Shown here: in pieces, positions 1 through 61,949 of the stretch
Position numbering within the stretch: position 1 is the stretch's first letter
Layout: every line of letters begins with the position of its first letter
DNA from: an uncultured Bacillales bacterium
Lineage (GTDB): Bacteria > Bacillota_I > Bacilli_A > RFN20 > CAG-449
NCBI GenBank assembly: GCA_945929875.1
Contig: CAMEOO010000003.1
Location: forward strand, 1-61,949
Length of the DNA: 61,949 nt
Direction: 5' to 3'
The notes under the pieces: generated by a model
Databases searched by the model: none
What the model was told of the DNA's origin: nothing
Seen by the model: the letters and a program-made list of their open reading frames with translations, nothing else
Position numbers and translations under genes: made by a program

Positions 1-2
1 GA

Positions 3-416
3 AGAATGATGTATCGAATCGCAACTATTGTCGCTAATAGATCAAATTGTTTAGTAATCTCAAATGGTGAATCGATTGGTCAAGTGGCTTCTCAAACATT
101 AAAGAGTATTAAAGAAATTGAAAATGTCACTTCTTTACCAGTCATTAGACCTCTAGCGATCTTTGATAAAATCGATATCATTAAAATTAGTAGAGATATC
201 AAAACTTACGATATTTCTATTCGTCCTTTTGAAGATTGCTGCACGATTTTTGATCCTAAAAATCCAACTACTCAACCAAAAACAGAAACAATTGAAAAGA
301 TTGAACAAAGTTTCGATTATCAAAGTTTGATCGAAGAATGCGTAAATAATCTAGAAATCATTAAAGTCGATGAAAATTATTCATCTAATGAAGATAACTT
401 TGAAAAATTTTTATAA
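3..416 (+). CDS. thiI: tRNA 4-thiouridine synthase ThiI, C-terminal part (5' end lies outside the window)
   Basis: Frame is open to the window edge. Translation '...SNGESIGQVASQTL...LPVIRPL...FEDCCTIF' matches the ThiI PP-loop/C-terminal core as I recall it. Confidence 0.75.
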   Translation, partial: RMMYRIATIVANRSNCLVISNGESIGQVASQTLKSIKEIENVTSLPVIRPLAIFDKIDIIKISRDIKTYDISIRPFEDCCTIFDPKNPTTQPKTETIEKIEQSFDYQSLIEECVNNLEIIKVDENYSSNEDNFEKFL

Positions 417-461
417 AATAAATTATTCTTGTAAACACTATCTTTAGAAAGAGGTGAGTTT

Positions 462-638
462 ATGAGAAATACTAAAACTTCAAAGAAATCTACAGTTAAA
501 AATACTAAAACAACTCGTAGAAATCAAAACGAAGAATATGGTAGAGAACACGTTAGTGATTCTTCTACTCAAAGGCAAACTCGTCGAAGTGATTCAAAGG
601 CCAAAAACTGCTCGACTAGAAAGTCAACAAGAGGATAA
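462..638 (+). CDS. 58-aa very basic, Ser/Thr/Arg/Lys-rich small protein (hypothetical); below the ORF-track length cutoff
   Basis: ATG at 462 lies 5-10 nt after 'AGAAAGAGGTGA'. The frame is open to TAA at 636-638 (MRNTKTSKKSTVKNTKTTRRNQ...KSTRG) and is followed by a clean terminator. Confidence 0.45.
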   Translation: MRNTKTSKKSTVKNTKTTRRNQNEEYGREHVSDSSTQRQTRRSDSKAKNCSTRKSTRG

Positions 639-660
639 AATCCTTAATAGTCATTTAAAA

Positions 661-696
661 AGAGAACTAGGTAGAAAGTCTAAGTTCTCTTTTTTC
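661..696 (+). terminator. Rho-independent terminator
   Basis: AGAGAACT (661-668) pairs with AGTTCTCT (683-690), then a T6 run. Confidence 0.8.
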
Positions 697-728
697 GTAT
701 AAAAACAAGTATAGTATCAATAATAATA

Positions 729-1232
729 TTGATGATTTATTACTATATTTTTCTTTTTATTTTACTAGTTATCTACTTCTTATTTGCTTATGAATTAAAA
801 CTTAAAGTAAGCATATCTTTCTCTCATTTATCAGTGAAGGTTTTCTTTATCCCAATTATTTATTTAAAAGGTCCAAGATACAAGAAGTTTTTAAAAAAGC
901 TAATTCCAGAAAATAAAGAAAAGATGAAGGAAGAAATCGACATCTCTTCTTTAATAACTCTCGTTCATTTTGATTATCTTAATATCATCATTAAAAAGAA
1001 TGTTGTTGATTATTTAGCTTATTCATTTTTAATTGCGGGGTTTGATATATTAAATAATATGCTTATTTATTATATTAAAGAAAATATCAAAGAATATAAT
1101 TTTAAAATTGAAGAAAATGAAAAGAATAATATTGATATAGATAGTAAATTCCATTTCAATCTTGGAATCATTTTATTAAATCTATTTATCATAAATCGGA
1201 GGTATAAAAATGTTCAAAAGGCCAATAAATGA
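729..1232 (+). CDS. Small membrane protein, YtfI-like (DUF2953-type) by position upstream of ytfJ
   Basis: Hydrophobic N-terminus. Its 3' end overlaps the ytfJ-like gene. The call rests on B. subtilis ytfI-ytfJ synteny, not on motifs. Confidence 0.4.
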   Translation: MMIYYYIFLFILLVIYFLFAYELKLKVSISFSHLSVKVFFIPIIYLKGPRYKKFLKKLIPENKEKMKEEIDISSLITLVHFDYLNIIIKKNVVDYLAYSFLIAGFDILNNMLIYYIKENIKEYNFKIEENEKNNIDIDSKFHFNLGIILLNLFIINRRYKNVQKANK

Positions 1233-1599
1233 AATGCTTCATTCTTCTTTAGAGTCTTTATCTAACTTGATTGACTCTAGCAAGGTGATTGGTAAACCGA
1301 TTCAAATAGGGGAAGATAAAATAGTCGTACCAATTTCTAAAGTGACTTTAGGTTTTGGCGTGGGTGGTAGCGAATTTAATGTTTCTAACAAAAAGAATAA
1401 AAAACTAAAAAATGAACTATCTTTTGAAGTTAGCGATGAACTTTATCCTTATGGAGGAGGCCAACTTGGAGGGATGAGCATCGTTCCTGAAGCTTTTCTC
1501 ATCGTTTCAAATAATAAATCAGAAATTGTCTATTTTGATAAGAACCCATCATTATTTGCTAAGACTTTAGATCTAATAAAAGATATTATTAAGAAATAA
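1210..1599 (+). CDS. ytfJ: Sporulation protein YtfJ / GerW family
   Basis: RBS GGAGGT 6 nt before the ATG. Motifs 'GKPI..GE..IVPISKV..GFG.GG.E' and 'GGG..GG..I.P.AFL.V' are typical of the GerW/YtfJ family. Confidence 0.75.
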   Translation: MFKRPINEMLHSSLESLSNLIDSSKVIGKPIQIGEDKIVVPISKVTLGFGVGGSEFNVSNKKNKKLKNELSFEVSDELYPYGGGQLGGMSIVPEAFLIVSNNKSEIVYFDKNPSLFAKTLDLIKDIIKK

Positions 1600-1603
1600 A
1601 AAA

Positions 1604-1621
1604 ACATAGCCGAAGCTATGT
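1604..1621. terminator. Bidirectional hairpin between convergent ytfJ and rplT
   Basis: ACATAGC-CGAA-GCTATGT, with an A-run on one side and a T-rich tract on the other. The T-run is strongest for the minus-strand (rplT) transcript. Confidence 0.75.
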
Positions 1622-1622
1622 C

Positions 1623-1979
1623 TTATTTAACTAATGCAGCTTTTGCTTTTTCAACTAAAGAAGCAAAGCCTTTTTCGTCAGTGATTGCCATTTCAGAAAG
1701 CATCTTTCTATTGATGTTAATTCCTGAAACTTTCAATCCGTGCATTAATGTTGAATAGTTGATGTCGTAATTTCTGCAAGCAGCATTGATTCTAACAATC
1801 CATAATTTACGATAGTCTGATTTGATTTTTCTTCTTGATACGTAAGAATAGTGTAATGAATGTAATACTTGTTCATTCGCGGTCTTAAACAAAGCGTGTT
1901 TAGAACCGAAGTAACCTTTTGCTCTATTTAAAACTTTTTTTCTTCTTGCGTGTGTGACTGTTCCACCTTTTACTCTCAT
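1623..1979 (-). CDS. rplT: 50S ribosomal protein L20
   Basis: Translation [22 protein letters not shown] is the canonical L20 N-terminus. Operon order is infC-rpmI-rplT. Confidence 0.97.
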
Positions 1980-1993
1980 GGTTACTTACCTCC

Positions 1994-2188
1994 TTATTTT
2001 TGAATGAGAATTCTAACTCTCTTGACGTCAGAATTACTCATTGTGTTTGGCATTCTTAAATGTCTTTTTTGCTTTGTTGATTTGTGTGGCGCTAAATGGC
2101 TAACGTGTGAATGGAAAATTTTGATTTTTCCAGAGCCAGTTACTTTACATCTTTTTAGTAAAGCTCTTTTTGATTTCATTTTTGGCAT
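1994..2188 (-). CDS. rpmI: 50S ribosomal protein L35
   Basis: MPKMKSKRALLKRCKVTGSGKIK...H, 64 aa, canonical L35. Confidence 0.95.
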   Translation of the reverse strand: MPKMKSKRALLKRCKVTGSGKIKIFHSHVSHLAPHKSTKQKRHLRMPNTMSNSDVKRVRILIQK

Positions 2189-2200
2189 GATCTTGTCCTC

Positions 2201-2761
2201 CTATTTTTTATGCTTTGATGCTAAAATGCTAGTTAAGAGTTTTCCGTCCAATTTTGCTTCTTTTTCAATAACTGCGTTATCTAAGCAACCTTGGATGAAA
2301 CGATTCATTACTTCTTCTCCAACTTCAACGTGGGAAAGTTGTCTCCCTTTGAATCTCAATGTAACTTTTACTTTGTCTCCGGCTAAAAGAAATTTGTTCG
2401 CGGTTTTGATCTTGGTATCGATATCGTGTTGACCAATAACTGGAGAAAGTTGAATCTCTTTAATATCAATTTCTTTTGCTTTTTGATTTTTTTTCATTTC
2501 TTTTTGTTTCTTTTGATTTTCGAAACGATACTTTCCATAGTTTAAGATTTTACAAACTGGTGGATTAGCATCTTTAGAAACGCATACTAAATCAAGATTG
2601 TAAGTTTCTGCAACTTGTAGAGCTCTAAGCCTTGGCATCACACCAAGAGATCCTCCATTTGGATCGATAACTCTAACTTGAGGGAAGCGAATGCTTTCAT
2701 TGACCAAATCTTCATTTTCATTTTTCTTTGGATAAGGTCTAGGTTCATTGAAATAAATAAT
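2201..2761 (-). CDS. infC: Translation initiation factor IF-3; probable non-ATG (ATT) start
   Basis: 'INESIRFPQVRVIDPNG...' onward is canonical IF-3. GGAGGA (2774-2769) is followed in frame by ATT ATT ATT (2764/2761/2758). The ATG at 2818 lies upstream of a leader terminator and of the SD, so the ORF-track N-terminus is spurious. Confidence 0.9.
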   Translation of the reverse strand: MIYFNEPRPYPKKNENEDLVNESIRFPQVRVIDPNGGSLGVMPRLRALQVAETYNLDLVCVSKDANPPVCKILNYGKYRFENQKKQKEMKKNQKAKEIDIKEIQLSPVIGQHDIDTKIKTANKFLLAGDKVKVTLRFKGRQLSHVEVGEEVMNRFIQGCLDNAVIEKEAKLDGKLLTSILASKHKK

Positions 2762-2774
2762 AATAAATCCTCCT

Positions 2775-2809
2775 ATAAAATAAAATGGGCACAGAATCCT
2801 GCGCCCATT
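2775..2809 (-). terminator. Leader attenuator terminator just upstream of the infC RBS
   Basis: Minus strand: AATGGGC-gcaggattctgt-GCCCATT followed by TTTATTTTA, then GGAGGA. Confidence 0.7.
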
Positions 2810-2937
2810 AAAAGTCATATTAATCGATGTGACATTTTACCAATCTAACTTAGTTAAATCTGGTGAGAAGCGGGCGCCTCTTCTTTCCACAAATTTATTT
2901 GCAAATTTATCTTACTTATTATATGTAATTATGTCAA
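2810..2937 (-). promoter_or_regulatory. infC operon promoter (TTGACA at 2937-2932) plus L20-leader-like untranslated region
   Basis: A ~150-nt leader with a GC-rich hairpin (GAAGAGGCGCCCGCTTC, ~2866-2884) precedes the attenuator. Firmicute infC operons are known to carry an L20-binding leader. The fold was not verified. Confidence 0.45.
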
Positions 2938-3071
2938 TAATTATTTTATTTTTTTAGAAAATTTTCTTTATAAAAGATTAAGATTAAGTTAATTAACTTA
3001 AAGAAGTGTTTCTCTAATTGACTAATATTTGTCAATCACTTATATTTATAAGTGTTTTGGAGGACAAATTT

Positions 3072-4373
3072 ATGAGTATTGTTAATGAAATGATGGATTT
3101 TCTTTCGATGAGTCCAACTGCATTTAATGCAGTAGACAATATAAAAAATATATTAATAAAAGAAGGATATACTTTGTTAAGCAAACATGAGGATTTTAAT
3201 GTAGAGAAAGGTAAAAAGTATTTTGTCATTTGTAATAATACATCCCTTATCGCTTTTAAAGTAGGAAAAAACATTAATGAAAATTATGGATTTAACATCG
3301 CTAGTTCTCATAGCGATTCACCTTGTTTTAAACTAAAGCCAAATTATGAATCAAAGACGGACATCTATAATAAGATAAACGTTGAACCATACGGAGGGAT
3401 GATTTGCTCAACTTGGTTAGATCGACCTTTATCTATTGCGGGTAGAGTACTTTATGAAGACGATGGATTTGTAAAAACAAAAATAGTTAATCTTGATAGA
3501 GACTTATTGATGATTCCTAATATGTGCATCCACTTTAACCGCGATATTAATTCTGGCCATCAATATAAGATGGATAGTGAAATGCAAGCTTTCATCAGTC
3601 AAAATATAGATGGAGCAACTTTATCTAAGCTTATTTCTAAAGAAGTGGATGGAAAGAAGATTTTAAGATCTGATCTATATTTATGCAATCATCAAAAACC
3701 AGTTATTTGGGGATTAAATAATGAATATATCTCTTCCCCTAGACTAGATGATTTAGAATGCGTTTTTACTTCGTTAAAAGGTTTTATTGATGGAGAAAAT
3801 GATTCAAACGTTTCGGTTTTAGCGATTTTTGATAATGAAGAAGTTGGTTCTTCTTCTCGTCAAGGAGCCGATTCAAATTTCTTAAAGAGCACTTTAAAAA
3901 GAATTAACTCTTCTTTAGGATTTTCAAAAGAAAATTATTATAAGGCATTAGCTTCTTCTTTTATGATTTCTGCAGATAACGCTCATGCAGTTCATCCAAA
4001 TAATCCAGGTATTACTGATCCCAACAATCATGTGTATATGAATAAAGGAATTGTCATTAAGTTTAACGCTTCTCAAACTTACACTAGCGATGGGATCACT
4101 GCTTCAATATTAGAGCAATTTTTACTTAAAAATAATATCCCTTATCAATTCTTTACTAATCGTAGCGATATTCGTGGAGGTTCTACTTTAGGAAATATTG
4201 CAAATAGCCACGTATCAGTTTTTACCGTCGATATTGGACTTGGCCAACTTGCTATGCATTCTTCTTATGAAACTGCTGGAAAAGAAGATGTTACTCACGC
4301 TTATAATTTGTTTAAAAAGTTCTATTCTTCGAAATTAGCTTTTGATAATGAAGGAAATGTGACTTTGAAATAA
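3072..4373 (+). CDS. M18-family aminopeptidase (aspartyl-aminopeptidase-like)
   Basis: RBS GGAGGA 7 nt before ATG 3072. Motifs 'ASSHSDSPCFKLKP', 'DNEEVGS.S.QGA' and 'AMHS..E' are typical of peptidase M18. Confidence 0.85.
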   Translation: MSIVNEMMDFLSMSPTAFNAVDNIKNILIKEGYTLLSKHEDFNVEKGKKYFVICNNTSLIAFKVGKNINENYGFNIASSHSDSPCFKLKPNYESKTDIYNKINVEPYGGMICSTWLDRPLSIAGRVLYEDDGFVKTKIVNLDRDLLMIPNMCIHFNRDINSGHQYKMDSEMQAFISQNIDGATLSKLISKEVDGKKILRSDLYLCNHQKPVIWGLNNEYISSPRLDDLECVFTSLKGFIDGENDSNVSVLAIFDNEEVGSSSRQGADSNFLKSTLKRINSSLGFSKENYYKALASSFMISADNAHAVHPNNPGITDPNNHVYMNKGIVIKFNASQTYTSDGITASILEQFLLKNNIPYQFFTNRSDIRGGSTLGNIANSHVSVFTVDIGLGQLAMHSSYETAGKEDVTHAYNLFKKFYSSKLAFDNEGNVTLK

Positions 4374-4403
4374 AATCAACGAATAATAAAAAAATGATAA
4401 ATT

Positions 4404-4444
4404 AATGTAACGTAAATCTAACGAAAAATACGTTGCATTTTTGT
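4404..4444 (+). terminator. Rho-independent terminator
   Basis: AATGTAACGTA...TACGTTGCATT stem (one G-U) followed by TTTTTG. Confidence 0.7.
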
Positions 4445-4779
4445 TATAACGAATTAATGTAATATTCCTTTAGGTTTATAATCGCCTTGCAAATATAATG
4501 TCAAATAAAATGCCATATTTACTATAGATAAATTTTTATATAAAATTTATGGTTTGGTAATTTTGTTTCAATATTGATAATATTACTTCAATTTGTTAAA
4601 ATGAATTTGTCTAGGAAGATATATGCGTTTCCTACATTATATTTAAGGGAATTCTTTTCATCTCTATGGTGTTGAATGCCAAACATAATCTCTTTGGAAT
4701 CCTAAAGTAGAGAAAGAATGCCCACTTGTCAAGGATAGGAATTATCCTAAAGCTTCCTAGATTTTTTATGGAGAAAAAT

Positions 4780-6747
4780 ATGAATATTGAACAACTTTCT
4801 ATTAATGCGATTAGAGCATTAGCCATCGATGGCATCAACAAAGCTAAATCAGGACATCCAGGTATGGCTCTTGGCAGCGCCCCAATTCTTTACACTTTAT
4901 TTACTAAGCATATAGTGACTGATCCAAATAATCCTGATTGGATTAATCGCGATCGTTTTGTTTTATCAGCCGGTCACGCTTCAATGTTACTTTATGTTAT
5001 GCTACATTTATCTGGCTTTAAAGTGACAATGGATGATCTAAAACAATTTAGGCAATTAAATTCAATTACTCCAGGTCATCCTGAAGTAGATGTTACTCCT
5101 GGAGTTGACGCTTCCAGTGGACCTCTAGGACAAGGAATTGCTCAAGCGGTTGGTATGGCTCTTGCGGAGACTTCTTTGCAAGCGATGTATCCAAATGGAG
5201 AGAAGTTAATATCTCATTATACATATTGTTTATGTGGCGATGGTTGCTTGCAAGAAGGAATTTCTCAAGAAGCTATCTCTTTTGCTGGAAGACAAAAATT
5301 AAATAAATTAATTTTATTCTATGATTGCAATCAAGTAACTCTTGATGGGGCGTTAGAATTAAGTTTCCACGAAGATGTGAAAAAAAGATTTGAAGCAAGT
5401 GAATGGAACGTCATTGAAGTTAAAGATGGCAACAATGTTAATGAAATTAATAAAGCAATTAAAAAAGCGAAGAAGAGTCAAGATAAACCTACGATGATTT
5501 TAGTTCATACCATTATTGGTTATGGATCAGTCAATCAAGGATTAAATAAAGTTCATGGCTCTCCTCTTGGTGAAGAAGATGGAAAAAGAGCAAAGCTTAG
5601 CTATGGATACGATTATCCAGATTTCTTCGTGCCAGAAGAAGTATATAAACACTTTAAGAAAACACTTATAAATCGAGGGAAGAAAGCATATTCAGAATGG
5701 AATAAAACTTTTGAGGACTATAAGAAAGTTTATCCAGAAGAAAGCACTAAATTCATTTCGGTGATGAATAACAATGTTTCTACTTACGTTTTTGATAAAG
5801 ATCCTTATTTTGAACCAGGCTTTAAAGATGCAACTAGAAAAACTTCACAATTATTATTAAATAATTTAAACAAGTCAGTATTTAACCTTATCGGTGGCAG
5901 CGCAGATGTCGCTGGTAGCGTTATGACTCATATCGATGGGGAAGTTGACTTTTCACCAAAACACCGCGAAGGAAGAAATATCAATTTTGGAATTAGAGAA
6001 TTTGCGATGGCTTCCATTCAAAATGGCATGCTACTTCATAAAGGACTAAGAACTTACGTTGGTTGCTTCTTAGTTTTCTCTGATTATTTAAAACCAGCAA
6101 TTCGTATGGCAGCTTTAAGTAATTTACCATCTATATATTTGTTCTCACACGATTCAATTGCCGTTGGAGAAGATGGACCAACTCATCAACCTATCGAACA
6201 ACTTGCGATGTTAAGAAGTATTCCAAATAACTACGTTTATCGTCCTTGCGATGCCAATGAACTAGTAATGAGCTATAAAAATAGTTTATTGAGCGTCGAT
6301 CATCCTTCTTGCATCCTATTAACTAGACAAGCCTTACCATTAATTGAAGGAAGTAGAAGTGAAGATGTCTATAAAGGAGGATACATCATTTCTAAAGAAA
6401 GAGGAGATATTCCTCAATTTACTCTTATTGCTACTGGTAGTGAAGTAAGTCTATGCGTCGAGGCTCAAAGTAAATTATTGATGCAAGGAATTGATGTAAG
6501 AGTAGTTTCTATACCTTGTGTTGAATTATTCTTAAAGCAAGATGGAGCATATATTAAACAAGTTCTTGGAGATAATTACTCTATGAGAATGGTTGTAGAA
6601 ATGGCTTCGACTTTCGGATGGCACAAATTTGCTCCTCACGTTATGGGAATTGATACATTTGGAAAATCAGGACCTGCAAATGATGTAATAAATTACTTCA
6701 ACTTTACTAGTGATGAAGTGATTAGAAGAGTAAAGGAAATTATTTAG
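4780..6747 (+). CDS. tkt: Transketolase
   Basis: 'SGHPG..LG.A', 'GDGC..EG...EA' and 'G.DGPTHQP.E' motifs. GGAG lies 6 nt before ATG 4780; the ORF-track start at 4726 is likely too early. Confidence 0.95.
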   Translation: MNIEQLSINAIRALAIDGINKAKSGHPGMALGSAPILYTLFTKHIVTDPNNPDWINRDRFVLSAGHASMLLYVMLHLSGFKVTMDDLKQFRQLNSITPGHPEVDVTPGVDASSGPLGQGIAQAVGMALAETSLQAMYPNGEKLISHYTYCLCGDGCLQEGISQEAISFAGRQKLNKLILFYDCNQVTLDGALELSFHEDVKKRFEASEWNVIEVKDGNNVNEINKAIKKAKKSQDKPTMILVHTIIGYGSVNQGLNKVHGSPLGEEDGKRAKLSYGYDYPDFFVPEEVYKHFKKTLINRGKKAYSEWNKTFEDYKKVYPEESTKFISVMNNNVSTYVFDKDPYFEPGFKDATRKTSQLLLNNLNKSVFNLIGGSADVAGSVMTHIDGEVDFSPKHREGRNINFGIREFAMASIQNGMLLHKGLRTYVGCFLVFSDYLKPAIRMAALSNLPSIYLFSHDSIAVGEDGPTHQPIEQLAMLRSIPNNYVYRPCDANELVMSYKNSLLSVDHPSCILLTRQALPLIEGSRSEDVYKGGYIISKERGDIPQFTLIATGSEVSLCVEAQSKLLMQGIDVRVVSIPCVELFLKQDGAYIKQVLGDNYSMRMVVEMASTFGWHKFAPHVMGIDTFGKSGPANDVINYFNFTSDEVIRRVKEII

Positions 6748-6763
6748 TAGGAAGAATAGTAAA

Positions 6764-7177
6764 ATGAATATTTTTAATTATTTGACCCCTAAGTCAGAGA
6801 CATTCTATCTTGAATATAACTGCACTATTAGACAGGCATTAGAAAAGTTTGATAATCACAAATTTACTATAGTCCCTCTTTTAGATAAGCAAGGCAGATA
6901 TGTTACTACTTTATCTTGTGGAGATTTATTAAGATACATCAAAAATGATCTTGATTTTGATGTGTCTAAAGCTGAGCATACCACTGTTGATACTATCGAA
7001 AAGTATCGACCATATAAATATTTGACCATATCCGCGAATTTGAGTGAAGTATATTTATTATCCTTAGAGCAAAACTTCGTTCCAATCGTCGATGATCGAA
7101 TGATGTATATTGGGATAATTAAAAGAAAAGATATCATTAAATATATTTTTAGTAAATATAACGTTTTAGACGATTAA
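6764..7177 (+). CDS. CBS-domain-pair protein
   Basis: 137 aa with two CBS-like halves ('..VPLLDKQGRYV..LS.GDLL', 'FVPIVDDRMMYIGIIKRKDI'). Confidence 0.7.
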   Translation: MNIFNYLTPKSETFYLEYNCTIRQALEKFDNHKFTIVPLLDKQGRYVTTLSCGDLLRYIKNDLDFDVSKAEHTTVDTIEKYRPYKYLTISANLSEVYLLSLEQNFVPIVDDRMMYIGIIKRKDIIKYIFSKYNVLDD

Positions 7178-7556
7178 GTTTTATATTATAGACATAAAAA
7201 CTCTCAATTAGTGCACTAACGATAGCGAGGGTGAATTCAACTAAAAATGGCATACCGATGAAACAATTTCGGTTTAGACCTAAACCAAAAAGAAATAGTC
7301 AATTTTAAGCAATAATTGTATTTCTATATACTTATTTTTCACCTGTATGTGCATATAAATGATGAAAAAATATGCATAAATTAATTGTCATTCGACTAAT
7401 TAAACACATTTGTTTGACTGAAATTATAACAGTTGAAACCATTACGTCTCCATGTTTTCAAATAATCATTGTACTTTTCATCTAAAATAATATGAATTTA
7501 GGAGATTTGGCTCTTGGTAGGAGATAAAATGAATGATTGCTACTAAATAACCTAAT

Positions 7557-7583
7557 AAAACTCCCCATTATGAGAGTTTTTTT
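7557..7583. terminator. Hairpin + T-run just downstream of the minus-strand MreB-like gene (also reads as a plus-strand terminator)
   Basis: AAAACTC-cccattatga-GAGTTTT, with T7 on the plus strand and TTTTATT on the minus strand. Confidence 0.55.
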
Positions 7584-7590
7584 ATAAAGA

Positions 7591-8604
7591 TTATTTTTTC
7601 TTTTTAGTTTTATTTTCGTAAAGTTTTTGATGAACTACATTTTTAATTCCGTTTATAACAGAATAGGTAGGATCGCTAGCAACTCTTATTGCGATATTGA
7701 GATTGCTTTCTAGATATTCTCTCATTCCTCCAAGAATACTCATACCTCCACAGATGATGATTCCTGATTCGATGATGTCAGAAGCAACTTCTGGGGGTGT
7801 GATTTCTAGACAATCGGTGATGTCTTCAATTAATGGTCTAATACAAGAAGTTATAACTTGTTTGATTTCGACTGTAGAAATAACTACGCTTGAAGGAAGG
7901 CTTGATACTAAATCTCTTCCAGAGACTTCTAGTAGTCGATTTTCAGGGAATTGTTCCACTGAACCGATTTTCATCTTAATGTATTCGCTAGTTTTTTCTC
8001 CAATAATCAAGTGATGTTTTTTTCTTAAGTGCCTAGTGATTGCTTCGTCAACTTTTTTTCCTGAGAAAGAACAAGTTCTTGAAATTAATAATTTAGTGCC
8101 AGAAGTGATGGAAATATCTGAACAGCCTCCGCCTAAAGAAACAATTAAGTTTCCTCTAGAAGAGATATCGCCACTATCACATCCAAGTAGAGCAAGATAA
8201 GATTGAGAGAAGAACTCTAGTGAATCAACATCTAAATTCTTCGCTAATTTTTTAAGTGCGAGAATGTTAACTTCATTAAGTTCGCTACAAGTTGAGATGA
8301 TTAGCTTTGCTCTTTTAAATAAATTTTTATGATTTTTTTCTTTTAATATCGATTTAATTAAAAGAGTTTCCATGCTGATAGAACTAATTAACCCATTATT
8401 GACTGGATTAACCACTTGTACATTCTCTGGCTCTTTTCCTTGCATTTTTAAGGCTAAGTAACCAGTGTTTACTACTTTTCTATTTTGAGTATTGATGCTT
8501 ACATAGTTTGGTTCATTATAGATTATTCCTTTACTTGGAGTATAGATAATTAAATTTGATGAACCTAAATCAATTCCAACTATTTTTTGTTTCATTTTTA
8601 TCAC
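7591..8604 (-). CDS. MreB/Mbl-family actin-like protein (divergent, isolated from mreCD)
   Basis: 'IVGIDLGSSN..IY....GII.NEP', 'IVSLGGGCSDISI', 'IGE.T.E.IK..IG' and 'GIIICGGMS.L.G' follow the order of the MreB phosphate/adenosine motifs. Confidence 0.8.
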   Translation of the reverse strand: MIKMKQKIVGIDLGSSNLIIYTPSKGIIYNEPNYVSINTQNRKVVNTGYLALKMQGKEPENVQVVNPVNNGLISSISMETLLIKSILKEKNHKNLFKRAKLIISTCSELNEVNILALKKLAKNLDVDSLEFFSQSYLALLGCDSGDISSRGNLIVSLGGGCSDISITSGTKLLISRTCSFSGKKVDEAITRHLRKKHHLIIGEKTSEYIKMKIGSVEQFPENRLLEVSGRDLVSSLPSSVVISTVEIKQVITSCIRPLIEDITDCLEITPPEVASDIIESGIIICGGMSILGGMREYLESNLNIAIRVASDPTYSVINGIKNVVHQKLYENKTKKKK

Positions 8605-9019
8605 CGTCTAAATTTTAACAAATATAGAGTTCTTTATAAATATATTTTTTTATTTTTATAATAGCAAAAGATAACAAATTATATTAATTTCTTATATTGA
8701 TAATATAAATGTAATTTATTTTCCTTTTTTCTCTTCAAAAAACATAACAATATATCTATTGATTTAGTTTTGCATTTTTCCAACTCTAATTGATGCTTTT
8801 ATTCATGGATTTTAAACACATAATATAGAAATGAATAACCGTTTACTGAAATAAAGTATTTCTTTTTTAAATTAGACAATGTCAAAATTATCTAGATAAT
8901 AATAAAAATCTTTTTATCACAAATCATAATAATGGCAAAAAAGTGAATTAAGAAAAAATAAGTATACTTTTTATTTTTTAAATAGTAAAATAAACATTGT
9001 TGAAAAAAGGAGAAATACA

Positions 9020-11215
9020 ATGCCAAAAAAAGTTTTTGAATTAGACTTTGAAGGGAAAAAATTGAGCGTTGAAGCTGGCGAAATTGCTAAACAAGCAGAT
9101 GGTGCTGTTTTAGTTCGCTTGAATGATACCGCGGTTTTATCCACCGTCTGTGCATCGGACGAGCCAAAAGATGCAGACTTCTTTCCATTAACTGTTGGAT
9201 ATGAAGAAAAACAATATGCTATAGGAAAAATTCCTGGTAGCTTTTTAAGAAGGGAGGGGCGCCCTGGAGAACACGCTACTCTTACTGCTAGATTAATTGA
9301 CCGACCAATTAGACCAATGTTCTCTGATGGATTTAGAAATGAAGTCCAAATTGTTAATACCGTCATGTCTGTCGATTTAGATTGCACTCCAGAAATGACT
9401 GCAATGTTTGGATCTTCCTTAGCGCTTGGAATAAGCGATATTCCTTTTGATGGACCAATCGCTGGAGTATATGTTGGAAGAGTCGATGGAGAATTTGTTA
9501 TTAACCCTACAGTTGAACAAAAAGCAAAATCAGACTTAAATCTTGCTGTTGCTGGTACTGAAACTGCTATCAACATGGTTGAAGCAGGCGCTCAAGAATT
9601 ATCTGAAGAAGAAATGCTTGATGCAATTATGTTTGGTCATGAAGCAATTAAAAAATTATGTAGATTCCAAAAAGAAATCATTAAAGAAATCGGTAAAGAA
9701 AAACGTCAAGTTTCTCTATATCAAGTTTCTAAAGAAATTGAAGATGATGTTCGTTCTAGAGGCCAAGATCGTTTAATAAAAGCTGTTTCAATTGTCGATA
9801 AATTAGAAAGATATGCCGCAATTGATGAAATTGATAACGAAATTAGAGCCCTCTATGAAGGAAAACCATATAAAGATGAAAAAGAAAGAAAATCAACAAT
9901 GATGCAAGTTAACGACATCCTTGAACAAATCGTTGCAGATGAAGTTAGAAGATTGATTACTGTTGATAAAGTCCGTCCAGATGGAAGAAAGATCGATGAG
10001 ATTCGTCCATTAGACGCTCAAATTGATCTATTTGCAAGAACTCATGGCTCAGCAATGTTTACTCGTGGTCAAACTCAAGTAATTTCTGTAACTACTTTAG
10101 GCCCTCTTGCTGATGAACAAATTATCGATAATTTAACTGATGAAGAAAGTAAACGTTTTATGCACCATTATAACTTCCCACCTTACTCAGTTGGTGAAAT
10201 TGGAAGAATGGGATCTCCTGGAAGAAGAGAAATCGGACATGGAGCTTTAGGTGAAAGAGCATTAAGTTACGTCATTCCTTCAGAAGAAGAATTCCCATAC
10301 ACCATTAGATGCGTCAGCGAAGTTGTTGAATCAAATGGTTCATCTTCTCAAGCTTCCATTTGCGCTTCTACCATGTCCTTAATGGCGGCTGGTGTACCAA
10401 TTAAAGCTCCTGTCGCGGGTATTGCTATGGGCTTAATCACTTCTGGACCACTAGATGGAGAACATCCATATACAATTCTTACCGATATCCAAGGTATGGA
10501 AGACCACTATGGAGATATGGACTTTAAAGTTGCTGGAACAGATGAAGGTATCACCGCTTTACAAATGGATATCAAGATTAAAGGAATCACCAAAGATATC
10601 TTAAGAGAAGCTTTAGCCCAAGCTCATAAAGCTCGTGGAGAAATCATGAAAGTCATTAAAGGAGCAATTAGTGAACCAAGAAAAGAAGTTGGTAAATATG
10701 CACCTAAACTTGCTCAAACTAGAATTCCTGTTGACAAGATTAAAGATGTCATTGGATCTCAAGGTAAAGTAATCAATGATATCATTGAAAAATGCGATAA
10801 CGTCAAGATTGATATTGAAGACGACGGAAGAGTCATCATCTATCATATGGATAGAGAACCAATCAACAAAGCTCTTGCTATGATTGAAGATATCGTTAAA
10901 GAAGCTAAAGTTGGCGAAGTTTATGAAGGAAAAGTAGTTCGAATTGAATCATTTGGATGCTTTGTAAATCTATTTGGTAACGTCGATGGAATGTGCCATG
11001 TTTCTCAACTATCTTGGGAAAGAGTCAATCATCCTAAAGATGTAGTTAAAATTGGACAAACATTAAAAGTTAGAGTTACTGAAATCGATGAGAAGGGTAG
11101 AATCAACTTATCTCATAAAGAGTTTGAAAAAAAGCCTGTGAAAAAGCCTGAAGTAAAAAAAGAAGATATAGTTGAAGAACCTAAAACTCAAGAAGTAAAA
11201 GAAGCTAAAGAATAA
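9020..11215 (+). CDS. pnp: Polynucleotide phosphorylase, with a Lys/Glu-rich C-terminal tail
   Basis: Full-length PNPase pattern (two RNase PH domains, KH, and S1 '[16 protein letters not shown]') with a strong RBS. Confidence 0.97.
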
Positions 11216-11231
11216 GTATGATAACAAAAAG

Positions 11232-11258
11232 CACGGATAGAAATACCCGTGTTTTTTA
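11232..11258. terminator. Bidirectional terminator shared by pnp (+) and the PIN gene (-)
   Basis: CACGGATA-GAAA-TACCCGTG (one mismatch), flanked by A5 and T6. Confidence 0.8.
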
Positions 11259-11801
11259 GTGAGAACAAATTGTTTCTCTTATTTGTTTTATAAGTTCTTC
11301 TCGAAAAGTTTTATTGTATCTATTTGCTATTTTATCTTTTGGTAGTCTAATTTTACTGCCATTATTTTTTTCTAATAATTCTAAACATTCTTTATATTTT
11401 TCAATAGGAATAAGTTCATATGCTAGTAATAGATCAAGAATACCTAATGTACCGATACATTTTACATTTTCTTTTTCTGCTGCAATACGTAATGCCATGT
11501 CACCTGATAGAAGCTTAATATTTCTCTTCTTTGCAATTGCTAAAGCAATTCGATCGTATACAGATAATCTTTTATATTTTGATCCGTATTCTTCAGATAA
11601 ACGGAATTCTTCTATAGTTAGTTCTGTTTTTTTTAAGCCTAAGCTAATTAGATTATCTTTCAAATCTTTAGGTTGTAGTAATTCATCTTCTATTGCATCT
11701 TCGTTCATTAGATAAGTAAAGTCTAGAAGAAATGGTAATGCTAATTGATTTATTGTTACAAAATCAATCCAAATATTTGTATCACTACTGATTAGCTCCA
11801 T
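11256..11801 (-). CDS. PIN-like domain protein (DUF4411-like), putative toxin/effector
   Basis: 'SDTNIWIDF' N-terminal acidic box, later 'SVYDR.A...A' and 'LLSGD'. ATG 11801 lies 2 nt after the upstream stop, with GGAGAG inside that gene's end (translational coupling). Confidence 0.55.
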   Translation of the reverse strand: MELISSDTNIWIDFVTINQLALPFLLDFTYLMNEDAIEDELLQPKDLKDNLISLGLKKTELTIEEFRLSEEYGSKYKRLSVYDRIALAIAKKRNIKLLSGDMALRIAAEKENVKCIGTLGILDLLLAYELIPIEKYKECLELLEKNNGSKIRLPKDKIANRYNKTFREELIKQIRETICSH

Positions 11802-11803
11802 TG

Positions 11804-12847
11804 TTACTCTCCTACAAAACAACAATTCTCAGCAACTTGATTATAAGGAACTTTTAGTAATTCGGCTCCTTTTTGGATACTTATTTCTTTTTCATTGACA
11901 GCTCTATAAACTAGCTGATTGAATAAATAAGCTTTTTCCGGAGGTATACGATTTGGCTCTTTTTTTCTCCATCCTTGTTTTGAGGCAAAAATATAGAAAT
12001 CTTTAGCAACTTTTTGTGATACTACATTTGATAATTCAGCTCTTTTTGCTATAAGAAACATTGATATTCCATATTCTTTAGCGACAAATTCCATATCTTT
12101 ACTGATTGAAGTGCGATGTATTCCAAGTTCACGTATTACATCACTTTTTGGAAACAAGAAAGCTCCAGATATCGCCGTGGCATAATTTTCAATTTCCTTT
12201 TCTGACATATTGACATTTGACCAGTCAAATATAATGTGAGCTAGCTCATGGCCTAAAGTAGAACGTTGCCTTTCAGGAGACATATTTTCGTTAATCATAA
12301 TGTAAGGACGTCCATTTACAGTTCCATTTATTCCAGAAAAGAGATTATTATCAATGGATTTAAACATGATAAGAAATCCTTTGTTTTCGAGTTTTCCAAC
12401 TAAATCTTCAAGAGGACCTTCTTGCGCAAAACCTAAATATTCACGTAATTTCTTTGCATCTTCATCAATATTATTAGTTATTTTAATAGCGTGGATTTTT
12501 GAAAATGGAGGCATGACCTCTCCACCTAAGATTTCAACGATATTCATAAATCTACTAAAATACTCTTCAACACTCTCATGTATCAATTCTTGATTTTCTT
12601 TTGATAATGAAGTATTTTTTCTAAACTCGTTATGTGAAAAAACAATGTTTTCATTACGAACCTCTAAAAAGTCTGATACTTTGACTTCTAGACACTTTGC
12701 AATTCTTTTCATTATATCCATATCTGGATAACGATCACCATTTTCATAATTGGTAATTGCCATCGGAGTAATATTAACTTGTTTCGCAAGTTCTTTTTTA
12801 CTCATACCTTTTAGTAATCTATAATATTTCAGGTTTTTACTAAACAT
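11804..12847 (-). CDS. XRE-family HTH fused to an ImmA/IrrE-type zinc metallopeptidase
   Basis: N-terminal 'LKGMSKKELAKQVNITPMAITNYENG' HTH and central 'LGHELAHIIF' HEXXH (COG2856-like architecture). Confidence 0.85.
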   Translation of the reverse strand: MFSKNLKYYRLLKGMSKKELAKQVNITPMAITNYENGDRYPDMDIMKRIAKCLEVKVSDFLEVRNENIVFSHNEFRKNTSLSKENQELIHESVEEYFSRFMNIVEILGGEVMPPFSKIHAIKITNNIDEDAKKLREYLGFAQEGPLEDLVGKLENKGFLIMFKSIDNNLFSGINGTVNGRPYIMINENMSPERQRSTLGHELAHIIFDWSNVNMSEKEIENYATAISGAFLFPKSDVIRELGIHRTSISKDMEFVAKEYGISMFLIAKRAELSNVVSQKVAKDFYIFASKQGWRKKEPNRIPPEKAYLFNQLVYRAVNEKEISIQKGAELLKVPYNQVAENCCFVGE

Positions 12848-13008
12848 AATTTTTCCTCCTGTTTATATTATAGTATATTTTTTTAAAAAATAAACACTAT
12901 TATCTTTTTAAATGTAAATAAGGATGAAAAAATTATCTCTATAAATATCTATTCGAAAAAAAACAAAGAATATATTTTTTTTCGAATAAAAAAATTAGAC
13001 TTTTACAT

Positions 13009-14055
13009 CTAATTTTCTTTATCTTGGCTTTTTTGTTCTTCAAGCATCTTTTGACGTTTTTCTTCTACGATATCTCTTTCTTCATCGTACTCGTCTTCGA
13101 TCTCTCCAACAAGTTCTTCTAAGATATCTTCCATAGTGACAATTCCAACTACTTTACCATTCTTATTTTTAACGATTGCCATATGTTTATTTTCTTTTTG
13201 TAAAGTTTTTAATAATCTAGATATTTTTATATTTGGCTTAGTGAAAACTGCTTCCATGACAATTTCTTGTAAGTTTGTTTCTTCATTTAATAACATTTCA
13301 TAGAATTCTTTTTGATATAAAATACCATATATGGTATTTATATTCGCACTTTTAGAAATTGGAAGCCTAGAGTAATTGTAGGCTTCAAAGACTTTTTGAA
13401 TATCATCTAAAGAATCGCTATCTTTAACATAGATGATATTTTTAGTTTTAGTCATAATGTCACTTACTAATAAGTCACCATATTCTAAAGTGTTGAGAAT
13501 GATGCTTTTTTCAATTCCATTTAAAGTGCCATCTTCATGAATTTCATCTACTAGAATTTCAAATTCTTCTTCAGTCATCGCTTCTTGCTCTTTAAATCCA
13601 AAGATCTTTTTGATTAGCTTTTTGATTCCATCGAATAATAAAGAGATTGGATAGAATAAGTAATATAGGCCAAATAAAGGGTAAACTGAAATTCTTGCAA
13701 AGGTTTCTGGATACATTTTAGCAAAAGTTTTTGGAAAGATTTCTCCAAAAATTAGAACCGCAATGGTAACGACTAATGTTCCTAAAGTCGTAGAAAAACT
13801 AATTGCGATAAATAGAATTGTCGCAAGGGAAGTTCCAACGATATTGACGATGTTATTTCCAATTAAGACCGTAGTTAAGAAACGATCGTAGTTTTCTCTA
13901 AGTTTTAAAGCGAGTTTTGCACTTTTACTCTTTTTAGCGATTTTTTTCATTCTTATCTCAGAAAATGAAGTAAATGCGGTTTCACTAGCTGAGAAGAATG
14001 CTGATAGTAATAATAAAATAATTAAACAAATGATTAGTATACTGGGGTGATCCAT
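13009..14055 (-). CDS. CNNM/HlyC/CorC-family transporter (DUF21 + CBS pair, no CorC_HlyC tail)
   Basis: 'SA.FSASETAF.S' start of DUF21, four TM segments, then a CBS pair ('IM.....I.YV', 'VGIVTMEDILEELVGEI.DE'). Confidence 0.85.
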   Translation of the reverse strand: MDHPSILIICLIILLLLSAFFSASETAFTSFSEIRMKKIAKKSKSAKLALKLRENYDRFLTTVLIGNNIVNIVGTSLATILFIAISFSTTLGTLVVTIAVLIFGEIFPKTFAKMYPETFARISVYPLFGLYYLFYPISLLFDGIKKLIKKIFGFKEQEAMTEEEFEILVDEIHEDGTLNGIEKSIILNTLEYGDLLVSDIMTKTKNIIYVKDSDSLDDIQKVFEAYNYSRLPISKSANINTIYGILYQKEFYEMLLNEETNLQEIVMEAVFTKPNIKISRLLKTLQKENKHMAIVKNKNGKVVGIVTMEDILEELVGEIEDEYDEERDIVEEKRQKMLEEQKSQDKEN

Positions 14056-14172
14056 TGTGTCTTTGTTATCCTCCTAAAACGATAATTATATTAACATAAC
14101 TATTCTTTCAATTCAACTTTTATTCATTCTATAGGCCCTAGATTTTTATTTTCGCGTCTTTTCATTTAAAAA

Positions 14173-14186
14173 TGAAAGTGCTTTCA
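14173..14186. promoter_or_regulatory. cre-like / LacI-family operator palindrome upstream of the pullulanase operon
   Basis: TGAAAGTGCTTTCA has perfect TGAAAG/CTTTCA arms. There is one deviation (central TG instead of CG) from the WTGNAANCGNWNNCW cre consensus. Confidence 0.45.
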
Positions 14187-14244
14187 AAATGCTGTTTAAA
14201 ATGCTAGTTTAATATGTTATATTAAATATTGTTAGGAGGCTTTT

Positions 14245-16938
14245 ATGAAAAAGAAAAGTATATTATTAGTTTTACTTTCTTTAATGTGCGTTAGCTGTTC
14301 TAGTTCTTTGAGCTTAAATTCAAAGAAGAATATCGTTGCTACGCCAGTGGTAAAAGAAGAATCCACTCAAGGAAGTGAAGAAAACTTATCTCAAACAGTC
14401 AAAGTTAAAGTCCATTATGCAAGAAACGATGCAAAGTACGATAACTGGGGTATTTGGACTTGGCAAAGTAAACCAAATTCTAGTGATGGTAAAATGATTA
14501 TGTTTGATAAAAGCGATGGAGTTTACGGAAACGTCGCTGAAGTAGATTTAGTTAACGATGAACGTTATATAGGAGCTAGTGAAATTGGCTTCTTAGTTAA
14601 GACTCATTCAGGATCTAGCTTAACTCAATGGACCAATGGACTTAGAGATATCTCGTCAGATAGATTTATCGAAGTCCCAGAGAAATCGCCAAATGGTATC
14701 TTAGATATCTACCTTTACGAAGGCGTAAGCGATGTCATGCATTCTCTTGGTGAAGCTTTAAAAGATAAAATTGTATCTAGCGATTTTACAAGTAAAAATA
14801 CAATCGTGTCTCAAGTTATTCTTTCTCAAGATGTTACTGCAATAACTAAAGATATGTTCCACGTTTATGAAAACGGGACTGAGATAAACTTAAAGAGTTT
14901 TACATATAAAGATAAAAAAATAACTGCAGTATTGAATAAGAATGCTGACGTTACTAAAACCTATTCGATAAAAATTGATTTCCCAGCTGGAGCGTTAACT
15001 CTAGATTGTGGAATGTCAGTTTTCTATGACAATCAAGATTTTATCGATGCCTTTACATACTATGGAAACGATTTAGGAGTTACTTTTAATGAAAGTAGAA
15101 CTAAAACTACATTTAAAGTTTGGGCTCCAATTTCTTCTAAGGTAGTATTAAACATTTATGAATACGGAACTCCTTCTTCTTATGATGAATACACTAGACC
15201 TCTTCCATGGGTAGAACATTCTCAAGATGTTCCTTCTAGAAGTTACGTGATGAAGAAAACTCAACAAGGAGTTTGGTCTATCACTCTTCCTGGTAACTTA
15301 CATGGAAAATATTACACATATTCAGTTACTAATGGGGCTACTACAAATGAAGTAGTTGATCCATATGCTAAATCATGTGGCGTCGATGGCTTAAGAGGAC
15401 AAATCGTCGACTTTGAGCAAATCAATAAAGAATTAGATTGGGATAAAGTTACTCGACCTGAGAGAATTACTGATCCAACTGACGCTTCAATTTATGAAGT
15501 TCACGTTAGAGATGTTACTATCGATGAAACTAGCGGTGTAACAAAAGAAAATCGTGGTAACTTCTTAGGCTTAAGTGAGAAAAACACTTCTTACACTAAA
15601 GATGGGAAAACTGTTTCTACTGGTTTAGCTAGCATTAAGGAACTTGGTGTTACTCATATTCAACTTCAACCAGTTTACGATTACGCTTCAGTAGATGAGG
15701 CTAGTGAAACTAAATATAACTGGGGTTATGATCCTCAAAACTACAATTGTTTAGAAGGCTCTTATTCTTCTAATCCTTACGATGGACTTGTTAGAGTTAA
15801 AGAATTTAAGACGATGATGAAATCTATCTCTGAAGAAGGATTACTTGTTAACATGGACGTTGTCTTTAACCATACCTTTAGTTCAAGTAACACTAACTTT
15901 GAAAAGATCGTACCTGGATATTATCATCGTATGAACAAAGATGGAACTTTCTCAGATGGTTCAGGTTGTGGTAACGAGATGGCGTCTGAAAGAGCGATGT
16001 ATCGAAAATTTGTCGTCGATTCTTGTAAGTTCTTCGTTGATGAATACAATATTTCTGGATTTAGATTTGATTTAATGAAATTACTAGATACAACAACTAT
16101 GGAACTTGTCTATACAGAATGTAAGAAATCATATGATAAAGTTATGGTCTATGGAGAACCTTGGACTGGAGGAACTTCTACTGATACATATGTAGGAACA
16201 GATCAATCTACAATGCAAGGAATTAAAGGAGTCGGAGGATTTAACGATCACTTTAGAGACGCCATTAGAGGCGGAAACGACTTATCTCTTGGTTGGGTTC
16301 AAGATGGAAGCAATTATAAAGATGCAATAGTTCAAGGTATCTGGGGACAATTCTCTAGTTCCTTAATCGATCCTACAAAGACTGTAAATTATGTATCTTG
16401 TCACGATAACTATACTTTATTTGATCAAATCGATTTATCTTCTAAAAAGACTAAGGATAGTAAAATTGATCAAGTAGAACAAGCTCAAGCGATGGTTTTC
16501 TTTAGTGAAGGTATCTCTTTCATTCATGGTGGAGAAGAGTTCTTAAGAACTAAGCAAAATGGAACCGCTCAACAAGTTCATAACTCTTATAATGCTGGTG
16601 ATGAAGTCAACAAGTTTGACTACGCAAGAAAGATTGAAAATCTAAATACCTATAACTTTATGAAAGAAGCTATTTCTATTAGAAATTCTTTCAAAGGATT
16701 TAGACTTGCTTCATATAATGAAATCTCTGAAGCACTAAAAGTCACTAAACAAGATTCGGTAATGGATTATACAATCTCTTATGGAGAAAGTACTTACCGA
16801 GTAGTATCTAATGCAGGTTCGTCTTATCAAGCTTCAGGCTTATCTGGATATAGATTACTTTTATCTAATAATGCTTCTAATTTCTCTGGAAGTACATATT
16901 CAGTTAAGACTAATGAAATTGTCGTATTTAAGAAATAA
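14245..16938 (+). CDS. pulA: Type I pullulanase (GH13), probable lipoprotein
   Basis: 'YNWGYDP' type-I pullulanase signature, 'GFRFDLM', 'YGEPW' and 'VSCHDN' GH13 regions. Signal peptide ends 'LMCVSCSS'. Confidence 0.9.
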   Translation: MKKKSILLVLLSLMCVSCSSSLSLNSKKNIVATPVVKEESTQGSEENLSQTVKVKVHYARNDAKYDNWGIWTWQSKPNSSDGKMIMFDKSDGVYGNVAEVDLVNDERYIGASEIGFLVKTHSGSSLTQWTNGLRDISSDRFIEVPEKSPNGILDIYLYEGVSDVMHSLGEALKDKIVSSDFTSKNTIVSQVILSQDVTAITKDMFHVYENGTEINLKSFTYKDKKITAVLNKNADVTKTYSIKIDFPAGALTLDCGMSVFYDNQDFIDAFTYYGNDLGVTFNESRTKTTFKVWAPISSKVVLNIYEYGTPSSYDEYTRPLPWVEHSQDVPSRSYVMKKTQQGVWSITLPGNLHGKYYTYSVTNGATTNEVVDPYAKSCGVDGLRGQIVDFEQINKELDWDKVTRPERITDPTDASIYEVHVRDVTIDETSGVTKENRGNFLGLSEKNTSYTKDGKTVSTGLASIKELGVTHIQLQPVYDYASVDEASETKYNWGYDPQNYNCLEGSYSSNPYDGLVRVKEFKTMMKSISEEGLLVNMDVVFNHTFSSSNTNFEKIVPGYYHRMNKDGTFSDGSGCGNEMASERAMYRKFVVDSCKFFVDEYNISGFRFDLMKLLDTTTMELVYTECKKSYDKVMVYGEPWTGGTSTDTYVGTDQSTMQGIKGVGGFNDHFRDAIRGGNDLSLGWVQDGSNYKDAIVQGIWGQFSSSLIDPTKTVNYVSCHDNYTLFDQIDLSSKKTKDSKIDQVEQAQAMVFFSEGISFIHGGEEFLRTKQNGTAQQVHNSYNAGDEVNKFDYARKIENLNTYNFMKEAISIRNSFKGFRLASYNEISEALKVTKQDSVMDYTISYGESTYRVVSNAGSSYQASGLSGYRLLLSNNASNFSGSTYSVKTNEIVVFKK

Positions 16939-16952
16939 GGAGGGAATAGATT

Positions 16953-18584
16953 ATGAAAAAAATATTTGTATTAAGTTTATCTTTATTGACTATTCTTTCT
17001 TTAGGCGGATGTATAAAGAAAAATACTCCTACGTCTATTACTAGTAGTGAAGTAAACACTAGCGATGTAACTTCTAGTGAAAATCCTACTAGCGAAGAAG
17101 TATCAAGTGAAACTTCTAGTAACTCATCTAGTAGCTCTACTAGTAGCTTATATACATATAAAGAATATGGAGAAAAAACTAGCACTTCTTTAGAAGTTAA
17201 ATTCTATGTTAATCTTCCAGGTGATGATGGATTATATTGTAAATATAATGTTGAACCAGGTACAAAGATTAAAAGATTTGCTTGTTCATTAAAAGATTAC
17301 TACTTATCATATTGGTATTATGATAAATTAGGCCTTGAACCATTTGATTTTGATACTGCTATTAATGAAAATCTTTCATTGTACGCTTACAATAGACCTA
17401 AAGTTCCTGGATCTGATCCAGTAGAAATTATCGAAGAAGGCGAATTCACAATTACTTTTAATCCTGGTAAGAATGTTTCTATCGTTGAAAAAGAAAATAT
17501 GACTTTGCCATCAAAAGCTAATAAAGATCAAGAGATTTCTTTCTACCTTGCTTTTAATTATAATGTAAGTCACGAAGTGGTAGTAAAAGTTAATAATCAA
17601 GTAGTTTCTTCCGATGCAAATGGCATCTACACTTTCAAAGTAGAAGGAAACACTTTAGTGGAAACTAGCGATGCAGAAATACTTGAATTCGTAGACACAA
17701 ATAAGTATGAATTTTTAGTGGATTCTTCATCTTACGATATGGTTATTAATCCCGCGAACACATTAGAGTATATGGCTGAAGGAATCACCTTAAATGTAGG
17801 TGATACATTCAAAGTTAAAGTAACAGATGAAAATGATAATGTGAGCTATTATTCTAAAGCTTTAACTATAGTAGATGGTATCGCTCAAGCCAATGAGTTC
17901 ACTTGTACAAAAGCTGGTATCTATAGCTTTTATTTCGATACCCAAAAATTAGCGTGTTGGGTATCTGGACCATTAGTTAATTACACCTTTACAAACTGTC
18001 CAAGTTGGCTATTTACTGAAGATGTAGTCGTTTATGCATGGGCTTGGATGGATGGTCAAGAAGGTGGTTGGTATGAAGCAACCTTAAATTCTAACGATCA
18101 TAGCGTATCTCTATTATTAAATGACAATATGTATGGCTTAAAGTTCCAAGTTTACGATGCTAAAACATTTACTGGACCTACATGGGATAATAAGGTTGGA
18201 GAAACTCCAGCAGACTATGAACTTACTACTGGCGTATATTCTTACGATGGAAGTAAGATTTGGATTCACTACACCGATGAAGTAGAAACTTATAGATTCT
18301 ACTTTAAGAATACCTTAGGTTGGTCAACAATCAATTACTACACTTGGGGAGCAAGTGGACCAAAATCATCTTGGCCAGGAGAAGCGATGACTCTAGTTGA
18401 TGGAACTACTGATGTCTATTATTGTGAAGTTAACATTAATAGATATGCAAATATCATCTTCAACAATGGCTCCGCTCAAACAATTGATATCTCTTTAGTT
18501 GGAGTAGATAATAATTCTCTATTTGAATTATCAACAATGAGTGGTGCTAAATATAACGTTAGCATCTCTCCATATAATGGATAA
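16953..18584 (+). CDS. Surface lipoprotein with C-terminal starch-binding-type (CBM25/26-like) modules
   Basis: Lipobox 'LSLGGC' and a Ser/Thr linker. C-terminus 'RFYFKN..GW..INYYTWG......WPGEAMT......YYCEV......IIFNNG.AQT.D' matches the CBM25/26 aromatic pattern as I recall it. Starts 15 nt after pulA. Confidence 0.6.
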   Translation: MKKIFVLSLSLLTILSLGGCIKKNTPTSITSSEVNTSDVTSSENPTSEEVSSETSSNSSSSSTSSLYTYKEYGEKTSTSLEVKFYVNLPGDDGLYCKYNVEPGTKIKRFACSLKDYYLSYWYYDKLGLEPFDFDTAINENLSLYAYNRPKVPGSDPVEIIEEGEFTITFNPGKNVSIVEKENMTLPSKANKDQEISFYLAFNYNVSHEVVVKVNNQVVSSDANGIYTFKVEGNTLVETSDAEILEFVDTNKYEFLVDSSSYDMVINPANTLEYMAEGITLNVGDTFKVKVTDENDNVSYYSKALTIVDGIAQANEFTCTKAGIYSFYFDTQKLACWVSGPLVNYTFTNCPSWLFTEDVVVYAWAWMDGQEGGWYEATLNSNDHSVSLLLNDNMYGLKFQVYDAKTFTGPTWDNKVGETPADYELTTGVYSYDGSKIWIHYTDEVETYRFYFKNTLGWSTINYYTWGASGPKSSWPGEAMTLVDGTTDVYYCEVNINRYANIIFNNGSAQTIDISLVGVDNNSLFELSTMSGAKYNVSISPYNG

Positions 18585-18604
18585 TACATAGAGTAAATTA
18601 ATAA

Positions 18605-18636
18605 GTCCGGGTGAATAAATCATCCGGATTTTTTTG
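18605..18636 (+). terminator. Strong rho-independent terminator closing the pullulanase operon
   Basis: TCCGGGTGA-ATAAA-TCATCCGGA followed by T7. Confidence 0.85.
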
Positions 18637-18686
18637 GCTAAATATGTGTATATATTTTCTACGTATAGTGGAAGAATTCCATATTG

Positions 18687-18782
18687 TTAGTGTAAAAAAA
18701 TTACGTCTAAAAAGATTGCAAATGTAAAAAAAATACACTTCGGTAGTTTACAAATGTAAAAAAAATACATATAATAATAGTG
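18687..18782 (+). repeat. Three phased 32-bp units each carrying TGTAAAAAAA(T/A)TAC; the third unit fills the spacer of a TTTACA-17-TATAAT promoter (18747-18775)
   Basis: Motif copies at 18691-18704, 18723-18736 and 18755-18768, exactly 32 bp apart. Units 2 and 3 share 'CAAATGTAAAAAAAATACA'. Confidence 0.6.
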
Positions 18783-18798
18783 AAATGAGGAGAGAAAA

Positions 18799-19920
18799 AT
18801 GTTAAAACGAGTTACTTTCAGTGGATTTAGAATGTTTAAGAACCAACAAACAATCGATTTTACTGCGACAAAGTCAGAAATCTTAAAAGAATATAATGTG
18901 AAAAATAAAATTCTTAACGGAGGATTATTTTTTGGAAGCAATGGTTCAGGGAAAACATCTGCATTGAACGCGATTAGTATTCTTTTAGATCTTTTATTTA
19001 AAGATCTTTCATTTCCTTCTAATTTTATCTGTGCTTTTTCAAAAAAAGGAGTAGCTTCTTTTAAATATGAGTTTGTAATAGATAATAATAATGTTACATA
19101 TTTGTTTTCTGTAAATACCAAATCAGAAATAACAAATGAAGAATTATACTTGGATAATCAAAAAATTATATCAAGAATCAATAAGAGTGTAAAAACTATC
19201 TTGTCAGACAATGAAGAACAGGAAGTTTCTTCAAACATTTTGTTTTTGAGGACTGCCTATTTTAATACTAATTTTATAAATTATCCTATTTTAAATAAAT
19301 GGATGGAATTTTTGAAAAACTCCATCTATATTGATAGAACAAATAATAAGATGATTACATTTACAAATGATGTATTTTTAGATACAAATTTAGTTTCCTA
19401 TATTGATAAATATGGAGTTAGTGAAATTAATGAGTTCTTAAGTAATTATGATATTCCTTATAAGATTCATTATCAAAAGCAAAATGTTCTTGGTAATAAC
19501 TATATAGCAATCATTGTTGAAAATAAGATAGTAAAGTGTTCACTTCCAATCCAATTAGAATCATACGGAAATAAACTGTTGATTCAATTAATACCATTCT
19601 TATTGTCATGTAAAAAGAATGGGGGAATGTTACTAATAGATGAATTTGGTGGAGGTTGTCACAATAAATTAAATGAGCTTTTAGTAGACTTCTTATTTAA
19701 AAAATGTGAAAACGTACAATCTGTTTTAGTAACACATGAAACTAATCTATTAAAAACCAATCTTATTAGACCTGATCAAGTATTCATTTTTGATTACAAC
19801 GAAGAAGGATCGTATGTTACTAAAGCATCAGATGCATCACCTAGAGAATCGCAAAATTTGGAGAAGATGTATCTTGCAGGAGTCTTTGGAGGTATACCTC
19901 TATATGATCAATATAAATAA
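18799..19920 (+). CDS. AAA_21/ABC-type ATPase, AbiLi/RloA-like (module 1)
   Basis: 'V.FSGFRMFKN', Walker A 'GSNGSGKTS', Walker B 'LLIDEFGGGCH', 'VLVTHE', and C-terminal 'ESQNLEKMYLAGVFGGIP'. Confidence 0.75.
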   Translation: MLKRVTFSGFRMFKNQQTIDFTATKSEILKEYNVKNKILNGGLFFGSNGSGKTSALNAISILLDLLFKDLSFPSNFICAFSKKGVASFKYEFVIDNNNVTYLFSVNTKSEITNEELYLDNQKIISRINKSVKTILSDNEEQEVSSNILFLRTAYFNTNFINYPILNKWMEFLKNSIYIDRTNNKMITFTNDVFLDTNLVSYIDKYGVSEINEFLSNYDIPYKIHYQKQNVLGNNYIAIIVENKIVKCSLPIQLESYGNKLLIQLIPFLLSCKKNGGMLLIDEFGGGCHNKLNELLVDFLFKKCENVQSVLVTHETNLLKTNLIRPDQVFIFDYNEEGSYVTKASDASPRESQNLEKMYLAGVFGGIPLYDQYK

Positions 19921-20683
19921 GAATAAGAATATAGGTAGTGTCATTTATATTGTTGAAGGTAGAGAAGAAGAGCCGAGAATAATTCGGGAGTTTTATAAGA
20001 CTTTTTTAGGATATAATGTTTATCAACTCAATAGAGAAGATGACATAGAAATGCTTAAAAAAGAGAATAATAAGTATAGCAAAGTAATTATTGTTACAAT
20101 TAATAAACCACAAATAAAGGAGATAATTTCAGACAATATTGATAAATTTTATCAAGAAGTATTTATTAATAAGTTAAATGGAATAGTAGATACAGAATCT
20201 TCCGCTATATACTATATTTTTGATCGTGATGATAAAAGCAATACAAAAGAAGATATAGAAAAAGCGATGAATAAATATAATAACTCGAGAGAATCTTCTG
20301 ATTATAATTCAGTTCATGGGCTATTATTACTTAGTTATCCATGTATTGAATCGCTATATTTAAATTGTTATAAAGATAAATCTAGTTTTTCTTCATCAAA
20401 AGAAATTAAAAGATATGCAAGAGAAAACAGATTAAAAAAATTAAATGATAAAAGCTTTGAAAATGCGATAAAAGAAATGGATAGAATAATTAAAACAAAA
20501 TTTGATATTCAAATTTCTCCATCTGATTTAGATGCGTTTGAAAAAGTAAATATAGAAATTCTAGATAAGGAAGATAAAATTTATAATTACTACCATAAGT
20601 ATGTAACTTTATCGCTATTTATGATTTCATTATTAGATTTAGAAATAATTACATTTTCTAAAGAAAAAATAATCGACTATTAG
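19904..20683 (+). CDS. RloB/AbiLii-like (TOPRIM-type) partner (module 1)
   Basis: ATG 19904 follows GGAGGT and overlaps the ATPase stop by 17 nt. Has the 'VIYIVEGREEEPRIIREFY' acidic box and 'YYIFDRDD'. Confidence 0.6.
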   Translation: MININKNKNIGSVIYIVEGREEEPRIIREFYKTFLGYNVYQLNREDDIEMLKKENNKYSKVIIVTINKPQIKEIISDNIDKFYQEVFINKLNGIVDTESSAIYYIFDRDDKSNTKEDIEKAMNKYNNSRESSDYNSVHGLLLLSYPCIESLYLNCYKDKSSFSSSKEIKRYARENRLKKLNDKSFENAIKEMDRIIKTKFDIQISPSDLDAFEKVNIEILDKEDKIYNYYHKYVTLSLFMISLLDLEIITFSKEKIIDY

Positions 20684-20972
20684 ATATTTATGCTAAAAAA
20701 ATCAAACTTTATAAAATTAATATATTTAAAAAAGACGGGATAACTATTTGTTTACAATAGCGGTCCCAACTTTTATTTTAGATAATTGAAGTGCTTCAAT
20801 TGAAACAATATTATGCTTTATGTTTCAAGTAATTTTGTAAGCGTAAAAATGGTTCTTTCCACGATTAGTTGACAAAATTAACATTTTAATATAGGAAGTG
20901 GAGTAAAATCATCTGTAAAAAAATGAGTAAAATCATATTTTACACATATAATGTAAATATATAACATTATTG

Positions 20973-20989
20973 ATGTAAAAAAATTACAT
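20973..20989. promoter_or_regulatory. Perfect 6-5-6 palindrome ATGTAA-AAAAA-TTACAT just upstream of a TTGAAT-17-TATCAT promoter for module 2
   Basis: Same core as the 18691-18768 motif. A further TGTAAAAAAAT at 20914-20924 is flanked by direct GAGTAAAATCAT repeats (20901-20912 and 20925-20936). Confidence 0.5.
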
Positions 20990-21047
20990 TAATGTTGAAT
21001 TCGGAAAGAGAGTGAACTATCATATGAATGTAAGGGGTAATAAAATC

Positions 21048-22136
21048 ATGTTAAAAGAGTTTAGGGTTAAGAATTTTAGAAGTTTTAGAGACTGGCTTGT
21101 TTTTAAACTAGATAATGTCCGTGACTATTCGTTTAATGAGAATTGTGTAAAAAATGGTTTAGTCAATAAAGCAGTAATCTATGGAAAAAATGGCAGTGGA
21201 AAAAGTAATCTAGGTTTTGCTATCATGGATATTTCTACTCATTTATTTGATGGAATGAATGCAATGAGATTTAGTCCATATTTAAATCTAAACTCTACTG
21301 AAAGTGAAGCTTCTTTTGTCTATGTATTTAAATTTGAAGATGATATTATAGAATATTCATATAGAAAAGATACGAATAGAAATTTAGTTTTTGAAGAAAT
21401 CAAAGAAAATGGAAATATTATTTTTCAATATAATTTTATAAATAAAAAAATAGTAAATAATATTTCAGACATTAATACTTTAAAATTTGAAAATAATACT
21501 TCAAATATTTCGATGGTAAAATTTATTTATAATAATTCTATTCTTCAAAATAACTCACCTATTAAAAGAATTGTTGAATTCGCTTCGAATATGCTTTGGT
21601 TTAGATCGGTAAGGAACTTTGAGTACATTACTCCGAATGTAGGAGTGGAAGATATTAACGATTTCATTATAAAGAATAATTTGGTATTGGAACTACAAAA
21701 TTTCTTTAAAGGCATTGGATTAAATTATAATCTAAGTAGATATAACAATTTAGGGAAAGAGATAGTTATTGCAAATTACGAAAATGGTAGCGCTCCGCTA
21801 GTGAATGTTGCTTCTACTGGTACGATGTCGCTATGGTTATTCTTTTATTGGATGCATAAAAATAATAACATCTCTTTCTTATTCATCGATGAGTTTGATG
21901 CTTTCTATCATTATGAATTATCAAAAAATATACTAATTAATACTATTAATAATAATAATTTCCAATCGATATTAACTACTCATAATGCATTTTTGTGCGA
22001 CAACGATATAATGAGACCAGATTGTTATTTTATTATTAATAATGAATCTATAAAAAGTTTCGCAGATTCAACCTCAAAGGTTATTAGACAAGGGCATAAC
22101 CTAGAAAAGATGATGATTAGCGGTGAGTTCGAATAA
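21048..22136 (+). CDS. AAA_21/ABC-type ATPase (module 2)
   Basis: 'MLKEFRVKNFRSFRDW', Walker A 'GKNGSGKSN', 'LFIDEFDAFYH', 'ILTTHN', and 'QGHNLEKMMISGEF'. ATG 21048 follows AAGGGG. Confidence 0.75.
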   Translation: MLKEFRVKNFRSFRDWLVFKLDNVRDYSFNENCVKNGLVNKAVIYGKNGSGKSNLGFAIMDISTHLFDGMNAMRFSPYLNLNSTESEASFVYVFKFEDDIIEYSYRKDTNRNLVFEEIKENGNIIFQYNFINKKIVNNISDINTLKFENNTSNISMVKFIYNNSILQNNSPIKRIVEFASNMLWFRSVRNFEYITPNVGVEDINDFIIKNNLVLELQNFFKGIGLNYNLSRYNNLGKEIVIANYENGSAPLVNVASTGTMSLWLFFYWMHKNNNISFLFIDEFDAFYHYELSKNILINTINNNNFQSILTTHNAFLCDNDIMRPDCYFIINNESIKSFADSTSKVIRQGHNLEKMMISGEFE

Positions 22137-22869
22137 AAAAATTCTATTTTTAGTTGAAGGAGACCAAATGGAAAAATGCAATGTTGAAAATGTTGCTAAA
22201 AAAATGTTCCATTTGGTTAAAGAGGATTACAAAATAGTTTCATATGGGACTTCATTATATGAACTATACGAAGAATTATCGTCAGATCCTTTACTTTCAT
22301 TAGTCGGATTATTGAAGTCAACAGGGAAAATAACTCTCGGCCCTGAAGAGTTATCTAAACAAGCTTTTTCACAAATATATCTTGTTTTTGATTATGAGCC
22401 ACATTATCAAAAATACTCTGACGAGAAGGTTAAAAAAATGTTATCTTTTTTTGACAACGAGACTGAAAATGGAAAATTGTATATAAATTATCCTATGTTT
22501 GAAGCGGCTTTTTATCTTGATGATTTTGAAAATCCAAAATGTGCATATGAAAAAATTAGCATTATAGATTGCTGTGGAGAAACATTTAAAACAAAAGTTA
22601 GATCTTTGTCGTGTTTTGGAAAGAAAAATCATTTAGATTTTAGTTTATCAAAAACGTTAGATATATGGCAAAGTATTAAATGGAATTATAAAAGAGTTGT
22701 TTATTTAATTGGGAAAGAAGAACTAGATTACCAAATGGTTTTAGATAGACAAATAGAGATTAAAAATTCGAAGGAAAAATCGATATTAATATTATCTACA
22801 TTTGTTCTAATGATCGTGGATTATAATCCTGGAATTTTGAAAGTATTAGAAGAAAGAATCGGTTTATGA
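22123..22869 (+). CDS. RloB/DUF4276-like small partner (module 2)
   Basis: GTG start overlaps the ATPase stop by 14 nt. Has the 'KILFLVEGDQMEK' box and 'IYLVFDYE'. Confidence 0.5.
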   Translation: MSSNKKILFLVEGDQMEKCNVENVAKKMFHLVKEDYKIVSYGTSLYELYEELSSDPLLSLVGLLKSTGKITLGPEELSKQAFSQIYLVFDYEPHYQKYSDEKVKKMLSFFDNETENGKLYINYPMFEAAFYLDDFENPKCAYEKISIIDCCGETFKTKVRSLSCFGKKNHLDFSLSKTLDIWQSIKWNYKRVVYLIGKEELDYQMVLDRQIEIKNSKEKSILILSTFVLMIVDYNPGILKVLEERIGL

Positions 22870-22939
22870 AATGAATGTTTTAAACTATCTTTAGTTATTC
22901 ATTGAAAAATGATATATAAATAATAATCCTAAGAGTAAA

Positions 22940-23158
22940 TATCTTACTTAGTTGCAGTCTTTGGAGGTATATCTCTATATGATCAATATAAATGAGAATA
23001 AGAATATAGGTAGTGTCATTTATATTGTTGAAGGTAGAGAAGAAGAGATGAGAATAATTCGGGAGTTTTATAAGACTTTTTTAGGATATGCTTGTCAAGT
23101 CAATAGAGAAGACGATAAAGAGATTGAGCATATAGTAGATAAGTTGATTGCCTTATAA
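22940..23158 (+). pseudogene. Remnant of an ATPase-3'-end / RloB-5'-end junction (copy of 19870-20046)
   Basis: About 175 bp at ~93% identity to the module-1 junction. Encodes 'MININENKNIGSVIYIVEGREEEMRIIREFYKTFLGY', then diverges and stops after 60 codons. No ATPase body lies upstream. Confidence 0.75.
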
Positions 23159-23456
23159 GCATAATCTTTACAGAATGTAATTATTTTGTAATGAATTCTC
23201 TGTTTTTTGTTTAATTTTGTGCATAATTGTCACTTGTTTGTAAAAAAAGTGAATTTATGAAAAAGATTCTATTCTTTTATAGTGCATTATAATAATATGA
23301 ATAGTTTTTCAAATGTACATAAAGATTCTTTTAGATAATAATTTTTGCAAAAAACGATAAAAGTATAAAATTTAATATAAAAAATGAGAAATTTTCTCAA
23401 TTTATGGTTTAAAATTATATAATTATTGATAAAATATATAAAAAGGAGATAGCAAA

Positions 23457-24689
23457 ATGTTATTGAACTTCAGAGTTAAAAATTATAAGTCTTTTGTAGA
23501 AGATAGCGAATTAAATATGCTTGCGGCTTCCATTAAAGAGCATAGCGATAGTTTAATTGTTGAAAATGATGTGAAGGTATTGCCTATCGCCGCTATATTT
23601 GGGGCAAATGGAAGTGGAAAGTCAAATTTTTTAGAGGCTATTGCTTTACTTCATGATTTGCTCATCGTATATTCTAGTAAAGATGAAAGAGTGACATTAA
23701 AAGATTGTGTATCTAGCTATATTTTTGATAGTGAAATTAAAAATTCTCCTACAGAATTGGAAATCTCTGTATGTGATAAGGAGACAAAAAAAGAATATAG
23801 ATATGGTATTTCATTAAATAGTGAAAAGATTTTAGAAGAATGGCTTTTTATGAAAGTTTTTTCTCAAACTAAAAATGTTAAGGAAAAATGTGTTTTTTAT
23901 AGAGAGTATGGTAAAAAGCTTAGATCAGATTTATCCGATAAAGATCGAAAAGAAATTGATTTTGTTTTCTCGTTTACTTTAGAAGATGAACTATTGATGT
24001 CAAATTTAGGCAAAAGAGGAATTAGCAAGTATCAATATATTTGTAGATGGTTTAAAGAAAAAACAAATTATTTAAATTATTCTAGTGATATTATTCTATC
24101 GAAAAAAAATTTTAAATTGATGGAAGTTTTTTATAAAAATAAAAACTGGTTAGATATCATTGTAAAATTTATGAAAACGATAGATGAATCAATTATCAAT
24201 ATTGAGATTGATGAAGAAACAAATAATAATATGAATGTAGTTTATACCCCTTATTCTATTCATAAAAATGACGATGGAAGTTTTGCTAGAATTCCATTTT
24301 CCTTAGAATCAAGTGGTTCAAAGAAGATGTTTACTTTTTTATTATATCTTTTATTAAGTCTAAATAATGGATTCACTTTGGTTGTTGATGAACTCGACTC
24401 AAAATTACACCCATTAATTTTAAGATATATTGTTGGATTATATACAAATAAGAAAATTAATATTGGAGGAGGACAATTAATCTTTACTTCTCATAATTTA
24501 ATTTGTTTAGATTCATCTGACTTAAGAAGAGATGAAATTTTCTTCGTAGAGAAAATTAATCAAAAATCTTCTTTATTTTCTTTATATGACTTTAAAGATT
24601 CAAGCATTAGAAATGATTTAAGTTTTGGAAAACATTACTTAAATGGAAGATTTGGAGCAGTACCGTTTATTAATGACGATAAGGAGTAA
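23457..24689 (+). CDS. AAA_21/ABC-type ATPase (module 3)
   Basis: 'MLLNFRVKNYKSF', Walker A 'GANGSGKSN', 'LVVDELDSKLHP', 'IFTSHN', and 'HYLNGRFGAVP'. Confidence 0.75.
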   Translation: MLLNFRVKNYKSFVEDSELNMLAASIKEHSDSLIVENDVKVLPIAAIFGANGSGKSNFLEAIALLHDLLIVYSSKDERVTLKDCVSSYIFDSEIKNSPTELEISVCDKETKKEYRYGISLNSEKILEEWLFMKVFSQTKNVKEKCVFYREYGKKLRSDLSDKDRKEIDFVFSFTLEDELLMSNLGKRGISKYQYICRWFKEKTNYLNYSSDIILSKKNFKLMEVFYKNKNWLDIIVKFMKTIDESIINIEIDEETNNNMNVVYTPYSIHKNDDGSFARIPFSLESSGSKKMFTFLLYLLLSLNNGFTLVVDELDSKLHPLILRYIVGLYTNKKINIGGGQLIFTSHNLICLDSSDLRRDEIFFVEKINQKSSLFSLYDFKDSSIRNDLSFGKHYLNGRFGAVPFINDDKE

Positions 24690-24692
24690 TTT

Positions 24693-24887
24693 ATGGGTGC
24701 TGATAATTTTAACAAAAGAAGAAATAAATAGCGAAGAGAAAGAAGATCTAAAGAACTTCTCTTACGAGCAGAATCCTGGCTAATAGTATGTGAAGGAGAA
24801 ATAACAGAACCAAATTATTTAAATGCACTTTTTGATTATATTAATATTTATCACTCAAAAATGCATATAAAAAAATTAAATATATAA
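24693..24887 (+). pseudogene. Decayed RloB-like partner of module 3 (in-frame TAG at codon 13, truncated after ~64 codons)
   Basis: ATG lies 3 nt after the ATPase stop. TAG at 24729-24731. The same frame continues 'WLIVCEGEITEPNYLNALF', the canonical RloB N-terminal box, then runs into the next module's promoter region. Confidence 0.7.
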
Positions 24888-25021
24888 TAAAATACGCAAA
24901 ATTTTTACCGCAAAAATAATAGTTAACTATCAATTTGCGAATAATTTTTGCATAATACGAAAGAAAATATTGCGTTTTGCATAAACTATTATATAATGAT
25001 AATAGAAATGAGGAAAAATAT

Positions 25022-26308
25022 ATGATCATACAGAGTGTTTCAATTAATGGATATAAGAATTTATCCAAAGTAAAAATAAAATTTGATAAAATTACTGCTT
25101 TAGTTTCCTTAAATAACTTTGGAAAATCAAACGTTTTATCTGGAATTGATTTTGCTATTTCGTTTATTAAAGCATCTAGTGATGTGAAAAGGAACATGAT
25201 GTCAAATTTATCATGCGTACCATTAAAAAAAGCAAACTTTTTAAAGAATTTCAAATACAGTATGATTTTATCTACTTTAATTAATGAAAAGAAATATCTT
25301 ATTTCGTATTCTTTTGAATTTGAATGGCAAAAAGGTCAAGAGCATGATCCAAAAATTCTATCTGAATCTCTTAAAATGAAATTAGATGAAAAAGGGCAAA
25401 AATATACTCAATTAATTGATAGGAAAAATAATGCTTCTTATTACAAAAGCTCAGAAACTGGAAGATGTAGCAGTGAAATTAATATAGGATCTTGTGAACT
25501 AATAGTGAATAAGTTAAAAGCATATGATAATTTATTTTATAAGGATATTATTTCTGAAATAAATGAAATTAAAATCTACATAGAAAATAATCTTGAAGTA
25601 AGAGAAAATTTTTTACCTAATCCAATAATACGAAAAGATTTTGAAAACGAACTGATTAATGCAGATAATTTACCTAGAATTATATTTACTCTTAAAAATA
25701 AATATCCAGATAAATATAGCCTTTTAATTAATATTTTTACTCAGATATTCCCTGACATCAAACAGATAGAAGTAAAAGAAGTTAAATATAACAATGATAG
25801 CAATAATCAATTTGATGAAGATGCAATATATACTATTGCTAACACGATTTATGTGCTTTTTATATATGATGATAAATCAAGATTTCCACTCAGATTTGAT
25901 ATGCTTTCTGATGGAACAAAAAGAATATTTATGATTTTGACTAAAGTAATTCTTTCTAGTATTAGCAATATAGCTTTAATTGCAATAGAAGAACCTGAGA
26001 ATTCAATACATCCTAGTTTATTTAGAGCTTATTTAGAAATATTAAGTGACTTGTTATTTGATTGTAAAATAATAATTGCTACTCATTCTCCTTATGTTAT
26101 AAGTTATTTAAACCCTCTATGGATTCATGTTGGGATCGATAAAAATGATGGATTAGCTAGATTTTATCCTATAAATAAAGCAAAAGAAAAGCAATTAGAA
26201 AAAGATGCAGAGTTTTTTAAGATGAATACAGGCGATTATTTATTCTCTTTACTAGCGGATCCAAGTAGCGATATCTCATCTTTCTTGGAGTGTGATAGCG
26301 ATGAATAA
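25022..26308 (+). CDS. OLD/AAA_15-type ATPase (module 4)
   Basis: 'IQSVSINGYKNL', P-loop 'SLNNFGKSN' (first Gly replaced), 'IAIEEPENSIHP' (EEPE..HP is OLD-family-like), and 'IIATHSP'. A TATAAT lies at 24991-24996. Confidence 0.7.
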   Translation: MIIQSVSINGYKNLSKVKIKFDKITALVSLNNFGKSNVLSGIDFAISFIKASSDVKRNMMSNLSCVPLKKANFLKNFKYSMILSTLINEKKYLISYSFEFEWQKGQEHDPKILSESLKMKLDEKGQKYTQLIDRKNNASYYKSSETGRCSSEINIGSCELIVNKLKAYDNLFYKDIISEINEIKIYIENNLEVRENFLPNPIIRKDFENELINADNLPRIIFTLKNKYPDKYSLLINIFTQIFPDIKQIEVKEVKYNNDSNNQFDEDAIYTIANTIYVLFIYDDKSRFPLRFDMLSDGTKRIFMILTKVILSSISNIALIAIEEPENSIHPSLFRAYLEILSDLLFDCKIIIATHSPYVISYLNPLWIHVGIDKNDGLARFYPINKAKEKQLEKDAEFFKMNTGDYLFSLLADPSSDISSFLECDSDE

Positions 26309-26906
26309 ATGTATAGTTATAATTGCTGAAGGTGAAACCGAAGTAGAGTTTTACAAAAAAATGATCAGTTATTTTAGAAATAAAAACTCTATTGTTCGAT
26401 TTAATTCATGCATAGAGTATTTAAATGTTAATGGAATAGGCGGCTTTAAAAATAATGCATTGAGAAAATTTATAAAAGAAGTTGTCCCTAAATATGGTAA
26501 GAATTGTGAGTATATTGTTTTTTTGTGTAGTGATACTGATGTATTTGAGTTTTCTATAAGGCCTCCGATTAATTGGGAAGTAGTTATTAGTGAATTTAAA
26601 AAGAATGGCGCTAATGAAGTTTTTCAAATAGAGGCCGATAAATCTATAGAAGACTGGTTTTTAATAGATCTAGAAGGAATAATAAAGTATTTGAGGCTTA
26701 AAAAGAATACTAAACCTACAGGTAAAAATGGGTATGAAAAGCTTAAATCTCTATTTAAACTTGCAAATCGTATGTACTATAAAGGTGCAAAATGTGAGGG
26801 ATTAATTGATCATTTAGATATTGGTAAAATTTATGAAAAAAAGTTGAATAAGTTGAAACCTTTATTTGAAAAACTTACTAAAAAAGAATTACAGTCAATT
26901 TGTTAA
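26301..26906 (+). CDS. DUF4276-like (TOPRIM-type) partner (module 4)
   Basis: ATG overlaps the ATPase stop by 8 nt. Has 'CIVIIAEGETEVEFY', 'VFLCSDTDV' and 'SIEDWFL'. Confidence 0.55.
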   Translation: MNKCIVIIAEGETEVEFYKKMISYFRNKNSIVRFNSCIEYLNVNGIGGFKNNALRKFIKEVVPKYGKNCEYIVFLCSDTDVFEFSIRPPINWEVVISEFKKNGANEVFQIEADKSIEDWFLIDLEGIIKYLRLKKNTKPTGKNGYEKLKSLFKLANRMYYKGAKCEGLIDHLDIGKIYEKKLNKLKPLFEKLTKKELQSIC

Positions 26907-26930
26907 AAATTGATCTTGTATATAAAAAAA

Positions 26931-26951
26931 GTCAGAGAAATCTCTGACTTT
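26931..26951. terminator. Short hairpin after module 4 (weak T-run)
   Basis: GTCAGAG-AAAT-CTCTGAC, preceded by A7 and followed by only TTT. Confidence 0.4.
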
Positions 26952-27206
26952 GAATCACTTGCTCAAGAAGTCCTTAAGCTAGTTTTTCCGCAAAAAAATC
27001 ATAGCAAAGAAAAACTTCTAGTGCAAGAAAAATTAAAAAGGAGGTTGATATTATGCTATGGTTTTATGATGTACAGTTATATTATTTCATTGATTCTTTT
27101 TCAATAATTATAAAAAATCATAATAAAGAAATAAAACAATTTGGCTACTTATAAATTTATTATTGTTTTTTTATATTCGTTAATTTTATAGAAAGGGAAG
27201 GAAAAA

Positions 27207-28115
27207 ATGAAATTAGTATTAAATAATAAAAGAATAAATTCAATTAAAATATTAGAAAAATTTAACATCGAAAAAATAAAAATCGGAATACCAGTTAAAA
27301 ATGATGAGGCTAGAAAAGTCTGTCTTACAAATGTTGGAGATGTGGTTTTGCCAGATGCAAAATTTGGCCCCTTAAGTAAGAAAAATGCAAATGGATATTC
27401 TTATGCGGATAAAACAAAGCAAAAAGAAATGCGTTATGTAAATACTATTCGCTTTCATCCATATGGAAATGATAATGCAGATGAAATATATAAGGATATT
27501 TATAGATTGTGTTATCCAAAAATTGAAGTTCCACCATATGAAATTTCACTACAATTAACTAGCAATAGTAGAAGTGAATTATTCATATATGCAGTTTTAA
27601 CTAAACAAATAAGAGATAATTTCATCAAAGAGGCTATTAACCTCCTTTTAGAAATATTTGGCATTTGTGTTATTACTGATGAAGATATTGATGTAAACTT
27701 TACAAACAAAACAAACTGGTGCAACTGGGTTATACTTCCACCAGGAGAAAAGCCTAGTGATTATTTGAAGAATTTTTATAATAACAATTCTAGTAAAAAG
27801 AATATGGATTTTGATCTAGAAAGACTCAAATATATCGAGAGCTTTAATTATATATCCGATAGTGTAGGAATAAATGGCTTTAGAGGATATACTGCCTTCA
27901 TATTTGAAAAATATTGTGTTTTTGAATGTGCAACTTACGGAAATGCTATTTATATAGTAGAAAGAGAAAATTGGGAAGAACTAAGTAAAAGAACAAAAAA
28001 AGAACTAATTGTAGAAGGAAAAGTAGTTGCAAAAATTGAACATAAAGAATTTTGGAAAGAAAGTCTAAAGAAAGAATTCAAAAAATTAGGAATTACTAGA
28101 AGAGTTGAAGTATAG
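27207..28115 (+). CDS. Hypothetical 302-aa protein, no family recognised
   Basis: RBS AAGGGAAGGA, long clean ORF, own terminator, no TM segment or signal peptide. Confidence 0.7.
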   Translation: MKLVLNNKRINSIKILEKFNIEKIKIGIPVKNDEARKVCLTNVGDVVLPDAKFGPLSKKNANGYSYADKTKQKEMRYVNTIRFHPYGNDNADEIYKDIYRLCYPKIEVPPYEISLQLTSNSRSELFIYAVLTKQIRDNFIKEAINLLLEIFGICVITDEDIDVNFTNKTNWCNWVILPPGEKPSDYLKNFYNNNSSKKNMDFDLERLKYIESFNYISDSVGINGFRGYTAFIFEKYCVFECATYGNAIYIVERENWEELSKRTKKELIVEGKVVAKIEHKEFWKESLKKEFKKLGITRRVEV

Positions 28116-28156
28116 TAGCTTATTCACAATTTTTATTTTTAGCAACAATTTTAAGA

Positions 28157-28206
28157 TAATAATAGAAATGCGCTTAATTTTAAAAACCCATTTCTATTAT
28201 TTTTTA
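28157..28206 (+). terminator. Rho-independent terminator (13-bp perfect stem)
   Basis: AATAATAGAAATG...CATTTCTATTATT followed by T-rich sequence. Confidence 0.7.
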
Positions 28207-28406
28207 TTATAAAAATAATCGACAAACGATAAAAATATGTTTATTTCATTTAAAAAAAAGAAAAAAATTATCAAAAATGATTCTACTTATTGACATTAAG
28301 TCCTAGTAAGAATAGTATTTTTATACCGATATTTATGATTTAAAGGAGCATTTTTGACAGAGGTTGACATTTTTATTATCTATAACTATTAAATATAACT
28401 ATTTAA

Positions 28407-28436
28407 TTGACATAATATTTAGGATTATTTTATAAT
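28407..28436 (+). promoter_or_regulatory. Sigma-A-type promoter TTGACA-18-TATAAT for the fibre/adhesin locus
   Basis: TTGACA at 28407-28412 and TATAAT at 28431-28436. Three more TTGACA hexamers lie at 28290, 28354 and 28364. Confidence 0.5.
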
Positions 28437-28447
28437 TAGTGTACTAA

Positions 28448-28461
28448 TGAAAGCGCTAACA
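28448..28461. promoter_or_regulatory. Consensus cre (CcpA) site just downstream of the -10 box
   Basis: A-TGAAAGCGCTAACA fits WTGNAANCGNWNNCW at every constrained position. Confidence 0.6.
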
Positions 28462-28556
28462 AAGAAAAAAATTTAAATAGTGTTTTTATTTATCGATTTT
28501 TATTTTATAAGTCTATTGATTATGAAAATGAAAAATAAGAAAAGGAGGTTAGAGAA

Positions 28557-29597
28557 ATGAATGAAAGCAATGTAGAAGTTAGTAATAAACCAATATACCC
28601 TTTTATGAAAAAATCTAATTCTTCTAAAGGAAGTAAAGTGTCAACAAAAGCGAAATCTCGCGGTAAAGAAATTCGTGTTGATACCCACTACAAAGAGAAA
28701 GTAGAAAGAGAAAGAAAGTTAAAGAGATTACAAGAGGCTAGAAAAAAAAGAGAACAACAAAAACTTCTTGAACATGAAGAGTCATTAAAGACTTTCAAGA
28801 AAAAGGCAGTTAAGACTGCTTTAAAAAATGAAGAGCTAGCTCAATCATTAAAAAACAAAGAAGTTAAAGTTAAATCTAATGGCCAAAAGGAATCTCAAGA
28901 AAGATTAAAAAGAGCGACTAAAACTCCTTTCTCCTACTACTATAACGTTAGTAAAGATGTTAGTAATAACATAGGATATTGCAATATTTATCAATGTATG
29001 AACGATAAATTTGCGGGTAGGTTATTCCAACCTCAATACTTCGCTATCGCAGAACAATCGGAAAGAATCTTCGAAATCAATAAACTATTGATTATTCATT
29101 CTATCGGTATTGCATTGTTACATGAAGAAACTTCCTTCTTAGTGCAAGTCTCACCTAAATATTTAGAATCCGATGAGCGCTATAAGGAACTAGAAAGTTT
29201 ACTTGAAAATGCACCTACTAATCTAATTCTCTGTATGGATTCTAGACCATTAATCCTTACAGGAGATGAAGGAAGAAAAAGATTATTAGAGTTAATTGAA
29301 AAATATAAATTAAGTCTAATGCTTGATAATCCTGAAACTGAAAGACTATCTGTTCTATTTGACTATCCAATTAAATATATTCGATTAGATGGAAGGTACT
29401 ATGTAGATCGAAGTGAAAACAAAAAGCAATTCATTAAGATAATTAATGAGTATTGTAAAGGTTTAAAAATCGATCTAGTAGCAAAATACATCGACACTAA
29501 AGAAGATAAATCTTGGATGTTAGCAAATGGAGTCAGATATATTGAAGGGGCGAACGTTCAAACAAACAAAAGTAATGTAAATGCAGCATTGAAATAG
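28557..29597 (+). CDS. Cytoplasmic protein: Lys/Glu-rich N-terminal half + degenerate (catalytically dead) EAL-like domain
   Basis: Colinear with the EAL blocks: 'FQPQYFAIAEQSERIFEINKLL', 'LVQVSP', 'LILCMDS', 'LSLMLDNPETERLSVLFDYPIKYIRLDGRYY' (in place of DDFGTG...KiD) and 'LVAKYIDTKED...GVRYIEG' (in place of AEGVE...QG). Confidence 0.5.
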   Translation: MNESNVEVSNKPIYPFMKKSNSSKGSKVSTKAKSRGKEIRVDTHYKEKVERERKLKRLQEARKKREQQKLLEHEESLKTFKKKAVKTALKNEELAQSLKNKEVKVKSNGQKESQERLKRATKTPFSYYYNVSKDVSNNIGYCNIYQCMNDKFAGRLFQPQYFAIAEQSERIFEINKLLIIHSIGIALLHEETSFLVQVSPKYLESDERYKELESLLENAPTNLILCMDSRPLILTGDEGRKRLLELIEKYKLSLMLDNPETERLSVLFDYPIKYIRLDGRYYVDRSENKKQFIKIINEYCKGLKIDLVAKYIDTKEDKSWMLANGVRYIEGANVQTNKSNVNAALK

Positions 29598-29637
29598 AAA
29601 CTATATGATTTCTAAACTAAAGAAAGGAGGTAGTTAA

Positions 29638-30738
29638 ATGGCAAGTGCAAAAGGAATTAATAAAATACTTGATTCTGAATTAAAAGAAAAATTAAAAGAA
29701 GATGATCGTAATACTAACAATAAAGCTAAAAGAAGACGTATGACTGTAGTTATTATGATCATTATCTTGCTCTTCTCAATTATAGCTTCCATTTATTACC
29801 TTATCGATTCTATGGTTGTAGAAAACTCATATAAGGTCTATGTAAATGGAACAAATAACGCTAAAGGTTTGAGATTATCTTACGATTCTGATTTTGGACA
29901 AGGATATAAAGATATCACCGGTAAAGGAATTAGACTAGAAGATAATTCCAATAGTGGATTAGGATTTGGAGCTTCTAAAATTGATTATGGTGATCAATCT
30001 TATTCCGCGATGGATTATTTGATGTCTGTGTGTTCAAATCAAGAAGGCACCATTAAAACTAACGTTATTGATAAAGGTCAAGCTGGTGAAGCAAACGGCG
30101 ATCAATTCTTAGTTAGTAAATTCTATTTAAAGAATACATTAGAAGTTGATGAATTAAATGGTGTTACTGAAGAAAGCGTTACAGTAAACTACGCTATTCA
30201 ATTAACAATTGAAAATAGCACAAAAAACGCTTTAAGCGCATGTAGATTTGCCATTATCGAAGTACTAGATGAAGAGAATATCTATAAGGTTGTAGAAGAT
30301 GAACAAAATAGAGAAACCATTATTGATAACAATGCATATAACATGTCAGTTATCGCTCAACCTAAAATCAAGCATCTAGAAAATGGAGATATGCAAATCA
30401 ATAAAGGTGATGAACCTGATTCTGAAGAATATGTAGGCTCATTAATTAATGGTCAATATACAGATGATGAAGAAGCATTACTAGTTAAAAATCCAAAGAA
30501 TAAAGATGAAGACTGGAAATGTAAAAACCTACATTATGAAGAAGAAAAAAGACAATGGTATTACAATACTGTTGAACACGAGACAGAAGAAAGTAAACAA
30601 GTATTTTCTATTAAGCCACAAGAGCAAAAAGCTTATGTTGTAGCTACTTGGTATGAAGCCTCTGATCCAGATCACACAGACGCGATCAAAGGAGGGTATG
30701 TCTCATTTAGTTTCACTTTCTATGCAGTGGAAAAATAA
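29638..30738 (+). CDS. N-terminally membrane-anchored extracellular protein, TasA/camelysin-like features (TapA-analogue candidate)
   Basis: One TM ('VVIMIIILLFSIIASIYYLI'). 'FLVSKFYLKNTLEV' and C-terminal 'GGYVSFSFTFYAVEK' resemble TasA 'FQFENNGS' and 'KLQFSFEATQ'. Confidence 0.35.
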   Translation: MASAKGINKILDSELKEKLKEDDRNTNNKAKRRRMTVVIMIIILLFSIIASIYYLIDSMVVENSYKVYVNGTNNAKGLRLSYDSDFGQGYKDITGKGIRLEDNSNSGLGFGASKIDYGDQSYSAMDYLMSVCSNQEGTIKTNVIDKGQAGEANGDQFLVSKFYLKNTLEVDELNGVTEESVTVNYAIQLTIENSTKNALSACRFAIIEVLDEENIYKVVEDEQNRETIIDNNAYNMSVIAQPKIKHLENGDMQINKGDEPDSEEYVGSLINGQYTDDEEALLVKNPKNKDEDWKCKNLHYEEEKRQWYYNTVEHETEESKQVFSIKPQEQKAYVVATWYEASDPDHTDAIKGGYVSFSFTFYAVEK

Positions 30739-31035
30739 GCATAGAACATTAAATAGTTTTTTATAGTTTTAGGAGGATAAGACTAATATTAAGTATTAAC
30801 TAGAATTAACTAGAATAAGGCGTATATAAGTTATTGTTAAAATTTAATAGCTGTTAATTATATTGTGTGAAATTGCTACATTATATGTCGATTTAAATAT
30901 AACAGCTGAATATTTAAATAATTAACAGTTATAAATATAACACTAGATAATATTTAAATTATTCATAGAATCCTAGAATTATAGGAATAAAAAATAATAA
31001 TCTAAAAAAATTATTAAGAAAGGAAATTATAAATT

Positions 31036-31713
31036 ATGAAAAAAAGATTATTTATTACATCTGCTCTAATGACAGCTGTAATGGCTGCTTCATTAGCAAC
31101 AGGAACTTATGCATGGTATGTAACTGGTGCTGGCACAGGAGTATCACTTGTAGAAGCAACATCTAAAGTTAATACTGCTGCTAATAGTTATTCAGCTGGT
31201 GCTGTTACATTTAATGCTAATATATCTTCTACAGGAGCTCCAAAGTTAACTGATAATAAAGGAAAAACCTATTATTATTTAGGTTCTGTTGGAACAAATA
31301 ATAAAGCAGAAGATACAGGTGCTCAACTTACTGATAAGTATGCTACAGGTACAGTTTCTATTACAGGAGTTCTAACCAATGGAGCGGGTGCTTCTGCAAC
31401 TTATAAGGAAGTAATGACTTCATTAATTGGTAAAAAATATAAGATTACAGTTACATCTAGTGATGCAAATGTAAAATTCTTTGATAGTGTGCCAACTGCA
31501 GAAGGGTTCAATTGGGCAGGCGCTAAAACTTGGTCTAGCCAAGTTATTACGATTGCTACTGAACATGCTAACCAAACTGATAATACCGCAGGAAATGTTT
31601 TAGGTAATACTAATTTCTATTGGGGATATAGTGGTGAAGATAAATTGCAGGAACAAGCTAAGGATATTACTTTAACTGCTACTATTACAGAAGTAACAGA
31701 ATCTCAAGGATAA
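31036..31713 (+). CDS. Small secreted Ala/Thr/Gly-rich protein with a SipW-cognate-type signal; candidate major fibre subunit
   Basis: 'MKKRLFITSALMTAVMAASLATGTYAWYVTG'. Has a 297-bp leader of its own, a strong RBS and a terminator immediately downstream. Confidence 0.5.
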   Translation: MKKRLFITSALMTAVMAASLATGTYAWYVTGAGTGVSLVEATSKVNTAANSYSAGAVTFNANISSTGAPKLTDNKGKTYYYLGSVGTNNKAEDTGAQLTDKYATGTVSITGVLTNGAGASATYKEVMTSLIGKKYKITVTSSDANVKFFDSVPTAEGFNWAGAKTWSSQVITIATEHANQTDNTAGNVLGNTNFYWGYSGEDKLQEQAKDITLTATITEVTESQG

Positions 31714-31729
31714 AAGGTTTGCTTATATT

Positions 31730-31760
31730 AGAGGAGACTACGCCTCTCCTCTTTACTTTT
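31730..31760 (+). terminator. Hairpin terminator after the 225-aa gene (interrupted T-run, probably leaky)
   Basis: AGAGGAGA-ctacgcc-TCTCCTCT then TTACTTTTT. Confidence 0.55.
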
Positions 31761-31849
31761 TAAAGGTAATAAATGTATTGATAACGTATTTATTATTTTT
31801 AAAAAGTAATGTAATATATTAGATGTAGAATTTATAGGAGAAATACATT

Positions 31850-33052
31850 ATGAGTAAAGAAAAGATTAAAAAAGAGAAAAAAGAAAAAAGCAAAGTAAGA
31901 ATTTGGATAGAAAATATCTTAGAAGTTCTTATAGTTGTTGCTTGTTTAGCTTTCTCAATAATTATGATAGCTAGTCCAGGAGGAGTAAAAGAAGATTACT
32001 CTAAGATTAATGTTAGCTATATGCCTGTTTTATCTAATTCTATGTCTGGCACATTTGAAGAAGGAGATTTAATTTTTGGTAAGAAGATTAATAGAGATGA
32101 TGATGGAAACTGTGAAATATTAGATATTGGTACAGTAGCGATATTTGTTGTTAATGATGTTTCTCAATCTGAGTATCTTTTTATTAATACTCACAGAATT
32201 GTCGGATATTATTATGAATATAAAGATTCTCATGATGGGAAATATTATGCTGGTTATGACAAAATGTTTAATGCAGAAGGTGTTACAAATGCAGAAACTG
32301 CAAAATCGTTTGCTGATTCTCAAGGCTGGGAAGATTTTAAAATTATAAGATATGTTACTTCTGGAGATAATAAATCTATTTATTATAAAAATGGAGATGT
32401 CAATGGTGAATTGATAGATTCTAGTAATATTAATGTAGTAGATAGTTATAGACCAGAGGTTAATGATGTCATAGGCACTTGGACTGGTAAAAAGCTAAGT
32501 GGTGTAGGTGGAGTTATTACATGGATTCAAAAACCATTGAACTTCTTCTTAGTTATTATGATTCCATTAATACTATTATTCTTATATAACATTTGGACAG
32601 TTATTAAATATATATTAGAAGTTAAGACTGAAAAAGCAAGAAAATTAGCTTTAGAAGAAGCTCAAGCTAATGCTATTGATGAAGAGGAAATTAAACGTAA
32701 AGCAGTAGAAGAATATATGAAGAAGATGGGTATTGATCCTTCTAGTTTACCTACTGAAAATAAAGAAAGTGATGTAAAAGAAGAAAGTAATAAAGAAGAA
32801 GTTACTTCTTTAGAAGTAAAAGAAGAAGAAACTCCTAGTAAAGAAGAAAATGAAGAAGTTGTAGTTGAAGAAATAAAAGAAGAAGAAAAAGTAGAAGAAC
32901 CTGTAGTAAAGAAAGCTCCTACAAAGAAGAAAACTACTACTAGCAGTTCTACTAAAAAGACTACTACAACTACAAAAAAGTCAACTGGAACTAAAAAGAC
33001 TACTAGTTCTAGTAAGAAAACTACAAGTAAAAAAAGTAGTGAAGTAAAATAA
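31850..33052 (+). CDS. sipW: SipW-type (ER/archaeal-type) signal peptidase I with an insert and a ~150-aa Lys/Glu/Thr-rich tail
   Basis: 'VLSNSMSGTFEEGDLIFG' Ser box, 'THRIVGYY' His box, 'TSGDN', and a second TM ('FFLVIMIPLILLFLY'). 400 aa versus about 190 aa for B. subtilis SipW. Confidence 0.8.
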   Translation: MSKEKIKKEKKEKSKVRIWIENILEVLIVVACLAFSIIMIASPGGVKEDYSKINVSYMPVLSNSMSGTFEEGDLIFGKKINRDDDGNCEILDIGTVAIFVVNDVSQSEYLFINTHRIVGYYYEYKDSHDGKYYAGYDKMFNAEGVTNAETAKSFADSQGWEDFKIIRYVTSGDNKSIYYKNGDVNGELIDSSNINVVDSYRPEVNDVIGTWTGKKLSGVGGVITWIQKPLNFFLVIMIPLILLFLYNIWTVIKYILEVKTEKARKLALEEAQANAIDEEEIKRKAVEEYMKKMGIDPSSLPTENKESDVKEESNKEEVTSLEVKEEETPSKEENEEVVVEEIKEEEKVEEPVVKKAPTKKKTTTSSSTKKTTTTTKKSTGTKKTTSSSKKTTSKKSSEVK

Positions 33053-33110
33053 TATTTGTTATTGATCTAATGTGTTTAGATGAATATATAGCGTAAAGGA
33101 GCGCAAAAGT

Positions 33111-34703
33111 ATGTTTTGGCAATTTTTAGGTGAGTTTATCGCGGTATTTGCCCTAGGGTTTTTAGGGATATTTATCAGTTGGTCTGGTAAAGCCTATGGA
33201 GGACTTATTGGTGGAATTATTCAAATGTTTAATGTTCCTCAATATATCGCTGTTGTAAACAAGTATAAAGAGTATTTTGGTCCAGGAGAATGGATTGGTC
33301 TTGCGGCTATAATTTTAGTGTTCCTTGCGGTATTAGTTGGATTATTATGGGTTATCATCCATTATTCAATTAGACTATATAAACGTTTATTTGTTAATAA
33401 GCAAAACGATGATGATTTAGTTGATGAAGTTAATAGATTAAGAAGAACTGTTATTAGAAATAATAAAGAGAGAAATAAATTAATTGATCTTTGTTTAAAA
33501 AGTGGGGCTTCTTCTAGTAGTGTTTCTTCAGTGTTAAATGATGAAGAAGAAACTTCAGAAAAGAAAGAAGAAAGTCAAGAGCAAGAAAAAGAAAATGTTA
33601 ATAATGGAGAATCTAGATTCTTTAAGCTTACTGAAGTAGATGCTTTATATAGAGATAATCCACCTCATTTTACTTATGATAATGATATAACTTTAGAAGA
33701 GTTATGTGATAGATTTAGAAACTGGGCGTGTTCAGAGATGCATTTATACTATGAACCTAGAGTAATTAGATTGTTCTTCGCGGCTTTTGCTACCACTAGA
33801 ATTATCATTTTACAAGGTATATCTGGTACAGGTAAAACTTCCCTTCCTTACGCGATTGGTCAATGGTTAGATAATCCATCAACGATTGCTTCTGTTCAAC
33901 CTTCTTGGAGAGATAGAACTGAAATCTTTGGTTATTTTAATGAATTTACTAAGAGATTTAATGAAACTCAAATTTTAAAGAAAATGTATGAAGCTAGGTA
34001 TAATGAACAAATATATTTGACAGTTATCGATGAAGCTAACATCGCTCGTGTTGAATATTATTTCGCAGAATTATTATCTATTCTAGAAATGCCTTCTAGA
34101 GATAACTGGATCGTCGATATTTGTCCTTCTGGTTGGGAAAATGACCCTAAATTTATTGAAAAAGGTAGATTTAAATTACCTGAAAATATGTGGTTCATCT
34201 GTACAATCAATAACGATGACTCTACATTTGCTATTTCAGATAAGGTTTACGATCGTGCTATTCCAATTAACATCAATAGTAAAGGTATTCCTTTTGATGT
34301 ACCTGAAGAAGAAAGAAACAAAGCTCATGAATGCGTTTCATATAAGCATCTAGAAGCAATGTTTAAAGAAGCTCAAGAAAAATATAAAGTCAGTGAAGAA
34401 AATATTAAGAAATTTAACGATATGGATGACTATGTCATCGAACACTTCCGTTTAGCATTTGGTAATCGTATCGTTAAACAATTAAAGGAATTTGTTCCAG
34501 TTTACGTTGCTTGCGGTGGAACTGAAATTGATGGTTTAGACTATGTTCTATGTAATAAGATTTTAAGAAAATTTGAATCGTTAAACTTGGCTTACATTCG
34601 TGATGAAGTCGATGGATACATTCAATATTTAAATGATCACTTCGGCGAAGAAAATATGAAAGAATCTAAAGAATATCTAGAAAGATTAAAGAAATTATTC
34701 TAA
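33111..34703 (+). CDS. Membrane-anchored McrB-family AAA+ NTPase
   Basis: Two to three N-terminal TM helices, then 'ILQGISGTGKTS', 'VQPSWRDRTEIFGYF', 'LTVIDEANIARVEYYFAELLSILE' and 'FICTINNDDS..ISDKVYDRA', colinear with the E. coli McrB motifs. Confidence 0.75.
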   Translation: MFWQFLGEFIAVFALGFLGIFISWSGKAYGGLIGGIIQMFNVPQYIAVVNKYKEYFGPGEWIGLAAIILVFLAVLVGLLWVIIHYSIRLYKRLFVNKQNDDDLVDEVNRLRRTVIRNNKERNKLIDLCLKSGASSSSVSSVLNDEEETSEKKEESQEQEKENVNNGESRFFKLTEVDALYRDNPPHFTYDNDITLEELCDRFRNWACSEMHLYYEPRVIRLFFAAFATTRIIILQGISGTGKTSLPYAIGQWLDNPSTIASVQPSWRDRTEIFGYFNEFTKRFNETQILKKMYEARYNEQIYLTVIDEANIARVEYYFAELLSILEMPSRDNWIVDICPSGWENDPKFIEKGRFKLPENMWFICTINNDDSTFAISDKVYDRAIPININSKGIPFDVPEEERNKAHECVSYKHLEAMFKEAQEKYKVSEENIKKFNDMDDYVIEHFRLAFGNRIVKQLKEFVPVYVACGGTEIDGLDYVLCNKILRKFESLNLAYIRDEVDGYIQYLNDHFGEENMKESKEYLERLKKLF

Positions 34704-34731
34704 TTATTAATTGTTGAAAGAAGGATTTTTG

Positions 34732-36375
34732 ATGATACAAGATGGTCAATATCTATTAAATCAAATTAAAGAAATATTTGATGGTGAATCAGCTTATAAG
34801 AGTTATCAAAGGGCTATTGTCGATGGCACTTCTTCTTTTAAGATTACTCAAAAATACTTAAGTAAAGAATTTGATCACGATTGGATTGATATCATTGAAG
34901 ATTGTTTACCTTCTCTTGATACGATCGTTAGAAATCCAAGAAGATTTATTACTGTTGAAGAAGATATCATCGATATTTCTTTAGCAAAACAAATCTCGGT
35001 TGAATCGGTTAAACATCTTGCTCAACATACTCAATTTATTTCTGATGTTGATCAAAAAAAGGGAACAGTTACTCCTAGTAAGATCTTAAATACTTCTAAG
35101 GAAGAAAGTTTTGAAGTTTATGAAAATAGATTTATTTATACGTTAATTAAGAAATTATATGAGTTTGTTCAAAAAAGATTTGAATTGATTAAAAAGAGTT
35201 TTATTAACAATAAAAATGAGATTTCAGTTTTAGTAAATACTAATTATAAATATCAAGGATCTAATGTTAAAGTTAAGTTTGAAGCTACAACAGAAATTCC
35301 TTTTGATGAAAATAAAGTAAGTCAATCTGAAGATTATTTAACAATTGAAAGAGTTAAAAAAATCAATCAGATTATCGAAGGTTTTTTATCTTCTCCTTTT
35401 GCTAGAGAGATGAGAAACTCGGCTCCTGTACGTCCTCCAATTATGCGTACAAACGTTATAAAAAAGGAGCCAAACTTTAAAAAAGCCTTAATTTTATGGC
35501 AATTTATCGAATCTTATGAAAAGACTGGTTTTGAAGCTAAAGAAGTTAACGAATCAAATACTATGTCTGAAGATTTAAATGAGCAATATAACGAATTATT
35601 ATATGTTAACGATATGATTTTAAGTGGATTATCGCGTTTTCAAAGTGGGGAAGTCTCTATTGATGAGTTATCTGAAAAGTTAACTGATGAAGTTAATAAT
35701 GGTGAAGGTAGTTCTTCTGAAGAAGAGGGCTCTAATGATGAATTCCCAATGATTAAACTAGAATTAAGAGAAGTAAGAAAAGTCTATTATCGTTCTAAAA
35801 ACGATAAATACTTTAATTCTTTAGAATATCGTGAAATCACTAGTTGCTTAGATCGAGTCATCACTCAACAAAAGATTAATGTTGAAAAGAAAGATGAAGA
35901 AGAAAGAAGAAAGCTTATTGAAAAGCAAAAGAAAGAGGAAAAGAGAGTCAGAGAGAAAAATAAAGCTGATCGTAAAAGAGAAGAACTTCGCCGTAAGAAA
36001 GAAGAAGAACTTGCTGTTAGCTTAATTAAGAAAGAAGAACAAGAAAAGATTAGACAAGAAAAAATAAAGGCTCTTGAACAAGAAAAGATCATTAAAGAAA
36101 GAAAGAAACAGATGATGGAAAAACTTCTAGAAGAGCAACATCTAGAAGAAACTATTGAGGAATATCGTAAGTCACTTCTTGAAAAGATGAATAAAGAATT
36201 AGACAAAGAAAGAAATCAAGAAGATAATCTTGTGCAAATAGATTTATTAAATCAAAAGATTGACGATCAAAATGAAATTGAAGAATTTAAAAATCAACAA
36301 GTTGAATTGTTCAAGAAAAAATTAGAAGAATCTTTGGCTTCATTTAATGACGATTATGAAAAGACAAGCGCGTAA
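34732..36375 (+). CDS. McrC-position partner: globular N-terminal ~380 aa + ~170-aa Lys/Glu coiled coil; no nuclease motif seen
   Basis: RBS GAAAGAAGGA before ATG 34732, 28 nt after the ATPase stop. Has 'EVYENRFIYTLIKKL'. The C-terminal 'KKDEEERRKLIEKQKKEEKRVREKNK...' is heptad-like. Confidence 0.4.
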   Translation: MIQDGQYLLNQIKEIFDGESAYKSYQRAIVDGTSSFKITQKYLSKEFDHDWIDIIEDCLPSLDTIVRNPRRFITVEEDIIDISLAKQISVESVKHLAQHTQFISDVDQKKGTVTPSKILNTSKEESFEVYENRFIYTLIKKLYEFVQKRFELIKKSFINNKNEISVLVNTNYKYQGSNVKVKFEATTEIPFDENKVSQSEDYLTIERVKKINQIIEGFLSSPFAREMRNSAPVRPPIMRTNVIKKEPNFKKALILWQFIESYEKTGFEAKEVNESNTMSEDLNEQYNELLYVNDMILSGLSRFQSGEVSIDELSEKLTDEVNNGEGSSSEEEGSNDEFPMIKLELREVRKVYYRSKNDKYFNSLEYREITSCLDRVITQQKINVEKKDEEERRKLIEKQKKEEKRVREKNKADRKREELRRKKEEELAVSLIKKEEQEKIRQEKIKALEQEKIIKERKKQMMEKLLEEQHLEETIEEYRKSLLEKMNKELDKERNQEDNLVQIDLLNQKIDDQNEIEEFKNQQVELFKKKLEESLASFNDDYEKTSA

Positions 36376-37081
36376 GAAAGAAAATAAACCAAAATCAAAA
36401 GTAAGAAAAGTTTTAGATATAGTTGGATATATTATTTTTGGATTAGTTTTTGTTCTTGTGGTTGTAGTATTTGCTCAAAATGTATCGGGTGGGCAACCTA
36501 ACTTTTTTGGCTATTGCTATTACTATATTCAAACTGGTTCGATGGATGGTGACAAAAAAGATAGTTTCCCAGCAAAAACTGTGATTATTTCTAAACTTAT
36601 CGATGAGGAAGATTGTTATAAATTAAAAACGGGAGATATCATTACTTTTACTCCTACCGATCCTAATTTACCTACATATATCACTACCAAAACTCATCGT
36701 ATTGTCTCTATTGATTATGAAAATGAAACAATAGTCACAAGAGGAGATGCAAATGAGGCTAATGATAGTCCTATTCCATTTATAAATGTTCATTCTAAGT
36801 TTGTAAAAAAGAGTCCATTAATGACTTTCTTCTATAAATTAATTTCTTCTTATTTAGGTTTCTTAGTATTAATTTTTATTCCATTATTAGTATTAATTAT
36901 CATGCAAATTTACTCGACAATTCTTGCTGCAAGAAAAAGCAAAGTGTCAAATGAGATTAATCAAATGGAAGAAAACAATTTAAATTTAGAAAAAAGAAAG
37001 AAGGAACTTGAAGAGCAAGCGATTCAAGAGTACTTAGATTCTTTAAAAAAGATAGACAAAAAAGATGATAAAGTCGATTAG
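36347..37081 (+). CDS. sipW: Second SipW-type signal peptidase I
   Basis: TM, then 'YIQTGSMDG', 'GDIITF', 'KTHRIV' and 'TRGDANEANDSPI', plus a C-terminal TM. Overlaps the upstream gene by 29 nt (the alternative ATG 36356 overlaps by 20 nt). Confidence 0.8.
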   Translation: MTIMKRQARKKENKPKSKVRKVLDIVGYIIFGLVFVLVVVVFAQNVSGGQPNFFGYCYYYIQTGSMDGDKKDSFPAKTVIISKLIDEEDCYKLKTGDIITFTPTDPNLPTYITTKTHRIVSIDYENETIVTRGDANEANDSPIPFINVHSKFVKKSPLMTFFYKLISSYLGFLVLIFIPLLVLIIMQIYSTILAARKSKVSNEINQMEENNLNLEKRKKELEEQAIQEYLDSLKKIDKKDDKVD

Positions 37082-37108
37082 CTATTCATTATAATAGCTT
37101 CTTTTTTG
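37080..37108 (+). terminator. Weak hairpin terminator
   Basis: AGCTAT-tcattata-ATAGCT then TCTTTTTTG. Confidence 0.4.
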
Positions 37109-37262
37109 TTATTAACCCCTTATTTAGACCTATTATTAATAAGAAACGATAAAATTTAGGAAATTTATGTTGATTTTTGGTTTTATTTTATTGATTAATA
37201 TATGATATTTATATAAAATATAAATACATATAAGGAATTCCAAAGAGCAATTACTAGTAGCT

Positions 37263-39482
37263 ATGAATAAAATATCAAAGATTAAATTTTTATTAACCCC
37301 TATATTAACTGCAATGTTAGCCTTTATCATGGTTGTAACTTCTTTTTCATGGTATCAAATTAAATCTAGTGAAATCAAAGTTGAACCTCAAAGTGTCAGC
37401 GTAACTACTAAGGCTCCTGAAGGAGACAATGCGGAAATTTTTCCTATTAACGATGTTTATGAATTTAATAAAGTCACAAGTAATTATATCGTTGCAAATA
37501 CTGGTATCATCAATGGGTATTTAGGTCAAACTGGTTTAGAAACTGATTCAGCAGATGATCGAGCGTACATCATTTTCTACAAGGTAGAAGTATCGTCTTC
37601 TGATCCAGATAGATTCTCAACTTTAGATTATGCTTATGTTGATTCGCTAGAAATTCTTGATTCTAATGGTAACTTAATGGTTTCAAAAGATTCTGAAACT
37701 GATTCAACTGATAATTATGGCTTAGATGAATTTAGAATCATCTTCTTAGAAAAAACAGATATTTCATCTAATAGCCAATATTATTTCAAGAAGACTAACT
37801 TAATGACTCCAGATGTTACTGATAGTACAAATAATACGATTACTTTCTTTATTGGAGTTCAATTCCACGATAATTCAACTACTAGATTCCCTTATTCAGA
37901 TACAAAATATATCGGTTCTAAGTTTAAGTTAAATATCAAGTTTGATAGTTCGGTTAATAATAGTTTCTATAAAATAGCTTTGTTTAGAAAAAATGCTGAA
38001 ACAACAAAATATGAAGAAATTGATCTATATGATTATTCTGAAAAGAGTACTGCAACTGATTCAACTGGCGCTTATACCCAATACAAATTTAAAGATACTA
38101 ATAAAGACCATCCATTTGATATTAAACCAGGTGATCGAATCTACGGATACAATAAACTAACTCGTACCTATTATGATTACTTTGAGAACTGGACTAACAT
38201 CTTAGATTTAAATAACGACAGTACTTATGATACATATCAAATTCCAGAAGTGCCTTCTACATATAGTGAAGACATCTTGAATGATTACGAGTTTAATATT
38301 AAAGTTTACGCAAATACAGTAAAAATATATAACGTATGTCCATTCACTCAATTCTTTATCAAAGGTGGATATAATTCTTGGTCAAACGTTCAATTGGATG
38401 AACTCACCGATCCAACAAATAAAGCGAGGGCTATTGATTTATATAAACGTATATATGCTCAAGATGATTCACTAATTTCAGAAAAGAGTTATTTAAAACC
38501 ATTGACGATAAATCCATTTGTCGTTGGTTCCTCTAAAGCGGGAAAGGCCGCTACATGGACGCAAAAAAATAAAGATGAGTCAGTAGAAAAGCATGAGGCA
38601 CTTAATGATAATGGTGCACTAAGTTATTTCGATTTAGTCAATAAAAATTATCCAATCTACACAACTACCTTCTCTACTTCTACAATTACTGAATTCTGTG
38701 TCTTTGATTCTAATGAGCAATATTACAAAAATAGTTTCAATGATAGTCAAGGTAACTATAAGTTACTTAATGGTGAATGGCGAATTTATCTATTAGTTAT
38801 TCCAGAAAAAGAAATTAATGATTCAACAAAAGTCACCATAACAAAAACTACTACCTTAGGTAATAGTGAACCAGTAGTTACTACCTACGAAAAGAATATG
38901 GCAAAATATCGTAGTGTTGTCATTTATGAGAAGATTGGTGAAGTTGAAGCAAAAAAAATTGATTTCTACATCAAAGGACATATGAACTCTTGGAGTGCAA
39001 CAGAGAAATATAAATTGACGTATGTAGAAGAGAATGTCAGCGTTCCTTACTATTGGTGTAAAGTCTACTTCGATGCGACATTTTCAAATTCTGATGGTAC
39101 TTATTCAAATTACGAATTTAAATTCTCAGACTTAACTTGGGGTGTCAGCTGGTCAACTGATGGATTTGCAATCAACCATGTTGATTCAAATGGAAAATCA
39201 ACAGTACCGAAAAAGGTAACTGATCAACTTAGCGCTCTAGGACTAAGTGACATCTTAACTACAAGAGATTATAATTCAACAGGAGTTTATACACCTAATA
39301 ACTTACGTTATTACTTCGGACTAAATGACGATAACTCTAATATGGCTAACATTAAGATTGTTAGATCTGGAACTTATACCTTCTACATGTTCTACGATGT
39401 TTACATTACCGATACTGGAGATATCGTTCAAGATGCATATGTCTTCTTAGTGGACTATCAAGAAGGAAACTTTACTTCATAA
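37263..39482 (+). CDS. 739-aa secreted protein with a SipW-cognate-type N-terminus and two 'xGxxNSW' carbohydrate-binding-like modules
   Basis: 'LTAMLAFIMVVTSFSWYQIK', 'FFIKGGYNSWSNV' and 'FYIKGHMNSWSAT'. Confidence 0.5.
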   Translation: MNKISKIKFLLTPILTAMLAFIMVVTSFSWYQIKSSEIKVEPQSVSVTTKAPEGDNAEIFPINDVYEFNKVTSNYIVANTGIINGYLGQTGLETDSADDRAYIIFYKVEVSSSDPDRFSTLDYAYVDSLEILDSNGNLMVSKDSETDSTDNYGLDEFRIIFLEKTDISSNSQYYFKKTNLMTPDVTDSTNNTITFFIGVQFHDNSTTRFPYSDTKYIGSKFKLNIKFDSSVNNSFYKIALFRKNAETTKYEEIDLYDYSEKSTATDSTGAYTQYKFKDTNKDHPFDIKPGDRIYGYNKLTRTYYDYFENWTNILDLNNDSTYDTYQIPEVPSTYSEDILNDYEFNIKVYANTVKIYNVCPFTQFFIKGGYNSWSNVQLDELTDPTNKARAIDLYKRIYAQDDSLISEKSYLKPLTINPFVVGSSKAGKAATWTQKNKDESVEKHEALNDNGALSYFDLVNKNYPIYTTTFSTSTITEFCVFDSNEQYYKNSFNDSQGNYKLLNGEWRIYLLVIPEKEINDSTKVTITKTTTLGNSEPVVTTYEKNMAKYRSVVIYEKIGEVEAKKIDFYIKGHMNSWSATEKYKLTYVEENVSVPYYWCKVYFDATFSNSDGTYSNYEFKFSDLTWGVSWSTDGFAINHVDSNGKSTVPKKVTDQLSALGLSDILTTRDYNSTGVYTPNNLRYYFGLNDDNSNMANIKIVRSGTYTFYMFYDVYITDTGDIVQDAYVFLVDYQEGNFTS

Positions 39483-39501
39483 AAAAAGAAAGGAGAAGCC
39501 A

Positions 39502-40521
39502 ATGAAAAAAACATTAACCATTGTTACAACTACATTAGCTCTAGTGCTCACCTTAATCGTGGGCTCTTTTGCGTGGTATAAGATGTATAACAATGGTCAA
39601 CTATCTGTCGACATTGGTACTCAAGTTAAAGATGGTATTACTTTAACTATTACTCCTTTCTCAAAAATTGATGGTAGTTTAGCTCCTTCTAAAATGAAAA
39701 AAGGAGTCATCAATAATTACGAAGACTACTACATTACCGGAAATCCTAATTTAGATGATGTTAAAGATAATGAAAATTTAATTAAAATTCCAACTAGTGA
39801 AGAAGTTTTACCTCTTGTAAAAACAATTACTGATCCTCTTGGTAATCCTCTTTACTATCAATACGATTTAAATGAGGATAAAACATTAAAAGCTGGAAGT
39901 GAATATTTAGAAACTCCAGCAACAATTCTTTATCGTCAATTTGAGTTGAGATTAGGTAGTATTGAGTCTACTACAAAGATTGCTTCATTCGATATTAAAA
40001 TTGAATACTATGATATCTTTAATAAACTAGCTGCCTTTAAACAATCAGATGCAATTTCCTTTAGTTTCTACATTCTAGAAGGTCATTCCATTCCTCAAGA
40101 AGGATTAACTAGTTTATCAACTATTTCAAGTTTCTCTTCTGGAGGAAATAAAGACAATAGTTCAAAGAAAACTTTATCTGAATATCTATACACTTATAAT
40201 CAAAGCGCTAGCGAAAAAAACAAATATAAATTATCGACATTTGTTAACGAAGGTGGCCAAGTATTTAATTATTCTAGAGGGGAAGAATGGAATACTTCGA
40301 ATTTCTACAATTATCGAGTTAATCCATTTATTGTTAATACTGATGAAGGATTTACCATGAACTTTGACTTAGTTGGATTAGATATGAATATCAGTTATTA
40401 CGTATTAATTGAATTATTCTATAATTTACCTGATGAACTTCTAGATGGAGCATTAAGCTTAACTGAAAGATTAAATCTTGAAATCTCATACGCAATCACT
40501 TCTCAATTTGATGAGAAATAG
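39502..40521 (+). CDS. 339-aa secreted TasA-like protein with a SipW-cognate-type N-terminus
   Basis: 'LALVLTLIVGSFAWYKMY', 'YRQFELRLGSIES', and C-terminal 'LNLEISYAITSQ'. RBS AAAGGAGAAG. Confidence 0.5.
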   Translation: MKKTLTIVTTTLALVLTLIVGSFAWYKMYNNGQLSVDIGTQVKDGITLTITPFSKIDGSLAPSKMKKGVINNYEDYYITGNPNLDDVKDNENLIKIPTSEEVLPLVKTITDPLGNPLYYQYDLNEDKTLKAGSEYLETPATILYRQFELRLGSIESTTKIASFDIKIEYYDIFNKLAAFKQSDAISFSFYILEGHSIPQEGLTSLSTISSFSSGGNKDNSSKKTLSEYLYTYNQSASEKNKYKLSTFVNEGGQVFNYSRGEEWNTSNFYNYRVNPFIVNTDEGFTMNFDLVGLDMNISYYVLIELFYNLPDELLDGALSLTERLNLEISYAITSQFDEK

Positions 40522-40537
40522 GAAAGGAGGAAAAAGC

Positions 40538-43500
40538 ATGAAACAAAAAATGTCAAAAAAGAATATTATGACTTTATTGATGGCGATGGTATTTAGCTTT
40601 ACCACCATTGTCGGAGCAATCGTCGTTTCCTTTTCTATTTGGTCTGGAAATAAACAAAGTGTTCCAGTAGTAAGTGAAGACTTCAACGCTTCTGAAGATG
40701 ACTTTACTTTCTACGCCGCTATAGAAAATATCGCAAATGATGGGGGATATGACTACTATCCTCTTGATAGTGTTCCTGAAGATTTATCTTCTTTAATCAA
40801 AGGTCTTGCAGTTGTTAGATATGAAGCATTTAACAAAACCGCATATATCCCTTCTTATCCAGAAGTAACAATTCTTGGAAAAAAGTATAATGTCGACGGG
40901 GCACATAATTATCCAGTAATTCACATTTTAAAAGGGTATTATTCAACTAGTGATTATTTAGGAAGTAATGGTCTAGCAAGAAATGATTCCATTGAAACTT
41001 TAATTATTCCTAGTACCGTAAATTATATTTACGAAGGTGCTTTTGCTCAAATGAAAAATTTGAAAGAAGTTACAATTCTTGGTACAGTTAATTATAATTA
41101 TGTATTAAATATTAGTAACTATATTTCAAAAACTTCTTTAAATATTTGGGATTCTAATCAAACTGTTGGAAAAGATGACCCAGTTGATATATTGCAGTTA
41201 AATGATGAAAAAACAGCTTACGTATCAACAGTTAACTTAAATACTTACAATATTACAACAGGTAGCGATGGAACTACTGGTATTATCAATTACACTTCTA
41301 AAACTAGAGGTCGACAATTTGAAAGTGGAGTTAATTATACTACTCCTATATATGGCGCTAGTGAAGGACAAAGTAGTTTAACTTACGATGATCACCTATA
41401 TATTGAAAAGGGAGCTTTCACAAATGATAATGATGCTTCGATAGCTATTGACATCAGCGCAAATGTTGACTCTTACGTCTTTTCTACCAATCACAATGTC
41501 AAATTTATCTGGCAAGATCCAAATCATTGTGCGAATACTTATTCTTATTCTTATGAAACGAATAAGGGAGATAATCAAATATTTTTATTCGACCAGTTTA
41601 ATGGTCTTTTACGCTATAATGGGGAAAAGAATTTATACTATACAACTTTCATTCCTAAAGTCGCTATGAGTAGTATTGAATTTAGCGATACTTCAACTAA
41701 AGAATCTATTGGGACATTTACCTATGCATTCCAACCTAATGTTAAATACTACTTGGAATTAACTAAGCAAGGATCTAAATTTGCGTTAAATGTTAAATCA
41801 ATTAGCTATGTTTTAAGATATAAAGAAACAGATAGTTCATTAAACTGGACAGAAAAGAACTTAGTTTTAAATACTAGTGAGACTAGCGTTGAAGAATATT
41901 CTCCAAGTGAAATTTTAACTTTGTCTAATTATCCAATTCTTTTTGTTCATGAAAAAATAAATGATGACTTAAACACTGACTCATATATTAACAAGTTTGA
42001 ACTTGATATTACTAATGCAAGTTATTCTAGCGATTGTACTAGTTTTGATATTAGATTTAGCCCATCGCACGTTTATCAATCTATTCACTATTATAGCCAT
42101 GTTGAAAACGAGGTAGAATCGTTAAGATCTATCACTACAAAGCAAAGGTTAAATGCTGAAAAGGTATACTATCTAAATGAAGTAAAGAAGATGGTAGGTG
42201 ATACAACAAAAGGCAATGAACAAGTTATCATCACTTTCCCTAACAATAGCAATTTACCAAGCTTATTCGTTTTAGCTTACAGCGTATATAATACTCAAGA
42301 AGCTTATGTTTATTATGATGGTAAGAGTCCAGCGACAAATGAGAAATCATTCAATGAAATGACTTTAAATACCTCAACAAATGAATTTGAATATACATTT
42401 GATTTAACTTATGGATCTCCAATGTATATTTCATTTATTCCAGGTACATATGCTCAAATTACTGGTTATCCTGATTATGTAGTTAATGGTACTACTTCTA
42501 CTGCATTAGAAACTACGTTACTAGATTCATCGACAAACGAACCTTCATCTAGTAAAAAAAGAATTTATTTTGATATGAAGTATGGAACTTCAATGGATTC
42601 TACTAATGATGGTAGTTATAATGAAACTACAAAATTTACTTATAATTATAAGTATTATCTATGGGGATGGGTCGGAGATTCCGAGGGTGCTTGGTACACA
42701 TTTAACTTCTTTGATCAAAATTGTACCTTATGGTATACTGATATCCCTAGTGACTTAACCAAAGGAATTATCGTAAGAAGAAAAACTAGTTATACGGATT
42801 CTAATGGAAATACTATTACTCCTACTACTGGTGCATGGAAATCTAATGAAGGAGTTGTTAATCGTACTGGTAATATCGATCTTACTTTAGGAAACTATAT
42901 TCAATTTAATAGATGGGGCAGCGAACAAATTGATAGTATTGACTCAATAATTGTTGATGTTATCGATACTAATAATTCTAGAAGAATCTACTTTGATAAT
43001 TCTTTAGCAAAAGATAATAACTCATTTGATTCATCTACAAACACTTATAATAATAGTATTATTTATTATGCATATATTTTTGGAAGCAATGAATATAAGG
43101 CTTGGTTTAAATTCTATCAATATGATACTACTTGTACTCTTTGGTATGCTGATATACCTGTTACTGATCCAAGTGGATCTACAATTGTTAAAGGAATTAT
43201 TACTAGACAAAGAGCAGGAACTGCTGGAACTTTTGATAATGTTAATGATTTCTATAATAAAACTGAAGATATTACAAATTTAAATAGTAATAATTTTTAT
43301 ACTTTTAAAAGTTGGGTACAAAATACTAATAAGTTTGAATGTTCTGCTTCAAATGATAATACAAAAGGTATTGTTAACGAGAACTTGTCCCATGCTCAAA
43401 ATAATACTTATTTAATATTTGAAAATTATGGTACTTCTGGAAATACAGTTTACGTCCCATTAGATGAAAATATGGGATATGATGGAAAAAGAGTATTTGC

Positions 43501-46500
43501 AAAAGTAGGAACTACTTTCTATCAAGCTAGTGAGCTCGCTTATGAATTTACCTTAAATAATACAGATGGTGTATCAAGAAGCATTTCAATATTAAAAGAC
43601 ACCATCGTCAGCGCAAAAATCTATAATCCATATACCAATTCTTATTATGATAGCACTTTTGGCTATTCAGATACAGAAACTGGAACTAATGGCGATAAGA
43701 AGAATTTATTTGAAAAGACACAAGATGGAAAGATTCATTTTTTAAATAACGCTAATGTTAATATTTACTTTAAAGTGTGGCTAACAGAATCTAATGTCAG
43801 TAGTCATCGTTGGTGGTTTAGCTATAAGTCAAATGCAATCGATGATGTTAAAACTGCTGCTTCACAGCCAGATGAATCTTTTGAAAAGACATCAACCTTA
43901 TTCTCATTTAGTAATGATGGAGATAAAATTGGTACTGCAAGTGATGAATCTTTACATAGTGATGTATTAGATTTTGGAACTAGCACAAGTTATACATATT
44001 TTGATGCCACTAGAGATCAAGGAATGATTTCTGGTCAACTTACTAAAATTTCAGGTAATGATAGAAATGTTATCTTTATTAATATTACTGATGATATCTT
44101 AAATCACCCATCATTAAATAAAGCAAATCTTGGTGTTAGAATTCAAACATATACAGTAAATTGGCTTCAAATCAAGCAGAATACAAAATACCATGGTTCG
44201 ATAAAATTAAACAAAAATAATTATATGGTGGAATCACTTAGTAATTATAATAATAATTATTTTGATGTTGAAATATATGATAAAACAACTAATAAGATTT
44301 ACTTTGCAACTAAAGATTTAACTAACGCTGAAACAAAGAACACTATTACATTAGGACATAAGTATGAGATTAATAGTTATACTGATACAACTCCAACTCG
44401 TACTCTATATTATTATGATGGAACAACGAATAATGAAATATTACATACAGATGGGAATACTTATACTTTATCTACTATCGGTAGTGAAATTGTAGACTTA
44501 TCAAATGTTTATTTTAACTTATCTTCTATTACTAGCGATTTAAATATTATTAATATTTATGTTTATGATGCAAGTGGGAATTTGTTAAATGAAAACGATC
44601 CTCTTACTTCGTCAAATGGTCTAAATTATGATGAATCTAGAGATCAATATTACTTCTCAAAGACATATAAATCTTCTACAATTGCAAAATTTAAAATTGT
44701 CTTAAAAACTTTTAAAATTCAAACAAAATTATCGCATATTGAGATTGTTAAATCATATACTCTAACAAGAAATTTTGCTAATACTTCTTTTGAAGAGTAC
44801 GTTTATTCTGGAGAACTTTCTTCAGAACTTAATAATAATAAATATGTAGTATCAATCTTTAAAGATCAAGGTAGTACTATTGGATCTACTTCACTAAAAT
44901 TCTATGGTTATTCTTCAAGTGATGATTCTATTGGTATATATAAATTAAACAATGAAAATTGTTTCGTCTTATTTACACCAAATAGCAATACTGGATATCA
45001 AAAGATTTTCTATAATATTTATGATGAATCCGATACATTGATTGGAACTCTTTATTATGATGAAAACCGAACTGAAGAAAAAGGTTATCAATCATTTGTT
45101 GGTAATGTTCCTCTAAATGGAAAAGAAAGTTCATATTTCTATATAAAATCTTCTGGAGAAAATCCTGAAATTGTTGGAGTCTTCCTTCTATTAAGCGATG
45201 GCTCTATTAAACACGTATCAGGAACAGAAAACGCTCAAATGTCTTCTATTATCAGTATTTTAGGTTCTGGATCTTCTGCTTTAGAAAACGTTGAACTTCC
45301 AGTTTCAGATCAAGTATATGCTTCAATTCAAGATCCAAGTGCAAACGCTAGTGAACTTATTTATCCATATTATTTAGTGGGTGACTTCAATAACTGGAGA
45401 ATATCAAATGAATATGGTCTTATTCCTAATGGACAGAATTTTTCATGGGGTAGCAGGTTTTCGCTTACAACAGGTTTAAATCAAGCTTACTATTATATGA
45501 TTAATAATGTCTATATCGAACAAGGACAAAAATTCAAGATTTCTAATGGTCAATATTATATTTCTATTGAAGAAACCGCTAGTAGAGATGCACCTTCTAG
45601 TGCTGAAAGAAATCAAGGAGCTGCATTAGAAATCAATAGTTATAATTTTACTAATGCTGGATTTACTTTTGAAGATAATGGATTTATTACTGTTAAAAAA
45701 TCAGGTTATTATAATTTATCAATGAGATATTGGTCGGTTGAATTTATCTCTGATCGTCTTGTTAGCTCGGCTAATTTTAGAATTGGATATAATACTAATA
45801 CAAGTAAAACTGAAACTGTCGATATCTATTTTAAAAATGAAATGGGTTGGGACAATGTCAACTACTATGCTTGGAATGATGAAGATACCTCTAAAACTAT
45901 TAGTGAAGGTTCATTAATTCCTCTTGATGGGTCACAAACTGATGAAGCAGGTAATCCAATCAAACAAACCATTAATGGTGATATGGATTGGTACAAAGTC
46001 TCATATAAATATAGTTACGCTGATACTATTCCAAATAAGATTTATTTCTATACTAATACTGATAGCAACAACGTATTTGATCGAACCATCGACCTTGATT
46101 TTGTCATCGATGATGATGTAGAGAAATCAAAGACAATGTTCTTTACTCCAAATAGTGTAAATGGAAAAGTTGCAACGCAATCTCAAAGAACTATGTATGT
46201 TAATATTGGAAGTGAATTATCTTCTAAAAACTATGTTATTGCCGCTTATTTGACTGATTATGATAAAAATTCCACTTTTATTAAATTAGATAAGATTAAT
46301 AGTGAAATTGGATTATATCAATTAAATGTCAATATTAGATATAAGACTATTCAAATTGTAGCTTTAGTTACTAATACTAGTGAATATACAGTTGATAAAA
46401 AAAGTAATAAATTAGTGTATGTATCTCGTTCAATGACTATTAGTCCAGTTCAGAATTATTATTATTTATCTACTGGAGTTGATAAAACATTTGAGGATTC

Positions 46501-49500
46501 TTTAGACGTAGCTACAAACTATTTAAATTTAAAATCTATAGTTCAAACTAGATCTGCAAATTATTATGTTGATTTAGCTAATTCTACCGATTCAATAACA
46601 AAAAGAGTAAATATTTATAGTGCAGAAGGAAACTATCTATGTTTTGATAACCTAGATCCAAGTACTTATGTTAAAGGAACTATCATTAAGGAAACGTTTG
46701 AATCAAATGGTAATAAAAAAGAAACTCCAGTTTGTTCTTTGACTTTATCTAAAGAAAATAACTTATTTGATATTACTTATTTAGATGAAGTAAATAAGAC
46801 ATTTCAAGCAACTTTGTCTTCAAGTAATTATACTTACTTCCATAAATATATTTATTCTAATTCTACTCCTTATTTATTCTATTTAAGAACAAGTGAAAAC
46901 TGGTCAAGTAATAAATATGGCTTATTGTTTGATAAAGATAATGATGCTTTTGTTATTGAAGGTATTACTTTAAAAGCAGGTATTGGAATTAAATTATTTG
47001 ATTATAGTGGTAAGTCTTATGCAATTTCTACAACATTAGCTAATTTCAAATATGATGAAAATGATCGTTCAAGTTTAGTTGTTAATGCGACATCTTTATA
47101 TACGATCATCGCTAGAGTTTCATCTGATTCTAATAATATATCCTTGAATCTTTATACTACCGAATCCTATTTCTCAACTCTTGGAAGTGGTTATAGTGAT
47201 ACTACTTTAGAGGTAAGAGATGAAAAAGGAAACTTAGTTGGTAGCTATCCAATGATTCAAACCATCAATGCAAGAAACTATTACTATGATGTTTACTTGA
47301 AACCAGGTTATGAGCTTACAGTTTATGATCCAAATATCTCATTTAAAGATAACGCTAACGTCTATACACTTTCTCCTAGTGAAACTAGTTCATTATATCG
47401 AGTATACTTTGCTTCTACCGGAGGAATGAAATCATCACGTGCAGATGATACTTCAGAATGGAAGAACTGGAAACATCAATATATAAATATCATTAAAAAA
47501 GCAACAAAAACAATTGAATTTAGCCCATCTGCGATATTTAATGGTGCATACATAACTACTGTTACCGATGCAGTTGTCAATGAAGAAAAACAAAGTGATT
47601 CATATAATGTAAAAATTAATGAGCAAACTAATTTATTCTATGTTAATACTGATAATAATTCTAACAAAGTAGCTTTGAGTTGGAACAATACTAACAGTTC
47701 TTCTAGTGAAAGTGCCACTAGCGTATATTCCGCTTGCATTTCTACTACTGGATTCAATGAGACTGTCTATATTTACGATAAAGACTTAATATTAATTGAT
47801 AAGATGACTATCGTATTCCCTGGATCTTATTATGTGTACTTTTGTCAAAAAGCAATTTATAGAAGTAGTACTAGCGACGCTTTATCTTGCGTCACCGCGG
47901 AAAGAATTCAAGGAGAATCAGTATATTCTATTTTAGTAGGTGAAGTTGAATATGATGAAAACACCGACGAATTTTCAGGAAGCTATAAAGAATATGAATT
48001 AAATAATAATTATAATATTAATTTTGATGAATATTCTCCAGAGAATAATGTTTCTATTTCTAATAACATCGACTTAAAGAAAAATCCAATCTATGTTATT
48101 GATGATAATTATAATATCGTTACTTTAGTGGATAATATCACTGTTTACGATTATCGTTTAAATACTGCAGCATTTGATAAAAACACAAATTATTACATTT
48201 ATGAAAACGGTCAGTACATTAAAAAAGATATTACTGCATTTACTCCACAAGTAGATTATTATGTACTTTCTATCTACTCAACTAGCAATTTGGAATCAGG
48301 TGTTTATGAACTTAACTATAGTATTGATAATAGAAGAAGAAAAGACGACCAATACTTTGTATTTACGTATTTAACGTTTACAAGAATTCCTTCTTCTCCA
48401 ATTAGACTATATTATTATCAAGATGATGTATATAACCCTAATGAAGATTATTACGCTTCTGAAGTTTATGTTACTAGCGACTTTGTCAGTGGGGCTTCCT
48501 ATGAGTTAACCGAAGTAACTTCATTTGATCCTAATAAGATTTACTATATTGAAAATAGTGAAGGAAGCTATGACCAAGTAATGATTTCTGTCTTTGAAGA
48601 AGGAAAAACTTACTACACATTAGAAAAAGCGACTACTTATGACCCAAGTAAGACTTATTATACCTATTTATATTCTAAAGTTAATATTAGTAACTTCTTA
48701 CCAAATGTTGATTACTATTATTATGCAATGGCAACTGAAGAAGGTTATTCTCCAGAGAAAGATTATTATGTAATTGAAAATGGTAATTATGTTCCTGGAA
48801 CTCCAAATATTGTCGATCAAGATTATTATGTAATGAAAAAAGCTACAACCTTTAATAATGGTTTAGAATACTACATAATCGATAAAACTGGAGAAGCAAA
48901 GAAATACATTAAAGCAACTCTTCAAGTTAAAGAAGGCTTATATAGTTCTAGTAGTTTTGATGATAGTACTGGATATGATCCTTCTATAAAGGATGTTTAT
49001 AAAGATGATGGTACAAATAATTATGTCAAGACACCTTCTGTTTTAGTTGGTACTTCTGAAAGTGGAAGTGACTATTATCAAACTAGTAACTTAAATAATT
49101 CAAACCAATATAGTTTATTAAGTGAAGGTACTAAACTTTATACTACTAGCGATAATAATACATATAATGAAAGTGCAAATGTTACAATTTCATCTTCCTC
49201 TGATATTTATAAGAGCAACTTACAAGAAGTTAATAAAGTTTCGGATTTAGTTACTTCTGAAAATGGCGAGATTGATGCTTCGACAGTTTATTATAAAAAG
49301 TCAGGAAATGATTATATTAGAGTAGGCAAAATTAATGATTTGGTATTAAAAGATGGCTATTACAATATGAGTATTGGTAACTCATTTAATAGTGTCAAAC
49401 ATCATCAAGTATTAGATGGAACTTATTATGTAAAGAATGGTGATAAATATGAAGTAGCTTCTTCAATATTATTACAATCTAATACTTATTATACCTATAG

Positions 49501-52500
49501 CGAAACAATTAAGTCATTTAATAACTCTTCAACATATAATTCCATAAAGAACACTAACACTATTTATACTGATAGTGGTTGCACAAAGGAATTAGATAAA
49601 ATTCCAGGTGTTTCTAGTGGTTATTATAATGAATTAAAAGGTGAAGTAGGTAGTGATAAATGGATTTACTATAAACTTACAATCGCAGAATTGGAAGATT
49701 TATATAATAAACTAGATGGTGCTAGTAGAATTTATTTTGGATATCCTGATGATAGTTCAAATAAGTTCTTATCTTATAATTCAGTTGATTATTATCTTTA
49801 TACATATAATGGTTTATGGTATAGACAATGTGCTTCTAATACAACATATAACCCAAGTACAACCTACTACGTTAATTATAATGGAGAATATGTTAACTAT
49901 AAAACTTTAAGTGACCAAGAAAGCATTACAATTGCTGTTAATATAAGCACAAAAGGTCTTTCTAATATCGGAGATACTTCAGGAAATAATATTTATAATG
50001 CGATTTCTAAAGGTACTACCTATGATAGTTCGTTAAAATATTTTATTAAATCTGGAACTAGTTATACTCAAGTTAATGATATAACATTTGATTCAACTTA
50101 CTATTATTTAGAGAGTACGGCTTCACTTAGAAATGTATATAGTAGTAGCGATACATACTACACCAAGAATAGTGACAATACTTATAGCGTTGTTTCTGAT
50201 TCTGGAACAATCACTTTAGGAAATACCTATTATCAATTAAAATATACTCCAAGTTCAAAAACTTATGATAATGGAAATACCTATTATGAGTATTCAAATG
50301 GTTCTTACGTAAAAGTTAATAATAGCGATGTTCAATTTAGTGAAACTTATTATTATGGCTTTGAGAAAGTCGCTGACAATGAAACATATGATCCAAATGT
50401 TTCTTACTTTAAATTAAATGGAGATAATTATTCTTTAATTACTAACACAGAAGATAATTATTTAACATTTAGCAATACTTATTACACATTTAATGATGTC
50501 ACTGGAAATTCTTATTCTTCTACATCAAAATATTATACTTTCGATGGAACAAGATATACCTTAGCTAGTGCTATTAAATTTGATAGTAATTATTACTATA
50601 ACTTTAAACCTACTTCTGGAAATTATGATTCATCCTTAAGTTACTTTGCTAAAAATGGAAGTGGAGGATACTTAGTTACTAGTGAAGTAGTTGATTTAAC
50701 TTACTGCTATGAATTAGACCATGTAGAAGCTAGTGGTTCAAAATATGATAGTAAGATCGAATATTGTGAAAAGATAGATAATTATTATCAAGTAAAAACA
50801 TTCGATATAGCTAGTAGTTTATTAGGATACTATACATTAGAAAAAGAAACAGGAAAATTTGATTCATCTAAAGTTTACTACGCTAAAAATAATTATTTAA
50901 CTAAGACTACAGATGCAAATGAAACAAACATTTCTAGCGGTGATTTCTATATAATTAAAGATCAATATACTTCTGAATCTTTCTATGACAGCGGATTGAC
51001 TTATTATGTTTCTATAGATGATTTAAATACATTAAGAGAAGCTAATATTTCAGTTGATGGAACATATTATGATATAGCTACTACTCCTTCTACTACTAAA
51101 GATCCAAATAAGAAATACGTTACTATTTCTTATGAGAAATTAGCTATTAAGATTGTGGATGAAGGAAGTTATTCTCAACCATATGATGAAGAAAATCCAT
51201 ATTTAGGTTATTATGGTTTATATCAACAATATGTAGAAGCAAATCAATCGATTACTTTAGCTACTTATGAAGAAATAGGTGGTTATGCTCCTGAAGGAAA
51301 AGCATTTGCTGGTTGGGCAACTGCTCTATCTAGTAATCCTAGTATTGTTTATGCAGATGGAAAAGTAATTAATGTTGGACAAGGTGAAGGGCTAGTCCTT
51401 TATCCAGTGTTTGCAGATGCTACATATACTGTTTATACTTCTATTGGCCCTGGTTATACAATTGTTAAACCTGATGGAAGTAAGATGGGTAACGTTGTAC
51501 GTAGTCAAAACCAAGAAGTTAAATTCATGGTTGAAGCTAGTACTGGTTATGATAAAAATTCTATCGTAGTTTCTTTACTAGATAAAAAGAACCAAGTTCT
51601 TGTAGAGAATCTATCAAGTTCAAATGGAATTTATACTATTCCTAGTACATTAATGTCTGATTGTTACATTAATGTAAGTATCAGTGCAAATACTTATACA
51701 ATTACTTTTGATAAGACTTATGAAGGTGGAACATTCACTTTAGCAAACGACAGCGTTGAAGTAGTATATGGAACAAATACTACTACTCCTTCAATTAGCG
51801 TTCCTCAAGGTTTATTAGAAGGCTATTCATTTACTGGTTGGTATTATGGTAATACCAAGATTACAAATGAATATGGTACTTTATTAAATAGATGGAGCTA
51901 TGATTTTGATGTTACTTTAGTAGCTAAATTTAAAGAAACATTATATTTTGTTCTTGATACAATAGATAGTAATGGCAATCAAGTTTTACCTTCTGAAATT
52001 ATGTCGGTAGGTAAAGGTGAAACGGTAAGATTTACCGTAAGTAAAACTCTTGCTGGTTATACTTTAAATAATGTTAAAGCTTATAACGAACGCATGGAAG
52101 ATATTACTAATACCGAAAACTTTAAATTTACAATCTATAATGAATCATATTCATTCACTATGCCAAGTAATACAAACATTACAGTTATTATTACTTATGA
52201 TATTGTTGATTATAGTATCAACTATTCATTAAATGGTGGATATATTTCAACTGGATCAAATCCAACTAGTTACAATGTATTAACTAATACCTTTACTTTA
52301 ATTAATCCAGAGAGACTTGGTTATACCTTCTTAGGTTGGACAGGTACTAATATTACTTTGACAAATAACGTTACTATTGCAAAAGGTAGTACAGGTAATA
52401 GAAGTTACTTTGCTTCTTGGGCTCCTGAAAAATACTCAGTTACATATGAATTCCCAGGACTAGATTCAGATTTAATTTCATCAATTAGTAATAATAATCC

Positions 52501-55500
52501 TTCTTCATACGATATTGAAGATGGAATGATTACTTTAACTAAACCTTCTTTAGAAAATTATACGTTTGTTGGATGGTATAGCGATAATCAACTAAAAACT
52601 CCAATAAGTGAATTTGATTATCACTCAGGTAATATGACTATCTATGGATTATTGCAACCAGTAAAAGCGGTTTACATTGATTTAAAACATGTCTTGAATA
52701 ATGAAGGTGGTTCGATCTATCCAACTTCTACTTATAACTACGTAATGGCTTATTATAATCAAGCTAATTATTCATATTATTTCTCTAATGTAACAGGTAA
52801 TATTATGACAAGGCATTATGATATTGGAATTTATTATGCCGAATTACCAAGAAATGAATATAATCAAGCATATTTACTAATTGTAGAAAATTCAAAGTTA
52901 TCAAATTTAACTCTTGATAAATATTTAACAAGTGATGAGAGCAAAACTAATTTCGCTAATATATATGCAAATTCCGGTTTGATCAATTTGAATTATACTT
53001 ATAGTGGAAGATATCAAAACTTAATTATCTTTAAAGACAATTCTTCGGGAATTAATTCTAGCGATTACAGTCAACTAAAAACGGAAGAATTGACATTTGG
53101 ATATTCAATTCAATCAAACTACATTACTACTTATGATGGTAGTAATAAATTAAACGAAGCATTAAAGAATCCTAGCTTCCCACTTGAAGGAATCACTATC
53201 GATCAAATGACAGTTTACGAAGCTAAAAAAAGTGGATTTATAGAGCTTAAGGGTAAAAATCCAACTGATATCGGTGTTTACTTTGTAAATATTCCTTATA
53301 TTAAGATCGATGGAACTATTGATCCTGATTTGCATAAATTAATCTTGATTGGTATCGACTTTGCTGAGTTTGATATGTCCGGTATTACATTTGAAAATCA
53401 AGTATATGTTCGAGATGGTGGAGCAAAGCAACTATTCATCACCGGTTTATTAGATGAAAAACTTGAAGTTACATACACTTACTATAAACAAGATGGAAAT
53501 GTATTAAATGGTTATCCAGTAGAAGCTGGAACTTATAAAGTTAAAGCAGAGTTTAGTATTGCTTCTAAATATAGCGATATTGCAAGAAACTATAAACTAC
53601 CTGAATCAATGTATGCTACATTAATTATCTATGATAGTGAAAAATCGTTATACACATATACTAACTCATCAGGTAATAGCGTATCTTTATACTTTGCTCT
53701 ATATGTCAATGATAAGATTGAAGCTATTTTGACAGCTCAAAGCGGTAATTCTAATATTTATGAATTATTGAATTATTCATTAAAACAAGGCGATAGCGCT
53801 GTAATTAAAGATTCTAATGGAACATCATATTTATATTGGACAAATACGGATATTTCTACAAATCATCCATTTATCGTCAATGAGGATCAACAATACTCAT
53901 TCTACTTTGATGTTATAGGTGCAAAAACTACGGTTACATATCAAAGTAATATCAAGTCATATGTTAATTATTACTTATATGTTGATGGAGTTATCGCTGG
54001 TCAATTCTATGTAGATACCACATTTGTTGAAAATAGCGACGTTAAGAATCAATACCTATTAGATCATGTCTTTAATGGTAATGAAACTATTGAAATCTAC
54101 TATGGTAAAAAAGGTGAATCAGGTTTTAAATTAATTAATGAATGGGACAATTATGAGCAATTAGAAATCGATATTAATGCTTTTAGTTACTTAACGGAAT
54201 TTTCAGGGGAATACACTTTATACTTGAAAGAACTTAAACTTGCGGACGAAACTACAAAAATGCAAATTTATGTTAAGCTACCACGAGTTCCAGTTTACGT
54301 TACCACTCCATTATCATTTAACGATGTTTATTTATATTATTGGAATGATCAAATGAATAACTCTTGGCGTGGAGAAGCGATGACATTAATTGAATCGATG
54401 ACAAATAATGTTTCTCATACATATATGGGATATATCGATATAACCGCGACAAGTTTAATTTTCAACTTCTACATCGATGGAAATGACAGTTTACAACAAA
54501 CAAAAGACTTAGCTTATACATTTAGAAAGAATTATTATATTCTTGATGAAGACTACAGCGCTACTGTTGTAGAGTGGTTAAAATACACTAAATATCAAAA
54601 TACTTATCAAATTACAACAGATATTAATGAAGAAGCGACCACAAAAGATCAAATTAAGAGTATTAGCGTCAATAGTTTAACTGGTAGAGTTGACTATAGT
54701 TCATTAACTAAAACTGTTACTGTCTTAAAATTAGATAAGATTATCTTTGATGAACTTGGCTTAAGTTATGGTAAAGCAACTTTTGAAGTCGTCGTTACTT
54801 ATGGCGATAATTCTAAAACGACATTTACTATTGAATATATAAGTGATGGAACAAAGATTAATCCTCTATTAGTCTATGATCGAGAAGATTTCTTAAATAG
54901 CGTATATAAAGATGACTTCATTAACAGTGATGGAATTTACTATTTACAAACTGGTAACTTTGAATTATCAAATAAAAATGAGGTAACTGGATTATATGAT
55001 AATACTCCTAGACCTTATAATTCAATTTATCAATTTAATGGTATCTATGATGGTGGAAATAAGACGATTACTTATAATGATGGTACATTTAACTTAGACA
55101 ATTCTAACGGTATCTTTGGAGTAGTAGGAAAAGATGGAAAAGTAGTAAATTTAAATATTGATATTTGCTATGGCGATGATGTAACTGAAACTCCTAGTGG
55201 AACATCATATCACCCTACTAGCGCTTACGAGTTCTATATTGGCTCAGTATCTAGCATTAACTATGGAACAATCGATTCAGTAAATGTCTATTCATCTAAA
55301 GGAATGATAAGATTCTGGGCTATTCAATACTATGGTGGAATTACTGGATTAAATGAAGGTATCATTAACAATTGTAAGGTTACATTAAATTATCAAATTT
55401 ATGATTACAGTGAAAATTGTTCTCGCGCAGTTGGTGGAATTGCTGGATATAACCACAATATTATTACTAATTGTACTGTCGCTAAAGCTAACGCTGCTAA

Positions 55501-58500
55501 CCCATTTATTTTAAGTGATAAACCAGAAGCTAGATTTACTGGCGCTATTGCAGGTATTGAAAATGGTGCCTATAAAGATAAGAGTGATGCTAGTTTGATT
55601 TATCCTGGTTGTTCTTATAATGTGAACTTAACTTTAAATGATTCGAATGTGAATCATGATAAGTCTGATGGAACTACAGAAATTAGTTATGGTGAAAAAG
55701 TAATTGCTACTGTCAATCTTGAATTAATTAACGATTGGATTTTACAAGATTATGGAGAAAATAAAGTATCTGGATTTAAGGTAAGCTATTATACTTCAAA
55801 GGATAGTTTTATCACTAATATGTATTACATGCTAGGATATAATATTTTTGAAGAAAATCCACAGATTGATATCTTTAGGGGAACTAGCTATATTAAATTG
55901 GAAAGAATTACTTATCAAGTTACAACAACTACTTCTCAGGGTAAACAATCCTTAAATGGAGTATTTAGCTTTGATGCGAATAATGTAATTAATGTTAACG
56001 ATAGTGACTTAAAAGATTTAACAAGTGATGCTTCAAATACTCTTGCTATCTATAAGATTACTAGCGGTCTTTCTTACAAGGTACTATCATCAAATAGAGA
56101 AATAACTAACTACGTCATGGTCTATGACAAGACTAAAGTAGGAGTATTTAGCTCAGGACAAGTAATGAAAGTAGAAACCTATGGATCAGATAATAAAATG
56201 ATTAGTATCGATCTATATACTATTGATTTAGACTATGAAAATGAGATTAAGATCTATGCTGGCGCAACTAAATTAATTATTTCTAGATATTCTTCTAGTG
56301 AAGAAACTACTACGGAAGACTATGTGTTTACTATTAATGAAGTTAAAAATAAATCACTATATTTATTCATCGACAATAGTTCAAATAATAGTTATTCATG
56401 GGGCTATGATGGATCTATTAATCATACTGATATTACTGCATATAACTACTTCAATAATGTAGTATCAGAAGAAACAAGTTTAGTATATGTCACATACTTT
56501 GATAAAGATCACAATATTATCACGGAAGCTGAATTTGATTTGTCTTATAATGGAAATAGTTTCTTAGTATTTGAAAACACTTCTTATATGGAGATTAGTT
56601 CTACTATTGGAAAGAACAAATATGTTTCAATTATCGTTAAGATTAAAGAAAATGTCACTAATACCGATAAGCTATATTTCTGGTATAATAATGAAGAAAA
56701 CTTTGATACATATTGTTGGATTAGTAGTGATAAGCCTGCTTCTTATAATGAATTAAATGTTAAATATCTATTAAATGAGTTTACTACAAACAAAGTAGTA
56801 AAAGTAGTAAGTTACGATGCTTCAAATAATGCTATTAGTATTGATGTTTATTCAAATACTGATAGAATAAAAGTTTACTCCTCAACAAGTAAGATGCTTA
56901 TTTCTTCATTTACTAGTAATGGAAATAACTTTAATGTTGTAGTCTCATCTATAGATACAAATAAGACATTATGGATTTACAAAGTTAATGAAATTAGTAG
57001 TTTACTTCCAACAAGTGGAATGAATTATGCCTTTGTTGAAGATAAAGTAGCAAGTTCAAATATTAAGTTTATCAATGAAGAAGTAACATTTAAAAATGGA
57101 AATAGTAGCCTATTAGTAATTAACTATGATTCTAGTAACAATATCATTAATTTATCAACCTACGAATATGCATTAGAAACAAACATTAATGTTTATAGTG
57201 GGACTAGATATATCCTTATTGTTAAATTACTACCTAATGGATGCTCTACTTCTACTTCGATTGATTATTCAACCTATAGTGAAGATAAACCAGTATTAGT
57301 TCTAGATAATGAAGATCATTTATCATGGCAAGCTAGCGATTATCTACCAATTATCGATGAATTTGAAATGCAAATTCAAATCGAAGATTGGAGTAAAACT
57401 ACTTTAATTTATTACTACAATTCTCGTGGTGAATTAATTAAAGAAAAAGAATATCGAACTGCTCCTGTTATGAGTATTTCTCTATATAACAACACAAGTT
57501 ATATGGAAGTTATCTCGAAAGTTGGAGAAACAATTCAATATAAAGTGCAAGCTTCTTCTATCGATACGGGAAAGATTTTATTCATCGTAAAGAACTTAGA
57601 TGATCAATATGTTGGCGTATGGTCTTATGCAATCGACTTACTAATCACTTCTTACATTCCAGTAATTTATGAAGTAAATATCTATAATAAGTTTACCGTA
57701 ACTTGCTATAATTCTGATGGCATTATAATTAATACGATCGTTTATACGATGAATGAGAATAATTACTACTTCTACGATGGAACTGAAAAGATTAAGATAG
57801 TTGCAACAAATGGTAGCGACATCACTAATACATTCAACATCAAAAATACAAGCTTTGACTTGAGTAAGTCTCTTCACTTTGCTTATGATAGCGAAAACAA
57901 TGTCACCGTTTCATTTGGCTTAAATGCCCACGAAGTAAGTGGTGAAAAAGAAGATTACACATTAACTTTAGTCAATACAATTCCTTGGTGGAGTGCAGAT
58001 AACGCTTTAACAAAGATCTATTACATGAATGGATCTAGCGTGGTTACTATCGATACTTATGAATATCAAGATGAACTAGAAATTAAGATCTATAAGAATA
58101 CTAGATCAATCATCATTGCTAGATTAGTCGGTAGATATAATGAAAGTAGTGCAATTAGTATTAATACTCTTCAAAAGGGTAAGACCTTAAAATTATCTTC
58201 ACCTTCAACTGGTAAAGTAGTTGCTTCTTGGATTACTACTTCTGATCAAGAAGAAGCTAAGACTACTTATCTATATCTTGATCCTTCTACAAGTTGGGCA
58301 AGTAATGAAACTAACAAGTATCGTTACGCTTTATATGCTTGGAATAGTTCGGGTAATAGTTGGTTTGACTTTACTTACGACAAAGTTTCAAAATTGTACC
58401 GCGTATCATGGGATGAGGTAATTGTCTTTGATCCTACCGCAATTATCTTTGTTCAATTTAATGAATCTAATGTTACAAATAGCTTTGATTATAAAGTAAA

Positions 58501-59365
58501 TCAAACCGATAACGTCTTCTTAGAGAATATCGATATTTCTACAAAGAATGTATATGTAATCTCTAGCTCAACTTCTGGTAGCTTCTCTGAAACTTATTAT
58601 GAAGAATTTACTAGAGTCTATCTAAATATCTCTAAAGCGGTTGCTTGGTCTAGCTACTATGTAATCACCTATAGAAATGTTGAAGAATACAACTTAGGTA
58701 TCTATCAGCTTGAACAAATGAAGTTCTCTAATATTTATTCAGCATACTATGCAGATATTTATAACGAGTATAAAGGTAACATTATCTTTACTTCTAATCC
58801 AAGTGAAGCTTACGTAATTAAGACAAAAGTCTTAACTGACTATAATGAACTAACACCAAAATACTTCTTATATAATGTTGGTTATGACGAAACTGGAGAT
58901 ACTGTTACTACTGAAGGTGAATGGATGGCTGTTAATGAAGTCAGTAGCGCTTCTAAGTCATACAAGTACTCTTGGTACTTAGTTGGATCATTTAACTCAT
59001 GGACGGTCTGCGATAGCAAGTATGGTTTGATCAAAGTAGGAGAATCAAAATATAATGATAAGACTACAAATATCTACTATGGCTATCTATCATTATCCGA
59101 TAGCGCCCAAGTTAAGATTGTTAGAGATGCTGAGTGGCATGTAAGCTATGGTTACAATAATAAGTTAGCAAATATTAGCGATAGTATCTCTTACGACACA
59201 AGCTTTGTTCAAGCGGGATTCGATGGACAAAATATTACTCTAGATATAGGTAATTACTTGATCGTATTTGAAGCGACGCAAAGTGAAACTGATCAAAAAA
59301 GAAATGATGAACAAGTATTTAAAGCACCTGAAAATGCATGTATCCATATCATTAAGTTATCTTAA
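40538..59365 (+). CDS. Giant (6275 aa) multi-repeat surface protein / putative glycan-binding adhesin with a SipW-cognate-type N-terminus
   Basis: RBS AAAGGAGG 7 nt before ATG 40538. Uninterrupted 18.8-kb frame. Recognisable BspA-type LRR, Listeria-Bacteroides repeats, MBG-like, GLUG-like and many aromatic CBM-like modules. No LPXTG or C-terminal TM. Confidence 0.85.
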   Translation: MKQKMSKKNIMTLLMAMVFSFTTIVGAIVVSFSIWSGNKQSVPVVSEDFNASEDDFTFYAAIENIANDGGYDYYPLDSVPEDLSSLIKGLAVVRYEAFNKTAYIPSYPEVTILGKKYNVDGAHNYPVIHILKGYYSTSDYLGSNGLARNDSIETLIIPSTVNYIYEGAFAQMKNLKEVTILGTVNYNYVLNISNYISKTSLNIWDSNQTVGKDDPVDILQLNDEKTAYVSTVNLNTYNITTGSDGTTGIINYTSKTRGRQFESGVNYTTPIYGASEGQSSLTYDDHLYIEKGAFTNDNDASIAIDISANVDSYVFSTNHNVKFIWQDPNHCANTYSYSYETNKGDNQIFLFDQFNGLLRYNGEKNLYYTTFIPKVAMSSIEFSDTSTKESIGTFTYAFQPNVKYYLELTKQGSKFALNVKSISYVLRYKETDSSLNWTEKNLVLNTSETSVEEYSPSEILTLSNYPILFVHEKINDDLNTDSYINKFELDITNASYSSDCTSFDIRFSPSHVYQSIHYYSHVENEVESLRSITTKQRLNAEKVYYLNEVKKMVGDTTKGNEQVIITFPNNSNLPSLFVLAYSVYNTQEAYVYYDGKSPATNEKSFNEMTLNTSTNEFEYTFDLTYGSPMYISFIPGTYAQITGYPDYVVNGTTSTALETTLLDSSTNEPSSSKKRIYFDMKYGTSMDSTNDGSYNETTKFTYNYKYYLWGWVGDSEGAWYTFNFFDQNCTLWYTDIPSDLTKGIIVRRKTSYTDSNGNTITPTTGAWKSNEGVVNRTGNIDLTLGNYIQFNRWGSEQIDSIDSIIVDVIDTNNSRRIYFDNSLAKDNNSFDSSTNTYNNSIIYYAYIFGSNEYKAWFKFYQYDTTCTLWYADIPVTDPSGSTIVKGIITRQRAGTAGTFDNVNDFYNKTEDITNLNSNNFYTFKSWVQNTNKFECSASNDNTKGIVNENLSHAQNNTYLIFENYGTSGNTVYVPLDENMGYDGKRVFAKVGTTFYQASELAYEFTLNNTDGVSRSISILKDTIVSAKIYNPYTNSYYDSTFGYSDTETGTNGDKKNLFEKTQDGKIHFLNNANVNIYFKVWLTESNVSSHRWWFSYKSNAIDDVKTAASQPDESFEKTSTLFSFSNDGDKIGTASDESLHSDVLDFGTSTSYTYFDATRDQGMISGQLTKISGNDRNVIFINITDDILNHPSLNKANLGVRIQTYTVNWLQIKQNTKYHGSIKLNKNNYMVESLSNYNNNYFDVEIYDKTTNKIYFATKDLTNAETKNTITLGHKYEINSYTDTTPTRTLYYYDGTTNNEILHTDGNTYTLSTIGSEIVDLSNVYFNLSSITSDLNIINIYVYDASGNLLNENDPLTSSNGLNYDESRDQYYFSKTYKSSTIAKFKIVLKTFKIQTKLSHIEIVKSYTLTRNFANTSFEEYVYSGELSSELNNNKYVVSIFKDQGSTIGSTSLKFYGYSSSDDSIGIYKLNNENCFVLFTPNSNTGYQKIFYNIYDESDTLIGTLYYDENRTEEKGYQSFVGNVPLNGKESSYFYIKSSGENPEIVGVFLLLSDGSIKHVSGTENAQMSSIISILGSGSSALENVELPVSDQVYASIQDPSANASELIYPYYLVGDFNNWRISNEYGLIPNGQNFSWGSRFSLTTGLNQAYYYMINNVYIEQGQKFKISNGQYYISIEETASRDAPSSAERNQGAALEINSYNFTNAGFTFEDNGFITVKKSGYYNLSMRYWSVEFISDRLVSSANFRIGYNTNTSKTETVDIYFKNEMGWDNVNYYAWNDEDTSKTISEGSLIPLDGSQTDEAGNPIKQTINGDMDWYKVSYKYSYADTIPNKIYFYTNTDSNNVFDRTIDLDFVIDDDVEKSKTMFFTPNSVNGKVATQSQRTMYVNIGSELSSKNYVIAAYLTDYDKNSTFIKLDKINSEIGLYQLNVNIRYKTIQIVALVTNTSEYTVDKKSNKLVYVSRSMTISPVQNYYYLSTGVDKTFEDSLDVATNYLNLKSIVQTRSANYYVDLANSTDSITKRVNIYSAEGNYLCFDNLDPSTYVKGTIIKETFESNGNKKETPVCSLTLSKENNLFDITYLDEVNKTFQATLSSSNYTYFHKYIYSNSTPYLFYLRTSENWSSNKYGLLFDKDNDAFVIEGITLKAGIGIKLFDYSGKSYAISTTLANFKYDENDRSSLVVNATSLYTIIARVSSDSNNISLNLYTTESYFSTLGSGYSDTTLEVRDEKGNLVGSYPMIQTINARNYYYDVYLKPGYELTVYDPNISFKDNANVYTLSPSETSSLYRVYFASTGGMKSSRADDTSEWKNWKHQYINIIKKATKTIEFSPSAIFNGAYITTVTDAVVNEEKQSDSYNVKINEQTNLFYVNTDNNSNKVALSWNNTNSSSSESATSVYSACISTTGFNETVYIYDKDLILIDKMTIVFPGSYYVYFCQKAIYRSSTSDALSCVTAERIQGESVYSILVGEVEYDENTDEFSGSYKEYELNNNYNINFDEYSPENNVSISNNIDLKKNPIYVIDDNYNIVTLVDNITVYDYRLNTAAFDKNTNYYIYENGQYIKKDITAFTPQVDYYVLSIYSTSNLESGVYELNYSIDNRRRKDDQYFVFTYLTFTRIPSSPIRLYYYQDDVYNPNEDYYASEVYVTSDFVSGASYELTEVTSFDPNKIYYIENSEGSYDQVMISVFEEGKTYYTLEKATTYDPSKTYYTYLYSKVNISNFLPNVDYYYYAMATEEGYSPEKDYYVIENGNYVPGTPNIVDQDYYVMKKATTFNNGLEYYIIDKTGEAKKYIKATLQVKEGLYSSSSFDDSTGYDPSIKDVYKDDGTNNYVKTPSVLVGTSESGSDYYQTSNLNNSNQYSLLSEGTKLYTTSDNNTYNESANVTISSSSDIYKSNLQEVNKVSDLVTSENGEIDASTVYYKKSGNDYIRVGKINDLVLKDGYYNMSIGNSFNSVKHHQVLDGTYYVKNGDKYEVASSILLQSNTYYTYSETIKSFNNSSTYNSIKNTNTIYTDSGCTKELDKIPGVSSGYYNELKGEVGSDKWIYYKLTIAELEDLYNKLDGASRIYFGYPDDSSNKFLSYNSVDYYLYTYNGLWYRQCASNTTYNPSTTYYVNYNGEYVNYKTLSDQESITIAVNISTKGLSNIGDTSGNNIYNAISKGTTYDSSLKYFIKSGTSYTQVNDITFDSTYYYLESTASLRNVYSSSDTYYTKNSDNTYSVVSDSGTITLGNTYYQLKYTPSSKTYDNGNTYYEYSNGSYVKVNNSDVQFSETYYYGFEKVADNETYDPNVSYFKLNGDNYSLITNTEDNYLTFSNTYYTFNDVTGNSYSSTSKYYTFDGTRYTLASAIKFDSNYYYNFKPTSGNYDSSLSYFAKNGSGGYLVTSEVVDLTYCYELDHVEASGSKYDSKIEYCEKIDNYYQVKTFDIASSLLGYYTLEKETGKFDSSKVYYAKNNYLTKTTDANETNISSGDFYIIKDQYTSESFYDSGLTYYVSIDDLNTLREANISVDGTYYDIATTPSTTKDPNKKYVTISYEKLAIKIVDEGSYSQPYDEENPYLGYYGLYQQYVEANQSITLATYEEIGGYAPEGKAFAGWATALSSNPSIVYADGKVINVGQGEGLVLYPVFADATYTVYTSIGPGYTIVKPDGSKMGNVVRSQNQEVKFMVEASTGYDKNSIVVSLLDKKNQVLVENLSSSNGIYTIPSTLMSDCYINVSISANTYTITFDKTYEGGTFTLANDSVEVVYGTNTTTPSISVPQGLLEGYSFTGWYYGNTKITNEYGTLLNRWSYDFDVTLVAKFKETLYFVLDTIDSNGNQVLPSEIMSVGKGETVRFTVSKTLAGYTLNNVKAYNERMEDITNTENFKFTIYNESYSFTMPSNTNITVIITYDIVDYSINYSLNGGYISTGSNPTSYNVLTNTFTLINPERLGYTFLGWTGTNITLTNNVTIAKGSTGNRSYFASWAPEKYSVTYEFPGLDSDLISSISNNNPSSYDIEDGMITLTKPSLENYTFVGWYSDNQLKTPISEFDYHSGNMTIYGLLQPVKAVYIDLKHVLNNEGGSIYPTSTYNYVMAYYNQANYSYYFSNVTGNIMTRHYDIGIYYAELPRNEYNQAYLLIVENSKLSNLTLDKYLTSDESKTNFANIYANSGLINLNYTYSGRYQNLIIFKDNSSGINSSDYSQLKTEELTFGYSIQSNYITTYDGSNKLNEALKNPSFPLEGITIDQMTVYEAKKSGFIELKGKNPTDIGVYFVNIPYIKIDGTIDPDLHKLILIGIDFAEFDMSGITFENQVYVRDGGAKQLFITGLLDEKLEVTYTYYKQDGNVLNGYPVEAGTYKVKAEFSIASKYSDIARNYKLPESMYATLIIYDSEKSLYTYTNSSGNSVSLYFALYVNDKIEAILTAQSGNSNIYELLNYSLKQGDSAVIKDSNGTSYLYWTNTDISTNHPFIVNEDQQYSFYFDVIGAKTTVTYQSNIKSYVNYYLYVDGVIAGQFYVDTTFVENSDVKNQYLLDHVFNGNETIEIYYGKKGESGFKLINEWDNYEQLEIDINAFSYLTEFSGEYTLYLKELKLADETTKMQIYVKLPRVPVYVTTPLSFNDVYLYYWNDQMNNSWRGEAMTLIESMTNNVSHTYMGYIDITATSLIFNFYIDGNDSLQQTKDLAYTFRKNYYILDEDYSATVVEWLKYTKYQNTYQITTDINEEATTKDQIKSISVNSLTGRVDYSSLTKTVTVLKLDKIIFDELGLSYGKATFEVVVTYGDNSKTTFTIEYISDGTKINPLLVYDREDFLNSVYKDDFINSDGIYYLQTGNFELSNKNEVTGLYDNTPRPYNSIYQFNGIYDGGNKTITYNDGTFNLDNSNGIFGVVGKDGKVVNLNIDICYGDDVTETPSGTSYHPTSAYEFYIGSVSSINYGTIDSVNVYSSKGMIRFWAIQYYGGITGLNEGIINNCKVTLNYQIYDYSENCSRAVGGIAGYNHNIITNCTVAKANAANPFILSDKPEARFTGAIAGIENGAYKDKSDASLIYPGCSYNVNLTLNDSNVNHDKSDGTTEISYGEKVIATVNLELINDWILQDYGENKVSGFKVSYYTSKDSFITNMYYMLGYNIFEENPQIDIFRGTSYIKLERITYQVTTTTSQGKQSLNGVFSFDANNVINVNDSDLKDLTSDASNTLAIYKITSGLSYKVLSSNREITNYVMVYDKTKVGVFSSGQVMKVETYGSDNKMISIDLYTIDLDYENEIKIYAGATKLIISRYSSSEETTTEDYVFTINEVKNKSLYLFIDNSSNNSYSWGYDGSINHTDITAYNYFNNVVSEETSLVYVTYFDKDHNIITEAEFDLSYNGNSFLVFENTSYMEISSTIGKNKYVSIIVKIKENVTNTDKLYFWYNNEENFDTYCWISSDKPASYNELNVKYLLNEFTTNKVVKVVSYDASNNAISIDVYSNTDRIKVYSSTSKMLISSFTSNGNNFNVVVSSIDTNKTLWIYKVNEISSLLPTSGMNYAFVEDKVASSNIKFINEEVTFKNGNSSLLVINYDSSNNIINLSTYEYALETNINVYSGTRYILIVKLLPNGCSTSTSIDYSTYSEDKPVLVLDNEDHLSWQASDYLPIIDEFEMQIQIEDWSKTTLIYYYNSRGELIKEKEYRTAPVMSISLYNNTSYMEVISKVGETIQYKVQASSIDTGKILFIVKNLDDQYVGVWSYAIDLLITSYIPVIYEVNIYNKFTVTCYNSDGIIINTIVYTMNENNYYFYDGTEKIKIVATNGSDITNTFNIKNTSFDLSKSLHFAYDSENNVTVSFGLNAHEVSGEKEDYTLTLVNTIPWWSADNALTKIYYMNGSSVVTIDTYEYQDELEIKIYKNTRSIIIARLVGRYNESSAISINTLQKGKTLKLSSPSTGKVVASWITTSDQEEAKTTYLYLDPSTSWASNETNKYRYALYAWNSSGNSWFDFTYDKVSKLYRVSWDEVIVFDPTAIIFVQFNESNVTNSFDYKVNQTDNVFLENIDISTKNVYVISSSTSGSFSETYYEEFTRVYLNISKAVAWSSYYVITYRNVEEYNLGIYQLEQMKFSNIYSAYYADIYNEYKGNIIFTSNPSEAYVIKTKVLTDYNELTPKYFLYNVGYDETGDTVTTEGEWMAVNEVSSASKSYKYSWYLVGSFNSWTVCDSKYGLIKVGESKYNDKTTNIYYGYLSLSDSAQVKIVRDAEWHVSYGYNNKLANISDSISYDTSFVQAGFDGQNITLDIGNYLIVFEATQSETDQKRNDEQVFKAPENACIHIIKLS
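48150..51160 (+). repeat. About 1000-aa block of degenerate Tyr-rich repeats ('..YD(P/S)(S/N)..YY....G.Y..V' alternating with '..F...YY.(L/F)..') inside the giant gene
   Basis: Read from the translation: for example 'TSFDPNKIYYIENSEGSYDQV', 'TTYDPSKTYYTY', 'TTYNPSTTYYVNYNGEYVNY', 'ETYDPNVSYFKLNGDNYSLI', 'LTFSNTYYTFNDV'. Confidence 0.7.
51210..52660 (+). other. Listeria-Bacteroides (InlB B-repeat / Flg_new-type) repeat region of the giant protein
   Basis: 'GYAPEGKAFAGWAT', 'LEGYSFTGWYYGN', 'RLGYTFLGWTGTN' and 'LENYTFVGWYSDN', each followed by a '...Y(P/A).(F/W)' strand. Confidence 0.6.
54850..55580 (+). other. GLUG-motif-like beta-helix region of the giant protein
   Basis: 'FNGIYDGGNKTI', 'GIFGVVG..GKVVNLNI', 'YYGGITGLNEGIINNCKV', 'AVGGIAGYNHNIITNCTV' and 'FTGAIAGIENG'. 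Confidence 0.5.
55700..58250 (+). repeat. Eight divergent ~100-aa tandem modules inside the giant gene
   Basis: Recurrent '..V..Y(D/N).....I.....Y.......I.(V/I)Y.(G/S)T...(I/L)I........I......K.L.(F/I/L)'. Examples: 'VKVVSYDASNNAISIDVYSNTDRIKVYSSTSKMLIS...NKTLWIY' and 'KIYYMNGSSVVTIDTYEYQDELEIKIYKNTRSIIIA...GKTLKL'. Confidence 0.6.
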
Positions 59366-59367
59366 TT

Positions 59368-59397
59368 AAAAGTGAGCGGTTTCCGCTCACTTTTATT
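59368..59397 (+). terminator. Strong rho-independent terminator closing the giant gene
   Basis: AAAAGTGAGCGG-TTT-CCGCTCACTTTT followed by ATTCTT. Confidence 0.9.
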
Positions 59398-59486
59398 CTT
59401 ACTTTTTTTATTTATGGAAAAAATCGTAAATAAAATTTACTTTTAAGAAAAAATTGTCAATAATGATAGATGAAAGAAGGTTTTTT

Positions 59487-60458
59487 ATGTGTACTGCAGC
59501 AACTTATAAAACAAAAGATTTCTATTTTGGTAGAACCTTAGATTATGAATTTTCTTATGGAGATCAAATTTGTATTACTCCAAGAAATTATTCTTTTAAT
59601 TTTCGACATACTGATAAATTAAACTCTCACTACGCGTTAATTGGTATGGCTCACATTGTAGATAATTTTCCTTTATATTACGATGCGATGAATGAGAAAG
59701 GTTTAGCTATCGCAGGGTTAAATTTTGTAGGTAACGCTAAATATAGTAAAGTGAAAAAGAATAAATTAAATATCGCTCAATTTGAATTAATTCCATATTT
59801 ATTAAGTAGATGTGAAAATGTTAAAGAAGTGAAAAATGTATTAAAAGAAATCAATATTACTGACACTCCTTATTCAAAAAATCTACCTGTTGCATCCTTA
59901 CACTGGATTATTGCGGATAAGGATGAATGTATCGTTTTAGAGTGTATGAAAGATGGGATGCATATATATTCTAATCCTATTGGCGTACTAACTAATAATC
60001 CATCATTTGATATTCAAATGTTTAATTTAAATAACTATATGGGAATTTCTGCTTCTAATAAAGAAAATACCTTTGGTAATATTCCATTAGTTCCATATAG
60101 TCGAGGGATGGGAGGGATTGGCCTTCCTGGAGATTTGTCTAGCATGAGTCGATTTGTAAAAGTGGCCTTTACAAAATTAAATTCAATTTCTAAAGATGAT
60201 GAAGAATCTTCAGTTAGTCAATTCTTTCATATTTTAGGAAGTGTTGATCAACAAAGAGGATGTTGTAAGTTGGAAGATGATAAATATGAGATTACTATTT
60301 ATACTTCTTGTATGAATGTTGATAAAGGATTTTATTATTATACAACCTATGAAAATTCTTCCATTACTAGAGTAAATATGTTTAATGAGAATTTAGATGG
60401 AAGTGACTTAATAAGTTTTGAAGTATTATCAAAATCTAGAATTCTATTTCAAAACTAA
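59487..60458 (+). CDS. Choloylglycine hydrolase family (bile salt hydrolase / penicillin V acylase-type Ntn hydrolase)
   Basis: 'MCTAATYKTKDFYFGRTLD' with Cys2 as the Ntn nucleophile, plus 'NEKGL' and 'LTNNP'. RBS GAAAGAAGG before ATG 59487; the ORF-track start at 59454 is too early. Confidence 0.85.
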   Translation: MCTAATYKTKDFYFGRTLDYEFSYGDQICITPRNYSFNFRHTDKLNSHYALIGMAHIVDNFPLYYDAMNEKGLAIAGLNFVGNAKYSKVKKNKLNIAQFELIPYLLSRCENVKEVKNVLKEINITDTPYSKNLPVASLHWIIADKDECIVLECMKDGMHIYSNPIGVLTNNPSFDIQMFNLNNYMGISASNKENTFGNIPLVPYSRGMGGIGLPGDLSSMSRFVKVAFTKLNSISKDDEESSVSQFFHILGSVDQQRGCCKLEDDKYEITIYTSCMNVDKGFYYYTTYENSSITRVNMFNENLDGSDLISFEVLSKSRILFQN

Positions 60459-60682
60459 ATTCATATTCTTTTATCAAACTTGTTTGTAACATTTATTACT
60501 AATAAGTTATAGACAAAAAGTTATAAGCCATATTGTTATTTTAGAAAGAACTTTTATTTCATCTTCAGAAAAAAGTTTTTATATAGTATAGAAAGAAAGT
60601 TTAATTCAAACAGGAATTTCTAAATCACAAATAGCAAAAATCAAATATAAGGGAAAAGAAAAATATATCGAGAAGATTAGAA

Positions 60683-61576
60683 ATGAAAAAAATAGATTCT
60701 AATGGACTTCTTCTAGCATCATTACAAGCAAAGATATTTGAAGAATCTCTTTTAAAAGTAAAAACTAGTAGTGAGATATTTATTAGAAGATTCATGCATT
60801 CTAAAATTGCTACATATTTTGATTCTACTAGTTTTCTTGATTCACCTAATTCTTTAGATTATGTCTTTGAAGAATTAGAGGAAGAATATGGAAAAAGTGA
60901 ATATGGAAAAGTAAAATACAATCAAGATGTACTGTTTTGGATTGGATATATTTATCGATATTTTTGTTATACCTACAATATTTCTTCAAAGCAAGCATAT
61001 AAGATAGTGAAACCCAAAGAACTTAATCAATTATATTATTCTTACCATTCTTTAGATTGCTCTTTAGCAATAGATAGAATTTTAGAAGCAAAAAACATTA
61101 GTTTTGAAGAAAAAGAAATAAACAAGAAGTTACTATCTCTAATTAGAAAAAGGAAATATATAGAAGTGATTAGTTTAATTAATTATTATTCAAAAGAAAT
61201 CAACATTTTCAATAGTCGTAAAATTAATAATGATTCACTTATAATAGATGAAGAAATTAATGAAATTAATTCTAAGATATTATTATCAATAGTTTATCAC
61301 GATGAAATAATAGGCTTAGTTATTTTAAAAAACATCGATAATTCTTCTTGTGAAATAGAGATTACAATTAATGAAGAAAGTAACAAAAATAAAGATATTT
61401 ATGAAGTTTTGTTAATTAAAGCAATTGACTATGTAAAAAAGAATTTAAAATTATCTTCTTTAAGCGCAGTAATATTAAGAAATAATGACCAAGTTATTGA
61501 TGCATATAAAAAAACTGGATTTGAATACGTTAACGAAGATGAATTCTTTGTGTATTTAAGAAAGAGGATAGCTTAG
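60683..61576 (+). CDS. Two-domain protein: unknown N-terminal domain + C-terminal GNAT-like acetyltransferase domain
   Basis: The C-terminal 'IIGLVILKNIDN...EIEITI......IYEVLLIKAIDYVKKNLKLSSLSAVILRNNDQVIDAYKKTGFEYV' follows the GNAT beta4-alpha3-beta5-alpha4 pattern. Confidence 0.5.
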   Translation: MKKIDSNGLLLASLQAKIFEESLLKVKTSSEIFIRRFMHSKIATYFDSTSFLDSPNSLDYVFEELEEEYGKSEYGKVKYNQDVLFWIGYIYRYFCYTYNISSKQAYKIVKPKELNQLYYSYHSLDCSLAIDRILEAKNISFEEKEINKKLLSLIRKRKYIEVISLINYYSKEINIFNSRKINNDSLIIDEEINEINSKILLSIVYHDEIIGLVILKNIDNSSCEIEITINEESNKNKDIYEVLLIKAIDYVKKNLKLSSLSAVILRNNDQVIDAYKKTGFEYVNEDEFFVYLRKRIA

Positions 61577-61606
61577 TAAAAAAAGATTGCCGCTAAAGGG
61601 GGATAA

Positions 61607-61670
61607 ATAAAAAACCTTGAAAAAAGTGCAGTTTTAATGAATAAAAACCTTGAAAAAAGTGCAGTTTTTA
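61607..61670 (+). repeat. Two tandem ~33-bp direct repeats AATAAAAA(A)CCTTGAAAAAAGTGCAGTTTT(T)A; two more CTTGAAAAAAGT(G/T) cores at 61766 and 61798
   Basis: Read directly. Copies at 61607-61636 and 61640-61670, and 'ACTCGCTTGAAAAAAGT' twice at 61761-61777 and 61793-61809. Confidence 0.7.
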
Positions 61671-61740
61671 AAATTTGGAATAGTATCTCTACTTATAAAA
61701 AGAAAAAAATAAGAATTTCTTTTAGTATCTATTTCTATTG

Positions 61741-61754
61741 ACTTGTGCACAAGT
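61741..61754. promoter_or_regulatory. Perfect 14-bp palindrome ACTTGTGCACAAGT overlapping a TTGACT hexamer (operator candidate)
   Basis: Read directly. TTGACT lies at 61738-61743. Confidence 0.45.
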
Positions 61755-61798
61755 GTACGAACTCGCTTGAAAAAAGTGCTTAAAGCTAAAAAACTCGC

Positions 61799-61826
61799 TT
61801 GAAAAAAGTTATTATGGATATATAAT
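61799..61826 (+). promoter_or_regulatory. Sigma-A-type promoter TTGAAA-16-TATAAT
   Basis: TTGAAA at 61799-61804 (part of the fourth repeat core) and TATAAT at 61821-61826. It precedes a GGTGAT RBS and ATG 61843. Confidence 0.5.
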
Positions 61827-61949
61827 ATGATTTGGTGATAAAATGAAACGTAAAATTTTAGAATATCTTGTTAATTGGAAAAATAATAAGAATAAAGTTC
61901 CGTTCCAGAAAACTTATAAAACTCTATAAAAGTTTATGTTTCCTTCCTA

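What the first reader, a model, noticed from the sequence alone, without database searches (positions are those of the whole stretch)
18687..28206. Accessory island: four tandem, mutually divergent ATPase + TOPRIM-like two-gene modules (split-OLD / AbiL-PARIS-like) with no mobility genes
The island lies between two strong terminators (18605-18636 and 28157-28206) and separates the pullulanase operon from the adhesin locus. Modules: [18799-19920 + 19904-20683], [21048-22136 + 22123-22869], [23457-24689 + pseudogene 24693-24887], [25022-26308 + 26301-26906]. In each module the small gene overlaps or abuts the ATPase stop (17-nt overlap, 14-nt overlap, 3-nt gap, 8-nt overlap). The ATPases share 'F(R/S).KN(F/Y)(R/K)SF', a P-loop 'G.NGSGK(S/T)', and a Walker B with downstream His ('LLIDEFGGGCH', 'LFIDEFDAFYH', 'LVVDELDSKLHP'). 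The fourth ATPase has the OLD-type 'IAIEEPENSIHP'. The partners share an N-terminal acidic box ('IYIVEGREEEP', 'LFLVEGDQMEK', 'LIVCEGEITEPNY', 'VIIAEGETEVEF') and a later 'FDRDD'/'FDYE'/'SDTDV' box. This is the RloB (AbiLii)/DUF4276 pattern. The ATPase + RloB pairing is the AbiL abortive-infection architecture, and ATPase + TOPRIM-like partner is also the PARIS logic. Four different versions side by side, two with decayed partners, suggests a cassette hotspot under diversifying turnover. Which phages or triggers they sense is unknown.
Basis: partly seen in the sequence, partly recalled or inferred. Interest (0 to 1): 0.7.

Follow-up and report, generated by a model that had tools for sequence, protein, structure and literature searches.

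The report
Array of ATPase–nuclease phage-defence gene pairs
An uncultured pig-gut bacterium carries four different two-gene "ATPase plus small nuclease-like partner" modules in a row; all belong to known or candidate anti-phage families, and close strains differ in which modules are present or intact, so this is a good but ordinary defence island.

Summary
Four same-strand gene pairs lie at 18799-26906 with the stated 17-nt, 14-nt and 8-nt overlaps and 3-nt gap, and every quoted motif is present.

All four large proteins are AAA_21-type ABC ATPases, only 22-26% identical to each other.
- Module 2 is a full match to PADLOC candidate PDC-M12 (A 1e-113, B 1e-45).
- Module 1 is a divergent relative. 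Its partner is homologous to PDC-M12B (hhalign 98.6%) and is RloB/AbiLii-like only at family level.
- Module 3 is an AbiLi-type ATPase (4.5e-80). Its RloB partner is reduced to 64 codons with a stop.
- Module 4 is an HEC-01 / MADS3-4-type ATPase + DUF4276 pair.

None is PARIS (no DUF4435). Foldseek did not confirm a TOPRIM fold; that rests on motifs, secondary-structure order and the literature.

One related strain joins 20023 directly to 23100 inside this repeat and so lacks module 2. Another has a frameshift in B1. Other contigs carry an IS or a TnpB fragment after 22965, and similarity breaks at 27240.

Turnover is therefore shown, and the variable region extends beyond 28206. Defence function is inferred: PDC-M12 is untested and HEC-01 showed no defence in its only assay.

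Verdict: new members of a known kind.

The parts
18603..18631 (+). Intrinsic terminator of the upstream pullulanase/CBM26-lipoprotein operon. It marks the left edge of the accessory region.
   Evidence: 12-bp stem with a T-run. Folds at -16.3 kcal/mol, z -3.8. Synteny with L015 ends after the CBM26 lipoprotein gene.
18799..19920 (+). A1: ABC-type ATPase (AAA_21) of the AbiLi/PDC-M12A clade, 373 aa.
   Evidence: Pfam AAA_21 1.9e-15. PADLOC AbiLi 5e-48 and PDC-M12A 1.1e-43. Walker A, signature, Walker B and H-loop are intact.
19904..20683 (+). B1: divergent RloB/AbiLii/PDC-M12B-like partner, 259 aa, overlapping A1 by 17 nt. Carries the E18-G19...E23, D107-R-D109 and S-Y-P...E149 motifs.
   Evidence: Pfam RloB 3.5e-6, 27.8 bits, below the 31.5 cutoff. 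No PADLOC hit itself, but 29/55 family members hit PDC-M12B and 26/55 hit AbiLii. hhalign against the B2 family gives 98.6%, E 8.8e-16. Motif residues are invariant in 55 homologs.
21048..22136 (+). A2: PDC-M12A ATPase, 362 aa.
   Evidence: PADLOC PDC-M12A 1.1e-113. Pfam AAA_21 6.3e-18. phrog_38223 8e-59.
22123..22869 (+). B2: PDC-M12B partner, 248 aa, GTG start, overlapping A2 by 14 nt. Carries E12-G13...E17, D90-Y-E92 and N-Y-P...E127.
   Evidence: PADLOC PDC-M12B 1.1e-45. 343 homologs. RloB hit in 14/43 members. AF2 pLDDT 92.3 with strand-helix alternation, Glu after strand 1 and Asp at the end of strand 3. No significant PDB fold match.
22956..23128 (+). Relic of a further module: the 3' end of an A1-like gene plus the first ~47 codons of a B1-like gene. 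It forms a direct repeat with 19881-20052 and is a recombination substrate.
   Evidence: 97% identity over 134 nt, then 81% over 37 nt. The organism B contig joins 20023 to 23100 inside this repeat. L089 and L090 diverge from the window at 22965.
23457..24689 (+). A3: AbiLi-type ATPase, 410 aa, apparently intact but left without a working partner.
   Evidence: PADLOC AbiLi 4.5e-80 and Pfam AAA_21 6.1e-31. Plasmid homologs at 36% identity are followed by an annotated 219-aa RloB family protein with a 17-nt overlap.
24693..24887 (+). B3 pseudogene: the N-terminal 64 codons of an RloB-type partner with an in-frame TAG at 24729. The rest is deleted.
   Evidence: Translation is MGADNFNKRRNK*RRERRSKELLLRAESWLIVCEGEITEPNY.... 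Pfam RloB 2.3e-4 to model positions 2-21. BLASTP against the pCt2 RloB gives 4e-5.
25022..26308 (+). A4: OLD/AAA_15-AAA_21-type ABC ATPase of the HEC-01A / MAD3 kind, 428 aa.
   Evidence: Pfam AAA_21 4.2e-18 and AAA_15 4e-15. PADLOC HEC-01A 2.7e-27. NCBIfam MADS3 8.9e-21, far below its cutoff.
26301..26906 (+). B4: DUF4276-family partner, 201 aa, overlapping A4 by 8 nt. Carries E10-G11-x-T13-E14, D78-T-D80 and S-I-E-D-W (115-119).
   Evidence: 358 homologs at 51-59% identity, several with PF14103 or named 'DUF4276 family protein'. PADLOC HEC-01B 5.6e-5. Motifs are invariant in 30 homologs. AF2 pLDDT 86.4. Top BFVD match is an 'RloB-like protein', E 8.5e-4, TM 0.46. The same 428-aa + 201-aa pair with an 8-nt overlap occurs in Dorea.
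26928..26951 (.). Hairpin after B4, with the A/T runs of a possible terminator.
   Evidence: -14.5 kcal/mol, z -4.1.
27207..28115 (+). ORF302: a gene of a widespread uncharacterised family. It is variable cargo next to the array and its role is unknown.
   Evidence: No Pfam, NCBIfam or PHROG hit. 1128 homologs in the 50% representative library. No PDB relative. Similarity to organisms A and B stops at 27240, 11 codons into the gene.
28152..28206 (+). A+T-rich hairpin with a T-run after ORF302; a plausible terminator.
   Evidence: -12.3 kcal/mol, z -4.7. Not called by the consensus scan.

Best explanation
The region is a chromosomal anti-phage / anti-mobile-element defence island in an uncultured, low-G+C pig-gut member of the Bacilli (near Candidatus Onthovivens).

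It holds three intact two-gene modules, one half-decayed module and one relic. Each intact module is translationally coupled and consists of an ABC-type (AAA_21/AAA_15) ATPase followed by a small metal-dependent nuclease-like partner with TOPRIM-type acidic motifs. The partner is RloB/AbiLii/PDC-M12B-like in modules 1-3 and DUF4276 in module 4.

The likely mechanism is inferred by analogy with PARIS, the only mechanistically solved ATPase + separate-TOPRIM system. The ATPase oligomer holds the partner inactive and acts as the infection sensor. A phage product triggers ATP-dependent release. The freed nuclease cuts a host or phage nucleic acid, such as a tRNA, and halts growth (abortive infection).

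Four very different ATPases would sense different triggers. The array is remodelled by homologous recombination at repeated module junctions and by IS activity. The toxic partner genes are the ones repeatedly lost.

Shown: gene structure, family membership, motif conservation, conserved pairing in other lineages, and strain-to-strain gain, loss and decay. Inferred: defence function, complex formation, trigger and nuclease target.
For: - Family assignments.
- B1 and B2 are homologous.
- Acidic motifs are invariant across 30-55 homologs per family.
- ATPase motifs are intact.
- The two-gene architecture with overlapping stop/start is kept in distant hosts. Examples: Clostridium plasmids (nested in type I R-M in pCt2), Vibrio inoviruses, Abyssisolibacter next to a holin, Dorea, and a second species where two modules sit back to back beside smpB and an integrase.
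- Strain variation: the organism B contig skips 20024-23099. There is a 1-nt deletion at 20024 in organism A. Breakpoints lie at 22965 and 27240, with an IS or TnpB in other contigs.
- The locus is absent from the syntenic site in L015.
- Literature: AbiL is a validated Abi system, and AbiL (RloB) and MADS3-4 (DUF4276) are grouped with OLD/Gabija/PARIS as ABC ATPase + TOPRIM systems (PMC11464382, PMC13064643). HEC-01B is described as TOPRIM-like (10.1101/2024.01.29.577857).
Against: - No module here has been tested. PDC-M12 is one of PADLOC's untested candidates, and HEC-01 gave no protection against any phage tried in E. coli (10.1101/2024.01.29.577857).
- The AbiL mechanism is itself unknown (PMC13064643).
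- The window's B1, B2 and B4 do not reach any Pfam gathering score.
- Foldseek of good AF2 models found no significant PDB match, TOPRIM or otherwise.
- hhalign does not link the DUF4276 family to the RloB-like families.
- RNA evidence is only a few metatranscriptome contigs that may be DNA carry-over.
Confidence: 0.72

Rival explanations
1. The pairs are primarily selfish toxin-antitoxin-like addiction modules, with the nuclease as toxin and the ATPase as antitoxin. They persist by post-segregational killing or by stabilising neighbouring DNA, with no real role against phages.
For: - PARIS behaves formally as a type II TA pair (PMC13064643).
- The modules occur on plasmids and prophages.
- The partner genes are the ones repeatedly inactivated (B3 in the window, B1 in organisms A and B), as expected for a costly toxin.
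- HEC-01 gave no defence in assays (10.1101/2024.01.29.577857).
Against: - AbiL and MADS are experimentally linked to phage resistance (PMC13064643, PMC11464382).
- The modules cluster with other defence candidates, namely the PDC-M26A + DUF2357 pair at 33111-36375.
- Orphan ATPases (A3) are retained intact, which a pure addiction model does not need.
Confidence: 0.13
2. They are housekeeping ABC ATPase-nuclease pairs for DNA repair, recombination or cell-cycle functions, in the manner of RecF/SbcCD or the archaeal OLD-family ATPase Cran1.
For: Weak hits to the SMC_N, RecF and Rad50 models. A precedent exists for a non-defence OLD-family ATPase (PMC12796447).
Against: - Presence/absence and pseudogenisation between strains that are 97% identical.
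- Absent at the syntenic site of the nearest genome.
- Four paralogues at only 22-26% identity sit side by side.
- The best matches are defence models by tens of orders of magnitude.
Confidence: 0.04
3. They are accessory parts of a larger restriction-type system (restriction-linked 'rlo' genes, or MAD3-4 inside MADS/Hma) and do not work on their own.
For: The A3-type pair in plasmid pCt2 is nested between type I hsdM/hsdS genes. HEC-01 was defined as embedded in Hma systems (10.1101/2024.01.29.577857).
Against: - There is no methyltransferase, hsdR/S or helicase gene between 18.6 and 28.2 kb.
- The Dorea and Abyssisolibacter homologues are free-standing pairs.
- AbiL works as a two-gene system (PMC13064643).
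Confidence: 0.06

Closest known systems
PADLOC candidate system PDC-M12 (PDC-M12A + PDC-M12B)
   Same: Module 2 matches both models end to end (1.1e-113 and 1.1e-45) in the expected order with overlapping genes. Module 1 is a distant relative: A1 scores 1.1e-43, and the B1 family is linked by hhalign at 98.6% with 29/55 members hitting PDC-M12B.
   Different: PDC-M12 is an untested candidate with no described mechanism. The window's B1 is not itself recognised by any PADLOC model.
AbiL (AbiLi + AbiLii) of Lactococcus, and RloA/RloB restriction-linked pairs
   Same: A3 (4.5e-80) and A1 (5e-48) hit the AbiLi model. The B3 remnant has the RloB N-terminus (CEGEITEPNY). The gene order and stop/start overlap are those of annotated ATPase + RloB pairs on Clostridium plasmids.
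   Different: Module 3's partner is a pseudogene. B1 and B2 fall below the Pfam RloB cutoff and are 250-260 aa rather than about 200-220 aa. There is no R-M context here.
HEC-01 (Hma-embedded candidate 1) / MADS MAD3-MAD4
   Same: Module 4 is an AAA_15/21 ABC ATPase (HEC-01A 2.7e-27; MADS3 8.9e-21) plus a DUF4276-family partner with conserved E...DxD...E-D-W motifs.
   Different: It is free-standing and not embedded in an Hma/MADS locus. It scores far below the NCBIfam MAD3 cutoff (74.5 versus 420 bits). HEC-01 showed no defence when tested.
PARIS (AriA + AriB)
   Same: Same logic: an ABC ATPase and a separate small TOPRIM-type effector in a two-gene operon. PARIS is the only relative with a solved mechanism (sensor scaffold releases a tRNA-cutting nuclease; PMC11464382).
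   Different: No partner hits DUF4435. AriA models score 1e-14 to 1e-30, well behind AbiLi, PDC-M12A and HEC-01A. These are not PARIS members.
OLD-family nucleases (P2 Old, Gabija GajA)
   Same: Same AAA_15/21 ATPase clade. A4 has the IAIEEPE..HP Walker B typical of OLD, with weak hits to Old (1.2e-15) and GajA.
   Different: ATPase and nuclease are separate genes rather than one polypeptide. There is no GajB/UvrD helicase. The OLD-like_TOPRIM Pfam model scores only E 0.13 on B4.

Membership tests
PDC-M12 (PADLOC candidate) | Protein matching the PDC-M12A ATPase model | tested here: met
   A2 scores 1.1e-113 over 1-362 of a 369-position model. A1 scores 1.1e-43.
PDC-M12 (PADLOC candidate) | Adjacent protein matching the PDC-M12B model | tested here: met
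   B2 scores 1.1e-45 and overlaps A2 by 14 nt. The window's B1 has no hit, so module 1 is met only at family level (29/55 members).
PDC-M12 (PADLOC candidate) | Demonstrated anti-phage activity | not testable with these tools
   PDC systems are described as untested candidates (10.1101/2024.01.29.577857).
AbiL / RloAB | AbiLi-type ABC ATPase | tested here: met
   PADLOC AbiLi scores: A3 4.5e-80, A1 5e-48, A2 4.2e-35.
AbiL / RloAB | Intact AbiLii/RloB (PF13707) partner directly downstream | tested here: not met
   Not met for module 3: B3 is 64 codons with an in-frame stop, then truncated. Module 1 is borderline only: B1 scores RloB 27.8 bits, below the 31.5 cutoff, has no AbiLii hit itself, and 26/55 family members hit AbiLii.
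AbiL / RloAB | Abortive-infection phenotype | not testable with these tools
   Needs phage assays.
HEC-01 / MADS3-4 | AAA_15/21 ABC ATPase of HEC-01A / MAD3 type | tested here: met
   A4 scores HEC-01A 2.7e-27, AAA_15 4e-15 and AAA_21 4.2e-18. NCBIfam MADS3 gives 74.5 bits, which is below the equivalog cutoff of 420.
HEC-01 / MADS3-4 | DUF4276 (PF14103) / HEC-01B partner | tested here: inconclusive
   B4 itself scores HEC-01B 5.6e-5 and has no Pfam hit. Its 51-59% identical relatives carry PF14103 or are named DUF4276, and the motifs are invariant.
HEC-01 / MADS3-4 | Embedded in an Hma / MADS methylation-associated locus | tested here: not met
   No methylase or helicase genes lie in 18.6-28.2 kb. 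The Dorea homologue is also free-standing.
PARIS | AriB with a DUF4435 domain | tested here: not met
   No DUF4435 hit for B1, B2 or B4.
PARIS | AriA-type ATPase as best match | tested here: not met
   AriA models score 1e-14 to 5e-30, always behind AbiLi, PDC-M12A or HEC-01A.
OLD class 1 / Gabija | ATPase and TOPRIM fused in one protein (plus a UvrD-like helicase for Gabija) | tested here: not met
   The genes are separate and there is no helicase.
TOPRIM-fold nucleases (general) | Conserved Glu after strand 1 and DxD at the end of strand 3 in a strand-helix alternating core | tested here: met
   AF2 models for B2 (pLDDT 92.3) and B4 (86.4) place E12/D90 and E10/D78-D80 at those positions. 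The residues are invariant in the families; B2 itself has D-Y-E, and position 92 is D in 25 and E in 18 of 43 members.
TOPRIM-fold nucleases (general) | Significant structural match to a solved TOPRIM domain | tested here: not met
   Foldseek against the PDB gave a best E of 0.04 for B2 and 3.8e-3 for B4. The matches were generic alpha/beta folds, with no TOPRIM entry near the top. B4 matches a predicted phage 'RloB-like protein' at 8.5e-4. PDB sequence profiles find nothing.

The most novel reading that the evidence does not exclude
The array may be more than a pile of independent systems.

The repeated module junctions are the A1-3'/B1-5' repeat, the shared upstream box at 18652-18704 / 20935-20987, and the recurrent breakpoints at 22965 and 27240. 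These could act as homology 'docking sites' that let whole ATPase-nuclease cassettes be swapped without a dedicated recombinase.

The intact orphan ATPases are A3 here and A1 in the strains where B1 is broken. They could be kept because they cross-regulate a neighbouring module's nuclease or serve as decoys for it. That would make a shared-effector, multi-sensor array.
Probability: 0.1. Interest if true: 0.7.

Novelty: new member of a known kind. Interest (0 to 1): 0.38.

Why it matters
ABC ATPase + separate TOPRIM-type partner systems are widespread, but only PARIS is mechanistically understood.

This locus offers four very different versions in one small genome. It also has natural knock-outs of the partner genes and a documented module gain/loss between near-identical strains.

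That makes it a convenient test set for three questions:
- Do PDC-M12 and free-standing DUF4276 pairs actually defend?
- What do their ATPases sense?
- Is the nuclease partner costly enough to be lost repeatedly?

It does not reveal a new kind of system.

Tried and rejected
- Exact-protein look-ups of the flanking lipoprotein, the EAL protein, A3 and ORF302 found no other contigs.
- The first genome-contig scan, with the CBM26 lipoprotein, found nothing.
- The metagenome-contig scan with A3 returned only relatives at 43% identity or less, so it gave no syntenic loci.
- Foldseek against the PDB and PDB sequence profiles gave no usable match for the partner proteins.
- hhalign of the DUF4276 family against the RloB-like families, and of all three families against a single annotated RloB, was weak or null. 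I do not claim a demonstrated common origin of B4 with B1/B2.
- I considered filing the modules as PARIS and as OLD/Gabija and rejected both on defining features.
- I considered an integrative element, but the window has no tRNA, integrase or flanking direct repeats.
- The 28-nt sequence that flanks 23466-27240 in inverted copies in organism A is not in the window or in any fetched locus, and I could not identify it.
- Absence calls from laid contigs are soft. Organism A's adhesin region was covered but not.

Full report
**What is in the sequence**

Between the terminator of the pullulanase/CBM26-lipoprotein operon (18603-18631) and about 26.9 kb there are eight same-strand reading frames arranged as four pairs.
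- A1 18799-19920 / B1 19904-20683
- A2 21048-22136 / B2 22123-22869
- A3 23457-24689 / B3 remnant 24693-24887
- A4 25022-26308 / B4 26301-26906

An alignment of the four large proteins shows intact Walker A, signature-like S-x-G, Walker B and H-loop motifs. A4 has a slightly degenerate SLNNFGKSN P-loop.

The four ATPases are only 22-26% identical. A4 is not detectably similar to the others by BLASTP. The window has about 29% G+C and the island is somewhat lower, at 22-28%.

**Family assignment of the ATPases**

All four hit Pfam AAA_21 (1.9e-15 to 6.1e-31), and A4 also hits AAA_15. Against PADLOC models:
- A2 is a full-length PDC-M12A match (1.1e-113).
- A3 is AbiLi (4.5e-80).
- A1 sits between the two (AbiLi 5e-48, PDC-M12A 1.1e-43).
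- A4 is HEC-01A (2.7e-27), with weaker Old, GajA and AriA hits.

NCBIfam gives A4 a sub-threshold match to the MADS MAD3 ATPase.

**The small partners**

None of the window's partner proteins reaches a Pfam gathering score. B1 hits RloB at 27.8 bits against a cutoff of 31.5. B2 and B4 hit nothing, and B4 scores OLD-like_TOPRIM at only E 0.13. At family level the picture is clearer.
- **B2** is a strong PDC-M12B match (1.1e-45).
- **B1 and B2** are homologous. Alignments of 55 B1 relatives and 43 B2 relatives compare at 98.6% probability, E 8.8e-16.
- **RloB** is the only recurrent Pfam hit among members of both families (9/55 and 14/43).
- **PADLOC on the B1 family:** 29/55 members hit PDC-M12B and 26/55 hit AbiLii.
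- **B4** has 358 relatives at 51-59% identity. Several carry precomputed PF14103 or are named 'DUF4276 family protein' by NCBI.

The acidic motifs are invariant or nearly so in each family:
- B1: E18-G19...E23, D107-x-D109, S-Y-P...E149.
- B2: E12-G13...E17, D90-x-[DE]92, N-Y-P...E127.
- B4: E10-G11-x-T-E14, D78-T-D80, S-I-E-D-W.

AlphaFold models are confident: B2 pLDDT 92.3 and B4 86.4. They show an alternating strand-helix core with the Glu just after strand 1 and the Asp box at the end of strand 3, which is the TOPRIM arrangement.

Foldseek against the PDB found no significant match for either model, and no TOPRIM entry ranked near the top. PDB sequence profiles found nothing.

The B4 model's best match among predicted viral structures is an 'RloB-like protein' (E 8.5e-4, TM 0.46). 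hhalign does not connect the DUF4276 family to the RloB-like families.

'TOPRIM-like' therefore rests on motifs, predicted topology and the literature (PMC11464382; PMC13064643; 10.1101/2024.01.29.577857). It does not rest on a structural match obtained here.

**B3 is a pseudogene**

It reads MGADNFNKRRNK*RRERRSKELLLRAESWLIVCEGEITEPNYLNALFDY... and stops after 64 codons. The surviving part matches positions 2-21 of the RloB model (2.3e-4). It also matches the N-terminus of an annotated RloB.

Intact relatives of A3 on Clostridium plasmids are followed by a 219-aa 'RloB family protein' with a 17-nt overlap. In pCt2 the pair sits between type I R-M genes.

A 172-nt stretch at 22956-23128 repeats 19881-20052. 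It is 97% identical over 134 nt and 81% over the next 37 nt. It contains the last ~40 nt of an A1-like gene and the first ~47 codons of a B1-like gene, so it is a relic of a fifth module placed after module 2.

The 302-aa gene at 27207-28115 was also not described. It belongs to a large family with no annotation (1128 relatives; no Pfam, PHROG, NCBIfam or PDB match).

**Source and relatives**

The sequence is found in pig-gut and wastewater metagenomes. The PNPase gene places the organism among uncultured Bacilli near Candidatus Onthovivens.

The only syntenic species-level genome (L015) runs PNPase, pullulanase and CBM26 lipoprotein, then an ABC exporter, with no ATPase modules. The modules are therefore not lineage core genes.

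**Turnover between strains**

Two single-organism assemblies share the left flank at about 97% identity.

*Organism A (run X18):*
- It has modules 1-4.
- It carries a 1-nt deletion at 20024 at full depth, which frameshifts B1 at about codon 41.
- The B1-A2 spacer is different.

*Organism B (run X24):*
- One contig runs from 16000 to 20023, jumps to 23100 and continues into A3.
- The joint lies inside the direct repeat.
- At this locus organism B therefore lacks the 3' part of B1 and all of module 2.

*Other contigs:*
- Two ENA contigs with B2 at 99% and 90% identity lose similarity to the window at exactly 22965.
- One continues with an IS (a 206-aa ORF plus a DDE_Tnp_1 transposase, with terminal inverted repeats).
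- The other continues with unrelated ORFs and a TnpB fragment.

*The 27240 breakpoint:*
- Organisms A and B both stop matching at 27240, eleven codons into ORF302, and share the same foreign continuation.
- A metagenome holds both forms.
- Organism B resumes matching at about 31.7 kb.
- Organism A has no contig at 85% identity or more over 27.3-41.0 kb, but it does have the giant adhesin gene.

The variable region therefore extends beyond 28206. Absence inferred from laid contigs is soft, because one search failed to show a region that one search had covered.

**Conserved architecture elsewhere**
- In another species, a module-2 homologue (76% / 64% aa) sits back to back with a second AAA_21 + RloB-like pair, beside smpB and an integrase.
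- B2-like genes with an AAA_21 neighbour are cargo of Vibrio filamentous prophages.
- A B1 relative in Abyssisolibacter is paired with a 383-aa AAA_21 gene next to a holin.
- The Dorea relative of B4 is paired with a 428-aa ATPase with the same 8-nt overlap.

**Mechanism**

By analogy with PARIS (PMC11464382), the most likely mechanism has three steps. The ATPase sequesters the partner and senses a phage product. ATP-dependent release follows. The freed nuclease then arrests the cell.

This is inference. AbiL's mechanism is unknown (PMC13064643). PDC-M12 is untested. HEC-01 showed no defence in its one published test (10.1101/2024.01.29.577857).

The repeated loss of partner genes with retention of the ATPases (B3 here, B1 in two strains) fits a toxic effector. 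It equally fits a toxin-antitoxin reading.

**Verdict**

It is too loose on 'PARIS-like', on direct model hits and on the island boundary.

These are new members of known or candidate families arranged in an unusually dense array. They are not a new kind of system.

Noticed in passing
window 22956-23158: Relic ORF (68 aa) made of an A1-like C-terminal tail plus a B1-like N-terminus. It forms a direct repeat with 19881-20052. The deletion joint seen in organism B lies inside it.
   Followed up: yes
window 27207-28115: A 302-aa protein of a large uncharacterised family. The family has 1128 relatives and conserved YGNATY, K264, H279 and W283, with no Pfam, PHROG, NCBIfam or PDB match. The gene is present in some strains and replaced in others from position 27240.
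   Followed up: partly
window 23466 and 27240 (run X18, organism A): In organism A the 3.8-kb contig covering A3 to B4 ends on both sides in the same 28 nt in inverted orientation (TCTTATGACTTTAGTCATGAGAGTGTTC and its reverse complement). Organism B has the right-hand copy only. This may be the end of an unidentified mobile element. The sequence was not found in the window or in any fetched locus.
   Followed up: partly
L089 1075-3207; L090 869-2448: Downstream of near-identical B2 genes in other samples lie foreign elements. L089 has an IS with a DDE_Tnp_1 transposase and terminal inverted repeats. L090 has a 189-aa HExxH protein plus a TnpB (Cas12f1-like_TNB) fragment. Both start at the window-equivalent position 22965.
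   Followed up: partly
window 18652-18704 and 20935-20987: A 53-nt box, 74% identical, lies upstream of both A1 and A2 and ends in TGTAAAAAAATTAC. It may be a shared promoter/operator or a cassette boundary.
   Followed up: no
window 21187 / 23384 (runs X2, X3, X24): Contigs in three runs join 23384 back to 21187 with 26 foreign letters between. This suggests that an A3-type upstream region is fused to an A2-type gene body somewhere in these communities.
   Followed up: no
window 33111-36375: A 530-aa AAA protein (PADLOC PDC-M26A 5.6e-36) is followed by a 554-aa DUF2357 protein (2.8e-8). This is a McrBC-like candidate restriction pair, so defence genes continue downstream of the reported island.
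   Followed up: partly
window 28557-29597: An EAL-domain protein (8.2e-14) with a lysine-rich N-terminal half. It is absent from organism B together with 27.3-31.7 kb.
   Followed up: partly
window 40478-59365: A single 6295-aa reading frame (giant surface/adhesin-type protein). It is present at about 94% identity in organism A, with many small indels.
   Followed up: no
window 4605-4767: 6S RNA (Rfam RF00013, 48.1 bits) lies just upstream of, and overlaps, the annotated start of the transketolase ORF.
   Followed up: no
L015 (MAG HGM10897): This is the closest syntenic genome. It has 51% G+C against about 29% in the window, although PNPase is about 90% identical at protein level. That is an odd combination.
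   Followed up: no
L003-L005 8929-12951: In another species two ATPase + RloB-like modules sit convergently beside smpB and a phage integrase. Multi-module clustering of this family therefore recurs.
   Followed up: partly
window 59454-60458: A choloylglycine (bile salt) hydrolase family gene (3.2e-105), which fits a gut habitat.
   Followed up: no

Follow-up and report, generated by a model that had tools for sequence, protein, structure and literature searches.

Signal peptidases of the archaeal/ER type are dedicated to, and encoded beside, their secreted proteins in the tapA-sipW-tasA operon of Bacillus subtilis and in sipW-tasA-calY of B. cereus, where a major subunit and accessory proteins carry leaders that end in a small-aromatic-small/aromatic pattern (here and below, the slash marks the cut). 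LepB is described as coping badly with an aromatic residue at P2' and TasA as requiring SipW (PMC10269814). Sites with aromatic residues at P1'/P2' are poor substrates for the housekeeping signal peptidase, which makes TasA dependent on SipW. A related operon of Clostridium perfringens, sipW-bsaA-bsaB-bsaC, combines SipW with a polymerising matrix subunit and a large accessory secreted protein, and in the published model BsaA joins while still tethered to the membrane, SipW cuts afterwards and a type IV pilus NTPase machine helps export (Obana 2020; PMC11580942). A further class of relevance, CoCoPALM, was named by Bell et al. in 2024 in one descriptive paragraph (PMC11090510), and no follow-up studies of it were found in the literature.

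Within the window (the whole stretch of DNA analysed, 61,949 nt), a 31-kb locus of an uncultured gut Bacillota can be read, with a probability of roughly 0.6, as a dedicated apparatus for the export, processing and probably polymerisation of a set of surface proteins. The apparatus probably serves pilus-like surface fibres and adhesins and includes a pair of SipW-type signal peptidases as well as a McrB-like GTPase bound to the membrane. The ten plus-strand genes that the first-pass annotation had listed between 28557 and 59365 are borne out by the open reading frames and their translations, in which each of the N- and C-terminal strings it had quoted was found. All ten genes do lie on one strand, as it had pointed out; this is nothing distinctive here, since from 14.2 kb on almost all genes are on the plus strand. 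The features of the locus are the following:

28407..28436, plus strand: operon promoter candidate, TTGACA-18-TATAAT, 12/12 against the sigma-70 consensus, the best in 27-41 kb
28557..29597, plus strand: g1, cytoplasmic, N-terminal half rich in K/E, degenerate EAL domain
29638..30738, plus strand: g2, 366 aa, type-II membrane protein with a basic N-terminus, TM helix 38-56 and a beta-rich ectodomain
30922..30951, plus strand: candidate internal promoter, 10/12 consensus match, in the 298-nt leader of g3
31036..31713, plus strand: g3, 225 aa, a leader of 28 codons plus the mature part
31036..31119, plus strand: g3 leader, MKKRLFITSALMTAVMAASLATGTYAWY; 5' boundary of the variable cassette
31120..31713, plus strand: g3 mature part, hypervariable, a predicted beta-sandwich and the putative major subunit of the fibre
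31730..31752, plus strand: terminator-like hairpin just 3' of g3, 8-bp stem including 4 GC pairs, T-rich tail
31850..33052, plus strand: g4, 400 aa, SipW-type signal peptidase 1, two TM helices, ectodomain with an insertion, cytoplasmic tail
33111..34703, plus strand: g5, membrane-anchored McrB-like GTPase, TM helices 5-23 and 65-83, charged helical linker, AAA+ domain
34711..36375, plus strand: g6, McrC-like partner, DUF2357 N-domain and long K/E-rich C-terminal coil (~170 aa)
36347..37081, plus strand: g7, 244 aa, SipW-type signal peptidase 2, two TM helices, cytoplasmic tail with EEQAIQEYLDSLKK
37263..39482, plus strand: g8, 739 aa, leader ending in VVTSFSWY, N-terminal ~230 aa subunit-like
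39502..40521, plus strand: g9, 339 aa, leader ending in IVGSFAWY, putative minor component
40538..59365, plus strand: g10, 6275 aa (6295 aa if an upstream TTG start is used), leader ending in IVVSFSIW

A survey of gene order, proposed together with the first annotation, found the ten-gene order conserved in related loci. Most of those examined contain a core made up of a degenerate EAL protein, an anchor, one or more subunits, a peptidase, the GTPase, a nuclease-less McrC-like protein and a second peptidase, and this core order was found again in 13 loci of Bacilli and Clostridia. The EAL protein and the McrB-like pair had been taken for extras on a canonical operon of three genes; they and the two peptidases instead make up the core that is conserved in a widespread system of its own. 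Between conspecific strains, 98% DNA identity starts at about 28184-28200, the cytoplasmic parts of the proteins are 99% identical and the variable regions fall in the ectodomains.

The dead EAL domain proposed for g1 is real (Pfam EAL, 52 bits against a cut-off of 31.3) and degenerate. In an alignment of seven orthologues DDFGTG is replaced by LDNxE, the lysine by arginine and EGVE by AKYID, with YIRLD also standing at the canonical position; the catalytic positions were set by eye. Judged by this alignment, g1 appears to lack the catalytic residues of an EAL c-di-GMP phosphodiesterase (EAL Glu, Asn, DDFGTG, Lys and EGVE). The gene heads most of the related loci examined, one of them (L013) having no EAL gene recorded upstream, and its product is a probable regulator or c-di-GMP sensor. 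The adjoining g2 is 99% identical between strains, in contrast to the exposed proteins, and its basic N-terminus of 34 residues is followed by a motif, S[AGI]YYL, that is conserved. AlphaFold (pLDDT 76) predicts one long helix for residues 5-62, then beta strands, and Foldseek gave no fold match for the model in the PDB (nothing below E 0.026). With this predicted structure g2 looks like an uncleaved type-II anchor, not a fifth substrate of the peptidases, and is a probable platform or anchor near the membrane.

Five proteins had been said to carry an aromatic motif after the hydrophobic leader helix; this holds for four of them (225, 739 and 339 aa and the giant), the 366-aa protein having the different motif given above. 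The pattern [ST][FY][AS][WIY][YWF], which was defined post hoc, after the data had been seen, has four occurrences among the real genes of the whole window, all of them in these proteins and each where the hydrophobic N-terminal helix ends; ~0.02 occurrences are expected by chance in such zones. The four leader ends also fit the narrower pattern [ST][FY][AS][WI][YW], and the motif is retained across species in each of the four families, with the form xAW[FY] in clostridial subunits. LPXTG sortase anchors are absent from g3, g8 and g9. When the mature parts of g2, g3 and g9 and the N-terminal parts of g8 and g10 were compared by hhalign, no paralogy was detected among g2, g9, g10 and g3, and g8 gave a weak signal with the g3 family over the first 34 mature residues (probability 26%, E 7e-4).

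The putative major subunit is g3, and its gene was seen to have its own promoter candidate and terminator, as the first annotation had expected of such a protein. No riboswitch for c-di-GMP or any other ligand was found by Rfam in the 298-nt region in front of g3, the window-wide Rfam search giving 6S RNA alone (4605-4767). The 28-codon leader is near-constant across species, with 16 columns invariant and 10 nearly so among 44 homologues, and its codons show 70 synonymous against 24 non-synonymous differences over five species-level loci; judged by these codons, the leader is under purifying selection. A DNA-level cause alone was rejected as an explanation of this conservation since synonymous changes prevail. 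Strain identity is 98% up to codon 28 and stops exactly at 31119; the mature DNA cannot be aligned to that of the conspecific strains L004 and L009 despite flanks that are 98% identical, and homology is back at 31714 (L009, from the stop codon) or 31757 (L004, at the terminator). As far as these alignments indicate, the major subunit is a cassette that is swappable between strains, and its exchange would fit selection by phages or the immune system on a structure that is abundant and exposed; the subunit is likely to be a target of phages and of host immunity. The association of a hypervariable subunit with an invariant leader also offers a ready marker for strain typing. AlphaFold predicts a beta-sandwich (pLDDT 76) with residues 15-25 and 36-42 disordered, and the family comprises 320 clusters among 1.84 billion representatives. 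The best Foldseek matches of this model in the PDB are weak and Ig-like (integrin domains, E ~7e-4 to 1e-3, TM ~0.31), and searches of PDB sequences with the profiles of g3 and its wider family, or with g1, g6 and g8, found nothing relevant.

The remaining secreted proteins are larger. The C-terminal ~500-aa extension of g8 has no Pfam match and is missing in other species, where the orthologues (loci L008, L010 and L002) measure 221-261 aa; between strains g8 is 66% identical. For g9, with a strain identity of 86%, neither a family match nor a PDB match was found. The giant g10 contains 9-11% each of Ser, Tyr, Asn and Thr, and its orthologues range from 1809 to 6315 aa. Besides Flg_new repeats and a GLUG motif, Pfam recognises in it one CBM26 module, which reaches 28.5 bits against a cut-off of 28.1 when scanned alone. 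This is the sole carbohydrate-binding module found in g10, two further GxFNxW segments being without a Pfam match, and glycan binding by the giant is hinted at by a single CBM26 barely over its cut-off. Neither Tandem Repeats Finder nor self-BLAST detected internal tandem repeats in the gene. A pullulanase and a CBM26 protein are encoded about 10 kb upstream. Together with the CBM26 adhesin they suggest a role in attachment to starch particles in the gut.

The presence of two SipW-type peptidases inside the locus, g4 and g7, is confirmed by models and catalytic boxes. While g7 passes TIGR02228 (56.2 bits, cut-off 51.85), matches NF046067 at E 2e-21 and is 98-99% identical between strains, g4 gives split sub-threshold matches to NF046067 and TIGR02228 (23 bits vs 51.85), an insertion splitting the match. 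The catalytic boxes of g4 are kept (SNSMSG, THRIV and SGDN), its ectodomain is 75-88% identical between strains, and the clostridial homologues of g4 and g7 both pass TIGR02228 (62.3 and 60.7 bits). The g4 tail carries EEIKRKAVEEYMKKMGI followed by a K/E/T/S-rich region, its motif being the same in five Bacilli species. The cytoplasmic motif, [AVIT][IVL][EQD]EY, is common to both peptidase tails and the McrC-like g6, and 23 of its 24 matches in 102,000 aa of locus ORFs fall in peptidase tails or g6.

The two peptidases flank the g5/g6 pair in the window and in six related loci, and at least one adjoining peptidase is present in four more, a count in which three loci end before the downstream flank. 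Profile and PDB matches agree with the earlier assignment of g5 as McrB-like and of g6 as a DUF2357 protein. The former matches McrB (NF008457, E 5e-7), the PADLOC candidate PDC-M26A (E 5.6e-36) and the McrB structure 6hz4 (E 2e-6), with Walker A, Walker B and signature regions aligned; FtsB/DivIC gave no Pfam match at E <= 0.1. Its Walker A GISGTGKT and its NNDDS signature, which fits 'NxD then second D' and is also readable as NxxD, are invariant in the best 120 homologues, each at least 58% identical with a coverage of 86-100%. It is the best-conserved protein of the locus (75% identity to an Erysipelotrichaceae MAG, 60% to clostridial orthologues) and has more than 8000 database relatives at E <= 1e-5. 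In g6, which probably begins with the ATG at 34732 (the length called in its relatives is 547 aa), DUF2357 scores 33.8 bits against a cut-off of 23.3 (E 2.8e-8); no nuclease is apparent, as neither conserved D...(D/E)xK residues in eight orthologues nor a PDB nuclease match was found.

As a tentative proposal, we consider it possible that these parts, and with them CoCoPALM as a class, constitute a new route of pilus assembly in monoderms, in which a membrane GTPase motor derived from McrBC would be coupled via conserved cytoplasmic tails to two SipW-type peptidases and would control the stepwise cleavage and polymerisation of leader-tethered subunits. The major subunit would be an antigenic cassette open to free exchange, and the fibre would bear giant adhesins that bind carbohydrate. 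Sec would insert the four pre-proteins (the abundant subunit g3 as well as g8, g9 and the giant adhesin g10), which would stay tethered by the leader helix until the SipW/archaeal-type peptidases cut after the small residue preceding the aromatic pair (TYA/WY, SFS/WY, SFA/WY and SFS/IW). Once free, the flexible N-terminus of the 225-aa beta-sandwich may link subunits, comparable to donor-strand exchange in TasA and BsaA, with the 739-aa, 339-aa and giant CBM26/Flg_new proteins as minor or tip adhesins in the fibre and g2 as a membrane-proximal platform. A hexamer of g5 and its nuclease-less McrC-like activator may dock on the [AVIT][IVL][EQD]EY-type tails of the peptidases, thereby gating or powering cleavage and assembly, and the degenerate EAL protein could tie the process to signalling. 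Recombination would swap the mature subunit between strains, from the invariant leader codons to the terminator. We know of no earlier case in which a GTPase of McrB type acts on a peptidase or on a pilus. If the proposal is right, the motor of a restriction enzyme has been turned into part of an export or fibre-assembly machine that is common in uncultured gut Clostridia and Bacilli, and an assembly pathway exists in addition to sortase pili, type IV pili and TasA-type fibres.

The same genes might instead serve the regulated retention and release of surface proteins with no fibre at all, by analogy with LapD/LapG/LapA: large adhesins and a variable coat protein would be anchored by their leaders until the peptidases shed them on command, and the EAL protein and GTPase pair would exert inside-out control. 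The leading position of the degenerate EAL gene in most loci examined and a weak LapD match of g1 are in line with such control, as are the conserved cytoplasmic tails of the peptidases and the strongly conserved leader helix. Additionally, the N-terminus of the giant adhesin is its only visible tether, since its C-terminus has no TM helix and its three LPxTG-like matches all lie more than 380 residues from that end. This alternative is nevertheless unlikely in our view, because one abundant small protein accompanied by several minor ones with the same signal is a typical pilus layout, the disordered N-terminal segment predicted before the beta-sandwich resembles that of donor-strand subunits, and the window offers no sign of a c-di-GMP cyclase or of c-di-GMP binding.

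Distinctly less probable is the original reading of the first-pass annotation, an expanded tapA-sipW-tasA operon in which the small proteins are true TasA/TapA homologues that form a TasA-type fibre and the EAL protein, the McrB-like pair and the giant are lineage-specific additions. What stands of it are the SipW-type peptidases and the shared leader motif, which is in register with TasA and camelysin (hhalign places GTYAWY on the GTWA/AF, or GTWAAF, of TasA); homology to TasA or TapA was not detected. Leaders of relatives come close to the known models: a clostridial orthologous subunit is borderline on TIGR04088 (18.5 bits, cut-off 19), and Peptidase_M73 gives sub-threshold matches in 11 of 44 relatives of the 225-aa protein (best 19.1 bits vs 22.5). 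In the five M73 matches that were located, residue 7 corresponds to profile position 6, and four of them end by residue 35-66, thus spanning the leader region alone, with one reaching 117. The C. perfringens sipW-bsaA-bsaB-bsaC operon, as presented in PMC11580942, also carries a large accessory protein. Against this, the checks that had been suggested for TasA homology turned out negative: no window protein matches PF12389 (or NF046066) at E <= 0.1, nor TIGR04087 or TIGR04090, and the five window leaders are without a match at E <= 10 to the SipW-cognate signal model TIGR04088 (cut-off 19 bits), for which TasA itself, as a positive control in the same library, scored 38 bits. None of 31 members of the wider subunit family match TIGR04088, a search of PDB sequences with the subunit-family profile gave no TasA match, and TasA is absent from the best 50 PDB matches by Foldseek for the 225-aa and 366-aa AlphaFold models. 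The alternating C-terminal strand likened to that of TasA does end both models (residues 211-220 and 354-363, respectively), and is a weak argument for kinship. Moreover, the supposed additions are the most conserved and most widely distributed parts of the locus.

That the GTPase pair is an anti-phage system of McrBC/CoCoNuT type lying by chance within an unrelated surface-protein operon, beside a defence island, is very improbable: the PDC-M26A match of g5, the defence island directly upstream (18.8-27 kb) and the mainly defensive role of the McrBC family as described in PMC11090510 speak for it, but g6 has no nuclease domain or conserved catalytic residues, the N-terminus of g5 holds two TM helices in place of a DNA-binding domain, g5 lies between two peptidases in the window and six related loci and keeps an identity of 60-75% from class to class, which sets it apart from mobile defence genes, the tail motif is common to g6 and the peptidases, and g5 is 99% identical between strains while the adjoining defence genes differ.

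Taken as a dedicated export and fibre apparatus, the locus shares parts with several known systems. It resembles LapD-LapG-LapA of Pseudomonas, as a functional analogy only, in that a degenerate EAL protein and a protease accompany a giant adhesin apparently held by its N-terminus, and differs in protease class, topology and phylum and in the absence of HAMP/GGDEF and of a periplasmic output domain. With McrBC type IV restriction it shares a GTPase core of AAA+ type and DUF2357 as activator domain; unlike McrBC, it is without a nuclease or DNA-binding domain, and its GTPase is membrane-anchored, highly conserved and syntenic with secretion genes. The dedicated peptidase, leader ends and combination of a major subunit with accessory proteins link it to tapA-sipW-tasA and sipW-tasA-calY, whereas its mature proteins are without detectable sequence or fold homology to TasA, camelysin and TapA, and it has two peptidases, an obligatory GTPase/McrC-like pair, an EAL-like protein and a tryptophan at P1'. 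Like the bsa operon, it joins SipW, a subunit and a large secreted protein in a low-GC anaerobe; unlike it, TIGR04090 is unmatched, no Lys/Asn/Glu isopeptide triad is evident in the g3-family alignment, and the NTPase is McrB-type and encoded within the operon. The TANB77 'conserved pilin' (PMC11680825), which was also considered, belongs to a Tad/type IV system unrelated to the locus.

The locus fits CoCoPALM, an identity that rests on the published description of the class: g5 is an McrB-like GTPase, its partner is a McrC (DUF2357) homologue with a coiled coil, the neighbours belong to the signal-peptidase family, and the host is one of the Bacillota. The class is further described as having an NxD variant of the NxxD GTPase signature and an FtsB-like TM plus coiled-coil N-terminus; the NNDD of the locus can be read either way, and g5 begins with two TM helices and a charged helical stretch that have no Pfam match to FtsB/DivIC. 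Absent from that description and seen here are putative substrates with the xAW[YF] cleavage motif, a degenerate EAL head gene, a putative type-II anchor, a hypervariable cassette with an invariant leader, the peptidase-tail motif and a giant adhesin. The present analysis thus supplies the CoCoPALM class with a concrete parts list and with testable predictions.

The ten + strand ORFs from 28557 to 59365 that the first-pass annotation read as a greatly expanded tapA-sipW-tasA system were all found in an ORF check of the window, and every N- and C-terminal string quoted there occurs in the translations. The ten genes do lie on one strand, although the same bias is seen outside the locus. The GC content of the window is about 29%.

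Features of the locus (g1–g10, its genes in order)
28407-28436, + strand: promoter TTGACA-18-TATAAT, perfect match
g1, 346 aa, + strand: EAL domain (52 bits)
31730-31752, + strand: terminator-like hairpin directly 3' of the 225-aa gene g3
g4 (peptidase 1), 400 aa, + strand: split, sub-threshold matches to the peptidase models TIGR02228 / SipW
g5 (GTPase), 530 aa, + strand: McrB-like (E 5e-7; PDB 6hz4, E 2e-6)
g6 (McrC-like), 554 aa, + strand: DUF2357 (E 2.8e-8)
g7 (peptidase 2), 244 aa, + strand: archaeal-type signal peptidase I, TIGR02228 (56.2 bits, cut-off 51.85; SipW model E 2e-21)

Family searches gave no match for the 366-, 225-, 739- and 339-aa proteins (g2, g3, g8 and g9 respectively) or for most of the 6275-aa giant g10, and the EAL domain is degenerate in all g1 orthologues aligned. 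A 113-aa antisense ORF within g6 (35865-36206, - strand), S/F/L-rich and opposite a K/E-rich coding region, is almost certainly a low-complexity artefact.

The pattern [ST][FY][AS][WIY][YWF] occurs four times in the real genes of the window, always at the end of a leader helix (g3, g8, g9 and g10), with about 0.02 leader-end occurrences expected by chance for a pattern defined after the data were seen. The proposal of five aromatic-motif leaders holds for these four but not for g2, which carries a different, conserved motif on a long modelled helix and is more probably an uncleaved type-II anchor. A dedicated peptidase would be needed, because an aromatic P2' residue is described as poorly tolerated by LepB-type enzymes (PMC10269814). 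Across 44 homologues the mature parts share just 25–30% identity, yet the 28 residues of the g3 leader hardly change; the leader's codon differences among five species-level loci are 70 synonymous versus 24 non-synonymous, and therefore the leader peptide itself is under selection.

Comparison of the window with two conspecific strains (L004 and L009) showed 98% DNA identity up to 31119, which is codon 28 of g3, where the leader ends. Beyond it the mature-coding part is unalignable, and alignment resumes at 31714 (L009) or 31757 (L004), at the stop codon or terminator: the subunit g3 is a cassette. The g1, g2, g5, g6 and g7 proteins are 99% identical between strains, the cytoplasmic parts and the g2 ectodomain 98–99%, and the peptidase 1 tail 97–99%. 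Other variable stretches are g8 (64–76%), g9 with the g10 N-terminus (75–89%) and the g4 ectodomain (75–88%; 32100-32700), which contains an insertion relative to SipW and may co-vary with the adjoining cassette.

A GTDB genome scan with the subunit alignment located related loci in one Erysipelotrichaceae MAG and in uncultured Bacilli MAGs. On the homologue contigs the gene order is kept: EAL, ~350-aa anchor, subunit, peptidase 1, GTPase, DUF2357, peptidase 2, g8-like, g9-like and giant. Four clostridial loci (L011–L014) keep the EAL protein (not recorded in L013), the anchor, between one and three subunits whose leaders end in xAW[FY], a peptidase, the GTPase and the McrC-like protein, the last two being 60% and 44% identical to those of the window in L011 and L012. 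A second peptidase then follows the McrC-like protein in L011, L012 and L014, and large Flg_new/Ig proteins lie close to the module in L011 and L013. In L011 (8571-9909), the gene call splits peptidase 1 into ORFs of 167 and 65 aa, the second of which carries the conserved tail motif; a frameshift, an error of assembly or a truly divided gene could each explain this. The Erysipelotrichaceae locus has three ORFs (436, 331 and 385 aa; 15647-19328) between peptidase 2 and the g8-like gene that match no locus protein of the window, so the adhesin part can be detached from the seven-gene core.

The peptidase 1 tail carries EEIKRKAVEEYMKKMGI, a motif that five Bacilli species share without change and that can still be recognised in Clostridia, and related A/T-I-E/Q-E-Y motifs occur in peptidase 2 and at the g6 C-terminus; of the 24 matches to the tail pattern across 102,000 aa of locus ORFs, 23 fall in peptidases or g6. 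The N-terminal ~230 aa of g8 are the counterpart of a 221–261-aa protein in other species, and at the start of its mature part it is similar to g3 (hhalign E 7e-4, probability 26%), which suggests a subunit-like module plus an extension. The giant g10 combines Flg_new repeats, a GLUG motif and one CBM26 module (28.5 bits against a cut-off of 28.1, scanned alone), and showed no C-terminal TM helix and no LPXTG near its C-terminus. A 1498-aa protein from the subunit-family search (P0139) carries the mature subunit domain in seven tandem copies, and one member of the wider family alignment has a T9SS sorting domain; the subunit fold is therefore reused in surface proteins outside the system.

The locus is best read as a Sec-dependent system for surface fibres and adhesins, with dedicated peptidases. 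Gene content, motifs, synteny, selection patterns and predicted folds are observed; the cleavage position, polymerisation and every coupling to the GTPase and the EAL protein are inferred. Substrates would be held at the membrane by their leaders, SipW-type peptidases would cut ahead of the aromatic pair and the freed N-terminal segment would drive polymerisation, as has been proposed for TasA and BsaA (PMC9674648; PMC11580942). Proteins g8, g9 and g10 might be minor or tip components and g2 a platform; the GTPase/McrC-like complex would dock on the peptidase tails and gate or energise the process, and g1 may act in regulation. The adhesin could instead be shed under LapD/LapG-like retention-and-release control, with no fibre formed, which we consider unlikely.

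A true expansion of the TasA family, the first-pass view, has a rather small chance of being correct. None of the five window leaders matched the SipW-cognate signal model TIGR04088 at E <= 10, nor did any of 31 proteins from the wider subunit family, while B. subtilis TasA scored 38 bits with the same model library; no window protein matched the Peptidase_M73, TapA or BsaA models. On the other hand, one clostridial subunit leader reached 18.5 bits on TIGR04088 (cut-off 19), and sub-threshold Peptidase_M73 matches occur in 11 of the 44 homologues of the 225-aa protein. All five that were located start at residue 7 (profile position 6) and four end by residue 35–66, thus spanning little beyond the leader and cleavage motif. 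In hhalign of the g3 family against TasA, the leader alone aligns (GTYAWY over GTWAAF). AlphaFold modelled the 225-aa protein (44-sequence alignment, pLDDT 75.8) as a beta-sandwich preceded by low-confidence stretches at 15–25 and 36–42; in the PDB it comes closest to integrin Ig-like domains (E about 7e-4, TM 0.31), and TasA is not among the best 50 matches. The 366-aa model (pLDDT 76.1), a helix at 5–62 with a beta-rich ectodomain, has no PDB fold match below E 0.026. Taken together, the profile, hhalign and fold results suggest a TasA/camelysin-type leader signal, at the threshold or slightly below it, on mature proteins that are not detectable TasA homologues, the fold tests covering the 225- and 366-aa proteins.

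Features around the locus
4605-4767: 6S (SsrS) RNA (48.1 bits, gathering score 46.4), sole match in the Rfam scan of the window
14245-18584: pullulanase (PUD, CBM48 and alpha-amylase domains) and CBM26 protein, about 10 kb upstream
18799-26906: defence island; ABC-type ATPase genes (AAA_21), most of them paired with a small partner ORF
18799-19920: ATPase; partner ORF 19790-20683
21012-22136: ATPase; partner ORF 22123-22869
23457-24689: ATPase; no partner ORF identified
24977-26308: ATPase; partner ORF 26292-26906; AbiL/HEC-01/AriA-type PADLOC models, E 7e-28
27207-28115: 302-aa ORF between island and operon promoter; weak ZorC 'EH signature' match (E 8e-4), no other family match
59454-60458: choloylglycine (bile-salt) hydrolase, immediately downstream

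The pullulanase, CBM26 protein and bile-salt hydrolase together point to a starch-using gut organism. The island genes vary between conspecific strains (L004 has other genes, L006 the same ones), and the 302-aa ORF is present in the related loci L006 and L007 and was not found in L004. That g5 and g6 are a McrBC-type anti-phage pair embedded in an unrelated operon is highly improbable, given the missing nuclease, the TM anchor on the GTPase, the fixed synteny and the high conservation of the pair beside a strain-variable island.

The GTPase family is far larger than the subunit family, with more than 8000 database proteins passing E 1e-5 (a lower bound). The best 120 of these, from MAGs labelled Clostridia, Christensenellaceae, Clostridiaceae and Bacillales, are 58–99% identical at 86–100% query coverage. 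Thus the McrB-like pair, presented earlier as an addition to a three-gene operon, is the most conserved element of the system and not an accessory. CoCoPALM is the name given by Bell et al. (eLife 2024; PMC11090510) to a large clade of McrB-like GTPases in which an FtsB-like TM and coiled-coil region is fused to the GTPase, both the McrB and the McrC homologues carry coiled coils, the NxxD GTPase signature is an NxD variant and signal-peptidase-family genes are associated; the authors leave its treatment to a later paper, and none was found in the library searched. Judged by this published description, the locus fits CoCoPALM on several counts. In g5, TM helices at 5–23 and 65–83 precede a charged helix. 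The DUF2357 protein g6 has a long K/E-rich tail and, in the orthologue alignment, no conserved nuclease residues, and in the window peptidases lie on both sides of the pair. FtsB homology of the g5 N-terminus was not detected with Pfam, and the g5 signature NNDDS, invariant in 120 homologues, is compatible with 'NxD followed by a second D' without being diagnostic. That the signal peptidases of a common gut-bacterial surface system should have a McrBC-derived GTPase as an obligatory and highly conserved partner would surprise a specialist, and the parts list makes this partnership directly testable. The locus is a well-preserved member of a named, uncharacterised class, with a lineage-specific adhesin extension. 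It falls outside the TasA/camelysin family by every test run, and its cleavage step probably works as in the sipW-tasA system.

Follow-up and report, generated by a model that had tools for sequence, protein, structure and literature searches.

What does an ATPase of the McrB type do beside genes for signal peptidases? The question is raised by a stretch of 61,949 nucleotides from an uncultured Bacillales bacterium (hereafter the window), where a pair of genes recalling McrB and McrC is nested between two SipW genes. A first-pass annotation had left two readings: a repurposed McrBC-like machine working at the membrane, or an atypical, membrane-tethered restriction or defence pair inserted in the operon. 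Its coordinates and quoted peptides are all present in the sequence. The nested arrangement holds, both peptidases being matched by SipW-type models with intact motifs, and so does the spacing that it gave: 58 nt lie between the end of the first SipW gene (SipW1) and the ATPase start, and the second (SipW2) shares 29 nt with the 3' end of the partner gene. ATPase and partner are separated by 28 nt.

31850–33052, + strand: SipW-type signal peptidase paralogue 1, 400 aa; two TMs, large insertion, long charged cytoplasmic tail with AVEEYM
33111–34703, + strand: McrB-like GTPase, very probably of the CoCoPALM type, 530 aa; two TMs, helix 100–130, acidic linker, AAA+ core, conserved C-terminal helical domain
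34732–36375, + strand: McrC-like partner, very probably of the CoCoPALM type, 547 aa; DUF2357 core ~1–300, second conserved block ~338–380, 184-residue charged helical tail
36347–37081, + strand: SipW-type signal peptidase paralogue 2, 244 aa; two TMs, charged cytoplasmic tail with AIQEYL

The hydrophobic N-terminus already seen in the ATPase consists of two segments, residues 5–23 and 65–83 (Kyte-Doolittle 19-mer means 2.17 and 3.19), and 24 of 24 aligned family members begin with a hydrophobic region. AlphaFold predicts helices at residues 58–94 and 100–130, the second being a candidate coiled coil in the model. As had been claimed, a membrane anchor thus takes the place of the McrB DNA-binding domain: residues 1–170 comprise two TM helices, the putative coiled-coil helix and an acidic linker. 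The motifs GISGTGKTS (Walker A), VIDEAN (Walker B) and TINNDDS can be read in the core, and the full catalytic set is strictly kept across the family alignment. In a sequence search of PDB, chains of E. coli McrB (6hz4/6ut6/7vsr) ranked highest (E ~2e-6, residues 219–399). Comparison of the family profile with E. coli McrB by hhalign gave 97% probability (E 9.4e-11), the NCBIfam McrB model PRK11331 matched the ATPase (E 5.4e-7) and AAA_5 was found in 22 of 24 family members. These results agree with the earlier assignment of the core to the McrB family, and both sequence and profile searches give McrB rather than another AAA+ clade. R382 aligns with McrB R348, which we take to be the arginine finger, and N367 with McrB N333 (sensor-1 Asn).

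The type of McrB had to be revised. In the window the signature reads N367-N368-D369-D370, and over 150 family representatives it follows T[AI]N-x-D-[DE]-S (NNDD, NKDD, NTDD, NQDE, NRDE and others). Since this fits the definition of the NxD branch (NxD, then D or E; PMC11090510), the ATPase is, as judged from its sequence, an McrB-family AAA+ protein of that branch; the motif match to McrB proposed before stands for the family but not for the canonical NxxD type. Foldseek of the full-length model did not single out McrB: RavA, MCM and BrxL scored equal or better, the MoxR ATPase RavA being among the best structural neighbours (E 1.2e-4), and Thermococcus gammatolerans McrB came only at rank 6 (E 1e-3). 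The best 120 of at least 8000 scored candidates in the protein search were all 500–650 aa long, and mean pairwise identity of the core is 70% across orders. More distant relatives have different N-termini and occur without SipW.

The partner ORF as listed begins at a TTG (34711). Homologs align from the ATG at 34732, so that 34732–36375 is more likely the gene. Pfam DUF2357 matches it with 33.8 bits (gathering score 23.3) and is present in 21 of 21 family cores (best E 2.7e-15). The partner profile matched neither E. coli McrC nor any PDB sequence, so the relationship to McrC comes from this Pfam match together with the literature equating DUF2357 with the McrC N-terminal domain. No significant structural match was obtained with the AlphaFold model, in which the most conserved loops (residues 73–88 and 117–124) have pLDDT below 50, as expected of segments that become ordered only within a complex. 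The Lys/Glu coiled coil described at the C-terminus corresponds to one predicted helix, residues 363–546, of which 53% are E, K, R or D. The first ~60 residues of this tail are 63% charged and ER/K-like; tails differ greatly in length among homologs (whole proteins 540–890 aa). No nuclease Pfam family was matched in the partner or in 21–22 homologs, in line with the missing nuclease motif reported before.

What kind of McrBC relative is this? Like canonical McrBC of E. coli and T. gammatolerans, it has an AAA+ core with Walker A and B motifs, the sensor-1 Asn and the Arg aligned to R348, and the gene directly downstream encodes a McrC-type N-terminal domain. In contrast to them, it carries TM helices instead of a DNA-binding domain and an NxD rather than NxxD signature, lacks the PD-(D/E)xK nuclease and lies in a secretion/fibre operon, not a restriction locus. 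A canonical type IV restriction system was rejected, as the partner has no nuclease and the ATPase no modified-DNA-binding domain. CoCoNuTs (CnuB/CnuC) share the NxD-branch GTPase, the coiled coils and McrC homologs in which an active nuclease is often missing, but they always come with a nuclease, HEPN or other, and RNA is their predicted target (PMC11090510). The GTPase of the window is membrane-anchored, and no HEPN or other nuclease family was found in the genes at 27.2–40.5 kb or in the giant protein encoded further downstream; CoCoNuT membership was also rejected.

Very probably the pair belongs to CoCoPALM and is no restriction module. CoCoPALM was named in 2024 by Bell et al. (PMC11090510) for an NxD-branch McrB-like GTPase associated with signal-peptidase-family genes, with an FtsB-like TM and coiled-coil fusion on the GTPase and coiled coils on both proteins; the description takes three sentences, with no analysis, and we found no follow-up paper. 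The annotation's statement that no role was known for a McrBC-like motor at such loci had therefore missed a named association. The window shows the NxD GTPase, the N-terminal TM and (predicted) coiled coil, the DUF2357 partner with its coiled coil and the signal-peptidase association. These features were confirmed in 80 related loci as well, and no finding contradicts membership. To the CoCoPALM description we add a substrate signal motif, a SipW tail motif, a degenerate EAL protein, quantitative synteny, an apparently uncleaved anchored pilin-like paralogue and giant adhesins with a common signal.

Both peptidases appear catalytically intact from their sequences, the Ser (S-M), His (THRI) and GD(N/A) motifs being kept. 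SipW2 reaches 56.2 bits with TIGR02228 (cut-off 51.85) and E 2.4e-21 with the SipW model; its motifs are S65-M, THRI at 116 and GDAN at 133. SipW1 stays below cut-off with both NCBIfam SipW (E 2.3e-9) and TIGR02228 (E 5.9e-5) because of its large insertion; its motifs are S64-M, THRI at 114 and GDNK at 172, and its TMs lie at residues 23–41 and 234–252. The cytoplasmic tails of SipW paralogs carry a conserved motif, EEIKRRAIEEYLAKQ (residue 285 in SipW1, 225 in SipW2), with a frequency of 2.47 versus 0.03 per 1000 aa and a duplication in 13 proteins.

Around these genes lie putative substrates:

29638–30738, + strand: single-pass membrane protein, 366 aa; basic cytoplasmic N-terminus, one TM (residues 38–56), extracellular domain
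31036–31713, + strand: pilin-like protein, 225 aa; signal anchor, motif GTYA|WY (the bar marks the predicted cleavage site)
37263–39482, + strand: secreted protein, 739 aa; SipW-type signal TSFS|WY; homolog in locus L084
39502–40521, + strand: secreted protein, 339 aa; SipW-type signal GSFA|WY; homolog in L084
40538–59365, + strand: giant surface protein, about 6275–6295 aa (~6275 from the likely ATG); signal variant VSFS|IWSG

A TasA/camelysin-like signal motif, TTAT[FY]A|WF[ST], was found in 137 of 641 neighbouring ORFs of the related loci, against 1 of 641 reversed controls, and 133 of the 137 are on the same strand. The 225-aa protein is a candidate major fibre subunit. It has no match in Pfam, NCBIfam or PDB, and only 44 homologs of low identity are detectable, which indicates fast evolution. 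The 366-aa protein is, from its sequence, probably a paralogue of the pilin-like proteins that stays uncleaved and anchored in the membrane, and it might be a fibre base or nucleator: its family is present in 49 of 52 loci and a cleavable motif in only 1 of 27 orthologs, and an iterated profile unites the family with motif-bearing pilin-like ORFs (114 of 205 matches), a homology that the shared TM region could inflate. The 739-aa protein (no Pfam match) may be a minor or accessory subunit, and the 339-aa protein a minor one. The giant protein is a candidate tip adhesin or cargo, with Pfam matches to Flg_new, GLUG and, weakly, CBM26; its L084 homolog carries the signal STFA|YWS, and signal-bearing proteins longer than 1000 aa also occur in L009, L027, L041 and L058. 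Sequence comparison detected no similarity of the pilin-like proteins to TasA, to camelysin or to any protein of solved structure: the family profile gave no PDB match at E <= 10, Peptidase_M73 was found in 2 of 26 members (E 0.14) and TIGR04088 in 1 of 26 (E 1e-3). A TasA-like fold and donor-strand assembly are assumed here by analogy, from the signal motif alone.

The association was quantified in 80 species-representative genomes (Christensenellales, Oscillospirales and gut Bacilli). The partner directly follows the ATPase in 72 of 72 species loci; a SipW-like gene lies upstream of the pair in 53 of 65 and on either side in 44 of 46. Mantel correlations were 0.91 for ATPase versus partner and 0.53 for ATPase versus SipW (p = 0.0005). 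In other genomes housekeeping genes flank the module. A conserved, co-inherited module made up of the pair, several signal-motif proteins and one or two peptidases of SipW type is thus present in hundreds of gut Bacillota species. The neighbourhood comparison that the annotation had called for shows a link to SipW, with substrates clustered on the same strand, and the homologous partners all lack a nuclease, which does not bear out an ordinary inserted restriction module. Taken together, the invariant pair, the SipW linkage, the same-strand substrates, the co-inheritance and the housekeeping flanks favour the repurposed machine over an inserted restriction module.

Could the module still serve defence, as a membrane-tethered abortive-infection system sensing phage at the envelope (with the fibre or adhesin as receptor, for example) and acting through a non-nuclease effector such as shutdown of secretion or fibre display? 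The parent family McrBC and the CoCoNuTs are defensive, the distant relatives live without SipW, and in the window a defence island (AbiL-like / PDC-M12 / HEC-01, 18.8–27 kb) lies directly upstream. The PADLOC candidate-defence model PDC-M26A also matches the ATPase core (E 5.6e-36), but only over residues 209–333 (profile positions 312–437 of 724), and the partner has no PADLOC match; assignment to PDC-M26 was rejected. Neither the pair nor the operon encodes a nuclease or other recognisable effector, and linkage to SipW and substrates in nearly all loci speaks against such a role. The 70% identity of the core, unusually high for a defence gene, the housekeeping flanks elsewhere and a fast-evolving putative subunit are not what a defence pair would lead one to expect. 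We consider this explanation very unlikely.

We infer instead that the pair, as a CoCoPALM system, is an McrBC derivative that has no nuclease, has a membrane anchor and is built into a SipW-dependent locus for fibre and adhesin biogenesis; a role of the pair in that biogenesis, rather than in defence or something else, is given a probability of roughly 0.6. How the motor would be coupled to SipW is far more doubtful, and the following scheme is tentative. The ATPase would form a membrane-tethered hexamer at the cytoplasmic face, and the DUF2357 domain of the partner would enter the ring and, like McrC acting on McrB, stimulate hydrolysis of GTP. A physical tie between ring and peptidases may be provided by the charged helices together with the SipW tail motif. 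Hydrolysis could then be coupled to, or gate, two steps: the cleavage of precursors anchored in the membrane, and their assembly into a polymeric fibre carrying minor subunits and the giant adhesin. Polymerisation would presumably proceed by donor-strand exchange from the W-F-S/T N-terminus that cleavage has just exposed, as these residues directly follow the predicted cleavage site. In TasA the donor strand is residues 28–38; SipW cleaves just before residue 28, so that the donor strand opens the mature protein.

The tapA-sipW-tasA operon of B. subtilis, CalY of B. cereus and sipW-bsaA of C. perfringens likewise have a dedicated SipW-type (archaeal/ER-type) peptidase beside its substrates, signals ending T-[FYW]-A-x-F-like, and an anchored accessory protein to which the one here would be analogous (TapA). 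They differ in having no NTPase; here, by contrast, giant adhesins are included, the SipW paralogs number two and have long cytoplasmic tails, and the substrates lack detectable TasA/Peptidase_M73 similarity. To our knowledge, TasA fibres of B. subtilis form without an NTPase, and the need for a motor is thus not self-evident. By inference only, the proposed machine would resemble type IV pili and archaella (PilB-PilC-PilD) in combining a hexameric NTPase in the cytoplasm with a platform in the membrane and a dedicated (pre)pilin peptidase, and in the several co-encoded pilin-like proteins that have a common N-terminal signal. The protein families involved are not related: the McrB AAA+ core stands against the PilB secretion ATPase, and the Ser/His peptidase SipW against the aspartic peptidase PilD. 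Here, too, the signal is cleaved after the hydrophobic segment, in type IV pili and archaella before it.

The same parts could serve another end, and only the target of the GTPase cycle differs: ring and partner might act in quality control, regulating or remodelling SipW or extracting cleaved signal anchors or stalled giant precursors, much as MoxR-type proteins mature their clients. Very large proteins are exported by these loci (1200–2400 aa outside the window), signal anchors would stay behind in the membrane from the numerous single-pass precursors, the peptidase itself is suggested as docking partner by the tail motif, and RavA is close in structure. The sequence and signature of the ATPase are nevertheless those of McrB, not MoxR, and the partner is a DUF2357 protein with no VWA partner present; we regard a chaperone function as unlikely.

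In a further explanation the pair would be a division-linked scaffold. Its FtsB-like TM and coiled-coil region, together with the long charged helices, would position the machinery of SipW and fibre at the septum or the poles, or serve as a spacer, with GTP hydrolysis controlling scaffold assembly and disassembly. The FtsB homology of the N-terminal fusion reported by Bell et al. (PMC11090510) fits this, as do the variable partner tails, expected of a spacer or ruler, and their ER/K-like start, which suits a rigid single helix. Against it, hmmscan (E <= 1) gave no FtsB/DivIC Pfam match in any of 24 ATPase members, the published homology probably coming from more sensitive profile-profile methods; division genes are not conserved in the neighbourhoods, and strict conservation of the full catalytic set would be left unexplained. 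We hold this to be highly improbable.

Returning to the proposed biogenesis locus, three further features lie at its upstream end:

28407–28436, + strand: promoter-like site TTGACA-18-TATAAT, 12/12 consensus matches, upstream of the EAL gene
28557–29597, + strand: degenerate EAL-domain protein, 346 aa; Pfam EAL E 8.2e-14
31730–31752, + strand: terminator-like hairpin directly after the putative major subunit gene

The promoter-like site is a candidate start of transcription of the cluster, the total of such sites in the region not exceeding shuffled expectation. The hairpin is a pattern match only; 4 of the 8 bp of its stem are GC pairs, and a T-rich tail follows. The EAL protein lacks the ExLxR, DDFGTG and EGVE motifs, and none of 45 EAL ORFs of related loci has DDFGTG or EGVE, which suggests a c-di-GMP sensor or scaffold rather than an active phosphodiesterase; it may provide regulatory input to the machinery, possibly c-di-GMP. 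An EAL protein is encoded upstream in 36 of the 52 loci having at least 6 kb of upstream DNA, and also in L001–L006.

The genes around the McrB-like ATPase were found in the sequence where the first-pass annotation had placed them, with the spacing it had described: SipW1 ends 58 nt upstream of the ATPase gene, and SipW2 overlaps the 3′ end of the partner gene by 29 nt. The ATPase and partner genes are 28 nt apart. The features considered here are:

28407-28436, + strand, perfect sigma-70 consensus upstream of the EAL gene
28557-29597, + strand, gene for an EAL-domain protein
29638-30738, + strand, 366-aa protein with a basic cytoplasmic N-terminus and one transmembrane (TM) segment
31036-31713, 225-aa secreted pilin-like protein, putative major subunit
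31730-31752, + strand, terminator-like hairpin (pattern match) directly 3′ of the small pilin-like gene
31850-33052, + strand, SipW1
33111-34703, + strand, ATPase
34732-36375, + strand, partner
36347-37081, + strand, SipW2
40538-59365, giant protein (about 6275 aa)

The partner ORF as listed begins with a TTG at 34711; we took the gene as 34732-36375 (547 aa) because the 22-member family alignment begins at the ATG at 34732. Scanning the + strand from SipW1 to SipW2 gave no convincing terminator-like site, the sole pattern match being a weak 7-bp stem (33151-33167) within the ATPase ORF. No c-di-GMP riboswitch or other RNA element was found at the locus. The only Rfam match in the window is a 6S RNA (RF00013, 4605-4767, + strand; 48.1 bits vs a gathering score of 46.4). 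It overlaps the beginning of a listed ORF (4726-6747, from a TTG), and for this reason the gene probably starts further downstream.

The ATPase (530 aa) carries two strongly hydrophobic N-terminal segments (residues 5-23 and 65-83), both helical in the AlphaFold model (mean pLDDT 73, pTM 0.61), in agreement with the membrane anchor proposed earlier. The DNA-binding N-terminal domain of restriction McrB proteins is indeed missing, and the TM helices stand at the N-terminus. In the model they are followed by a helix (100-130), a disordered acidic linker (131-170), an alpha/beta NTPase domain and a helical C-terminal domain. All peptide motifs on which an McrB-family core had been proposed are present (GISGTGKTS, VQPSWRDRTEIFGYF, VIDEANIARVEYYFAELLSILE and TINNDDS), and profile and sequence searches back this core. 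The only significant matches in PDB sequences were E. coli McrB (6hz4, 6ut6 and 7vsr; E ~2e-6, residues 219-399); hhalign matched a 24-member family profile to E. coli McrB with a probability of 97% (E 9.4e-11); NCBIfam McrB matched with E 5.4e-7, and AAA_5 matched 22 of the 24 members. Foldseek with the full-length model returned generic AAA+ neighbours only (RavA, MCM, BrxL), McrB ranking sixth; as clades are not discriminated, this fold search does not bear on the assignment either way.

The ungapped HMMER alignment places N367 of the ATPase on McrB N333, and R382 on McrB R348, which we take to be the arginine finger. The N-N-D-D stretch can be read either as NxxD or as NxD followed by D. 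Among 150 representatives of the wider family, the signature is T[AI]N-x-D-[DE]-S, with the variants NKDD, NTDD, NQDE and NRDE. The NxD branch of McrB is defined by an NxD that in most cases has an E or another D after it (Bell et al. 2024, PMC11090510), and on its sequence signature the ATPase is an McrB-family protein of this branch.

The partner matches Pfam DUF2357 above the gathering score, as do all 21 trimmed cores of its family (best E 2.7e-15); this domain is treated as the McrC N-terminal domain by Bell et al. (PMC11090510). Consistent with the proposal of a nuclease-free protein in the McrC position, no nuclease family matched the window protein or any member of its family. Direct comparisons were negative: hhalign of the partner family against E. 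coli McrC gave no relationship (0.6% probability), the trimmed core profile had zero matches in PDB sequences, and Foldseek of the model (pTM 0.39, dominated by a long helix) found no PDB match (best E 0.48). In the family alignment, a core of ~300 aa with high conservation is followed by a second, shorter stretch that is also conserved, and then by a charged tail. The loops with the highest conservation (residues 73-88 and 117-124) are modelled with pLDDT under 50, which would fit segments ordered only within a complex.

The tail had been described as a Lys/Glu coiled coil. The charged helix stands, residues 363-546 forming one helix in the AlphaFold model with 53% E/K/R/D (63% charged in its first 60 residues); part of it may rather be an ER/K-type single helix than a classical coiled coil. 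Tail length is highly variable, whole proteins spanning 540-890 aa. A main rival to the fibre-assembly role considered below would give the FtsB-like and the variable-length helices of the pair a positioning or ruler function. Homology of the ATPase N-terminus to FtsB/DivIC was detected by hmmscan in none of 24 members.

The ATPase search yielded at least 8000 scored candidates. The best 120 are all 500-650 aa long and 58-99% identical, except for one outlier (P0015, 646 aa) with a ~120-residue internal duplication in the AAA+/C-terminal region, which is a genuine tandem duplication or else an artefact of assembly. At least 590 species-representative genomes carry the ATPase, and the best 80 of these loci were used for synteny. 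They come from Christensenellales, Oscillospirales (Acutalibacteraceae, Ruminococcus, Oscillospiraceae) and gut Bacilli or 'Tenericutes' MAGs. Two loci with this Bacillota-type module (L016 and L047) are labelled Bacteroidaceae or Bacteroidales MAGs, most likely through binning contamination and not transfer. Linkage counts are:

Partner directly downstream of the ATPase, 72 of 72 loci, median gap 39 nt
SipW-like gene within 1.5 kb upstream of the ATPase, 53 of 65 loci
SipW-like gene on either side of the pair, 44 of 46 loci

Across these orders, mean pairwise identity is 70% for the ATPase core, 40% for the partner core and 35% for SipW. Over 51 loci, distance matrices of the ATPase correlate with those of the partner (r = 0.91) and of the upstream SipW (r = 0.53; Mantel p = 0.0005, shared species phylogeny contributing), which shows that the three genes are not swapped independently. 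In five Christensenellaceae loci (L009, L011, L013, L026 and L038) the order is ATPase-SipW-partner-SipW, the peptidase being interleaved with the McrBC-like pair. The flanks of the pair in other genomes are ordinary metabolic genes. The pair is a conserved module and not an insertion: an ordinary inserted restriction module was rejected on synteny, nuclease absence and conservation, and comparative genomics supports the reading that the first-pass annotation preferred, a repurposed McrBC-like machine at a SipW/fibre locus.

In the window, a defence island (18799-26906) lies directly upstream:

18799-20683, AbiLi-like AAA_21 ATPase and RloB-like protein
21012-22869, PDC-M12 A and B (E 1e-113 and 1e-45)
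23457-24689, second AbiLi-like ATPase (E 4.5e-80)
24977-26906, HEC-01 A- and B-like genes

Between the island and the EAL gene, a 302-aa protein (27207-28115) gives a weak PADLOC match to the ZorC 'EH signature' (E 8e-4) and no Pfam match. The island and the defensive ancestry of the family would suit an envelope-linked defence role, another main rival; we disfavour it, given that the module has no effector at all, is very highly conserved and keeps a fixed linkage to SipW and its substrates.

Candidate substrates were sought among non-core ORFs of at least 100 aa in the 80 loci, as an N-terminal anchor followed by [STAGV][FYL][ASG]W[FYIMLV]. This motif was found in 137 of 641 ORFs vs 1 of 641 reversed-sequence controls, and 133 of the 137 share the strand of the ATPase; 61 loci have at least one such ORF and 40 at least two. 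In the window it reads GTYAWY in the 225-aa, TSFSWY in a 739-aa and GSFAWY in a 339-aa protein; the giant protein has a variant, VSFSIWSG (STFAYWS in the homologue at locus L084). In TasA, the donor strand polymerising the fibre comprises residues 28-38 (PMC9674648). The consensus here, T-T-A-T-[FY]-A-W-F-[ST], resembles known fibre-protein signals. Those of B. subtilis TasA and B. cereus CalY are GTWA↓AFND and GTFAYFSD, and SipW cuts TasA just before residue 28, so that the TasA donor strand would open the mature protein. If the analogy holds, the cut here would fall after the small residue (T-F-A↓W-F-S) and expose a conserved aromatic N-terminus. Profile searches of PDB, Pfam and NCBIfam with the pilin-like family gave a single weak match, to TIGR04088, and leave TasA/camelysin membership unsupported. 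Just 44 homologues of the putative major subunit are detectable, as expected of a fast-evolving surface protein.

The giant protein contains Flg_new repeats, a GLUG motif and a sub-threshold match to CBM26 (starch-binding), its first 3800 aa being without any Pfam match. At 14245-18584 and 59454-60458, the window encodes a pullulanase-type enzyme (PUD, CBM48 and alpha-amylase domains), a CBM26 protein and a choloylglycine (bile-salt) hydrolase (E 3e-105), a set indicative of a gut organism that uses starch. Taken with the CBM26 match of the giant protein, these genes make starch a possible ligand of the fibre or adhesin.

The cytoplasmic C-terminal tails of the SipW paralogues share a motif, EEIKRRAIEEYLAKQ (consensus EEIK[RK][RK]AIEEYLA[KQ]Q), of which we know of no previous description. 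A strict pattern matched 59 of 112 SipW-like ORFs vs 10 of 616 others (2.47 vs 0.03 per 1000 aa), a ~80-fold enrichment in the SipW paralogues of loci L007-L086, and the motif is duplicated in 13 proteins. The window copies are AVEEYM (residue 285 of SipW1) and AIQEYL (residue 225 of SipW2). If the peptidases dock on the cytoplasmic McrBC-like complex, this motif is the best candidate for the site. A main rival to fibre assembly, compatible with the same data, is a role as chaperone or in quality control, exerted on SipW or on membrane-stuck precursors. The partner tail (residues ~477-490; 36160-36200) has a similar ETIEEYRKSL, with V(D/E)EYRK or IEEYKK at the aligned position in close relatives; the likeness could be due to chance or to homotypic helix pairing.

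An EAL-domain protein is encoded upstream in 36 of 52 loci by iterated profile (first-pass phmmer with the window protein under-detected these neighbours, 13 of 45). The catalytic motifs DDFGTG and EGVE are missing from all 45 upstream EAL proteins; these domains are therefore degenerate, and the proteins are possibly c-di-GMP receptors. A separate iterated profile merges the 366-aa protein with the motif-bearing proteins, a similarity that the shared TM segment could inflate. Only one of its 27 orthologues has the cleavable motif, which is absent from the window copy; the protein may be a membrane-anchored paralogue that escapes cleavage and acts as fibre base, a role that would be akin to that of TapA.

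The locus differs from canonical McrBC by the missing nuclease and DNA-binding domain, and from CoCoNuT in having no associated nuclease. For PADLOC PDC-M26, the AAA+ core alone matches and the partner does not, and membership was rejected. All testable defining features of CoCoPALM (NxD McrB-like GTPase, TM and coiled coil, McrC homologue, signal peptidases) are present, save that hmmscan did not reproduce the FtsB homology. The locus is a CoCoPALM system, a kind already named and uncharacterised, whose analysis was deferred to a future paper (Bell et al., PMC11090510); the supplements of that paper contain no CoCoPALM examples, and no follow-up publication was found in the literature. The idea is thus already published, which lowers the surprise; the present analysis adds specific testable features, with the substrate signal motif, the SipW tail motif, the degenerate EAL protein and the anchored paralogue as handles.

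From the documented parts, conservation and linkage of the module, we would give roughly three chances in ten to CoCoPALM being a class of fibre-assembly machine of monoderm bacteria that is powered by NTP, has so far gone unrecognised and couples GTP hydrolysis to SipW cleavage and polymerisation. The ATPase would form a membrane-tethered, McrB-derived hexameric GTPase ring, occupied and stimulated by the DUF2357 domain of the partner as in McrBC, the partner providing an McrC-derived shaft. Charged helices and the SipW tail motif (AIEEYLA) would join the ring to one or two SipW peptidases, and through its cycle of GTP hydrolysis the ring would power, or act as a gate for, the cleavage and polymerisation of motif-bearing subunits. 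These would polymerise by donor strand into fibres tipped or decorated with giant adhesins, the degenerate EAL protein giving a possible regulatory input. Such a machine would parallel PilB/PilC/PilD in function with unrelated parts. If true, a DNA-restriction motor was converted in evolution to a surface-organelle motor, the immune motor McrBC being recruited to build a cell-surface organelle. To our knowledge, the pathway of TasA-type fibres has until now been seen as one that works without an energy source; a large set of Clostridia and Bacilli of the gut would then have an NTPase-driven version of it. Christensenellales, Oscillospirales and RF39-like Bacilli are abundant, largely uncultured gut commensals, and their adhesion apparatus would include candidate adhesins of more than 6000 aa with carbohydrate-binding modules.

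In the wider ATPase family, 90 of 150 representatives have TM segments before Walker A. In those of 600-680 aa the predicted TM helices number 4-7; one such form (P0273, locus L088, 2723-4693) is followed by a gene for a 478-aa protein, with no SipW on its 6.4-kb contig. The N-termini of 745-790-aa forms are highly charged and TM-free.
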